Shown in pieces: positions 1 through 47,256 of a stretch of 47,256 bases of DNA. The notes beneath the pieces are model-generated. The model was given only the letters and a program-made list of their open reading frames with translations. It was not told the DNA's origin and did not search any database. The position numbers and the translations under genes are program-made. Source of the DNA: Neoconidiobolus thromboides FSU 785 (taxonomy: Eukaryota; Fungi; Entomophthoromycota); assembly GCA_025603075.1 (NCBI GenBank), contig MU626413.1, positions 1 through 47,256 of the forward strand, given 5' to 3'. Positions within the stretch are counted from its first letter, which is position 1, and every line of letters starts with the position of its first letter.

Positions 1-51
1 AATTAAACAATAAGAAAAGAACTATACCTTAGTTCTTTTAAGACTAGACAT
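1..51 (-). CDS. Probable first exon (MSSLKRTK) of a gene running off the left edge
   Basis: Minus strand ATG at 51, 8 codons ending AAG, then donor GTATAG at 27. A CCAAT-rich region lies just upstream. No homology can be assessed. Confidence 0.35.
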
Positions 52-164
52 AGTTAAAGTAGATAAGCGATAAAATTGATTAAATTTCAATAAAAACATT
101 TTTTTTTGCTTTTAACCACCAGCTTATTTTTATAGTTTCTGATTTGGTAAATTTTGTTTTTTTT

Positions 165-272
165 GTTAGCCAATCAACTACGAGGCTGATTATTTAGAAA
201 AAGAGGAACCAATCGACGTGTTGGCTTTCTATTTTTAAAATTTCCTGCTTTCTGCTGGTTGAGCCAATTATT
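165..272. promoter_or_regulatory. Cluster of CCAAT boxes
   Basis: AGCCAATCA, AACCAATCG and AGCCAATTA within ~100 bp in a locally GC-richer patch, 115-220 bp upstream of the putative minus-strand ATG at 51. Confidence 0.35.
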
Positions 273-2350
273 TTTGTCAAAATGATTTGGAATAAAAACG
301 CGTTTATAGGTGCAAATAACGTGTTTTTAAAAGTTACATGATATAACAGTTCACTAGTAAAACCCATTCAAAACTACAATGTCTATAAAACAAGCTGTAA
401 AAAATACATTGAATACATTTTATTTAAAAAATATGAATATAGAATCTTTTAATTACTAGTCTATCTCTTTTCTGCCAGCTTATTCTCAAGTTCGATTCAA
501 CTTTGGTCAAATCTACTCAATTTTTGTTTTAGACTGTCCTTATCCAATAATATTTCATCTTTTTTGACTCCTTAGATGGGTAAAGCTTTCTAAAAGCTGA
601 GTTGAAGTTGATGACCTCATAAATTAATAGAAATTTTTAAAGTGGATTTTGCCACTGAAAAAATGAAGAGTGGACAAGAAATAAGATAGTAAATATATAA
701 TAGGTATGACATCTCATTGAACATACTTTAACGTTTAAAATATTGTTTACGATGAGTATGTTAAATTCAAAGAAGAGTAATTTGGTCTTTAAAAAGGTAA
801 AAGAAAACAACCAGTAAGATTCTATTAATTCGTAAAATAGCTTATGAGATCATTTTTACATTGTTACCAATTTTTTAACACAGACCTAGACATTTTTCTT
901 ATTTAATGAGTGCGAAGATAGAAAAGGTCGTCATCATAGTTAAACTCAATAAATGAAAATTTGAAAATGTCTAGTACTATATTTTAAAATTATGTTGCTA
1001 ATTTTTTTTATTCTGTTTATTTTACTTTTTTATAATTTCTATGCTTTAGATTCTGATAGAGTAAAAAAGCTAAAATATGACAATAAACTGTACAATTAGA
1101 TCTATGTTTCAAAACTTTTATTTAATTTTAAAAGGACTAGAATTTGATAATGTTTCAATTTAAAAATGTTTGATTTTAGCATTTTATTACTAAATTAAAG
1201 TCAAATCATTATTAAGTCGGAATTTAGATTTTTATAGACTATATAAATTAAATAATATAACTACTATATTAAATATGTATATATTCAAGATGAAAAGTAG
1301 TAATATAAATAGTACTTAACAATAATAATTTGTTGCATAATAATAATACTAATATGATCAATTGTTATCCCCAACTAAAAACAAGCTAAAAAATCTTTGC
1401 TTTTAGTACCAACAAAAAAAGAGGGGACAATTATAAAATCCAATTTACCAAAATCCAAGGCTCTAAATTGAATAGCTGTGTCTATTGAAAATAATGTTTT
1501 AAACCTTAAAAAATAATAGTTTTATTAACCTTAAGATCGAAGTATTAAATTAAATGAGATCTTAAATTAAAAAATTAAACTAAATGATTATCTCCATAAT
1601 AAAAAACACTCATCATTTTTTGTAACAAAATAAAAGACTATATTAATCGGAGAATAAAAAAGTATTAAACTTACCAACTTGAGTAAATAATTTAATTAAA
1701 TATTTATAAAAATACAACAAACTTTTGTAACAATTAACACTTCTGTAAATATTAAAACATGACAACCATCCTATTAACGGATTTAAAACTATTTTAATGC
1801 TATTAACTTTGATAGAATCGAGATTTATTTAAGATAAAATAAGATGAGTTAATATTAAACCTGCATAAATTACCAACCAACTTGATTGCAACTTAAAATT
1901 TTTCATAAAAATGACTAAAAGCGTGCATAAAAATTAAGGAAAATTGGTAAAAGGGGAAAGTATGGGGGAATAAAAAGAAATAAGCTATAGATCAAAAGAA
2001 AAAAGAGCATCAAAACATATCGTTAGAATCAAAGAAAAAGAGTATTTGATTAGTTGAATGTGGAAAAAGAGACGAAAAATAATTAGATAATACTATTTTT
2101 TACTACTGGGTTATAAAAATTTCCAAGGAGGGTAAAGAAAGTAAGTTAGTTAAAACCTATAATGCATTTAAAATCTCATTTTCATTAGTGGTACCTCGAT
2201 TCAAGCACAATGTATATAATTTTATATTCATTTAATATGTGAAATGTTAAAAGTATATAAGAACCAAGGAATCTAATATATGTGATCTTTGATTTTATTC
2301 AAAATAAAAAACAAAGCATAACTCAGATTTTATAATTCATAATTAATAAA

Positions 2351-3280
2351 ATGATGATCAACACTAAGATGAATAAAACTTCATTCATGAAGACAATGAA
2401 AAATTTGAAGCCGTTTGGACGTAAACAAAAGAAGCGATTCCTCGAAGGTATTGTAGTCCAAAGCTTAACAGGGGATACGATTATGGTAAATAACCTCTGG
2501 GAAAATAATACAGTCATACTAAAAGTGTTGAGAAGATTTGGTTGTCCCCTATGTCGATATGAATCTCGATTACTATCTGACCTTAAGCCATATTTTGATG
2601 AGTTGAATGTCAAATTAATTGGTATTGGTTTTGAAGAAGTAGGTTTACAAGAATTCATTGATGGTAAATATTGGGATTGGGATTTATATTTAGATACTGA
2701 TCGTGCAGTACATAAAGCATTAGGGTTAACAAAGATGTCGATTGTACAAGGATTATCTGATTTACTTACGTTTGCTACAAGGACTGCTGTAAAAGCAGCA
2801 AACTCTATTGGCATCTCAGGAGATATTTATGGCGATGGATTTCAATTAGGTGGTACATTTATCGTTGGGCCTGGAAACACTGGTTTATTATACGAATATC
2901 GACAAACTAGTTCAGCTGTTTTTCCTTCTATTAAGGAAATGTTTAAAATTTGTGGTGGAGATCCTTCCATTATCGATGAAGTTAGCCCACAAGAATGCTT
3001 ATTTTATACTGAATCTATTGCACCTAAATCAGTGGCCAATACTGAAGCTTCTTCAAAGAAATCATACAGAACAGCTAAATCTGGGTCTATCCTACATAGT
3101 AGAGTTGAATCTACGTCTTCCAATGAATTGGATTCAATCTTAGATGATTTAGATGATGTTGGTTTACCATTTAATTTCAATGATGTGGATAGTGAAGTAA
3201 GCTCGTTTAAGAAGAGTAATGTAATGTCTTATTATAGCGATGATGATTCTGATGATTCCGATTATCTCTCTGCCTCTTAA
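2351..3280 (+). CDS. Peroxiredoxin-like 2 (AhpC-TSA_2 / FAM213-type) thioredoxin-fold protein with acidic Ser-rich tail
   Basis: Intronless 309-aa ORF with family motifs RRFGCPLCR (CxxC), LIGIGFE, LYLD and GDGFQLGGTFIVGPG. Confidence 0.85.
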   Translation: MMINTKMNKTSFMKTMKNLKPFGRKQKKRFLEGIVVQSLTGDTIMVNNLWENNTVILKVLRRFGCPLCRYESRLLSDLKPYFDELNVKLIGIGFEEVGLQEFIDGKYWDWDLYLDTDRAVHKALGLTKMSIVQGLSDLLTFATRTAVKAANSIGISGDIYGDGFQLGGTFIVGPGNTGLLYEYRQTSSAVFPSIKEMFKICGGDPSIIDEVSPQECLFYTESIAPKSVANTEASSKKSYRTAKSGSILHSRVESTSSNELDSILDDLDDVGLPFNFNDVDSEVSSFKKSNVMSYYSDDDSDDSDYLSAS

Positions 3281-3838
3281 TTGAGGTGTTTTTTGTATTA
3301 GTTGTGTTTAATCTTGTTATTTATTAATAAATATTTTTGTATTCTTATATATGATTAATACCATGTATATTACTGTTATTGAAGTTATCTGGTGTTTAAA
3401 GAATGTTTTTATAAACATACAACTTTATCTAGAAATTAAAAATATAATAGAAGTGGAACTAAATTAAGCTATTCATTGATACATTATGACAAATTAGAAT
3501 TATTAAAATTAAAAATTTAAATATTAATCTTTTTATCATTTAAAATATTATTTGCTTTGCTTTTGTCTATGTTAGTAAAATGTAATAAAGTTAATAATTT
3601 TACTATATTAAATACATCAAAAAAAACATTAACTATAAAAACTTCTGATCAAAATTTATCAGAACGCCTTCAATTTTATAGCTTTGTTCATCTTTTACAC
3701 GACATATACTACCAAAATCTAAAAAACTTAACTTCTCACAACTAATAATCAACATAAGGATATTCTTATTAATTTCAGTTACTTTTTCCTTTTTCCAAAG
3801 CTATTGAGGGAAAAAGTAAATGAAATCAAAAAACATAT

Positions 3839-3936
3839 GAAGATGTTTTTTTTGATTTCATTATTTTTCCATTTTTTAAGCGCTATTTGAGTAGAAAGAT
3901 TGTTAGTAAAATTCTTAAACAAAAAAATACATCCCC
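3839..3936 (-). mobile_element. MITE copy a (~98 bp, inverted orientation)
   Basis: GAAGATGTTTTTTTTG...AAAAAAATACATCCCC flanked by ATAT (3835-38) and ATAT (3937-40). Reverse complement matches the other copies. Confidence 0.85.
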
Positions 3937-4199
3937 ATATTCATTTTATTTTTTATTTTTGAGCAAATTCGAAAAGCAATAAACATGACTGCTTATAATC
4001 AGTGAAATTTCAATATATTATGTTGATATTATGCTTCAAGAGGTTTATTCTATGATGTATCCTATGCTGTATTCTGTATTGTATTCTGTGCTTATAAACT
4101 TATCGCAAATACTGATAGATGTTGGGTCTACGAAATTTGTACTAACAAATATCGTATAAGAGTTTATTTTATAAAAGTTGGGCATTTGGGTTAGAATAT

Positions 4200-4295
4200 G
4201 GGGGTGTATTTTTCGTTTAAGAATTTTGCTAATAATCTTTCTACTCAAATAGTGCTTAAAAATGGAAAAAGTAATGAAGACAAAAAAACATCCCC
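4200..4295 (+). mobile_element. MITE copy b (96 bp)
   Basis: GGGGGTGTATTTTT...AAAAAAACATCCCC with ATAT on both sides. Confidence 0.9.
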
Positions 4296-4806
4296 ATATT
4301 TTGTTATTTCTATAGATAAATAAAGTCTAGTTTGTTTGTTTTATATAGATGTACTATTTTTGAAAATAAATAAGCGGATGAGGCGGATAAGGAGACCTGA
4401 GAAGTAATATGAATATGCGTAAGCCATCTAAAGCTGTTTTTGATTGATATGAATAGAGGACACTCATTCCTATTACAAAACCTTACTATTACAAATTTCA
4501 TAGGAAATTCAATGATTAATTTTTGAAATAAAATTAAAAGTCAAATACGAAAATTTAAGTCAATGTATGGATCCTCTTTGTTATAATAATAAAGTATTGT
4601 TTATATAATACTGATTGAAACGAAAATTGTAATAGGATGATAACCGATTTCGTTATTGATTTTGTTCTTTTTATTTTTTGAATTTTTAAGATGATTTTAT
4701 ATATTTCATAAGTTTCTAAATTTGGAGTTTTATATAGAGCTATTTTGGTTAAACAATCATGAAGGTTCGCTATATTGTATCTTAACACATTAGTTTAATA
4801 ACTAAT

Positions 4807-4904
4807 GGAAATGTATTTTTATGTTCAAGAATTTTACTAATAATTTTTCCGCTTAAACAATGCTTAAAAGATATAAAAAGTGATGAAGCCAAAAAAACAT
4901 CCCC
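4807..4904 (+). mobile_element. MITE copy c (98 bp)
   Basis: GGAAATGTATTTTT...AAAAAAACATCCCC with TAAT on both sides. Confidence 0.85.
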
Positions 4905-6279
4905 TAATAATCATTAGTATATTTTACTAAGATCGAAGATCAATCTTTATATAGTAAAAAATTTGTTTTATAGTAAGGATAGATATAAAGAGTTATTAGT
5001 ATAATGTATTTGTGTAACAGAGTTACTACTAATTTTAAATATCTTGAAAAAGCTATTTACATCAAATTTGATATCAAACTGAAATGAAATAACATTCAAT
5101 AAAGATAAAAAACTTAAAACTTTTACAGAACTTATTTAGATTCAATCGTGTTTTTTTTAAATTCATAGCTATTTGATTTAATTAGGTTCTATAATAATAA
5201 ACAATAAAATACCAAAACAATAAATAATAACGATACAAATCATTAAAGTTTTGATATTTTTATAATCTATACATGTTCGGAATCATATTAATTTAAGTAG
5301 GTCCTAAAAATATAGAACTTGTAAACGGATTTAAATGATTTATATATCTTATTAGAAGTTTATGTTTATCTTTTAATCAAGTATTTAAAGCTACCATATT
5401 GGCACCTTCTTTTGTATCTTTTAAAATATATTCAAAGTGGTTGTTAGCATTGGTCAATATCAAATTGATCATTTTATTATTGTTACTATTATTGAAGTCT
5501 AACTACCTTTTTCCTTTACTATACAATTACGAATTGTAAACTTAGACTCATTATTCACTGTATTTTTTCTAGCTATGCTTAATAAACCTTTGCTACTTGT
5601 GTCTTTTAAAAAATACCTGTTATCATCCTTTTCTATTTGATATATACATTATTTCATGTGTTTTTTTATCTTTTGCTGCCAGATATTACCCAACTTTATT
5701 ATCGAAAATTGTATGCTTCTTTTTTACTTGGCTCACTTCATTATGTTTTGGTGTAGCATAAGTTTTATTGCTGTTTATTTGATCTATTTTCCTGTAACAA
5801 ATAATTATTTATATATTGTCTAAATTCAATTAAATTCAATTTGATTATATATTTATATCCCAACCTTTATTTCGTTTTTAAAGCACTAATACTAACTTTT
5901 CTATTTGGATTATTAGATTTTCCTTTAGCTACGCAACCATGTCCATTACCGTTATGCGGAAAACGAAGCAACTGTCTTGGAAACCATGAGGAAGAGAATT
6001 GGCATTTCTGGTTTAATATGACATGTAGTCAAGAAGTTAGCTGCTCAAATAATATGTTTTTAAACTATTATATAGAGCAAAAAACTATTCTTATTCATTA
6101 ATTGTGAGTATTTAAAAGTTAATTGTAACTTAAAGAGTTGCATTATGCCATTTGTATTAGATCATTCGCTACGTCTCAACATACTTTTATTCAAATTGAT
6201 TTGTCTGAAGATAACTTGTCGCAACATCATCAAGGATTTATCTATAGATAATTTCACCTTACAACTATAAAAAACATAT

Positions 6280-6366
6280 GGGGTGACTTTTGGGGATTTT
6301 GATAATTTTTCCACTCAAATAGTGCTCAAAAAGTAGAAAAAGTGGTAAAACCAAAAAAACACTCCC
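6280..6366 (+). mobile_element. MITE copy d (87 bp, diverged, internal deletion)
   Basis: GGGGTGAC...CCACTCAAATAGTGCTCAAAAAGTAGAAAAAGTGG...AAAAAAACACTCCC with ATAT on both sides. Confidence 0.75.
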
Positions 6367-7326
6367 ATATACTATATCTGCCTTAATCAGTATTTAATAT
6401 TTTTAAGCTGCATAAATATTTGCTGAACCATAGTGAATAGCATAATATCATAGCCAAACTATATTTGGGCTTTGCCAAAGAAATTTTTATTAACAATTGC
6501 AGCAGAAATTTATCTTGTGTAAAATAAGCTTTGCTTTTGTAAAAATATTAACACTGTTGTAGTTCTTTAACTACATGATCAAAGCAATGTTTTTACTAAG
6601 ATTCCTTTGAAAATTTCAAGTTTTAACTATTTTCTAAACAGCATAAAACGTGAAAAATTAGTCATCTATTACAGAAGTAAAAAACAAAGTACTAAAATTT
6701 TAACTAAGTCTTAGTTTTGAATTAACTCTAGTAATACCTCAAACTTAAAATTTAAATTTAAACCACTCAATAACTTTAATCTTTTGTTAATTCAATAAAG
6801 CCAATATTAACTAAACAATTCGAATTAATAGACCTAACGAAGCTGCATTATAAACATACATCAATTATTACCATTAAAGGAAAAGGAGACCACCATCTAA
6901 CAATCTCTCTTCTGTATAAAATCATTAAAAACAAGCTCAATCGTTGCATGCTATCTCCGATTTACTCATCAAAATTGGACTTGATAGATTTATCGAATTA
7001 ATCCCCGTTATTGGAGATATTACAACTTATATTTTATTTATAATATTAATTTTCTTAATTAAAGACTTAAATTTACCAAAATATATGAAAATAATCGGTA
7101 CAAAATTCCCCTAAAAAACTTCAACATTGTTCAACAATTACTTTTATATACCAAAATGCAAAAGGAATTATTGAACAATGTCATATAATGATTTTGAACA
7201 CTAAAAGATTATTCTCAAGTTTCTTTTGTCTAAGCAAATTCTTCAAATTTAACAAATGATTCGATTCGCTTAAGAAACTTAAACTAAAAACTTAATTTTT
7301 TTAACTTAATTTTTTAACTTTTTAAA

Positions 7327-7674
7327 ATGTTAATGAAAGCCATAGTAGATAGTACCAGACGCGTAACAAGGCCCTTAGAAAGAATTGCTGTATCAGCCTA
7401 TTCAACTCAAAAAGTGCAAAATTTGCCTAATAAACAACAAGTATTGTCGGTGTATAAACAGCTTTTAAAACAATGCCAAAAGTTTAATGGCTATAACTTT
7501 CAACAGTATGGTTTGCGTCGTACTAAGGACGCTTTTAGAAGTAACAAGGACTTGAAGGATAAACAAGAGATTATAAATTGTTACAACAAGGCTTTAGAAG
7601 ACTTAGAGGTGGTTAAAAGACAAACGCTCATTTCCTCTTTATTTGGTGCTGATAAACTAGTGATTGAAAAATGA
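7327..7674 (+). CDS. ISD11: LYR-motif protein LYRM4/Isd11 (Nfs1 partner in mitochondrial Fe-S assembly)
   Basis: VLSVYKQLLKQCQKFNGYNFQQYGLRRTKDAFRSNK...LEVVKRQTLISSLFGADKLVIEK matches the Isd11 pattern (YNFxxYxxRRxxDAF; RQxxISxxF; KLVIE). Confidence 0.88.
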   Translation: MLMKAIVDSTRRVTRPLERIAVSAYSTQKVQNLPNKQQVLSVYKQLLKQCQKFNGYNFQQYGLRRTKDAFRSNKDLKDKQEIINCYNKALEDLEVVKRQTLISSLFGADKLVIEK

Positions 7675-8549
7675 TATTAAAGTATGAATTTAAATGAGAG
7701 GTAATAGAGATTTAATATGCTTTTTTTGTTTTCTTTAAATAGATATTTTTTATTACTACTTTTAAAATTGTTGATAGAATTTAGAATTTAAAATTACATT
7801 TTTGAATTTATTTTAAAAAGTGATAAAAAACTTAGGATTAAAAGCGGATCCTATACTTATTCATTATTCTTATTTTATTTAACCTTACTGAAAGAGTTCA
7901 TTTTAAAGATCAACTAAGATCACCACATTTAATTTGGCATCATTTTTAGTATTATCAATTAAACTTAAACGCATTCATGAAGACTTAAGAATGCTATAAA
8001 CATTATCCTTTTTATTTAATTATATAGCTTTCTTGTTTTTCAAAATATCACTTCAAACATCCATAATTTTTCAATCTATTACTCGATTATATATATTAAA
8101 TCAATAAGCATATAGTGATAGTTTAAATAATTGCTTTTATCAGATTGTATTTTTTTGCTTAGTCAATCTAAAATTTTGATTTTGGGCAAATCTATAGCAA
8201 TTCAACAAAATTGGCCAAGCTATTTGTGTGGACTGGTTTATGCCATATCCAACATTGGCTCAAGATGGGAATATTAGCTGCAGGTAAAAATAGAATAAAA
8301 TATAGCCAAAGTTATTAAGCAAGCATCTGGTTTAAAAAGTCCTACTTTGGAAATGATATTGAATTCAAAACAAAATGTATTCTGATTAAAGTATATCACT
8401 ATAATACAATCGATGACAATATTCTATATGTTTAATAATGTATATAGTATATTGATGATATAACAGTTAAGCTATCGATTCTATTATACATTCATAACTT
8501 AGTGAATTAGCAGTATTTAGTAATTTTTATGTTACAACTTATCAATAAG

Positions 8550-8556
8550 TGACTCA
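8550..8556 (+). promoter_or_regulatory. Possible Gcn4/CpcA (AP-1-type) site TGACTCA upstream of GCV2
   Basis: Exact heptamer ~440 bp upstream of the ATG at 8993. Yeast GCV genes respond to TGACTC-binding factors. Could be chance. Confidence 0.3.
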
Positions 8557-8992
8557 TTTATTATATTTAATAGGAATTCAATTAATCTAGCTTTGTTGAT
8601 AAACCACTATTTGGATTTTTTTTTATATTTAAGAATCAGGTGATTTAACTAAAATTCCATTCATTAAGAATAATTGAACAATAAATCAAATTGATTTGTT
8701 CAATTAATTTCGAAATATAATTCCTAAACTTAAGTTGCATATTTAGAAAGCTAAAAAATATATAATGCTAGTTAATACTCCTTATTACCTCTTATAGTCT
8801 AAAAAATGAATCCTTGAACATTTAAATATAGAGATTATGTTTTATTTTACTGCACGGTTATTGATTAAAACGACGAATCATTTACTGAGATTATTCAATA
8901 AACCAACCATATTTTTACATCATTAATTAGTGCTACTACATAAGCCTCCTCAACTCTCAATCCTTTCTTTAACTTTCTATTTATCTTTAACG

Positions 8993-11900
8993 ATGCTTCA
9001 TCAGATCTTAAGGCAGACATTTAAGCGCAATTTAATTAGGGCAACTTTATCTCGCGTCCCTACTCTTTCTTATCCAAAATCTTTGCCTGCCTTACGTGCT
9101 CATCATACACAAGTACCGGCACCAAAAGATGTATTTGCGCCTCTCGATACCTTTGTCAATCGTCATAATGGGTCTGAAGAAGATCAAATAAAAGAAATGC
9201 TATCCGCTTTAGGGGTTGAAAATATAGAAACTTTACTTTATCAAGCTATTCCAGATTCGATCCGTTCTGAAACTCTCTCAAGTATGGATGATGGTTTTAG
9301 TGAATCGGAATTAATTAAACGTATTCGATATATCGCGGATCAAAATCAACTTTACCGTAGTTATATTGGTACTGGATATACTGGTACCATTGTACCAGCT
9401 GTAATTCAAAGAAACATTTTAGAATCTCCTGGATGGTATACTCAATATACCCCTTATCAACCAGAAATCTCTCAAGGTCGATTAGAATCCTTACTTAATT
9501 TTCAAACCATGGTAGCTGACCTTACTGGTTTACCAATTGCCAACGCTTCTTTATTGGACGAAGGCACTGCTGCTGCTGAAGCTATGGCCTTATGCTTCGA
9601 TCATTCAAGAAGTAAGAAAAAGACTTTTGTAGTTGATAAGAATTGCCACCCACAATCAATTGCTTGTATTAAGACCAGAGCTGAAGGTTTTGGTGTTAAC
9701 GTTGTAGAAGTTGATCTTAGTAAAAATGACTGGGAAGCACATCTTGGTGAATTATGTGGTGTTATATTTCAGGTAATCATTTGTTTATTTTTATATTGTG
9801 ACATGTTTATAAATTATTACAGTATCCTAATACTCAAGGAAGTATTATCGATTATAAAAAAATAGTTGATAAAGTTCATGAGGCAGGCGCACAAGCCGTT
9901 TGTGCTACTGATTTATTAGCACTTACTTTACTTACCCCACCATCTGAATTTGGGGTAGATATTGCTTTAGGTAGCTCCCAACGTTTAGGTGTACCAATGG
10001 GTTATGGTGGTCCGCACGCTGCCTTTTTTGCTTGTACTGATATTCATAAGCGCCGTATCCCAGGACGTATTATTGGTGTATCAAAAGATGCCCATGGTAA
10101 TACTGCTTATCGTCTTTCCCTCCAAACTCGTGAACAACATATCAGAAGAGAAAAAGCTACTTCAAATATCTGTACTGCACAAGCTTTATTAGCTAATATG
10201 GCAGCTATGTATGGTGTCTACCATGGTCCAAAAGGATTAAAAGCCATTGCTCAAAGAATACTTAACCTTACAGCTATCCTCTCAGCTGCTTTAACTCAAT
10301 CTGGAATCAAAGTATTAAATGGTACTTTCTTTGATACTCTAACTGTTGAATGTAATGCTAAGGAAGTCATCGAACGTGCTCAAAGTAAAAAGATTAATTT
10401 CCGTCATGTAAGTGATAACGCCGTTGGTGTTACACTTGATGAAACTGTGACTCGTTTAGATTTGCAAGATATTGTTTATTGTTTTACTGGTCATAGTGAA
10501 TCAGATTTGCTTCAAGTTGCTAACTCCATTAACGTTAGTGAAACTCAAGGCTACAAAGTACCTGAGAATTTACAACGTACTACACCTTATATGGAACACC
10601 CAGTTTTTAACTCTTATCATTCTGAAACTGAATTATTACGCTATATTTATCACCTCCAATCAAAGGATCTTTCCCTTGCTAACTCAATGATCTCTTTAGG
10701 ATCTTGTACTATGAAGCTTAATGCTACTACTGAAATGATCCCAGTAACTTGGCCAGAATTTGGTAATATTCATCCATTTGTACCTGAATCTCAAGCAAAG
10801 GGATATAAATTACTTATTGATGAACTTGAAAAAGATTTAGCTCAAATTACTGGTTTTCATTCCGTTTCTCTTCAACCAAATTCTGGCGCTCAAGGTGAAT
10901 ATGCTGGATTAAGAGTAATTAAAGCTTATCATGAATCTCGTGGAGAAGGTCACCGTAATATTTGTTTAATTCCAGTTTCAGCTCATGGTACTAATCCTGC
11001 TTCTGCTGCTATGGCTGGTATGAAAATCATTCCTGTCAAATGTGAAGCCAATGGAAATTTAGATTTAACTGATTTAAAAGCTAAAGTCGAAAAACATTCT
11101 AAGAATTTAGCAGCCATTATGATTACTTATCCATCTACTTTTGGTGTATTTGAAGATGGTATTATTGATATTTGTGAATTAATTCATAAAAATGGTGGTC
11201 AAGTTTATATGGATGGTGCTAATATGAATGCCCAAGTTGGTCTTACATCACCAGGTACTATTGGTGCTGATGTATGTCATCTTAATTTACATAAAACTTT
11301 CTGTATTCCTCACGGTGGAGGTGGTCCAGGCGTTGGTCCAATTGGTGTAGCTAAACATCTTACACCATTTTTACCAGGTCATCCAGCTATTCAAAGTAAA
11401 GCTGAACAAATTGGTCCAATATCAGCTGCTCCATTTGGCTCAGCCTCTATCTTACCTATTTCTTGGGCTTATGTTAAAATGATGGGTGGTGATGGTCTTA
11501 AAAAAGCTACTCAACTTGCTCTTTTAAATGCCAACTATATGGCTAATCGTCTTAAAGAACATTATAAAATATTATATACTAATACTAATGGTAGATGTGC
11601 TCATGAATTTATTATTGATATTCGACCATTTATTCAATCAGCTGGTATTGAAGCTATTGATATTGCCAAGCGTTTACAAGATTATGGTTTCCATTCACCA
11701 ACTATGTCTTGGCCAGTAACTAATACTTTGATGATTGAACCTACTGAATCAGAAAGTAAAAATGAAATGGATCGATTCTGTGATGCATTAATTCAAATTC
11801 GTCAAGAAATTCAATCAATCGAAGATGGGAAATATTCACGTGAAGATAATCCATTAAAGAATGCTCCACATACTATGGATATTTTATTACAAGATAAATG

Positions 11901-12093
11901 GGATAAATCGTATTCTAGAAATGTTGCTGCTTATCCAATGGCTTATTTAAGAAAATCTAAATTTTGGCCAACAGTTTCGAGATTAGATGATACCCTTGGT
12001 GATAAAAATTTGATCTGTTCTTGTCCTCCAATGTCTTCTTATGAAGAATCAACTACTACTACTGAAAAGGAACCTATTTCTGCAACTGCTTAA
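8993..12093 (+). CDS. GCV2: Glycine dehydrogenase (decarboxylating), glycine cleavage P-protein; 2 exons (intron 9773-9822)
   Basis: Mitochondrial-like presequence from ATG 8993. Motifs [23 protein letters not shown] and [15 protein letters not shown]. Removing GTAATC...TTACAG joins VIFQ to YPNTQG...[22 protein letters not shown] motif [18 protein letters not shown] is present. Confidence 0.97.
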
Positions 12094-12435
12094 GTTAGCT
12101 TATTATATATTTCAATTTTATATTACTTCTCATTTAATACTTATAAAAAGTTTAAATAAAGCTTTAGTTAAATTTTTAATTACTGTGTGTCATTATCTAC
12201 TTTTTTATTTATTAGATTTTAATATATATTTTAAAATAAAAAACTATAAGCATACAACGAATATAAAATAATAGTTTTAGCCTTTAGACTAGAGTTTACT
12301 ATTTTTAGTATTTCTACAGTTAATTTGATTGGCATTATTTCAATCAAGATTCTAAGCAATTTCAATTATAATCAAAAAAAACTATTGAGTCTAAAACTTA
12401 CATTTGTATTTTTATTGAGGCAATAAGAATAAAAA

Positions 12436-16660
<4,225 letters not shown>

Positions 16661-16803
16661 ATGAGAAGTTATTAACGCGAATAAAATTCAAGACCATTTT
16701 TTTATAATTAAAATTGAATGGAATTAAAAAATGAATTAAAATAATAATAATTATTATTATTATTTAAAACAAATTAATGTTAATATTAACCTAAAAGAAG
16801 GAA

Positions 16804-17841
16804 TTAATCTTGTAAAAATTGTTCAATTTTTTTTTCTTTTAATTTTTTAGCAATGATATCGTCTTCTAATTTAATTTGTAACTCTTGTGGTATTTGCTTA
16901 TAATCTACATCAATTTCTTCTTCACTATTTTTCAACATCATCTCTTTATCTTTTAATTCTAATTGATATTGTCTTAATGTCCTTAAACTATTTTGTTGTT
17001 CTTGGAAAGAGATTCTAGGTACAACACTATCATTTGAATCTTCTCTATTAGTTTCTAAAATTACTGAAGGTTCAACAGATATATCTAAATTACTTTCAGA
17101 TAATAATTGAGGCGATAGTTGATTATTATAATTAAATTGACGTATTTTTTTAAATGGTTGTAAGATAACAATTTTACTTAAGGTGATAATGATTTCAGTA
17201 AATAATGTACAAGTAAACTTATCATGTTTGATAATAGCTGATGCAGAGATATAAGTTAATTGCTTTTTTAATATTTTATTTTCTAATAATTGAAGTATAA
17301 TTTTCATAGCTAAAAATGGGTTTCTTTCCGCTAACAATATCATCTTTTCTTTATCTGGTATATTAAATAAACTGGTTATGATGCTCATCCAAACAGTTAC
17401 CTCTACTTGATTAAAATTATCAAATTCATAATCTAAACCTAAACTTTCTACTACTTCTTGTAAACTTTCTAAGGCTTCATAAACTCTTCTTGAATCATTT
17501 GGTTTTAATTTATACATCATTTTTTCTTTTAAGATTGCTATTAAACTATGACAAAAAGATTTTAAGGTGGCTTCATCATTGGAAAGGATCAATGAAATAT
17601 CAAGAGTATCAAAATGAGCCTTATTTTTTTCTTGAAGTTTTAAGATTGTTTGTTGAAATAATTCTAATTTATTAATAGTAATCGAAGATGTACGTTTAAT
17701 AAATAAAGTAAATAAAATTGTTAACCATAAATCTAAATTCATTGAAGTTATAGAGTATATTGAAGGTTCACCACTTAACTTTAATAATTTATTAAGGTGC
17801 TTTAATATCGAATCAGATGGAATAGTTTGTATTAAATTCAT
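16804..17841 (-). CDS. Uncharacterised protein with two CH-like repeats resembling the CEP95 N-terminal DUF5745, plus C-terminal coiled coil
   Basis: Intronless 345-aa ORF. Internal repeat LDISLILSNDEATLKSFCHSLIAIL / ISASAIIKHDKFTCTLFTEIIITL. Domain call from recalled pattern only. Confidence 0.45.
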   Translation of the reverse strand: MNLIQTIPSDSILKHLNKLLKLSGEPSIYSITSMNLDLWLTILFTLFIKRTSSITINKLELFQQTILKLQEKNKAHFDTLDISLILSNDEATLKSFCHSLIAILKEKMMYKLKPNDSRRVYEALESLQEVVESLGLDYEFDNFNQVEVTVWMSIITSLFNIPDKEKMILLAERNPFLAMKIILQLLENKILKKQLTYISASAIIKHDKFTCTLFTEIIITLSKIVILQPFKKIRQFNYNNQLSPQLLSESNLDISVEPSVILETNREDSNDSVVPRISFQEQQNSLRTLRQYQLELKDKEMMLKNSEEEIDVDYKQIPQELQIKLEDDIIAKKLKEKKIEQFLQD

Positions 17842-17975
17842 ATTGGCTTGGATTTTAAAAAGTAAAAACTAGCTTTCAATTATTTTTGAAGATTTGAGTG
17901 TAAAGAATAAGCAAAAAAAATTGATTTTAAAAAACCCTTTATTCCAAAATAAAATAATAAAAAACAAAATTCTTT

Positions 17976-18013
17976 CTTCTTTTCTTCTTTTCTTCTTTTC
18001 TTCTTTTCTTCTT
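17976..18013 (+). repeat. (TTCTT)n-like pyrimidine tract directly 3' of the cyclin stop codon
   Basis: tctttcttcttttcttcttttcttcttttcttcttttcttctttt. Confidence 0.8.
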
Positions 18014-18619
18014 TTAACCCCAAAACAATTCAACAAAGTCATGTAAATAATACATATATAACCCATCATCGAAGGTTAATTCAAATCCTAAATTTTCAAA
18101 TAATTCCACTTGAACTTTTAAAACCTCTTCCACCTCCACTCCTTTCACTTTTAATAAACCTTCTTCAGATTCAAATAATTCATCTTGAATATAATTTTTA
18201 GCTAATAATAAACTAGCAATAATTAATTGATATTTATCAATGGATGAATACCATTCAAAGTTACATTTTGATACTCGAATAATATAACACATAGAAGCAA
18301 GATAAGTGGGTAAAGGGATGACTATGGAAGAATAGTACTTATTTAAATTAGATAAAAATGAAGGAGAGTGAATCTGTTGCTGTTGTTGATAAGATATATT
18401 ATTATTATTATTATTATCCTCTTGTTTTTCTTGTTCTTCTTGTTCTTCTTGTTCTTCTTGCTCTTGTTTTTTACATTGATTTAAAATATTTAAAGTAAAA
18501 TGATATTGATAATAACATATTGGATAATCACTATTTTCAATAAAATCTACTATTACCGGAGTAATTTCATGGTTCTTTTGTAATAACTCTTGTTTTATAT
18601 TGGACAATTGGGCATGCAT
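18014..18619 (-). CDS. Pcl/Pho80-type cyclin-fold protein with EEQ and poly-N/Q insertions
   Basis: 201-aa ORF. LIIASLLLAKNYIQD...VEEVLKVQVELFENLGFEL resembles the Pcl cyclin pattern (L.LASKY.DD...ELN.ME..LL..LDF.L). Confidence 0.55.
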   Translation of the reverse strand: MHAQLSNIKQELLQKNHEITPVIVDFIENSDYPICYYQYHFTLNILNQCKKQEQEEQEEQEEQEKQEDNNNNNNISYQQQQQIHSPSFLSNLNKYYSSIVIPLPTYLASMCYIIRVSKCNFEWYSSIDKYQLIIASLLLAKNYIQDELFESEEGLLKVKGVEVEEVLKVQVELFENLGFELTFDDGLYMYYLHDFVELFWG

Positions 18620-18930
18620 TGTTATTTATTACAATGAAGTAAATAAAGTTGTTAAGAAATGCCTATTTTTTTAAATTCATTATTGGACTATTAACATGTT
18701 GAAGGGATAGGAGAAATAAGATCAGATGATTGGTTCTAACTTTTAATATTAGGAAAATTGAATATTATTAAAATGAATATTTTTTAGGGATCAAATAAAT
18801 AAATTGAAAATAAACATATTAATTTAATTTAATTTAATTTAATTTCAAAAAAATAGTAATAAAAATTTATTTATAAATAATAGTATACAGTGTTATATAT
18901 AATATATAAAAAGATAGAGATAAAAGTTAT

Positions 18931-20881
18931 TTAACTATTAAAAATAAGAGCATTAAGTTTAGTTTCTAAGATACCAACTTGAACATGTAATTTTTCAATA
19001 TAATCATCTTTATCCTAAAAAAATAGATGTAAAATATTAATAAATAAAATAAAATAAGATAAAATAAAATAAAATAAAGCAATTGTTATAATATTATAAT
19101 CATAAATAGAATGTTTACCTTTAACTTTTGATCTAGATTATTAATAGCAATTTCAATATTTTTTTTAACAATTAAACTGGGCATTAATTGATTAATTTGT
19201 GATATGATTTCTTTTAAGTCTGAATCATCACTAATATTTTTATAACAAAATAACCCGTTAACTAAGATTCGACTAGGTTTATTTAATGTTGAGATTAATT
19301 TAATACTATCTGATGGAATAATAGAATTAAGTTTACTATTAGAATTATTATTAGTTTCTAATAAACTGTTACTACGATTAATTGATCTGTATTGAGGTTG
19401 TCTGGATGACTGTGGAGGTTGATTATTATTGTTATTGTTTTCATCCAACAAACTAAATTTTTCTATTGCTGATTGAAATTTAGTTTCTTTTAATACTTTA
19501 TTTTTTTTAATATTATTAATATTAATATTATTAATATTAATATTATTATTATTATTATTATTATTATTCATTCCACTATTTAAATTAATAGCATTAGTAG
19601 TTGTAGTCATAGTTGTAGTTGTAGTTGGTAAACATTCATTTTTTGTTTGAAAATTTAATATTCTTGATTGTAAAGTGGTATTTTGACAAGCATTTAAAGA
19701 GGGATCTATATTACTTTTAGTTACTATACTGGTCTTACTTCTACTAAGTGGATAGTAACTCTTTTCTTTCGTGCTAATTGAAGTAACATTTGATTTTGAT
19801 ACTTCACTTGAAAAACTACGTTTCACTTGAAAACTAGATTGAGTTTTAGTAGATGTAGTTGTTACTTTAGATAAACTTTGATTTTTAGCTTCATAAATAT
19901 TTAAACAATTTTGAACAATTTTGGAAACTGGAAAACTAGTTTCAATAACTTTAATATCCTTATTATCATTAGAAATATCAGCACTGTCCTTGCTATTACT
20001 ACTCTTACTCATTGATTTAAAATTCAAAAAAGATTTGGATTTCTGTAAACTATTTGCTTTTTTTAAACTCCCTTTTAAAGATAAACTGCTGTTTTCTTTC
20101 AATAATTTAAAACTAGAATTTAAAGCAAGATCTAATACAGTAGTTGTACTTGCTTTAACTAGACTTTCATAAGCTGCCTTTTTACCACTGATCGATTTTC
20201 CTAATGCTTCTTGAGCCTAAAAGTAAAAACATTAATCAATAAAAAACAAACAAGAGAATTAAGTTACTTCTACAGCAAGTGAAATAGATTGAGAATAACT
20301 AGCATTAGCTAATAACGGGTTGGAACGTATTAATTCATTATTATGAGTATAAAGCTTATAGTGAGCTTTACAATAGAAATAAGCTAAATAAAATAATAAA
20401 TAAAATAATGAATTTATGAACATTAATAAATAATAAAAATTAATAAGAATTAATTTACCATCTAATTTTTCATTTGTAGATAATGATAATAATTGATTAC
20501 AATGACGACAACGAAAACAATTAGGATGTAATGAATAGGAATCTACTAAACATTGTTCAGCTGGATAAACAGGTAAATGACAAACAAAACAATCTTGACT
20601 TTGACCAGTAATAACTACAGTAGCCTAAAGAAATGATAAGTTTTTATTAGTATTTATCATTTTAATTGAAGTTATAGTTGCTACTTACTGGTCTCTTAGA
20701 TGGTGTATTCCACAGTGTTTGTGGATTAGAGTTGGAACGTATGTGAGTAATTGGTGTATCAGACTCATACTTACTACTACGAATGTTAATGGAAGCTGAA
20801 CGTGACTGTCAAATGAAATTAATAGGGGATAAATAATAAAACGAATCAATTTACTAGATTATTAGCTAATTTTGAAGTCAT
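18931..20881 (-). CDS. LIM-domain protein with long Asn/Ser/Thr-rich region; about 6 exons
   Basis: Reconstructed: MTSKLANNL/SRSASINIR.../CFVCHLPVYPAEQCLVDSYSLHPNCFRCRHCNQLLSL.../FYCKAHY (complete LIM zinc ligands). Joins ORF 19086-20102. Last exon DKDDYIEKLHVQVGILETKLNALIFNS* ends at 18931. Confidence 0.8.
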
Positions 20882-21291
20882 ATATATTAATACTATGATA
20901 ATAAGATAATAGTTGTAAGAAAGTAAAAATTTGAAGTTAAAAAATCGAATTATTTAATTTTGTTTATTATTTATACCTTTAAAATATGAAATATTGGTTT
21001 TTAATTGTCCGTTAGCTTGGATCATTCTTTATTTTTTAGCTGTTAAAAAAAAGTTCAACTTTCCAATTTTTAAATTTTGGAATGATTTCAATAAAATTGC
21101 TTGGTAAGGGATAAACTTTATAAAAACATTAAGACATTTATTTATCTTAAATTAATTAATGAAAAGTAAATAAAGATTTATAATAAGCTAAATCATATTG
21201 AGATGTAAATATTCAAACTAAACTATAAATCTAAAATTAAATTTAATAATCAATAAATTAAGAATAGTGATAATTTATCAGATAATATATT

Positions 21292-21330
21292 AATTAAACT
21301 TTAATTAAACTTTAATTAAACTTTAATTAA
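21292..21330 (+). repeat. Tandem 11-bp repeat (TTAATTAAACT) x ~3.5
   Basis: taattaaactttaattaaactttaattaaactttaattaa. Confidence 0.8.
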
Positions 21331-21375
21331 TCAAATATAATCAAATATAATTAAACATAATTAAATATAATTACA

Positions 21376-21455
21376 TAATATAATATAATATAATATAATA
21401 TAATATAATATAATATAATATAATATAATATAATATAATATAATATAATATAATA
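21376..21455 (+). repeat. (TAATA)n microsatellite, ~16 units
   Basis: Uninterrupted pentamer array immediately 3' of the first DUF4112 stop codon. Confidence 0.95.
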
Positions 21456-21473
21456 ATACAAATACTATTTAAT

Positions 21474-22091
21474 TTATTCGGATAATACTCCCAAATCAAC
21501 AATTTCATCATCCTCAAATAATTCAATATTTTTTTCAAACCATTTTTCAATTAATTTTAAATTCCTCAAATTGCCTTTAAACCAAATGTCATATAGATCC
21601 CCAATAATAGGAGCTGCACCAATAGTAGTATCTAAGCCAACATTAAAAAACATTTTGTTATAAATAGATTTAGGTAAATTTAAATCTCTTGCCAAATAAA
21701 TTAATAATAAACTTAAACCTGCTGCTGACACGTCCCCAATTCCTGGAATTAAACCTAAAATACCATCAATCCCAATAGGAATAGGTTGACCTGGTATACG
21801 ATCTAACCATTGAGCGTATAGTTTTATAAACTCAATTCTTTTAATAGCTTGTTTTTTAGTTAAGGTCTTCTTTTTATAACCAGGTAAAGTATTCCAAGTA
21901 TCTAATAATACTTCTCTTTTACTCTTTTTTTCTTTTTTTCGCATTGGAAGTTTAGGTGGGATTGCTAAATCTCCGCTCATTCTTGAACCCATAACACCCG
22001 ATGGTTCTTTTACTTCTGTCTTTTTACGATTGAATAAATTACAATTATTTAACCCTATCCAACTACGTTTATTACTTTCTGTTTGACTCAT
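21474..22091 (-). CDS. DUF4112 family membrane protein, paralog 1
   Basis: AQWLD...IGIDGILGLIPGIGD...KMFFNVGLDTTIGAAPIIGDLYDIWFKGNLRNLKL matches the DUF4112 pattern (G.D..IGLIP.IGD ... G.VP..GD..D..FK.N.RN..L). Confidence 0.85.
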   Translation of the reverse strand: MSQTESNKRSWIGLNNCNLFNRKKTEVKEPSGVMGSRMSGDLAIPPKLPMRKKEKKSKREVLLDTWNTLPGYKKKTLTKKQAIKRIEFIKLYAQWLDRIPGQPIPIGIDGILGLIPGIGDVSAAGLSLLLIYLARDLNLPKSIYNKMFFNVGLDTTIGAAPIIGDLYDIWFKGNLRNLKLIEKWFEKNIELFEDDEIVDLGVLSE

Positions 22092-22466
22092 TTCGTATTA
22101 TTATTAGAAATATTATTATTTGATTTCTTGGTATATCTTTCTATGAGTTTTATATACATTTTTAAGATTAACTAATTCTTAGATCATTTCTTTATAAAAT
22201 TAATTTTAGCCAATTATATTCTTATTAAGCCACCCTTAAAATTTTTAAAAATGACTTGGGAGTGATGTAATTTGGAGAACCTTATACATTTCATTTAAAT
22301 TATTATTTTTGTCTAATATTTTAATAATCATAAGGTAAAAATAATAAGATAAAAACAATAAGATAAAATAATTTACTCAATTGTAATTAAGTATGAATTC
22401 AATAAATTTGTTTATTTTGATTCGATAGAAAAAACACATCTATTTTGTAAAGCCCCTCTTCTGCTT

Positions 22467-22901
22467 TTACTCTTCCTGTTCAAACAAGTGTATATTCTCT
22501 TCCACCCATTTTTCCATCAAATCTACATTCTTTAAATTTGCTCTCCATAATACATCAAAAACGTCTCCTAAGAATGGTATGGATCCCACCGTTGTATCAA
22601 TTACTATATTCCCTATCATTTTCCCATAAACATGTTTTGGTAAATTTAAATCTTTAGCTAAGATGATTAATATTATAGATAAGATAGAGGTTGCACCATC
22701 TCCGATAACAGGGATTAATCCGATAAGCCCATCAAGTCCAATTTTGATAGGTAAACCGGGGATAGCATCCAACCATTGAGCATAAGTTTTTAATAATTTT
22801 ATACGGGAGCGAGCTTGTTGAATAGTGATCTTCTTTTTCTTTGATGACGGTGGTTGAGGTGTATTTATAGGTTCAACTTCTCTAGATCGATTAATTGGCA
22901 T
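22467..22901 (-). CDS. DUF4112 family membrane protein, paralog 2 (tandem duplicate)
   Basis: IGLDGLIGLIPVIGD...IDTTVGSIPFLGDVFDVLWRANLKNVDL, colinear with paralog 1. Confidence 0.85.
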   Translation of the reverse strand: MPINRSREVEPINTPQPPSSKKKKITIQQARSRIKLLKTYAQWLDAIPGLPIKIGLDGLIGLIPVIGDGATSILSIILIILAKDLNLPKHVYGKMIGNIVIDTTVGSIPFLGDVFDVLWRANLKNVDLMEKWVEENIHLFEQEE

Positions 22902-24329
22902 TGTTTAGTTATATTAGTTTTATTAAATTAACAAAAGATTAATTCTTAAGTGATTTAAATTTTTAATTTAAGTTTGAAAATATTAATTAACTAGTTAAAA
23001 GTCAAGTAAGGTTTGGCTAAAATTTTGAAACATTATTCTTCACTTCTGCAATAGATAACTAATTTTCCACATTTTATGCTGCATAAAGGATAATCAAATT
23101 GATTAAGTTTTGGAATTCATAAAAGTAACTCAAATACCAAGCAATAGTTTATATCATGAAGTTAAAGTAGTACACAGCAATTGACATTTCTCATAAATCA
23201 AAATTTAAGTATGAGATATACTTTTTGCTGCAAATAGTGACTAAAGATACTTAATAAAAAAATCCTAAACATTTATGAATATTTTTATATTATTAGTTAA
23301 GACAGTAGAAGCTTTTATAGGTAAAAAATTAAATTATTTTCATGTAAATTCTTATTAGTATTACAATTACTCACCCCTGAGGATATTTTGATAGTATGAC
23401 TGTATGTTAAAATATAATAAATAATCTATAAAAAGATGACACAATGCAACTCTTCAAACAATCTTAAATCCTTAATACCCATAACTATTAAATCTAGTAA
23501 GATTTCTATTTTATATAAAAAAATAGAAACAATATTTAGTGATCTATCTTTGAGGTATCATGTATATTAAGTTACAATTGCTTATTCCCTTATCCATGGC
23601 TACATGACGACCACCTTGTAGCTATTATAATCGTAGTGAAAATAGCTACGTGGCTAGGCGGTCCTTGGTTTTGGCTTGAGTGTTAAAGATATAGCTAGAG
23701 TGAGTACAGAGTAGGTAGCGGCGATAGGGTTGAATCCACTGTGATACCCTTTATTTGTTACTGAAATGTATTGGGACGATCAAATTGAACGTTTTAGTAC
23801 TAAATCTGGTAAGGGGAAAATAACTAGTATAATATCAGAACTTATCATTTTGGTGGATTTTTTAGTGGGAAAAATAAATTATTTTAAATGCCTATTTTTT
23901 GGTTTAAAATATACCTTAGCCCAAAATCTAGTTTTTCAGTTTTAATTTTAATTTTTGATCAGTACATGGAAATGTTTTCTATCATGATTTGATTGAGTTT
24001 GTTAAAATTTATATTGTATAAGGAAAACAAAATACACCTTTTTGAAAGACATGTAACAAAAACATTTATATAAATATTTATAAACTTAAGCCTAAATCAA
24101 ATTGAAAAATTAAAACATAATTCTACTTCAAATCCACTTTATACATTGATTAACCATGACTCCATAATAAAAAAATACACTATAGAATACCATGATGCAA
24201 TGTTATCTAATCTGAGTTTATGTAAGTTAATCTATTACTTAACCATGAACAACTGGTACTAGTATAAATAAAAACTCATATCTCTTTTTATCTTTTATTT
24301 TTTAATTTTTACACTACAGTTCGATCTAG

Positions 24330-25900
24330 TGTGAAAATAATTTTCAACTGGAAGATTTAGAAAAAAAGATAATTAAAGAAATGGGAATGTATTTTTGTGC
24401 TTAAGAATTTTACTAACAAATCTTCCACTCAAATAACACTTGAAAAATGGAAAAAGTAGTGAAATCAAAAAAACACCCCCAAATGCTATACCACCTCTCA
24501 TCTAATGACAAACTTAGTTTACTCATTTGTTGTAAAAAGTGGAACCAAGTAATTGTACCAATATTATGGGAAGGTATGAGTCGAAGCTACTATAATAATT
24601 ATAGTAATAGAATCAAGAAAGCTATTAAAAAACAGGGATACTATATCAAATGTTTAAAGCTTAAGAATTATTTAAATCTACCCTTGCATTTACTAGAAGA
24701 TCCAAGCAATGTTAAATTATATACAAATTTTGATCGATGTTTAAAAAATATAAATCAATTTAAAGACTTTCTATCATTAGGTCTTACCTATACAACGCTT
24801 ATTTATGATATAACAGTTGAAGAATGTATACTTGCGAACAAAATCAATATTAAAGGGATGTTTTATTATTTGAAATACTTGAAATTTGATTACATAAACA
24901 ATCTATAATATTAATAATATCATATTTACCATCAGCAGTTACTTCATTGCTAATCAGTCGTGATGATGATGTTGAAATACTATTTTTTGAAAATTTGATA
25001 AGTAAACTTGATAATTTAAAGGTACTTGAACTAGATTATATTAGCCTTGAATTAGAAGAGTTTAACTGTTAAATCAACAATTTCCACAATTGGAAAGGTT
25101 AAGTATTGAATGTGTGAAAATAAATAAATTAGAAGAGACGTGTATAAAATTTATTAATTACACAAAGCTTAAAGCTCAATATTTCAGATTCTTCAATCTT
25201 AAAGTTTAATGAAATATCAAATTTGGAGGAGTTAACATTATTTGGTTGTAATTTAACTCATCAAATTGTAGATAAGGATACATTTACAATGCTAAAGTAT
25301 TAAAGTCATATTATGTTTATAGCACTTTATCTAAGCATCTATATTCAATATCCAATATGAAAACAACTACACTGTTGACTTTAGAGGTATCTTATAGTTT
25401 TTTACCTTTAATCAAAGAAAATTTTCTAATAAAGAACTGTAACATAACGGATATTGAATATTACAAATTTTACCTTAGAAAACGATTTTTTAAATTTTTT
25501 ATATAGATTATGTCCTAATTTACAGCACTTCGAGGTCAAAAGTTGAATTTAATATTAACTTATTACTTTTAAATAACAAAAGAGAAGTGATATTAAACCA
25601 TGACCTAGTTAATGTAGCATTTGATAATTATTATAATTTACGTTTAGATATTTTTATTGAATACATATTAAAGTATTATAAAAATATAAATTTATAAATT
25701 TATTTGAGGTTTCACATCCAAGCAGCTATCTAGCAAAGTATATAAATAAATATCACAAAATTTTTAATAGATATTGATTTTTTATTCAGGTTTTTGAATT
25801 TATTTTATGTATTGAATTTAGAACATTGTCAACCTATTATAATTTACATTTTATAAAATAACTATTATATTTGATAACATTGAAAGTCTATATAACAATA
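24330..25900 (+). pseudogene. F-box/LRR (RNI-like) gene, MITE-interrupted and apparently decayed
   Basis: F-box motif LEDLEKKIIKE-MLYHLSSNDKLSLLICCKKWNQVIVPILW spans the MITE. Downstream LRR-like fragments (LDNLKVLELDYI, NLEELTLFGCNL) are broken by stops and frame changes. 3' boundary approximate. Confidence 0.65.
24383..24480 (+). mobile_element. MITE copy e (98 bp) inserted in the F-box coding sequence
   Basis: GGGAATGTATTTTT...AAAAAAACACCCCC with AAAT on both sides (24379-82 and 24481-84). Confidence 0.9.
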
Positions 25901-26389
25901 GTTTTTAATAGAGGCTATTTTATTTTATATTTTAAAATACTATGGACACCAATGCTTTATCCTTTTTGAGTGATTGAAAAGTTACAAGAGCTTCATTTGC
26001 CAAGGTAAAGAGAGCTATAAGTTGACACTTTTGTAATAATAAAATGAAAGCAATTAAATATATAGGGAAACAGTTTTATCTGATAAAATTCTGCTTTTTT
26101 AAGAAGAAAAAGTTCATTTACTTTAGACATCAAAAGTTTTTTCATTCAAAGAGAATGGGAAAGAGAGCTATTAGAAGAAGTAAAATAGAAATGATTATGG
26201 TTATATTGAGCAATACGGTAGTCGTCAGAAAAGATTATACCTCTAATGAACGAAAATCTAATTGTTCTATATATTCTAGCTTTGATTTGAATTCTAGTTA
26301 AGATGTTCAAAAAACATAGATATCACAACTAGATTCTTTTATAATATTTCAGCTTTTAATAAACATTTTTCAAAATTAGTTTATTATAT

Positions 26390-26488
26390 GGGGTTGTATT
26401 TTTATATTTAAGAATTTTAGTGATAGTTTTTCTACTTAAATAGTGCTTAAAAGATGGAAAAAGTGATGAACCCAAAAAAAACATCCCC
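26390..26488 (+). mobile_element. MITE copy f (99 bp)
   Basis: GGGGTTGTATTTTT...AAAAAAAACATCCCC with ATAT on both sides. Confidence 0.88.
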
Positions 26489-26941
26489 ATATGAAATAAC
26501 AAATAACAACAATTGAAATATCTAAAAATGTCAATTTGAAATAAACTAATAACATAGGTATAAAGATGTAAACTTAAAACAAGTTAAGGCCAAATTTATC
26601 TTTATATCAAATACACAATCAATTGGAATCCCTTAACATTCTACAATACTGAGTTATAAAAATCCTAATACAGATAATTGCTCACAAGAAGAAGTCAGGT
26701 TCAGTTTTATACTCTGCATAAAAATTTGTGTCTTTTAAACCTATACAATTAAGTGATTTTATATTTTAAAAATAGATTAAAAGATGGTCTATGAATTTTT
26801 TTAAGTTGGGAAATACAATATATTTGAATGTAACATTTTGTAAATTGGTATCCTTTATCATTTTATGATTTGAAAAAGGCATACTAATATTAAAGTAACA
26901 ATTTACTACCTCAAAATTTTGCAAACTAAGACACAACATAT

Positions 26942-27040
26942 GGGAATGTATTTTTGTGTTTAAGAATTTTACTAATAATCTTTCTGCTCAAATAGCGCTT
27001 AAAAAAATGGAAAAGTAATGAAGTCAAAAAAAACATCCCC
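26942..27040 (+). mobile_element. MITE copy g (99 bp)
   Basis: GGGAATGTATTTTT...AAAAAAAACATCCCC; flanks ATAT / ATAC. Confidence 0.88.
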
Positions 27041-28479
27041 ATACCATTAAGGAAGTTTTTATGAAAGATTTACTAGAGGGTTACTTTTGAAAAAATTCAC
27101 ATAATCTAAATAATGACCTAATAATAAATAGGTTTTTTACTATTTAGATATATTGAGTAATGAATCAATAGTTTTGGAAACATCATGAAATTTAAATGTT
27201 TAATACAATTCCCATATTTTTCAAAAAAAAATTCATTTCATTTTTATATTTATAATAGCAATCTGAAGCAATATCTTTCCATAATATATGTAATAATGCT
27301 TTATTTCATTCCTTGAAATATAAAAGTAGACTACCTTTACTTCCATCTTATAGCTGATATGGAACTCCTTTGACTCAGCTTATTTACAAGCTTTTAGTGT
27401 CAAAGCCATCGTCCATCGTTTAGTTTAAAACAGATTATGAGTATTGGTACAGAAAGGTCTATTGTTTTTTATAATTAAATGATAACTTTTTTTTGAGGCC
27501 TTGAACCCAGATGGGGAAATGTTTTTTATTAAATAAGAAAAATATGTTTATAGAGATTCGGAGGCTACTTTGTAAGAGAGAACCTTCCTGATTTTCTAGA
27601 GAAAAGGTGAGTTGAAGTTAAGTTAACTTCATTTGGCTAAGCAATGCGCCATTCTATGTAAAGGTTAAGTGCAAATAAGTCTACATCAGGACCTTTTACA
27701 TAAAATTTCCAGCATGAACAGTAAACGGCTCAGAGAATTGAGCCAATAAAGGTATTGGTAAAGGAAGGCTTAAAGTCGAACATGATTACTTTGCAAGTAA
27801 TTGGGAGATAGTAGAAATTTGTCAATTGGAAAACTAAAAATTTGGATAAAAGCGTTAAATTAAATGTTAAGAGAGTGGGGACAGCTGAAGGAGTAATGAA
27901 AAGAAATAAAATCTAACGAAAGGCATCATAAGTGAAAAGATAAGATATATGGTTTGAATTTACCTAACTGAAATCTAGGTGTAAAAGCTGAGCAATTAAT
28001 TAGCAACTTTTAGGAGAATTTATTAGTAAAAAATGATTAACAGGGAAAATCAAAAGTAGCGTTTGTATACATTATTTAAACGTTTACATTTTATTATGTA
28101 ATTATATACCAAAAACTATTCTATTAAATACTTCAGTACAATTAAACTATAATTCTTATATCCAATTGAAAACATACAATATTTTAGTATATTTTACAAA
28201 ATCACTTTTTTATTCTTATTTTAAAATATTTTTAATCTCTAAAATCAAAACTTTGTTTAAACAAATATAAAATTTTATGATTATACTATGATATAATCAA
28301 TTTAGCAATTTAAAAAGCATTTGATTATTGAATGTTAGAAAAGTATTTATTCTATTTCAAGCTCTTTACAGTCATTTTTATAAAATTTAATCAATAGTCT
28401 TTTAATCTTAAGTTATCAAATGTTCAAAATTTAATTAAAATTTAACTTCAAAGTAATAGTTACATTATCCCTGAATTTT

Positions 28480-28920
28480 TAAGCAAAAATTAACTTTCCA
28501 CCTCCACTTTTTTTTTAATTTTTATCAGTTTACACTATTTAAAAATGTTCAAAGGCTGATTATATAAAAGTCTCTAGTTAATAAAGCAGATGTAATTATC
28601 AGTATATATTGTAATCATTTTTAACTTTTGTATCAAGTTTTATTTTAAGGCAATTTTGTCAAATTATTTTAAATGATCAAAGATACGAATAACCTATTTG
28701 AATATTACTAATTCAAACTTTGAAAGTGGTGTTTATTCGATACTATCTTCGAGCATAATAGTATCTTCTTAAATAAACTTTAATTCCAATTCAAATACTA
28801 TTATAATTCAACTATTTATAAATTGTGGTGCTTATCTGTATAATAAACTCTTTGACATATTCTTAGTATAAAATGGAGCTTTCCAAAATGTAGATTAATA
28901 CCACATCAAACCGCACTGCT
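28480..28920 (-). pseudogene. Possible second decayed F-box/LRR gene fragment
   Basis: Minus frame CGLMWY*STFWKAPFYTKNMSKSLLYR*APQFI resembles the post-F-box C..W......LW..P pattern. Many stops; boundaries approximate. Confidence 0.3.
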
Positions 28921-31112
28921 ATTATTAAAAAAACTCATTAGCGAAGTTTGATTTTATATCAAATTTTTACAGTTCTTTAGAGAATATTTTTAATTGTCGT
29001 GGGGACAGGGTAATAAAAAATTTGGAATCTGACTTTAGGTTTTGTTACCCAAACCAGTAAAATTAATACTTAAAGTGATCTTTTATTAGAAGGTTGAGAA
29101 AAATCTTTAGAGTAGAACCAGTAGAAAAAATTTATTGCTGTATTATTTTATTAGATTTTATTTAAGCCGAAATTGAAATGCCATAAAACAAAATGAATTT
29201 TAACAGGCTTGATCACTGCTGTTTATTTTCAAAAGAGCAGAGCTTTCTGCAAATTTAATTAAAACGTGAATAAATATCTGTATTTGCAGAATTCATTTGT
29301 GATGATTTGTTCTATTTTCTATTTATCAAATACAAAATGAAAATCCCAATTCATGCTTAAATTAAATTTATAGATAGCACTGCACTTTTGGAGCTAAAGA
29401 GCTGTTACCCTGTTATCAAGTCAAAATCTTAGGTTAAAATTTATTTGATTTACTTAAGCTCAAATGTGCACTAAGAACTGTTCATTTTATAGCAAAATTC
29501 AGATAAAATTAAGGATTAGGCTCTAAAAATCAAATAAACCAACAACTGACTCTAAAACTATCGCAAATTAGATTATAATAGAGATGCAACAGCTTCAAAG
29601 ACTTCTAGTTAATTAATTTGTAATAATGGTGATGATATTCTAGGCTAATTTTTAGCATAAAATAATAAGAACAAACATTAAGATGTTTCAAACATGAAAT
29701 TAGTTAATAAGTAATGAGTATGAAAACATATAAAACATTTATGTAGAGAATCCATAATTTTTTCATAGTTTCTGTTAATAAAGTGTTACCTATTTTAATA
29801 TATAACTTTCTACATCTATCTTAAATCACAAAGTTAATTAACTACTTTTATCATAAATGATGTATTACATTAAAATAGTCGAAACCCAACTTTATAATAA
29901 TAAATTCCTATTCACCTATATGCTCGTCTTATATAAATAAAACCTTAATGCTGGAAGATATTAATTTTTTTAAGTTAATAAAGCACACGGTTAATAAGCA
30001 TAAATTGAAATAAATACTTTAATATTTTAATTAGGGATTTTGAATTAACTAAAATTTTAATGATTTTAATAGAAAAGTGGGAGCATACAAAATAATTTGA
30101 TATAAAATTTGGGGAAAGTTTGGTTCGCTTATAAATTGAATAGAAAAAGGTGGGGAAGATAGGATTTTCTTAGTAAATGAGGGTATATAATTAATTATAT
30201 GCTAGTTTTATTTATCTATGAGCTAACATATTAATACATCAGCAATACATTGTTGGATTCTTATTAAAAAGAAATATTTAATATCTTGGGTATAAATAAC
30301 TGTTTGATACCAAAAAATAAATCTTAATTCAAAAATCACTCTTTAGGGGATGTGAAAAGTGATTGCATTAAGCTATATTTTATAAAGTTTAGATTCTTTC
30401 TTCAAAAAATGACAAGAATGACTACTGTTGTTATAATTAACTTTTTTAAGTATATAGAAAGAACAAACAAATAACTTATAATTTATATTGGGCAAAAATT
30501 TGAGATTTTTTATCTGACTCTTTTGTATTTAACTGAAATGAACTCAAAACGTTTTAAGTTACCAACATAATTTAACTAAAACTAATTTGCCTAATTACAC
30601 TTGATTCTTTTTACTATTAAAACTAGGTTATAAATATTTTTTTTGGGCTGGGATCTGAGGTAAAAAAATAAACGCTTTATATCCCTTGAATCATGTGTAT
30701 TGTTTTGCTAATCTAGCTAAATAGCCGCCACATAATATGTAAAAGCGATCTTTACATCCCTTTGTTAAAAATAAATTGAATGGAACAATAACCCTGATTG
30801 ATTTCTAATTATTAAGCGAAGTTTTTTAAAATCGACTTAAAGAATATCATAAAGAACTATATAATAATGACTAACATGAGATAATTATTACTTGGTGCCT
30901 TTAACTAAGAGTTATAACTTATCAATTACTCATTAATTGATGTTTAAAGTATTAAATTAATCTTTTAAGCTATTGAGAAAGTCTGTTTAATTAAAATTTT
31001 GTTAACAATAAAGTCACTTTTATTGGTGGAAATTTTGAATAAGAATTACAATGAAAGTAGTAAAATAAATTAATAATAGGGTACAAAGAATAGCCTAGAA
31101 GAGTATAATCGA

Positions 31113-32261
31113 TTAATAATCCGATTCAATTAAATCGATATAGCTATGGTGATTATTTCCGGCTGATGAGGATCCAATACCCTCATCAAAGTACATGGCT
31201 AACATATTATCTTTGTCAAACCTGGGCTCGCCAGGTAATAAGTCAAATATGGGGTTAGTTGGAGAAGAAAGGGAATGGCATGAATCTGAATAATATACTT
31301 CATCTTCAAAGTTTGATAAAGAAGCAGAGTCAATAGATATACTCAATGGAGCTTTTAGTTGAGTTGTATTGTTTGTTGTTGCTACATTTTCGTCTAATGG
31401 TTGTAGTTTTAAGAAATGAGTGCAGTTTTCTACTCTATATAATAGCTCTTCTAAGCTAATTCTATTTTCTGGGTCAATCTGTAATACATCTTTTAAGATA
31501 AGGTAAAAATCGTGCGATATTCCTAAAGTTTCATATAGGTATAATGGGTTCCTCAAATAAGCGACAAAAGCTTCATCTTCAATACAAGCTTGCTTCCATG
31601 GGTTCAATCCGCACATTACATTGATCATTATGATACCTAATGACCATACATCATTTTTAATTGTATTGAATCCGTGTCCCTTATCTTGTGATAGTATGTT
31701 ACATTCTGGTGACATATAACAAGCAGATCCACATCCATAATCATTAGAAATAATTTCGTCTGTAGATAATCCAAAGTCACCTAAACGTACTTCAAACCCG
31801 TCACCTGAAAGCATACAATTTTCAGGCTTCAAGTCACGATGATATATTCCTTTATTATGGCAATCAATAACTGCTAATATCACTTGTTTTATTAATTTTT
31901 TGTTTAATTGTATATTGTCTAATCTTTGCTGTACAGTTTGTCTAACTACAAATTCAAATAAATCCCCATGTTCGCAAAACTCCATAACAAGATAAAGAGC
32001 ATCTTCATCTTCAACAGTATCATAAAGATTGACAACATGATTTGATTCAGAAAGGATTTGATGAAAGTAAGCCTCAAGATCTTGAATTTTTCTTTCTCTT
32101 GGGTTCAAATCATTGCGTTTTAATTCTTTAATTGCTACCAATTCACCATTTGATATATCTTTACTTAAATAAATAGTGCCATTGGCACCGTACCCTAGCA
32201 TTTCTAAGACAAGATACCTATCATGTCCAATATATGTATCACCGTTGTTACTTGTTAGCAT
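31113..32261 (-). CDS. Ran1/Pat1 (Sks1/Vhs1-like) Ser/Thr protein kinase
   Basis: Intronless 382 aa. LGYGANG, AIK, HRDLKPEN, DFGLST...DYGCGSACYMSPEC, DVWSLGII and NPW are characteristic of the Ran1 subfamily. Confidence 0.9.
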   Translation of the reverse strand: MLTSNNGDTYIGHDRYLVLEMLGYGANGTIYLSKDISNGELVAIKELKRNDLNPRERKIQDLEAYFHQILSESNHVVNLYDTVEDEDALYLVMEFCEHGDLFEFVVRQTVQQRLDNIQLNKKLIKQVILAVIDCHNKGIYHRDLKPENCMLSGDGFEVRLGDFGLSTDEIISNDYGCGSACYMSPECNILSQDKGHGFNTIKNDVWSLGIIMINVMCGLNPWKQACIEDEAFVAYLRNPLYLYETLGISHDFYLILKDVLQIDPENRISLEELLYRVENCTHFLKLQPLDENVATTNNTTQLKAPLSISIDSASLSNFEDEVYYSDSCHSLSSPTNPIFDLLPGEPRFDKDNMLAMYFDEGIGSSSAGNNHHSYIDLIESDY

Positions 32262-34638
32262 TCTGTGTTGATGTTGTTAAATGCTTAAAATGACAATAAG
32301 TTTTATATCTCACACTAGCAAGAAATTAATAAATTAGGATTGATTGAGATTGAAAATTTAAAATGAAAGAGAATATAAAAAAATCTAATTGAGTTTGTTA
32401 CTATTTATATAATTTTTTTTAGGAGAGTTTTATTAAGCTTCGGAAATTTAATACCCACCCTGCATCTTATTTTTATCTTTTTTTTGGAATACCAAAAAAT
32501 CACTTTCCAAAAATAAGGGGAAATTCCAAATTTTCCTCAATCTTAATAAAATTAGGGACGTAATAATGAGCTTGGCTTGACTTTTTTGGCAATTAACTAG
32601 GGAGATTCCAAAGAATTAGCTGATGCGTTAACTCAGCTTAATTTAAAACAAATGAATGTTCCTTTAAAGTTATTTTATTGGCTCAACTTTGATTATTCTC
32701 CCTTATTGCAGGTTTCATTTGTAGTTTAGTAAGGTGTCCTAGATAATCTATTATTAAAAAGCCTAACTAGCTATTTGCTATAGTAGGTTTTTACATGAAT
32801 TAAAACAAGTATGACTTTTAAAAGCATCTAAGTTTGTTTTTTTACTGTAGATAAATAGCTATTGTACTTTTGCCATCAATTCGAGTAATAAGTGGTAGTG
32901 CATTAAGGAATATATGTAATTTATTTTGTATTTTATTATAGGTGTGTTGTATTGCTACAAAAAGAATTTGTAAGTAATTGCTAGATAATAGTTAGTTAAT
33001 ATTCTTTTATTTTATCAAAAATAACCTCTACCCCATACTTAGTGATATATTGAAGTAAGGGGCTTTTTATTTTGATTATAGAAATAATTTATTCTCTACG
33101 CTTTATCTAAAAACAAACTATTTAAGAGTTTAAGAGTGTGATTTCATCTATGATCCAACCAATAAGAGGACAAGATACTGAAATTTAACTTCTAGGCTTA
33201 TTTCTTTATTTGACTAAAGCGATTTTCTTAGTTGTTAAGTACTTGAGCCAATTAATTGTTCCTCCTCATTAGCTCTAAACCATTTATAGATTAGAGATTG
33301 ACTAAAAGACAAGAGTTGTACAGGTTGAAATGGGTATAGCGATAATTGATGGAATCATAGTTTAACTTGATATGTAAATTAAATATTTATTCAAGACATA
33401 ATAGATTTAATGTATTGAACCGGATAGTGGACACAAGTAAACCAAGCTCTTGACTTAATCATCATATTAATTTCGATTAATTTCAAAATAACTTGTACTC
33501 TATTCATTATGATCAAAAAATGTTCATGTTATGATATTAAAAAAATATTTTTTTAATTAATAAGTTTTATTTCATTTTTACATTATTTATTTTATTCACA
33601 TTTAATCACTTTTAAATCGTTTTATTACAATAACAATAGGAATTTTTTAAAAATTCAAAGTATTTTAGAACTTTGGGATAGTAGATTATGCTCTGAGATA
33701 TAAAATGGATCCATTTAATATGCTCTATATATTAAAAAGTTCCATGTTACATTAATGAAACCCATCAATTAGAGCTTTTTAAATATCTTAAAAATTAGTA
33801 CAAAATAGTCCACATACTTAAAAGCTAAATAACTAATAGCAAATTATTTCAAAAATTCCATAATAACTTGGGTGCTTGAAACAACAAGCTTTTAAATAGA
33901 TTGTAATGAGCTAGCAGCCTATATATTTAAAAAAGAATAAGCTAATTTGGGATTTGTAAGATGGCTTCTAGAGTAGACTTTTTTATTGGGCAAGAAAATA
34001 GGTAGGTTATTGATTGCAACAACAAACATTTTTTTATCTCTAAAAACAAGATATTTTTGATGTAAAAAAAATTCATCTGTAGCAACTATATATTCTTAAT
34101 AATAGGGATTTGTCCAAGAAGGGAGATTACTTTATAAACAACCTTATATTAATATATATAATTGAAGTGTATAAACTTCAATATAAACACTACTAATTAA
34201 ATATTTATACTTGCATATTATTGCTTTTAAAAAACCCCAAATTTTCATAAAAAGGCAATTTATGTGTAATAAATCAAGGTAAATATTAATTCTGGAACTT
34301 TGGTTATTTTTCAATTAACCCCTATTTTGTGAAAAAAATAACCCCAAATTTAAAACCCAGCTTTTAATCAATCCTAAACAAATTCATTTTTTATATTACA
34401 ATACCTGTTTAAAAAGAATGGTTTTAGGCTAAGGTTGAGTCGAAGTTGGTTTTAAAATACTATCATCATAGCTTAGTCCTAAGTGCCTGTAACAAAATAA
34501 CCAAGGGCTTTAATACGAGATTATCGAGTTTTTGAAAAGACAGCAATTAGTATTTAAAATAGCAATCCATATAGGGACTAACATTTAGCGGAACCATTAA
34601 CAAATAAACTTATCTTAAAGTTTGTATTAATATTATAT

Positions 34639-34737
34639 GGGGATGTATTTTTTCATTCAAGAATTTTGTTAAAAACCTTTCCACTTAAATAACGTTTAAA
34701 AGATGGAAAAAGTAATGAAATCAGAAAAAACATCCCC
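34639..34737 (+). mobile_element. MITE copy h (99 bp)
   Basis: GGGGATGTATTTTT...AAAAAACATCCCC, best-preserved TIR pair, ATAT on both sides. Confidence 0.92.
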
Positions 34738-34786
34738 ATATAGCCTATTTTTTATAAAAGTTAGCTTAACTTAATAAGCTACTTGT

Positions 34787-34880
34787 GGGGATGTGTTTTT
34801 TTGTCTGAATTTTACTAACAATCTTTTATTCAAATAGTGCTTAAAAATGGAAAAAGTAATGAAATCAAAAAAACATCCCT
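34787..34880 (+). mobile_element. MITE copy i (94 bp), 49 bp downstream of copy h
   Basis: GGGGATGTGTTTTT...AAAAAAACATCCCT. Flanks do not match each other (TTGT / TCAT). Confidence 0.85.
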
Positions 34881-36249
34881 TCATGATAAGAATATTATAA
34901 TAGTTCATACTTAAAGCACGACTTAAAGTTCGATAATCATAATTTGTAAAAGCTTTTTGAAAAAGTGGTTATAGCCTAGACGTTACATTCAATATATTAT
35001 AATCATTATAATTCAGAAACTTGAAAATTACCGCTTTTATCTATAGCAACCAAGTTTTTCCTGCAATATATTTACAGTGGTTATTATTTAAATATTTTCA
35101 GTAAATATTGCTCAGTGATAACACAATTGAATATTTGAAAATAATTTCAACGATAATCTAACGGTTCTTAACAAATTTCTAATTATTAAGAAATTTGCTT
35201 TTGAACGCAAATGCATAAATTTTGAACAAAAAACATACAAAAACATAAAAATGCATCATTATGTGGTACCTGTTTCGATCATTTTTTCTATTTTTGTTTT
35301 TATTATTCGGTTATACATACATAAATCTATTTATTTTATAGCCTTTTCTCACTGTTGAGAGCCACTAGAAGTTGTTGTTTAAACCTTTTTTAAGATGTTC
35401 AATTGTATCATTACTATCGATAATATTTTTTTGAAGATACTAATAAATTCATTTCATCCCTATTTTATGCATCTCAAAATTTACCTAAGCTCGACTTTTT
35501 AATATAATGTTGTATAAACAATCATAAAATAAAAGATTAATCAATAGTTCTATTTAATTACATTACATAGTTTAGTGTATGAAATTTATTTTGCCTTCAG
35601 CTTACTCTTATGACTTGCTAAGGTTATTTACCTCCTAGATTAAGGGGACTTTTAGTTATTAATTAAACATCAAAATTTTAAATTTTAGCCTTAGCCATCA
35701 GGTTATTCCAAGTAATTAAAATAATTTTTTTTTAAATTTAATTACTTTGAAAACTTCAAAAAATATTTTATTTTATTGATTTTTAACAATATGGACTAAA
35801 GCTGAAATACCAAACTAAAGTGATGCCAATATCCCCCAAGTCCACATTGCTTTCAATATCTCCTATTTTATCTTATCAGTTAGTTTTAAGAGCGATTATA
35901 AAATTGAAAGTTGATTAAAATTTGGAATTTAAAACAGAAACGAAACTGCAAAAATTGCATATTTTTTGGAATTTAAAAATACCTTATTTTAAAACCGTTA
36001 TGATTAGGGGATGTTTGACATTTTTTTGACCAATATTAGAATAATGCTAACAAAAAATATTGCTTTTAACTTTCCTCTCTAAAATGACTAATAGTACTTT
36101 GAAAATTAGTTTAAAAGACAACCGAAAATATAAAAGGTTGGGCTAAGAAGTTTAAAAAGTCCCCTAATTTTTAATTCTATGATAAGACATAATTAGTAGT
36201 GAGCCGAAATTTTTAAAAAGGGCATCTACAATGATGCACAAATCTATTT

Positions 36250-36323
36250 GGGGAGAGTTTTTTGGCTTCATCACTTCTATTTTTTAAGGGTTATTTGAGT
36301 AGGAAAGTTCGTATTACTTCTTA
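36250..36323 (-). mobile_element. MITE copy j (partial, diverged, inverted)
   Basis: GGGGAGAGTTTTTTGGCTTCATCACTTCTATTTTTTAAGGGTTATTTGAGTAGGAAAG is the reverse complement of the consensus 3' two-thirds. Confidence 0.6.
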
Positions 36324-36554
36324 AAAAAATGGGGTATATTTTTTTAAGCAAAAGTTGCAATGAACGAATCCTCAAGTTTATAAAACAAGTAAAGTTAAAA
36401 AATAAAGTTTTAATGAATTTAATATTGTTTTTAATATTGTTTTTAATAATTAGTTTATTAAGTTATTTGTTATTTTTAAAACTATTGTTACAATTTATTA
36501 GTAAAAAATTAACCAAAGAAAAGATAAGAATCCATATTCCAAGACGCTATAGTT

Positions 36555-38615
36555 ATGGTTAAAACTTGCTTTTGTAAAACTACAAGTTGGAAAGGGAAAT
36601 GGGTTATTGGTTTAAAAGTCGGGAAGTCTTATTTAATTACTCAAAGTGTAGATTATGAGGTATGTATATTTTTCGTTTTAAATGGTAATGTTTTAGATGT
36701 AGCTTTTTTAATTAAATGAACTGTTTTAGATGGATGAATTAATTTCTTTAATCCGAACAAAACAGGAGTATTTAAAAAAGTATAAAGAACTGAGTTACCC
36801 CATTGTAATTATAGGGGGTTATAAAGAAAAAATAGATAGTAAGCTTCTTTTTGTTCCGACGAGAACAGATCTAAATGTTTTAGGATATGACTTTAAAGAA
36901 ATAGAGCTATTATTTGAGTTAGATAAAGCTAAATCAAAATATCAGCTTAATTCAAATGAAGAAATCATAAAGTTAATTTACGTGAAGAAGGGTTTTTACT
37001 CTCTGGATTTTCAAAATTATTTCAAAAACGATAGTCCAACAAACAAAGAGTTTGATTTAAAGCAAGTATTTTTGTTAGTAAGACTATATTTATAATAATG
37101 AAATAAATAGTAATTTGCTTTAGATTAATAACTTTAAATATTTAAAATTGGAATTTAATCACGAACTAATGAACCCAGAATTAATTCCATTTCCTAATGT
37201 TGAAAAACAACAATTCAGTAGTTTAGGTATTTTATGTTTTATATAAAATTTCATTTATTAATCAATTAGTTTCTATCATTAAATATAACTATAAAAGTTT
37301 CAAATATATAGCCAAGAACCGAAAGTTATTATATCAGAAGCATCAACTAGTAACTGAAGCCATTTATTACCACCAGCTTAAATACATGGATTTAGTCATC
37401 ACTTTGATTCTAAATTCTATTGTTGTTTATTTTGTCATTTATTTCATCAGCTTAAATAAATACAGGATTGGTCGTAAAATTTGTTCTTTAATACAAGTAA
37501 GGTTTTATTTATTTATGACCAGTTCATTTTTAACCTTTATTAAAGAGGTTTACGGTAGAAAACATTAAGGAGCTAATTGGCTGGCTACAAGGCGAGCCAG
37601 CTGGTCTAAAATTAAATTCCGGATTAACTAAATTCCTTGGACAACTGTTTTTATGTGTTATCTATCCATTTATAGGTAATACTATTGTATTAATACAAAG
37701 TAAAGTAATATAATGATTAGAGTTATCGGATATATGGCCAAGTTATATAAATTTTCTACTAAATTTCGCAATAATAATCTCTATATTATTTGGTCTTAGT
37801 GGATTATTAGCTTTTTCAATGGATTTGTTTTCTTTGATCTGTTTACATTTAAATTGGTTTTATCTATTAGCCTCAAAATTATTTCATTGGCATTTAAATA
37901 TAAATCTGAGTTTATTTAATTTATTTATAGGTATGTAACTAATAACATGATTTAATAGTCTAGTATATAATTAATATTATTAGGTAAACGTTATAATCCA
38001 TTAAGAGATCGATTTGATCAATGTCAATATAATATGGATCAGCTTACGCTTGGTACTTTATTATTTACAGTATCTGCTTTCTTATTCCCAACTATTTTTG
38101 TTTATTATTTAGCTTCATTATTAGTAATATTCGTTGATAATAATAGTTTAATTGATAATCTAATTTTACTAAATTAGGCAAAATTAAGCATGCTAGTAGT
38201 ACTATGTATTATTCAATTAATTTCTGTTATATGGCTAAAATTCCCTTTCTTTTCTATTTATCTAAAACTTTTTTGTCCTTCTTTACTACCAGGTATTTTA
38301 TATATTTATTTTATATCACATTATTTAATAATTATAAAAGGTGGGGTCAAGTTATCCCCAATTGAATTTCAACGTCAATTTAGATATATTAATACTACGA
38401 ACATACATTATTTCCATTTTCAAGTAAATATTATTATTAATCATTATTTAGTTAAATTTACATATTAGCCCGTTTCTATTCCTCTGCTTAAAATCTTATC
38501 ATTTGTCCCCCACTTAACATGCTATTTTAACTCCTACCTCATTAATAACCGTATCCTAAATTCATTACTTTGTGGTAAAGCTATCCCTCCTTTTGAACCT
38601 TTGTTCTTTTATTAA
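36555..38615 (+). CDS. GPI1: GPI-GlcNAc transferase subunit Gpi1/PIG-Q, multi-exon
   Basis: Spliced exons give WLQGEPAGLKLNSGLTKFLGQLFL and GKRYNPLRDRFDQCQYNMDQLTLGTLLFT...LFPT (Gpi1 domain motifs). First exon ATG 36555-36659; last exon ends LLCGKAIPPFEPLFFY* at 38615. Confidence 0.85.
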
Positions 38616-40344
38616 ACTATTAGTTTTTTGTCTAATTTTATTTGTCAGTATATTGGTATTACAGTTTATTATTATAGTTGTATATTTCAATATTATTTAC
38701 TTGTAACTTGATTTTATTATTAATTTCTTATAAGTTTTAACTTATATTAAATTAGTTTGACTCTCCAATTATAGGAATTTCAACGTTTACTTTTTATACT
38801 CGAAGCATAATCAAATTTAAAAATAGTTTAAAACATTTAAACCACGATTAATCGGATGAGCTAACATTAAATCCGGCTGGCAATTCATTTATAAACTGAA
38901 ACCTAGTTTCTCATAAAACTTTGACAATAAATTATTATTAATATTACAATAAAATATCAAGCTTAAAACCTTGTCACCTCGGATTTAGTAAGTTTTTAAA
39001 AGAAAGAGGAGTTTAAAGAATCAAATAAATTTCCTTCAAGTTTACCCATGGCTTGTTTCATTATGGCTAGGTATTTAATTCCGCCAATTGTTTAAGAATC
39101 CTTTGAGCTTACTTAAGCGAATAAACTTAAAGACTTTATAATAATTGAGGGGAGCTTAATTTTTTTCAATATTTTGTTTATTAAGTTTAATTTTCGGATT
39201 AATAGACTGTTTGTTTATCTTACAAAACAATTCTAATTTATTAATATGTTTATTTTATAAATTTAACCCATGTCTTGCATACTATTAAGTAAACTCTTGC
39301 TTTGTTAAGGCTTATATTTGTTTTTTAAAAAACAAATGTTTCGAGTATTTAATCATACTTAATAAGCTAACTTTAATTTATTAGTAATTAATAATTAGTA
39401 ACACTACCATATAATCAAAAAATTTAATTAACAAATCTATTGATCTTATAAAGTTCAAGTTTAGCTCAAATTTACTGTTAATAATTAGAATTAATTTACC
39501 GAATTTAATAAATGGAAAGTTTACTATCTTTTTTTACCATGATACTTTCATTATATAACAAAATTTATTTTGAATTCGACAATAGTGATCAATTAAATTT
39601 AAGGATTTCATCAAGCACATTAAAAAAATATGGTGTAGTTTAGGTTTCATTTACAATTCTAACTTAGAGCTTGAAAATGGTTCTACTTTTTACTTCCACC
39701 AATCATTCTAGCTTATTGAATCTAATTTTAGGTCTTTTATAACCTAAAACCTCAATTTAATAATTAGAAGACAGAGCTACTTCTTGTTAAACTTTGAATA
39801 AATGCTCATATCGAATTTTTGCAACCAAAACTTAAACCCTAATTCTTATTTTTTTTTGAAAAAATACTAGTTAAAATTGCAACTTGTGCAATTGATCCCC
39901 AATCAAAGTGGAGTACCTTTATAGTCAGCTGCTTTGAAATTGTTCACTTCGAAGGTGATATCAGTTAATTATGAACTGAATTTGGAATATTTTAATTTGA
40001 TTGGTAGATAGCGATTAAAAAAAGAAATTCTCCTTTTAAACCAAGTAAAAGTAAAAGTCAACTTTTTTTAAAGGGAAAGTCAAGCTAAACGTTTAATCAC
40101 CTACTTTTAATTACCATAATTTTTAAAACCCTTTTATCCTCGTAAGCGAACTCTCACTTTTTTCAACTTGTATATTAATTAGTTAAGAGTTGTTTATTTA
40201 TCCAATTTAACTTTCCATTTTAATTATTGCTTTTAAAAGTAAGTGTATTTATTTGAGAATTAAATTTAGAAAGATATATCATTTAACTCAATTATATAAT
40301 ACAAGCAACTCTCTTTTTGATCAAATATATTAATTCTTGAATAG

Positions 40345-41269
40345 ATGTTGTTATATAAAATAGTAGTACTCGGTGATGGTGGTGTTGGGAAGGTAAATTA
40401 ATCGAAATTTGGATTATTAAGATTCTAATTTCTTTTTTATATTATCTTATTTAGACGGCGCTAACGATTCAGGTAACTAATTTTTTAACTCATCTAAGCC
40501 TAGCTTTAACCCTTTTTAATAGCTTTGTTTAAATCATTTCGTCGGTAAGATAATTACAAAATAGCATCAAATTAATTTAACTTGGTTTTATTTATTTAAA
40601 TTATAACTTCCATTACTTTTCTTTAGAGGTAGTTACTCCTTCTTTTTAGGTTTTTTAAGTTATTTACTCATATTGTTTAGACATATGATCCAACGATTGA
40701 AGATTCTTACCGAAAGCAAGTTGTAATTGATGATCAAGCATGTGTATTAGAGGTTTTAGATACTGCCGGACAAGGTAAAATTGAAATTTATGTAGCTCTA
40801 AAATAAACTAACAACTTTAAAGAGGAATATACTGCGTTAAGAGATCAATGGATTAGGTATATAATAGGTTTAGACAAAAAAATAACGAATTAAAATTGAA
40901 ATTAGAGATGGTGAAGGATTTTTGTTAGTATATTCTATCACTTCTCGTTCCACTTTTGAACGAGTAGAACGTTATCATGAACAGATTCTTAGAGTAAAGG
41001 ACAATGAATTTTCACCTATGATTTTGGTTGGTAACAAAGCAGATAAAGCAACTGAAAGGGAAGTAGCACGTGAAGAAGGAGTGACTATGGCAAGACGCTT
41101 AAACTGTGAATTTATAGAATCTAGTGCTAAAGCATGCATCAATGTAGAGATGGCGTTTTATCAAGTAGTACGATTGATAAGAGCGGATCAAGGATTTAAT
41201 GAGCCCCCTAAACGCATAGGGTCGATTAATCGACCTGGTAAAAAGTCACGCAAATGCTTAGCGCTTTAA
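40345..41269 (+). CDS. RAS2: Ras-family GTPase of the fungal Ras2 clade; 7 coding exons including 18-, 22- and 2-nt exons
   Basis: Reconstructed [43 protein letters not shown]...[22 protein letters not shown]...NKAD...ESSAK...CLAL*. LCLNHFVETYDPT and DQWIR mark fungal Ras2. Confidence 0.92.
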
Positions 41270-43083
41270 ATAGTTCAATTAATTTCAAAATTTTAAAGTG
41301 AGACTTGAGCTAGTTTTTTAATCGGTATAATTTATACCTTAACCATTTTGCCTTAACGTATTAAACACCTTAACTTTTGTAAGTCAATATAGTATATAGT
41401 TTCAATTCATATTAATACCATTTAGACATACCCCTTACCTTTACTCATTCTTTAGGCATACTTTCTTAATATTCCTTATCTGAGAGTTTTACCAATATCA
41501 AAATTAATTTTTATCCCTCTTAAAGTTAATTATACCCTAATTTTAACGATTATAAACTTACTTTTCAATAAGTTATTTATTTTTTAAGGGTAAAAATCCT
41601 CTCTTTTTTACTACTTTTTTTTATAACTTTATCTGCTATTTATTATATTATTATTAGTACTAAAAGAATAAAAGAAAATAAGAACATTATTTATACTGTA
41701 TGGAACACCAAACTAGTTTTTTTAGTTTAGCTCCGTTAATTCGATTAATTCAATTTGTTTGTTTATAGTATTATTTAATAAAATTAATTTTTGAACGAAA
41801 GTAGTGAAGTATAACGCTATCATTACTTTTAATATTACAAATCAAACTAGTAATATATGTCAAACTTAACTAATGATACTTTTCATTTGCTAAAGATCAT
41901 ACTAATAAAAGCTTCTGTAATTTTTAATAGGGAATCTGATTTACCACCTTAAATTTTGTCTTTCATTCAGTTTTTGGTTACAAAGTAAAAAAGCTTGTAT
42001 CCCACTGCAATCACCTTTTTTAGTAATTTGTTAATAAGCAATTAATTAGCCTAAAGATAGCTAAGAGATATTGAATTGTATAATAGTGAGTGATAACAAG
42101 CAACAAATTAATACACAATTAAAGTTTAGAAAAATTTTATAACTTTGTATGCTTCTTAAGTTAAACTATATTTGTGATGGTAATTTTTTTGATATGGTGT
42201 AAAAAACTCTTCTTTTCTAAAGAAACTAAAGTATTAGGTTGGCATTAAACTTTTGTGTTGTTAAAGTTTGTTTAATAGTCAATATAAGCTAAACTCTCAT
42301 TTCTTCATCTTCTGTTAAATAGTATAGATAATATAATTTATAAAGAAATGGCTGTTAGAATAATTTATGTGGGTCAAAATAAAAATGGATTTAGCTTAAA
42401 AATAATTATAAAAGCCAATTCAATATAGTTATGGAACTAAATATTGTCTCAACATTTTTTTTGTTTTTTATTTTTTGACCCTCTTTTATTATTTTATCAC
42501 AAAAAAATTATAAAACTAGTGGAGAAATATTTAAATTTAAGCTTAAGGCATTTTTTTTGGGTAGAAATTTAAGAGGAGTTCGGCTTTCCAACCTTGTTTT
42601 TTACACACATTATTTTATAATAATATGAATTTTAAGTAGGTTAAATGCTAGTTTTCATAGCTGATAAGTTTTAAATGTTTAAATGCTGTTTATTTAATTT
42701 TAATGTTTTTAAATTTTTTTATAATACAATTTATTTTAGATCATTTTAACCCTATTCTTGTTCTAATTGAATAATAATTCTAATTTGGATTCAATCTTCA
42801 AATAGATTTATACGTATACAAATATACAAATATATTGAATCGAAATAAAATAAGGTACTATTAATAGCGAAATAAATGTTATTAAAAAATTTAATAGCTT
42901 TTAACAAATCTGGTATATAAACAAAATAAAATATTTAAACTTAACTAAGACCATGTGATCCTGCTAAACATAAGGTTTGATTGGTTGTAACAATAAATGC
43001 ATTTTGCTTTTATAAGTTAAAAATAAACAACCGATTGAGCAATTTTTCTTTAAAGAAAGAGTTAGGAGGTACTTAACTTTCTT

Positions 43084-46000
43084 ATGAAAAGGACACGTAA
43101 TTTAAGTAATAAGCCAAAATACTCAGGTTTTTTTTCAGATATAAATGACATATTAGATGGAAAAGAAACAAATAATAATAAAAATAAGAGGAGATCATCA
43201 AAGAGGAAAAAAGGTTTATTTAATGGAGATACTAATGAAGACCAGGAGTTACACGAGTCATCGGATAATTCACTAGATATTAAAGAAGATGAGCCTGAAA
43301 TTGAAGACAAATCAGAATCAGAAGACAGCATTATCTCAATACAAAAAAGTAAAAAGATCCCTGAACCTAAAGATAAAAAACAAAAAAAAAGACATTTAAA
43401 AAATGAAATTAAAGAGCGTGCTATCGATGACATTGATATCAATCAAAAGTTGAGCATTAAAGTCAACGATTTAGTGAGCAACAATACAAAGGCAGGTTCT
43501 AATAAAAAAATAAACAATGCTGGTAATTTTTATTTTAAAATTTAAGTTTATCTTATAAGTTTGAAATAGAAGGAAAGGATGAAGTTATAACTAAACCAAT
43601 TCCTATACCTAGTTATAGACCTTTTGATATTTATAACTACCTTAAATTTGATGATCCAGAACTTGAGGACGGGGATTCAAGGGTTATTTTTGTTAGGCCA
43701 AAGAATCATTATCTTAGAGCTAACGGTAATTTCCTTTTCTAATTTATTATTTATGTTTAATGTTTCCAGAATTAATTCCTGAGTCTAAGTTAGCAGTAGA
43801 ATATGACCTTGATCTTGAAGGTAATTTATATTGAAATTAAGTTTTTTATATTTTTATATTTTAAAGATAAGGCATGGTTAGAAGTAATTTGTGAAAAATT
43901 AGAAATCAATACTGAGGTTTTAGATATGGAGGAAATATTTGAATTATTCATGGATAGGATTGAAAAAAACTGGTTTATTCATGTAAGCAAGCTAAGCATT
44001 GATATGACAAACAATAACATCCTTTTAGAGTAAACAAACAGAAAAACAAAATAAATTTCGAACTAGTGAGCTTAATCCAGATACTCCTTGTGAGATTTGT
44101 AAAGAAACTGATTGCGAAAATAGCAACGCTATAATATTCTGTGATGGTTGTGATTTAGCTGTACATCAGGGTACTTATCTTTGTTTTTATAACCTTAATA
44201 CTAATATTCAGATTGTTATGGTGTACCTTACATACCTGAAGGACAATGGCTTTGTAGAAAATGTATAGTTTCTCCTTCCAACCCAGTGGTAATGTTTTTT
44301 AGTTTTTTAAATAGCTGTATTAATAAGAAGACCTGTATTCTTTGCCCTAATGAAGGAGGGGCATTTAAACAAACTGGATTAAATTCTTGGGCTCATGTTT
44401 TATGCGCCATATGGATCCCAGAAGTTTCTTTTGGCAGCAGCGTATACATTGAACCAATCGAAGGTGTCGACACTATTCCCAAAAGTCGATGGAAATTGGT
44501 ATTTTTTTAATTACTATTTTTTTCACAACTAAGTTTTTAGATATGCTATCTGTGTAAACAACGTAAAGGAGCATGTGTGCAATGTTCAGTAAAATCTTGC
44601 TCTGCTTCTTTTCATGTGACATGTGCTTTTTTTGCAAAGTTTACTATGAAATATAAAGTTATGCCAGACTCACTTTCAACAAAACCCTATTGCCATAGAC
44701 ATGTCTCTGTAAGTGCTGTTCGTGTGGTTTGTAATAATATTTAACTTTTCAAAATAGAAAGATAATAAAGACCAAGCTGATATTCAAGAAGTACAAGGGT
44801 ATTTTGCCAAAAAATTCAGTCCTAAGAAAGTTCATAAGAAAGACTCTAAATATGGTAGTTACTTTGTTAAAATAAATATTTGTTTATATTGAATTAAATT
44901 TAAGCAGCAGTATTCAAAACTTCAAGCTCTAAAGCTGCTATTGCTCACCAACAAGCAATTGATCCAAGTCCTGAAATAATATCCATGGACGTATTTCATC
45001 ATATTATCAGTACTGAAACAGAAGTAAAGACTCGAAAAAAAAATCAAATTTTATTAGAAATTTGTAAATATTGGACCCTTAAAAAGGGAGAATATAGGAA
45101 TGTTCCATTTATTAGACGGTTACATTTGGAGGTAGTTTTGATAGTTAGTTATTTAACTTTTATTTAACCTTAAATCAGCCTTGGACAGCTTCTACACCCC
45201 TGCAATCCGAAGAAGAGAAAGTCATTATATACGAAGTAATTATTTATTAATTTAAATTATAAATGATTTAACTTTTAAAGAATTTGGTTAATATTAAAGA
45301 TGGCCTCGAGAAAGTTCAAAAAATTACCTCTTTAATAAGGCAAAGGGAGGCCTACAAGTTAGAGCTGATTAGATATCGATATAATTATTGGGAAAGTTTC
45401 TTATTTCCAATGACAAAATATTTTAGAAGTGTACTCCTAAAACTAATAAGGTAAATTTAGTCTATTTCTAGTAATAATTCTTAACTAATTTTAGTGATGA
45501 TAAAACATTTATATTTACCCAACCCGTGAGTAAAGAACAAGCCCCAGATTATCATAATTACATTAAAAATCCAATGGACTTTGCAACTCTATCCTCTCTT
45601 GTTGATAATCATGAAGTTCGTGACTTGAATACATTTAAAGTAACAGATAATAATTAACTATGTTTCATTTAAACTCATGTTTAGGAAAAACTACTTTTGA
45701 TTTTCTCAAATTGTATGTTCTACAACGATGATAAATCAATCTATTATAAGACAGCTGCCAAATTCAAAAAAAATGCATTGACAATGCTAAGCAACATTCA
45801 AAAAGAAATATCACGCTTAGATATTGATAGTGATACAGGGTTTTTAAATGTTAGGTTTGACACTGAAGCAGCATTTTCAAGCAATAAAATACGTCAAGAT
45901 GAAGAAAGTAATAATGAGCTATCAGAAGAAGACATAGTCATTTCTGGACATGACACTCCTAACTTTAAAGAAACTGATAACGACATATTATATTCTCTTG

Positions 46001-46128
46001 ACACTATTGAAGAAAAATGTAATGCCCAAGCCACCCAATCAGAAAATCAAAATATGGATAAAGTTCCTGAGGAGTTGATTATATCACCAATATCACCACA
46101 AAACGAAATTTCTTTAAATAAAAAGTAA
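43084..46128 (+). CDS. Nto1/BRPF1-like histone acetyltransferase scaffold (EPc-like, PHD-Zn knuckle-PHD, bromodomain), multi-exon
   Basis: [13 protein letters not shown]; [45 protein letters not shown]; [14 protein letters not shown]...[13 protein letters not shown]; bromodomain [21 protein letters not shown]. The exact 3' end is uncertain (a short extra exon is possible). Confidence 0.9.
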
Positions 46129-46401
46129 TTATTTTAATTAATAAGAAAAATTTTAAATTTTTTAAGTGAAACTGATGAGGAGGATTAATTATACCAAAGG
46201 TTGAAATAGTAAAGTCTTGGTGATAAAACAATAGTAAAAATAATAATTTTATATAACTTTTAATTAATAAACACATAAAATTTTAAGTTTAAAATTTAAG
46301 GCTGGGCTAAGGTGTAAAAGTGATTGAAATTTTTATAAATAAAAGTGTAAATGGTTATAGCTCTATAGTATTATAAAATAGATGCTTTTAATTTCAGATA
46401 T

Positions 46402-47256
46402 GGGGCTGTCCTAATTGGTTTCAGAATCTACTTAGAAATTAATCCAAATTTAAAATTTCAAGTTTGTGTCCAATATAACGGTTAAATCTAAAAAGCCTAA
46501 AATTAAATGTCTCTATTTAAAACTTATTTTAATTGTTTCCTTTTCTTAAATAGCTAATTTTCCTAACTATATATTTTGTGTTAGTTCTGTTAGATATTTA
46601 ACAAATATATAATATATAACTATATGATTATATAATTATATAAATACAGTTATTTGACTTTATTTTTTGTTAAAATAAAAATAAAATGCAAACTTTCATA
46701 ACTAAACTTCGAAATGGAATTTTTGAAAATTTCAATACAATAGGGAGGAGTACACAATACAAACATTATAATTCATTTACATCAATTTTAAGAGCTACTT
46801 ATAACAACCCAAGGTTTATGGAATTTTATAATAAAACAAAACAAAGAAAAGATATATTATCAAAGTTTACTATCGATAATAATAAACTTAATCAAGTAAT
46901 GTATAAATTAGTGCTTTAAGGGAAATAGGAAATAAAAATCAGCAAGTAGCGTTATTATCAACTACAGCTTCAGTATATTCTTTTGATGAATGTAAGAGTT
47001 TTGGGTTTAATATAAATAGAAATCAATATGATTATTCAAAAATAAGTAATAATAGTAATAAAATATCAAGATTACAACCTATTATTAAAAATACAAAAAA
47101 AATTAAAGATGACCAAATTGAAACTATCATACAATATTTACTAAATGATTCAACTATTTCATCAAGATTTAATAAAAAAAATAATGATAGTAAATATTCA
47201 TCAGATAATATATATATATTAAATAAAAGTAGAAGAATGATATATAGTAAATATTT
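46402..47256 (+). mobile_element. Left end of a putative autonomous DNA transposon (Sola2-like)
   Basis: ATAT followed by GGGGCTGT (7/8 match to MITE terminus GGGGATGT), 284 bp upstream of a spliced ORF. The right end lies outside the window. Confidence 0.5.
46686..47256 (+). CDS. Putative transposase N-terminus (2 exons, truncated by window end)
   Basis: Exon 1 46686-46895; 47-nt intron GTAATG...AATCAG (46896-46942); exon 2 open for 104 codons to the window end in very AT-rich DNA: QVALLSTTASVYSFDECKSFGFNINRNQYDYSK...IETIIQYLLNDSTISSR...YILNKSRRMIYSKY. Confidence 0.55.

Follow-up and report, generated by a model that had tools for sequence, protein, structure and literature searches.

A family of short repeats with GGGG...CCCC ends recurs along contig MU626413.1 of Neoconidiobolus thromboides FSU 785 (assembly GCA_025603075.1), raising the question of what these repeats are and which transposase moved them. 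N. thromboides is an insect-pathogenic fungus of the Entomophthorales, and the window analyzed here is the whole 47-kb contig. Using an nhmmer profile made from six copies, we recovered ten members from the window (E values 1e-9 to 1e-26) and one short fragment, in agreement with the nine full and about two partial copies counted in the initial annotation. By our tally, eight of the ten are full copies, one carries an internal deletion, and one is rearranged; the short fragment is 28 nt long (Table 1). The full copies are 94 to 99 bp long and non-coding, a size that leaves no room for an ORF. As had been proposed, they share a consensus with an imperfect 14-bp TIR: it is 98 bp long, ends in GGGG...CCCC, and pairs at 13/14 terminal positions, with weaker pairing to about 22 nt. 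Outside these copies, the only lone MITE-type terminus in the window is at 46402. The repeats are genuine copies of a 98-bp non-coding MITE with sharp boundaries.

Table 1. MITE copies and partner element in the 47-kb window
Feature	Position	Strand	Length	Flanks	Remarks
MITE 3'-end fragment	3806-3833	+	28 nt		Faces copy a in a fold-back arrangement
Copy a	3839-3936	-	98 bp	TSD ATAT/ATAT	3' end decayed, CCCC to CTTC
Copy b	4200-4295	+	96 bp	TSD ATAT/ATAT	
Copy c	4807-4904	+	98 bp	TSD TAAT/TAAT	Non-palindromic, direct
Copy d	6280-6366	+	87 bp	TSD ATAT/ATAT	Internal deletion near 5' end
Copy e	24383-24480	+	98 bp	TSD AAAT/AAAT	Non-palindromic, direct
Copy f	26390-26488	+	99 bp	TSD ATAT/ATAT	
Copy g	26942-27040	+	99 bp	ATAT/ATAC	3/4 matching
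Copy h	34639-34737	+	99 bp	TSD ATAT/ATAT	
Copy i	34787-34880	+	94 bp	TTGT/TCAT	Duplication no longer readable
Copy j	36250-36327	-	~78 bp	AAAT after 3' end	5' terminal ~10 nt apparently inverted in place
Decayed 2.3-kb Sola2-type element, 5' part	46402-47256	+	855 bp		Cut by contig end

The flanking 4-mers had been read as true 4-bp target-site duplications (TSDs) outside the element (ATAT at a, b, d, f, and h, TAAT at c, and AAAT at e), and the flanks are exactly those claimed. For 33 two-ended MITE copies, taken from the window and from five more loci in this genome, we compared the predicted boundaries with boundaries displaced by 6 nt. A perfect 4-bp direct repeat lay at the profile-predicted boundary in 23/33 copies against 0/33 in the displaced control; after by-eye correction of the boundaries for indels, the count was 27/33. 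The 23 duplications consist of ATAT (14), AAAT (4), ATTT (3), and TAAT (2), and all but the two TAAT cases (21/23) conform to AWWT. Within the window, the chance of a 4-mer recurring at MITE spacing is 0.012, giving a probability of about 1e-12 for at least seven of nine copies. The 4-mers that flank the MITE are genuine TSDs.

ATAT is self-reverse-complementary and flanks most copies, and it could therefore be taken for part of the element, namely, the outer end of a longer palindromic TIR with TA or nothing as the real TSD, as in a Stowaway-like Tc1/mariner MITE. We hold this to be highly improbable, because the flanks of nine copies are the non-palindromic AAAT, ATTT, or TAAT, which in every case form a direct repeat and in none an inverted one. 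These are copies c and e and seven copies at other loci, which refute the reading of ATAT as TIR, and the junction of copy e contains no TA; the TA duplication of Tc1/mariner was not encountered. A TTAA duplication is the hallmark of piggyBac and Kolobok, both of which are ruled against by its absence from the 23 TSDs (0/23). The 8-bp duplication made by hAT elements is likewise ruled against, since duplications of 5 to 8 bp are absent from the nine two-ended copies of the window, to which this test was confined.

The consensus can also form a hairpin (-21 kcal/mol) and has an A-run near its 3' end, features consistent with a non-transposon origin: as a SINE, as part of some larger repeat, or as a regulatory motif or structured RNA that recombination has dispersed. 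Such an origin is scarcely credible, however, because the repeat is a discrete unit with TIRs and a fixed-length duplication, the hairpin is simply the pairing of the TIRs, and copies sit inside other transposons with duplications of their own. Moreover, the window yielded no Rfam match and no tRNA, which makes a SINE or a known RNA unlikely.

The initial annotation had argued from GRG...CYC termini and a 4-bp TSD to a Sola-type (Sola2) affiliation. Published Sola2 duplications are AWWT, ATAT, AAAT, and ATTT (PMC3627910), and the GGG...CCC termini here would fit GRG...CYC, comparable to the GAG...CTC of the dictyostelid family DFa-2. However, this argument is not diagnostic alone, because Sola1 MITEs also have AWWT duplications and a GG start (PMC3845634), while the Polysphondylium Sola2 families (PPa) start with TGTT or GTT and thus have no GRG start (PMC3627910). 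The Sola2 affiliation is instead decided by a partner element, which has the same TSD, the same terminal octamer, and a Sola2-homologous transposase; by this route, the proposed non-autonomous Sola-type (Sola2) family is supported.

A decayed copy of the partner occupies the end of the window, where ATAT at 46398-46401 is followed by the GGGGCTGTCC... terminus and the N-terminal part of the transposase is split between two reading frames, with pieces at 46686-46916 and 46907-47254. Five further copies were found at loci L001, L002, L003, L005, and L006, four of them with both ends and the L005 copy interrupted in its 5' part; the element measures about 2.3 kb when inserted MITEs are left out. 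At L001, L002, and L003, we read the TIR GGGGTTGTCYGRATTGGTTTCA at both ends and a TSD of ATAT/ATAT or ATAT/ATAA. Element and MITE have in common the GGGGNTGT ends, the ATAT duplication, and a GNTTTCA block. Over the 3' 41 nt they match at 33/41 positions (z 5.7) and over the 5' 42 nt at 27/42, which alone is weak (z ~1.8), and the summed subterminal score was attained by 4/1000 shuffles. The 3' likeness is end-specific; in the 5' orientation test with the L001 copy, the M5-E5 score was 22 versus 23 for the cross comparison.

As the transposase query, we used a 216-aa fossil (L003:5318-5965), which matched 778 cluster representatives at E<=1e-3. P0125 (Cavenderia fasciculata DFA_08389) and P0137 (Heterostelium album PPL_04538), both among the matches, reproduce exactly the motifs published for the Sola2_DFa-2 and Sola2_PPa-1 transposases. 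BLASTP of the fossil against the C. fasciculata protein gave 37% identity over 143 aa (E 1e-22 pairwise, 1e-15 library-wide); the homology covers the catalytic core, with DFK, W-D-x3-HFKS, and HGKS-x-VD in common. D40, D124, and D166 are invariant in a 15-sequence alignment, and the D-D-D triad is kept in the broken transposase. Sola is reportedly a DDD family in the work of Bao et al. 2009, where Sola2 was first defined. Four transposase pieces scanned against Pfam gave no match, which fits the published absence of a Sola family from Pfam (PMC5751038). Further homologues, with 40-44% identity, occur in Furculomyces and Smittium (Harpellales). The Sola2 homology belongs to the transposase of the partner element; the MITE itself encodes nothing.

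We conclude that the family is very probably a 98-bp Sola2-group MITE, which would have been mobilized in trans by the Sola2 transposase of the 2.3-kb family or of a close sister. TIR positions 9-15 are T-rich at both MITE ends, versus CYGRATT in every one of the six element copies seen, and because of this difference, the true MITE parent may be a sister of the element family sampled here rather than that family itself. The same TIR difference, together with the AWWT duplications that Sola1 MITEs also make, could be explained if another autonomous Sola2 (or Sola1) family with a T-rich TIR interior, unsampled or lost, had mobilized the MITE and the 2.3-kb element were only a cousin. This seems improbable to us, given that MITE and element agree in their terminal octamer and GNTTTCA block and show an end-specific 33/41 match on the 3' side. 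In addition, when other Sola2 proteins and a second family with a better MITE-matching TIR were searched for in the same genome, only more copies of the 2.3-kb family emerged.

If a Sola2 DDD transposase did mobilize the MITE, the latter would keep just the ends for this enzyme: GGGGATGT at each tip, the GNTTTCA block (positions 16-22), and, subterminally on the 3' side, some 40 nt. The transposase would be supplied in trans by the element family that ends the contig or by a close sister family. Integration would involve cutting A-W-W-T sites, for the most part ATAT, with a 4-bp stagger, and repair fill-in of the cut would leave the 4-bp duplication that we observe. Each insertion would thereby create two new ATAT sites and permit later insertions beside earlier ones, which would account for the MITE pairs and clusters. 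The family has expanded, probably to thousands of copies, nearly all outside called genes.

There are 10 MITEs in the 47-kb window and, counting partial copies, 37 in the 123 kb sampled. In four runs, contig depth summed over the MITE amounts to about 1e4 times single copy, a figure to be read as rough. The family probably comprises thousands of copies and is probably the most abundant repeat in the N. thromboides genome. It is old: copies differ from the consensus by a mean K2P of 0.13, and each of the four sequencing runs examined contains copies a-d. For an empty-site test, Logan contigs of four runs were placed on 3000-8900. They break inside copies a-d in every run, and no contig bridging an empty site was seen over this interval; the joints, among those listed (15 of 354), are repeat-to-repeat cross-matches. 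Hence, no presence polymorphism was seen at copies a-d in four runs, an observation that does not itself prove its absence. No transposition event was observed, and no intact transposase occurs among the element copies seen, every one being broken. With its copies diverged as well, the MITE family now looks mostly or wholly inactive.

Compared with known systems, the family resembles the Stowaway (Tc1/mariner) and Tourist (PIF/Harbinger) MITEs in being a tiny TIR element with in-trans mobility, high copy number, and a place in gene-poor intergenic stretches, but those MITEs make TA or TWA duplications and this one makes 4 bp. The insect Sola1 MITEs (Sola1_NA of Bombyx mori and Rhodnius prolixus; PMC3845634) are likewise non-autonomous with a 4-bp AWWT duplication and a GG-initial TIR. 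However, they are 194-709 bp long, have 28-36-bp TIRs and unrelated sequence, and depend on a Sola1 partner transposase, whereas the partner here matches Sola2 transposases. The dictyostelid Sola2 families DFa-1/2/3 (Cavenderia/Dictyostelium fasciculatum) and PPa-1/4/5 (Heterostelium/Polysphondylium pallidum) (Bao and Jurka 2013, PMC3627910) have homologous transposases, a 4-bp AT-rich duplication, and likewise short TIRs. Those elements are 10-15 kb long with Fanzor genes, whereas the N. thromboides partner is a compact 2.3 kb with no second gene, the dominant form is a 98-bp MITE, and the host is a fungus.

The earlier remark that Sola2 is rarely reported in fungi agrees with a 2017 survey of fungal cut-and-paste transposons, which lists one Sola2 case, in Aspergillus flavus, and calls the Sola groups likely horizontal arrivals (PMC5751038). 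The N. thromboides MITE is a new record of a known Sola2 group and neither a new system nor a new mechanism. We tentatively raise the possibility that Sola2 is a resident but overlooked group in zoopagomycete fungi (Entomophthorales here, Harpellales through the homologues), or one that has moved by horizontal transfer among fungi associated with insects and the hosts of these fungi, and that a single N. thromboides MITE grew to ~1e4 copies, ~2-3% of the genome, partly by re-targeting its own ATAT sites. The known host range of Sola2 is widened by an entomophthoralean genome and by relatives in two genera of gut fungi. The compact 2.3-kb element and its 98-bp substrate provide material for studying Sola transposition; to our knowledge, no transposition assay has been reported for the Sola group. 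For genome annotation, the Sola2 family needs masking, and several "hypothetical proteins" of FSU 785 are fragments of the Sola2 transposase.

The window has a G+C content of 25% and carries intron-split eukaryotic genes for glycine dehydrogenase, a DEAH helicase, and a protein kinase. By exact-protein look-up, it corresponds to the complete contig MU626413.1 (47,256 bp) of assembly GCA_025603075.1, and every homologue of the transposase fragment at its end carries the annotation Neoconidiobolus thromboides FSU 785. A repeat scan followed by an nhmmer profile recovered ten members of the 98-bp MITE family plus a 28-nt fragment (E values of 1e-9 to 1e-26), which amounts to one copy per 4.7 kb, and the window copies share a mean pairwise identity of 81%. 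Eight copies are full length (94 to 99 bp); copy d carries an internal deletion close to its 5' end, and the 5' tip of copy j is lost or rearranged. The consensus starts with GGGGATGTATTTTT and ends with AAAAAAACATCCCC, forming an inverted repeat at 13 of 14 positions. At the 5' tip of copy j (36320 to 36345), ...AAAAAAATGGGGTATAT was found in place of the expected ...AAAAAAATACATCCCCATAT, which looks like either an in-place inversion of the terminal ~10 nt or a second, truncated copy adjoining copy j. The 28-nt fragment corresponds to the MITE 3' end and points toward the 3' end of copy a, from which it is separated by 5 nt, giving a fold-back (3806 to 3870).

The initial annotation listed exact flanking 4-mers (ATAT in copies a, b, d, f, and h, TAAT in c, and AAAT in e) and took them as a true 4-bp target-site duplication rather than element sequence. 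These flanks were all found as described, while those of copy g read ATAT/ATAC and those of copy i are unreadable. The probability of a 4-mer recurring at the MITE spacing is 0.012 in this window, and perfect flanks in seven of nine copies correspond to a P of ~1e-12. Being palindromic, ATAT might have belonged to the TIR, so more non-ATAT cases were needed. We therefore scored 33 two-ended copies from the window and five further loci of the same assembly (L001, L002, L003, L005, and L006). A perfect 4-bp direct repeat lay exactly at the profile-predicted boundary in 23 of them, compared with 0 of 33 for control 4-mers shifted by 6 nt, and four further copies became perfect after allowing a tip indel. 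Duplications of 5 to 8 bp were absent from the nine two-ended window copies, the sole set tested for length. The spectrum comprised ATAT (14), AAAT (4), ATTT (3), and TAAT (2), and all nine non-palindromic duplications were direct, with none inverted. As had been claimed, the target-site duplication is therefore genuine and 4 bp long, and it favors A-W-W-T. This duplication excludes Tc1/mariner (TA), Harbinger (TWA), piggyBac and Kolobok (TTAA), and hAT (8 bp).

Within the last 855 bases of the window, GGGGCTGTCC... comes after ATAT at 46398 to 46401, and from 46686 onward there are two ORF pieces that do not share a frame. This sequence recurs in all five fetched loci at 86 to 91% identity, where two-ended copies measure ~2.3 kb (2,363 to 2,439 bp, not counting inserted MITEs). 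The TIR and flanks were read directly in L001, L002, and L003 only; GGGGTTGTCYGRATTGGTTTCA stands at both ends, flanked by ATAT/ATAT in L001 and L002 and by ATAT/ATAA in L003. All copies are broken by stops and frameshifts, and K502DRAFT_350935, _349508, _348451, _348650, _353801, and others are decayed Sola2 transposase fragments, not host genes.

Copies of the long element in the fetched loci, with hypothetical-protein genes called there
Locus	Long element	State	Hypothetical-protein gene
L001	9507-12005	both ends; carries two MITE insertions	10001-10477
L002	9521-11883	both ends	10001-10896
L003	4286-6724	both ends	4568-5026
L005		5' part interrupted	6001-7126
L006		both ends; match over nearly whole length	788-2027

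Pfam gave no match in the transposase pieces. When the 216-aa catalytic fossil (L003:5318-5965) was searched against 1.84 billion cluster representatives, 778 matches were obtained at E<=1e-3, of which 271 reached E<=1e-10. Among them, P0125 (DFA_08389, Cavenderia fasciculata) and P0137 (PPL_04538, Heterostelium album) contain verbatim three 10- to 12-residue motifs from each of the Sola2 transposases of Dictyostelium fasciculatum and Polysphondylium pallidum, the former names of these species, printed in the supplement of Bao and Jurka 2013 (PMC3627910). The fossil shares 37% identity with P0125 over 143 residues (BLASTP, E 1e-22), and the upstream RSTF-x-K-x2-PS...TD-x-C-x2-C block is alignable too. 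D40, K42, W122, D124, H128, F129, H160-G-K162, and D166 are invariant in a 15-sequence alignment; the aspartates form a D-D-D core, and the fossil keeps all three. The Sola2 elements of these two species are reported to have 4-bp AWWT, ATAT, AAAT, and ATTT duplications (PMC3627910), and DFa-2 ends in GAG...CTC (PMC3627910 supplement).

By comparing the MITE with the long element, we found a common terminal octamer, GGGGNTGT, and a common GNTTTCA block at positions 16 to 22. Their 3' ends agree at 33 of 41 nt (z of 5.7 against shuffles) and their 5' ends at 27 of 42 nt, and only 4 of 1,000 shuffles reached the combined subterminal score. The MITE works like, and by these tests belongs with, Sola2 non-autonomous elements; it shares its ends with a Sola2-encoding element whose duplication is the same, which bears out the proposed Sola-type assignment. 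However, the two MITE ends are T-rich at TIR positions 9 to 15, where every long copy has CYGRATT at each end, and therefore the 2.3-kb family sampled here may be only a sister to the MITE's true progenitor. A search of the N. thromboides genome for another such family returned only the same 2.3-kb family.

MITEs also lie inside the long element, each flanked by an ATAT duplication of its own (L001 at 10648 and 11831; L005 at 5151 and 6828). A Sola2 DDD transposase would bind the termini common to both elements and excise the MITE, which would integrate at a staggered 4-bp cut; each insertion, by duplicating ATAT, would make two fresh targets. At L003:7846-8043 two MITEs stand tail to tail, separated by a single ATAT, and at L001:9407-9520 a MITE stands head to head with the 2.3-kb element, again with one ATAT between. 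In both pairs, an ATAT duplicated during the earlier insertion appears to have served as the target of the later one, and insertion into such self-made targets would account for MITE clustering.

Sola2 MITEs have been catalogued in insects. A 2017 fungal survey recorded Sola2 just once, with no case in Zoopagomycota (PMC5751038), in agreement with the claim that the group is rarely reported in fungi, and our literature search on N. thromboides transposons found no paper. The closest named transposase relatives come from the Harpellales; the matches P0011 and P0024 are homologues with 40 to 44% identity in Furculomyces boomerangus and Smittium angustum, fungi of the insect gut, and Sola2 may therefore be widespread in Zoopagomycota.

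The K2P distance to the consensus averages 0.13 (range, 0.04 to 0.27), with 203 transitions versus 42 transversions. For all four DNA runs examined, which are coded as three organisms, the contigs break within copies a to d, and no empty site was seen there; on the evidence of these breaks, insertions a to d are older than the divergence of the sampled isolates. In each run, summed depth over the MITE, a measure of depth and not of copy number, is ~1e4 times that of single-copy sequence. In the fetched loci and window 21 to 42 kb, all but one of the MITEs outside Sola2 elements lie outside called genes, and copies e to j occupy two stretches devoid of gene calls in the public annotation (22901 to 31113, 8.2 kb; 32261 to 36555, 4.3 kb). 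An ORF at 24447 to 24908 begins within copy e.

What the first reader, a model, noticed from the sequence alone, without database searches (positions are those of the whole stretch)
40545..40680. Apparently obligatory 2-nucleotide micro-exon (AG, 40627-40628) in Ras switch-I
Seen: exon ...TTC GTC G | GTAAGA...CTTTAG | AG | GTAGTT...TGTTTAG | ACA TAT GAT CCA. Including the 2 nt gives G+AG = Glu and the conserved [15 protein letters not shown]. Skipping gives GAC ATA TGA, an immediate stop. The second intron is 52 nt (typical here), and the GTAGTT donor is also used in PRP16 (12800) and the NTO1-like gene (~45131). Two-nt exons are near the minimum possible and are missed by gene predictors. Skipping could act as an NMD switch on Ras2 dosage (inference).
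Basis: partly seen in the sequence, partly recalled or inferred. Interest (0 to 1): 0.75.

Follow-up and report, generated by a model that had tools for sequence, protein, structure and literature searches.

The report
Ancient two-base exon in fungal Ras2
A Ras2 signalling gene of the fungus Neoconidiobolus thromboides needs a real exon only two bases long (AG), which sits at the same spot in fungi from five phyla and causes many deposited gene models to be wrong there.

Summary
On the + strand the sequence reads TTCGTCG|GTAAGA…CTTTAG|AG|GTAGTT…TGTTTAG|ACATATGAT, with the AG at 40627-40628. Including it gives [16 protein letters not shown]. Skipping it gives LCLNHFVDI-stop.

The window is Neoconidiobolus thromboides FSU 785. 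The gene is a 193-aa Ras2-type GTPase, and the deposited protein already reads FVETYDP.

- **Conservation:** the hexamer AG|AG|GT splits the same codon (G / AG) in genomic DNA of nine other species: Massospora, Entomophthora, two Basidiobolus, Rhizophagus, Phascolomyces, Martensiomyces, Thamnocephalis and the chytrid Rhizophlyctis. The surrounding intron sequence is unalignable. Chance per locus is 0.004-0.07 (computed for the window and eight of the nine).
- **Loss:** Aspergillus and one chytrid lack both introns.
- **Transcript:** an intron-free contig from a Massospora relative carries GTTGAGACA.
- **Misannotation:** about 29 of roughly 95 retrieved homologues are wrong exactly here.

So this is a constitutive, ancient 2-nt exon that must be removed by ordered splicing. 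The kind is known: Coprinopsis has 57 two-nt exons, and 1-nt exons exist in plants and Fusarium. The NMD-switch idea has no evidence.

One conflict is open. A paralogue has TTAG|AT|GTAATT, which predicts Asp, but its deposit says Glu. The scan had also noted that AT exon elsewhere in this genome.

The parts
40345..40392 (+). Exon 1 (48 nt), [17 protein letters not shown]-loop
   Evidence: identical to P0001 residues 1-16
40455..40472 (+). Exon 2 (18 nt), TALTIQ
   Evidence: matches P0001 residues 17-22
40523..40544 (+). Exon 3 (22 nt), LCLNHFV plus G, the first base of codon 30
40545..40626 (+). Intron 3 (82 nt), GTAAGA…pyrimidine-rich tract…CTTTAG, phase 1
   Evidence: the donor G|GTRAGT-like site is conserved in 11 loci
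40627..40628 (+). 2-nt micro-exon AG, bases 2-3 of Glu30 (GAG)
   Evidence: AG|AG|GT is conserved at the same codon in 10 orthologous loci from five phyla
40629..40680 (+). Intron 4 (52 nt), GTAGTT…TGTTTAG, phase 0
40681..40774 (+). Exon 5 (94 nt), [31 protein letters not shown], switch I and the DTAGQ motif
40823..40856 (+). Exon 6 (34 nt), [12 protein letters not shown] region
40906..41269 (+). Exon 7 (364 nt), DGEGF…GNKAD…SAK…KKSRKCLAL plus stop
   Evidence: 100% identity to P0001; Pfam PF00071

Best explanation
The AG at 40627-40628 is a genuine, constitutively included 2-nt exon of a Ras2-type GTPase gene.

**What it encodes.** Codon 30 (GAG, Glu, at the N-terminal edge of switch I) is spread over three exons. 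The G is the last base of the 22-nt exon 3, and the AG is the micro-exon.

**Splice sites.** The two flanking introns (82 and 52 nt) each have canonical GT…AG ends. The AG also supplies positions +1/+2 after the upstream 3' splice site and positions -2/-1 of the downstream 5' splice site.

**How it is spliced (inferred).** A 3' site and a 5' site only 2 nt apart cannot both be occupied by spliceosomal complexes at once, and exon definition is impossible. The introns must therefore be removed one after the other by intron definition. After the first removal the AG is fused to a normal exon, and the second intron is an ordinary intron. The order is unknown.

**Age.** The arrangement is ancient. 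It predates the split of Chytridiomycota from the terrestrial fungal lineages. It was lost, together with both introns, in some lineages (Aspergillus, Fimicolochytrium).

**Shown versus inferred.** Shown: the sequence anatomy, the reading-frame requirement, conservation across five phyla, and the presence of the two bases in a relative's transcript. Inferred: sequential splicing and constitutive inclusion in this species.
For: 1. **Frame.** Only inclusion of 2 nt joins LCLNHFV to TYDPTIED. Skipping gives a stop after two codons.
2. **Deposited protein.** P0001 from this contig is 193 aa and reads LCLNHFVETYDP.
3. **Conservation.** Each of nine orthologous intervals (98-525 nt) has exactly one AGAGGT at the same codon phase. 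Chance by dinucleotide shuffle is 0.004-0.072 each. A tenth locus, the chytrid Rhizophlyctis rosea, shows the same.
4. **Where the conservation sits.** An anchored profile shows information only at Y-tract-YAG|AG|GTA. An unanchored MAFFT alignment finds no other intron conservation.
5. **Transcript.** The intron-free contig L002 (582-nt ORF) reads TTTGTTGAGACATATGAT. When aligned to the Massospora genome, its bases 89-90 fall between exon 3 and exon 5. Three further ~1-kb contigs encode 193-aa proteins with FVETYDP.
6. **Both paralogue clades carry it.** Entomophthora muscae L011 has TTTTAG|AG|GTGAGT.
7. **Intron-less orthologues keep the codon.** They encode the same Val-Glu-Thr contiguously (GAA).
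8. **Typical failures.** Predicted proteins fail at exactly this junction in the ways expected for a missed tiny exon.
9. **Taxonomy.** The species lineages were checked.
Against: No transcript from N. thromboides itself was available. Both P0001 and P0121 are single-member clusters seen only on genomic contigs.

The mRNA of the main gene cannot distinguish a 2-nt exon from an intron that ends 2 nt before its AG, because both give GAG.

The paralogue on contig C239 has TTAG|AT|GTAATT and no AGAGGT, which predicts Asp. Its deposited protein P0121 nevertheless has Glu. If that deposit is transcript-based, this favours a shifted acceptor.

Branch-point-like YTRAY motifs are low-information and absent from some of the introns.
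Confidence: 0.9

Rival explanations
1. There is a single 134-nt non-canonical intron (40545-40678, GT…TT). Its 3' cut falls 2 nt before the terminal AG, so the AG at 40679-40680 stays in the mRNA. The product is identical (G+AG+ACA).
For: It is the only single-intron way to obtain the observed protein (reasoned). The deposited paralogue protein P0121 has Glu although its interval has no AGAGGT, which is what this model predicts.
Against: It gives no reason for AGAGGT to persist at one place in ten otherwise unalignable intervals across five phyla. The would-be terminal dinucleotides are TT, AT, CT or AC with no consistency. No spliceosomal mechanism is known that cuts 2 nt upstream of an AG (established knowledge). 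The interval is about twice the usual intron length of the gene.
Confidence: 0.04
2. The real donor is TTC|GTCGGT (40541) spliced straight to 40681. This gives an in-frame Ras lacking Val29-Glu30, with no micro-exon.
For: It is in frame. Gene predictors chose this solution in Rhizophagus, Martensiomyces, Piromyces and others.
Against: The transcript L002 and the other ~1-kb contigs keep VE. Intron-less orthologues encode VE. The deposited P0001 keeps VE. GTYGGT is a poor donor, while G|GTRAGT two codons on is conserved in all 11 loci.
Confidence: 0.02
3. The frame problem comes from an assembly indel or a decaying pseudogene.
For: None beyond the frame problem itself.
Against: The same architecture appears in independent assemblies of ten species. 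All other exons are intact and highly conserved.
Confidence: 0.01
4. On top of being a real exon, its skipping is used as a regulated, NMD-coupled switch on Ras2 dosage.
For: Skipping creates a stop two codons later. The arrangement has been kept for a very long time although intron loss is possible.
Against: No skipped isoform was seen in any data available here. Every transcript-like contig includes the AG. Retention of old introns needs no regulatory function. The micro-exon's AG gives the downstream donor ideal -2/-1 bases, which argues for efficient inclusion.
Confidence: 0.1

Closest known systems
2-nt exons catalogued in the long-read annotation of Coprinopsis cinerea (PMC12230235)
   Same: Fungal, internal, 2 nt, and flanked by spliceosomal introns. 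Omission usually creates a premature stop. That paper reports 57 such exons in 50 genes.
   Different: That is a genome-wide catalogue in one basidiomycete supported by long reads. Here there is one gene with no reads from the species itself, but the exon is traced across five phyla. Whether Coprinopsis Ras2 carries it was not checked.
1-nt exons of plant APC11 and VPS55 (PMC4674806, PMC8831610)
   Same: An ultra-short constitutive exon is needed for the frame. It is deeply conserved within a kingdom, lost together with its introns in some lineages, and systematically missing from annotations. Sequential intron-definition splicing has been proposed.
   Different: Those are 1 nt rather than 2 nt and in plants. 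They were validated by RT-PCR and reporter mutagenesis, which is lacking here.
1-nt exon of Fusarium CYP621A P450 genes (PMC12940212)
   Same: It is fungal and was found by comparative alignment. The candidate is boxed by AG and GT inside an intron about twice the normal length, and it lies inside a conserved motif.
   Different: It is restricted to one genus and one P450 family. The Ras2 exon spans phyla and sits in a core signalling GTPase.
Recursive splicing at AG|GT ratchet points, and fungal stwintrons (own knowledge; recursive splicing is discussed in PMC4674806)
   Same: Two splicing reactions must occur in order. The first creates or frees the substrate for the second. The upstream intron abuts the exonic part (-2/-1) of the next 5' splice site.
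   Different: A ratchet point leaves zero bases, while here 2 coding bases remain. In a stwintron the inner intron interrupts the GT, AG or branch site of the outer intron. Here both introns have complete canonical ends.

Membership tests
Spliceosomal ultra-micro-exon (3 nt or less) | Canonical AG immediately upstream and GT immediately downstream, each belonging to a complete GT…AG intron | tested here: met
   CTTTAG|AG|GTAGTT; introns 40545-40626 and 40629-40680 both run GT…AG
Spliceosomal ultra-micro-exon (3 nt or less) | Its bases are required to keep the reading frame and a conserved residue | tested here: met
   Inclusion gives FVETYDP and skipping gives a stop. 582 nt equals 193 codons plus a stop.
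Spliceosomal ultra-micro-exon (3 nt or less) | Conserved position and splice signals in orthologues while intron sequence diverges | tested here: met
   10 of 10 orthologous loci that have introns there carry AG|AG|GT. The own paralogue has AG|AT|GT.
Spliceosomal ultra-micro-exon (3 nt or less) | Mature mRNA contains the bases | tested here: inconclusive
   Met for a relative's intron-free contig L002. No transcript of N. thromboides was available, and a GAG mRNA does not by itself locate the source of the AG.
Spliceosomal ultra-micro-exon (3 nt or less) | Junction reads or splicing intermediates that use the internal sites | not testable with these tools
   No read-level RNA-seq access
Ras family small GTPase (Pfam PF00071), fungal Ras2/RasB type | G1-G5 motifs and a C-terminal CaaX box | tested here: met
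   GDGGVGKT, T35 in [22 protein letters not shown] and KCLAL. Precomputed PF00071 on P0001, and the nearest named hits are Ras2.
Zero-nucleotide recursive splice site | AG|GT juxtaposed so that no base is retained | tested here: not met
   Two coding bases lie between the AG and the GT
Stwintron (spliceosomal twin intron) | An inner intron interrupts the donor, acceptor or branch motif of an outer intron | tested here: not met
   Both introns have intact GT and AG ends. The upstream intron lies at -2 of the next donor, in exonic sequence.
NMD-coupled regulated exon skipping | A skipped, PTC-containing isoform exists and responds to conditions or to loss of NMD | not testable with these tools
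   Only the in-silico stop is shown

The most novel reading that the evidence does not exclude
The 2-nt exon is a feature of Ras2 about as old as crown Fungi. On this reading it has been kept in chytrids, Mucoromycota, Zoopagomycota, Kickxellomycota and Entomophthoromycota because ordered splicing, or occasional skipping to a stop codon, tunes Ras2 output. It would then be both the most deeply conserved exon of 2 nt or less described in fungi and a regulatory device in a core growth-signalling gene.
Probability: 0.12. Interest if true: 0.8.

Novelty: new member of a known kind. Interest (0 to 1): 0.55.

Why it matters
- **Limit case of exon recognition.** A 2-nt coding exon has been held in place in a core Ras gene across at least five fungal phyla. 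It offers a natural substrate for studying ordered, intron-defined splicing.
- **Practical effect on annotation.** About a third of the retrieved Ras2 homologues are wrong exactly at this junction. They lack VE, lack LCLNHFVE, lack 14 residues, or read into an intron. Any comparative or structural work on switch I of fungal Ras2 that uses these entries inherits the error.
- **A benchmark and marker.** The conserved G|GT…YAG|AG|GT…YAG|AC signature gives a simple test case for micro-exon-aware gene finders. It also marks intron loss: it is absent in Aspergillus and in one chytrid.

Tried and rejected
- **Branch-point scan (YTRAY within 8-70 nt of each 3' site).** Motifs such as CTAAC lie upstream of the micro-exon in most loci. 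The motif is too weak, and is missing in several introns, so it counts only as mild support.
- **Unanchored MAFFT of the intervals.** The introns do not align. This was useful only to show that nothing but the splice signals is conserved.
- **Literature.** No paper in the held library describes a Ras2 micro-exon. Phrase searches for '2-nt exon' and variants found nothing relevant.
- **Transcripts of N. thromboides.** None are in the protein collection, since P0001 and P0121 are single-member clusters. Direct proof in this species was therefore not possible.
- **Rap-like and other Ras paralogues of the genome.** The Rap-like gene has no intron at this site. Only the two Ras2-type genes do.
- **GTAGTT donor near 45131.** It was not confirmed by a simple open-frame test.
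- **Joined model.** Searches used single exons by reference or deposited proteins. The only joining was a 48-nt junction translation in a script.

Full report
**Observation.** The sequence is as described. On the + strand, exon 3 (40523-40544, CTTTGTTTAAATCATTTCGTCG) is followed by an 82-nt intron (GTAAGA…CTTTAG, 40545-40626). Then come the dinucleotide AG (40627-40628), a 52-nt intron (GTAGTT…TGTTTAG, 40629-40680) and exon 5 (ACATATGAT…, from 40681). Exon-wise translations give [64 protein letters not shown] and DGEGF…KCLAL*. With the AG the seven exons total 582 nt, which is 193 codons plus a stop. A short junction translation shows three outcomes: inclusion gives [16 protein letters not shown], skipping gives LCLNHFVDI*, and the alternative donor TTC|GTCGGT gives [14 protein letters not shown]. 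The other introns of the gene are 62, 50, 48 and 49 nt. AGAGGT appears in only 2.9% of dinucleotide shuffles of the 136-nt interval.

**Identity.** The last exon is 100% identical to a deposited 193-aa protein of Neoconidiobolus thromboides FSU 785 (K502DRAFT_331935, on a 47,256-nt contig). That protein carries Pfam Ras (PF00071), and its nearest named relatives are fungal Ras2 proteins. It reads …LCLNHFVETYDP…. I could not see the CDS coordinates behind it. Residue numbering coincides with H-Ras, so the split codon is Glu30 at the N-terminal edge of switch I (own knowledge of Ras numbering).

**Comparative evidence.** This is the decisive line. I fetched the genomic loci of orthologues whose deposited proteins looked broken or intact at this point. 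The codon is split G / AG by two introns in every case below, with the hexamer AG|AG|GT inside.

| Species | Locus | Micro-exon context |
|---|---|---|
| Massospora cicadina | L001 | TTTAG\|AG\|GTATTC |
| Entomophthora muscae | L011 | TTTTAG\|AG\|GTGAGT |
| Basidiobolus ranarum | L012 | TTCAG\|AG\|GTATTT |
| Basidiobolus meristosporus | L013 | TGCAG\|AG\|GTATGA |
| Rhizophagus irregularis | L014 | TATAG\|AG\|GTATGC |
| Phascolomyces articulosus | L015 | ATTAG\|AG\|GTAAAA |
| Martensiomyces pterosporus | L016 | TGTAG\|AG\|GTAAGA |
| Thamnocephalis sphaerospora | L017 | CACAG\|AG\|GTAAGC |
| Rhizophlyctis rosea (chytrid) | L020 | TTGCAG\|AG\|GTACAA |

NCBI taxonomy places these species in Entomophthoromycota, Mucoromycota, Kickxellomycota, Zoopagomycota and Chytridiomycota. 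Each of the nine intervals tested (98-525 nt, GC 0.21-0.54) contains exactly one AGAGGT, with a shuffle probability of 0.004-0.072. A profile anchored on the micro-exon has information only in the pyrimidine tract and in YAG|AG|GTA. An unanchored MAFFT alignment finds no other conserved intron column. Two orthologues have neither intron and encode Val-Glu-Thr contiguously: Fimicolochytrium jonesii (GTGGAAACC) and Aspergillus versicolor (GTCGAAACA). The simplest history is an origin before chytrids and terrestrial fungi diverged, followed by loss in some lineages.

**Transcript evidence.** A 1,065-nt Logan contig (L002) carries an uninterrupted 582-nt ORF for a 193-aa protein that differs from the Massospora protein at only about ten aligned positions (by eye). 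It reads TTTGTTGAGACATATGAT. When aligned to the Massospora genome, its blocks coincide with the exons, and bases 89-90 (AG) fall between exon 3 and exon 5. Three other ~1-kb contigs encode 193-aa proteins with FVETYDP. No transcript of N. thromboides itself exists in the collection.

**Misannotation.** Of the homologues retrieved through the C-terminal exon, which is unbiased for the N-terminus, about 29 of roughly 95 that span the junction are aberrant exactly here.
- Eight jump from TIQ to TYDP and so lack LCLNHFVE, which is 22+2 nt. Examples are Massospora, Phascolomyces, Rhizopus stolonifer, Geosiphon, B. ranarum and Rhizophlyctis.
- Seven drop only VE. Examples are Rhizophagus DAOM 197198, Martensiomyces and Piromyces.
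- Two skip 14 residues (E. muscae, Umbelopsis).
- Twelve read into an intron or start inside one and end …E|TYDP.

These are the signatures expected when a predictor cannot place a 2-nt exon.

**Rivals.** A single intron ending 2 nt before its AG (GT…TT) would give the same mRNA. That model does not explain the conserved internal hexamer. Its would-be terminal dinucleotides vary (TT, AT, CT, AC), and no such mechanism is known. The Val-Glu-dropping donor is contradicted by the transcripts, the intron-less orthologues and the conserved G|GTRAGT donor. An assembly error is excluded by ten independent assemblies.

**An open conflict.** The genome has a second Ras2-type gene on contig C239. It has the same architecture, but its micro-exon reads TTAG|AT|GTAATT (L009:1470-1471), which predicts Asp30. 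There is no AGAGGT in that interval. Its deposited protein (P0121, K502DRAFT_320639) nevertheless has Glu. With canonical sites Glu is impossible there. It could arise only by keeping the AG of the last acceptor. There are two possibilities: the deposit was built by a procedure that slid the acceptor by 2 nt, or the paralogue's mRNA really reads GAG. The orthologue in E. muscae has AG, so AT is derived. This paralogue is the natural experiment that separates the micro-exon model from the shifted-acceptor model.

**Mechanism.** The anatomy and conservation are shown, and the following is inferred. A 3' and a 5' splice site 2 nt apart cannot be bound at the same time, and exon definition is impossible. 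The two introns must therefore be removed sequentially by intron definition, as proposed for the Arabidopsis 1-nt exon (PMC4674806). Whichever intron goes first, the AG becomes the end or the start of a normal exon. The -3 to -1 context of the downstream donor is GAG both before and after removal of the upstream intron. The upstream donor is close to GTRAGT in all 11 loci. The micro-exon's own donor is more variable at +4 to +6 but always has the ideal exonic AG. The AG is therefore constrained by both coding and splicing. In all 11 loci the upstream intron is at least as long as the downstream one, and the significance of this is unknown. Nothing here supports or excludes regulated skipping.

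**Known comparators and novelty.** Two-nt exons are documented in fungi: Coprinopsis has 57 in 50 genes (PMC12230235). One-nt exons are documented in plants (PMC4674806, PMC8831610) and in Fusarium (PMC12940212). This is therefore a new member of a known kind. I found no description in the held literature of the depth of conservation, the location in Ras2, or the scale of misannotation.

**Limits.** There is no read-level RNA data, and Basidiomycota were not sampled. Only single exons by reference and deposited proteins were searched.

Noticed in passing
G000:C239, L009:1390-1521 (micro-exon at L009:1470-1471): The second Ras2-type gene of this genome has a 2-nt micro-exon AT (TTAG|AT|GTAATT), which predicts Asp30. 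The deposited protein P0121 shows Glu30, which cannot be obtained with canonical splice sites.
   Followed up: partly
L009:1514-1521: In the paralogue, the six bases just before the last acceptor AG are GTTGAT. These are the same as the end of exon 3 (GTTG) plus the micro-exon (AT). It may be coincidence or a trace of past recombination with cDNA.
   Followed up: no
Deposited proteins P0004, P0012, P0022, P0031, P0033, P0034, P0036, P0051, P0055, P0067, P0107, P0124, P0127 and others: Roughly a third of the retrieved fungal Ras2 entries are misannotated exactly at the micro-exon. They lack VE, LCLNHFVE or 14 residues, or they contain intron read-through.
   Followed up: yes
11 loci (window, L001, L009, L011-L017, L020): The intron upstream of the micro-exon is at least as long as the downstream one in every locus: 82/52, 80/50, 89/39, 60/36, 93/69, 87/65, 127/75, 110/93, 374/149, 130/103 and 62/61.
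   Followed up: no
window 40345-40680: Four introns fall within the first 31 codons, giving exons of 48, 18, 22 and 2 nt. The intron after TIQ is also present in Aspergillus versicolor (L019), so at least that position is shared with Dikarya.
   Followed up: partly
G000:C5 (L004): A Rap/Rsr1-like paralogue ([15 protein letters not shown]) has no intron at the corresponding codon.
   Followed up: partly
window 12800-12846: AAG|GTAGTT…AAATAG forms a 47-nt candidate intron that keeps an open frame on both sides. This supports GTAGTT as a working donor in this genome.
   Followed up: partly

Follow-up and report, generated by a model that had tools for sequence, protein, structure and literature searches.

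Positions 46398-47256 of the stretch of DNA analysed here very probably comprise the left ATAT together with the initial 855 bp of a Sola2 transposon of ~2.3 kb with terminal inverted repeats (TIRs), a relic carrying one frameshift, and the MITEs found in the same stretch would be its deletion derivatives. This stretch, hereafter the window, corresponds to contig MU626413.1 of assembly GCA_025603075.1 in its full length (Neoconidiobolus thromboides FSU 785; 47,256 bp; 25% G+C). The contig end falls inside the element, so that this copy cannot be extended within GCA_025603075.1. As far as its sequence tells, the feature is a truncated, decayed, high-copy Sola2-type element of a known superfamily of DNA transposons, which Bao and co-workers reportedly described in 2009. 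The first-pass annotation had gone further, presenting an autonomous master and its MITEs as the two halves of an undescribed fungal cut-and-paste system. Transposon and MITEs do lie together in the window, and this part of the proposal stands. To call the system undescribed was an overstatement, Sola2 being a known superfamily, and the window copy, which has a frameshift and stops at the contig end, is a relic rather than a working master.

The position of the left border is supported by several lines of evidence. The sequence ATAT followed by GGGGCTGTCC is present at 46398-46411 as first reported, and homology to other copies begins exactly at 46398/46402. The 12-mer ATATGGGGNTGT occurs eight times in the window against 0.01 occurrences expected, seven of these being MITE ends and the eighth the terminus at 46398. 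When contigs from public runs were placed on 44500-47256, the summed contig depth, ~30-50 across the neighbouring gene, climbed into the thousands precisely at 46398 (DNA runs X2 and X4), a jump of ~100-fold or more in DNA runs of other strains; such sums of contigs differ from true copy numbers and are taken only to mean many copies. Immediately before 46398, mutually unlike flanks were carried by 6 contigs in run X2 and 13 in run X4. The depth jump and the unlike flanks therefore place the left edge of a high-copy repeat at 46398. In addition, a 5.7-kb contig from a public run, identical to the window, stops at 46425.

All features of the element lie on the forward strand. The left 4-bp target-site duplication, ATAT, occupies 46398-46401, and in all 8 copies GGGG is preceded by (T)ATAT or ATAC. 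We place this ATAT outside the element, as a duplication, because MITE copies carry varied matching 4-mers at their borders. The left TIR of 22 bp, GGGGCTGTCCTAATTGGTTTCA, follows at 46402-46423; homology and the depth jump begin here, and the left and right ends of the family agree at 20 of the 22 positions. Beyond this TIR, a search for subterminal repeats found none. The 5' non-coding region of 284 bp (46402-46685) has no ORF and is ~90-95% conserved among the copies compared. From 46686 to 47256 runs the transposase gene, represented by its N-terminal ~190 codons, cut by the contig end and recognised through DNA identity to paralogs that bear the core.

These paralogs were reached by a protein search with the open frame of the window, which returned only short 'hypothetical protein' models of the same genome, and through these models their contigs. 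Seven further copies were obtained in this way (labelled within L001-L008), and in all of them the homology to the window begins at 46398/46402. The window copy is 90.5-94.9% identical to the paralogs in DNA over its 855 bp; against a rough consensus, the copies reach ~90-95% identity over long matches, with 83% for the L006 fragment. Two copies are complete, L001 (9508-12005) and L005 (5520-7883). Both begin with ATAT followed by GGGGTTGTCC...TTGGTTTCA and end in TGAAACCAATTCAGACAACCCC followed by ATAT, so that ATAT flanks them on both sides, and L007 has the same right end. The right end that had been predicted from the window alone, ACAACCCC plus ATAT, is indeed found in these three paralogs, whose inverted terminus ...CAGACAACCCC is followed by ATAT. 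The inverted ends of the family start with GGGGYTGT, the target duplication is 4 bp, AT-rich and nearly always ATAT, and the size of the element is ~2.3 kb once nested MITEs are subtracted. Among the 8 copies inspected, no intact one was found, all 8 being disrupted by stops, frameshifts or MITEs nested in them; L001, for example, has one MITE at 10648-10746, inside the LDFKQN-M codons, and a second at 11830-11921.

The copies also exist in two versions at window positions 47174 and 47208, one of which is shorter by 1 nt in a poly-A run and, 34 nt further on, by 2 nt in an AT repeat. Together these indels preserve the frame and recode ~11 residues (NKKNNDSKYSSDNIYI versus SKKIMITNIHQIIYT). Read from the sequences, the two indels resemble a compensated frameshift that would distinguish subfamilies.

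The MITE family is represented in the window by at least 8 copies of ~99 bp with the ends GGGGATGT...ACATCCCC and matching 4-bp flanks (ATAT/ATAT, TAAT/TAAT, AAAT/AAAT). We compared the consensus ends of MITE and element in register over positions 9-40, with significance estimated from 5000 shuffles. The 5' ends are identical at 19/32 positions, a value reached by 3/5000 shuffles, and the 3' ends at 24/32, reached by 0/5000. The cross pairs gave 15/32 (element 5' against MITE 3') and 17/32 (element 3' against MITE 5'), each reached by ~6% of shuffles. This end-specific likeness, 5' with 5' and 3' with 3', therefore fits an internal-deletion derivative. Thus, the link proposed in the first-pass annotation is reinforced by three properties that MITE and element have in common, namely the 4-bp AT-rich duplication (ATAT), the terminal GGGGNTGT and the end-specific subterminal likeness. 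Judging from these ends, the Sola2 element family is likely the parent of the ~99-bp MITEs.

One could also argue that the MITEs owe their mobility to another autonomous element, with ends closer to GGGGATGTATTTTT, and that the likeness described above reflects only the common ancestry of two Sola2 families. The TIRs of MITE and element differ at 6/22 positions, so that the MITE 3' end agrees with the TIR of the element at only 16/22, and all transposase copies seen are dead. Moreover, other stretches of the window terminated by GGGGATGT, at 30346-30761 and from 36007 onward, have interiors unlike both the 99-bp MITE and the Sola2 element; these may be further non-autonomous relatives. However, the likeness between MITE and element extends in register, end by end, to 40 nt, both use the same target and the same duplication length, and MITEs are found nested in and abutting copies of this very element, while protein searches found no other transposase family with MITE-like ends. 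We therefore hold a second autonomous family to be unlikely, although it is the rival that deserves some weight.

In two of the paralogous contigs, a MITE directly abuts the left inverted repeat of the element, with a single ATAT common to both (L001, 9440-9507; L006, about 1040-1060). These loci are unrelated, and the MITE lies in one orientation in one of them and in the opposite orientation in the other. This arrangement suggests insertion into a target site that had been recreated by duplication.

With the Sola2 element as parent, a simple mechanism can be proposed by analogy with DDD/DDE cut-and-paste transposases. The transposase would bind the 22-bp inverted ends and excise the element. 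Integration at ATAT would then be carried out by its three aspartates through a 4-bp staggered cut, which is repaired into the duplication. Each insertion would in this way remake the ATAT target at both borders, and this may be the reason why MITEs abut the element in L001 and L006. The ~99-bp MITEs would be internal-deletion derivatives that retain only the two ends, and they would be mobilised in trans by the Sola2 transposase or by a very close relative.

This relationship resembles the pairs formed by mPing and Ping/Pong (PIF/Harbinger) and by Stowaway and Mariner-like elements, in which a short non-coding element and a transposase element likewise have terminal bases, target and duplication length in common, and in which coding copies are, as here, far fewer than MITE copies. 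What sets the present pair apart is that it belongs to Sola2, that its ATAT duplication would remake the target at both borders, and that MITEs abut (L001, L006) or nest in the parent element; mobilisation in trans is, for the pair described here, only inferred. It is tempting to speculate that an intact compact Sola2 copy (~2.3 kb, ~575 aa) survives in some N. thromboides strain and still moves the MITEs, although we would give this poor odds. In that case, fungi would have their first known active Sola2/MITE pair, and the recreated ATAT sites would seed adjacent and nested insertions. Such a copy, if it exists, would also offer a small Sola2 element suited to transposition assays.

Regarding the coding region, the ORF starts 284 bp inside the element (ATG at 46686), and from 46943 onward the frame stays open until the window ends, as had been described. 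The two-exon structure that accompanied this description, with an intron at 46896-46942 on the forward strand, was not upheld, as five other copies read through this segment in frame (NQAMYKISALRETGNKNQQV). A multiple alignment of six copies reveals that the window copy lacks one A of the run at 46905-46907 and has a private T for C at 46897, which creates the GT of the supposed intron. An extra A after 46904 is seen as a variant in several runs, and an RNA contig (X5 record 22) spans 46880-47256 unspliced. The in-frame reading of the other copies, the two private changes and the unspliced RNA contig therefore point to a single exon with a frameshift, the proposed intron being in reality coding sequence.

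Could the window ORF nevertheless be a functional gene of two exons, its frame rescued by splicing of these 47 nt? The segment has GT..AG ends, and its length resembles that of the 42-50-nt introns of the neighbouring gene, which RNA contigs confirm. We give this reading very little credence, since the GT is found only in the window copy and the frame problem is the private 1-nt deletion of that copy. Splicing would delete 16 conserved codons, and no joint between 46895 and 46943 is listed in the RNA runs examined, one RNA contig reading straight through.

With a single exon, the stop-free pieces of the different copies tile one ORF of ~575 codons, which begins at the ATG described above and stops ~330 bp short of the right end of the element. 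The encoded protein contains the motifs RSTFFKYIPS..K...RKTDLCNIC, LDFKQN, SEILNH, IWADTGNHF(K/R)S and FFAEHHGKSxVDGHF. The window copy ends before the core, and the catalytic DDD domain is therefore not visible in the window, as was stated at the outset; the identity of the protein has to be read from the paralogs. As references we used the transposases Sola2_DFa-2 (Dictyostelium fasciculatum) and Sola2_PPa-1 (Polysphondylium pallidum) from Additional file 3 of Bao & Jurka 2013 (PMC3627910). L003:5318-5965 matches the 145-aa core of Sola2_DFa-2 with 53/143 identical residues (37%; pairwise E 6e-25, BLASTP), so the downstream part of the element, as read in the paralogs, encodes a transposase and not a host protein.

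All three catalytic Asp positions of the paralogs, the D of LDFK, of WAD and of HGKSxVD, align with those of the dictyostelid proteins, where the contexts are MDFK, WSD and HGKSDVD in DFa-2 and CDFK, WCD and HGKSECD in PPa-1. The Glu of FAEHHGK is unconserved, its place being taken by Q in DFa-2 and by P in PPa-1. Sola transposases are described as DDD enzymes, and the preservation of three Asp together with a variable Glu therefore fits an enzyme of this kind. The CxxC motif after RSTF(F/Y)K..PS is kept as well, forming a block common to the element and the references (NRTDTCPYC, NRTDMCPMC). The N-terminus present in the window (LLS..(Y)..(K/R)xFG(F/I); K.I..IE) is in register with DFa-2 and PPa-1 in a comparison made by eye only. 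The Sola2-type reading, already put forward from the N-terminal motif spacing, is thus supported in the full-length paralogs by core homology, the three retained Asp, and the TIRs with their ATAT duplication. The observed duplications are ATAT, AAAT and TAAT, never TTAA, and so do not agree with the TTAA target of piggyBac/Kolobok, superfamilies that likewise duplicate 4 bp.

Profile and structure-based searches added less. Pfam scans of the window and paralog pieces gave no meaningful match, and the Pfam DUF7869 HMM itself did not match the decayed copies. In the ESM Atlas, the C-terminal piece fell among eukaryotic clusters that partly carry DUF7869 (score 0.95, >200 shared features), and DUF7869 proteins of arthropods, molluscs and oomycetes are, by language-model features, the nearest clusters for the C-terminal half of the core. 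The model of one top ESM Atlas match has structural neighbours among IS630-type DDE domains. For an RNase H-like fold of the catalytic domain, these ESM Atlas neighbours give indirect support only. The N-terminal piece returned nothing informative from the ESM Atlas, and an AlphaFold2 model of the core, built from a shallow paralog alignment, had a mean pLDDT of 38.6, too poor for fold comparison. Word-indexed protein searches, restricted by a length window, returned same-genome gene models only.

For the ORF one might also think of an ordinary or domesticated host gene, with a GGGG terminus that matches by chance or is a solo MITE end, and the lack of a Pfam transposase match for the window pieces would fit this. 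Virtually no room is left for either reading, however. All 855 bp recur at many loci amid differing flanks, inverted ends and ATAT delimit the copies, and an abundance of stops argues against selection for host function. This multi-copy, TIR-bounded and decayed structure rules out both.

A HMMER search with the 104-aa N-terminal piece recovered only fragments of the family and two weak relatives (E about 1e-4), a Logan contig from SRR18067565 (L009) and an ENA metagenome contig (P0012). The former contains a KKTDMCTLC motif in its next ORF. These two relatives therefore point to related Sola2-like elements outside N. thromboides.

Published Sola2 elements have TIRs of 12-22 bp and 4-bp, AT-rich duplications (AWWT; ATAT, AAAT, ATTT) (PMC3627910). 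The N. thromboides element is alike in both respects, with its short TIRs and its ATAT or AAAT duplications. Its host is an entomophthoralean fungus, whereas the references, DFa-2 and PPa-1, come from dictyostelids, and it is much smaller, with ~2.3 kb and ~575 aa against 10-15 kb and a transposase of >=888 aa. Unlike dictyostelid Sola2, it has no Fanzor passenger gene, and its termini start with GGGG, the ends of the DFa and PPa elements being different. Finally, the N. thromboides Sola2 appears to have spawned the very abundant ~99-bp MITE.

In a survey of fungal genomes, Sola2 was recorded only once, in Aspergillus flavus (PMC5751038), and the repeat analysis of N. thromboides gives 13.5% repeats with Sola and MITEs unmentioned (PMC11105155). 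The element is thus a fungal Sola2 with a compact architecture and abundant MITE offspring, and not a new system. Since Sola2 is almost unrecorded in fungi, it adds one of the rare records from this kingdom for a transposon of a known kind. Naming the parent of the MITE family would account for much of the intergenic repeat content of this genome and for many of its contig breaks. Otherwise, this is routine transposon annotation.

The annotation of GCA_025603075.1 places at least 12 short 'hypothetical proteins' of 86-310 aa on decayed transposase fragments (P0001-P0010, P0014 and P0015), some of them with invented introns that skip frameshifts. Annotators accordingly have a reason to discard such models.

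Within the 47,256-bp window no second copy of the Sola2-type element was found. The upstream neighbour of the element is a PHD/bromodomain gene, whose stop codon lies 213 bp before it. A transcript contig of this gene reaches 25 nt into the transposon, and the element therefore lies in the 3' UTR or just beyond it. The gene also has one further intron, of 42 nt with GT..AG ends, at 46125-46166, which is joined in RNA contigs from 2 runs. Its removal takes out the apparent stop at 46126, so that the protein runs on to ...NETDEED and terminates at the stop codon 46186-46188.
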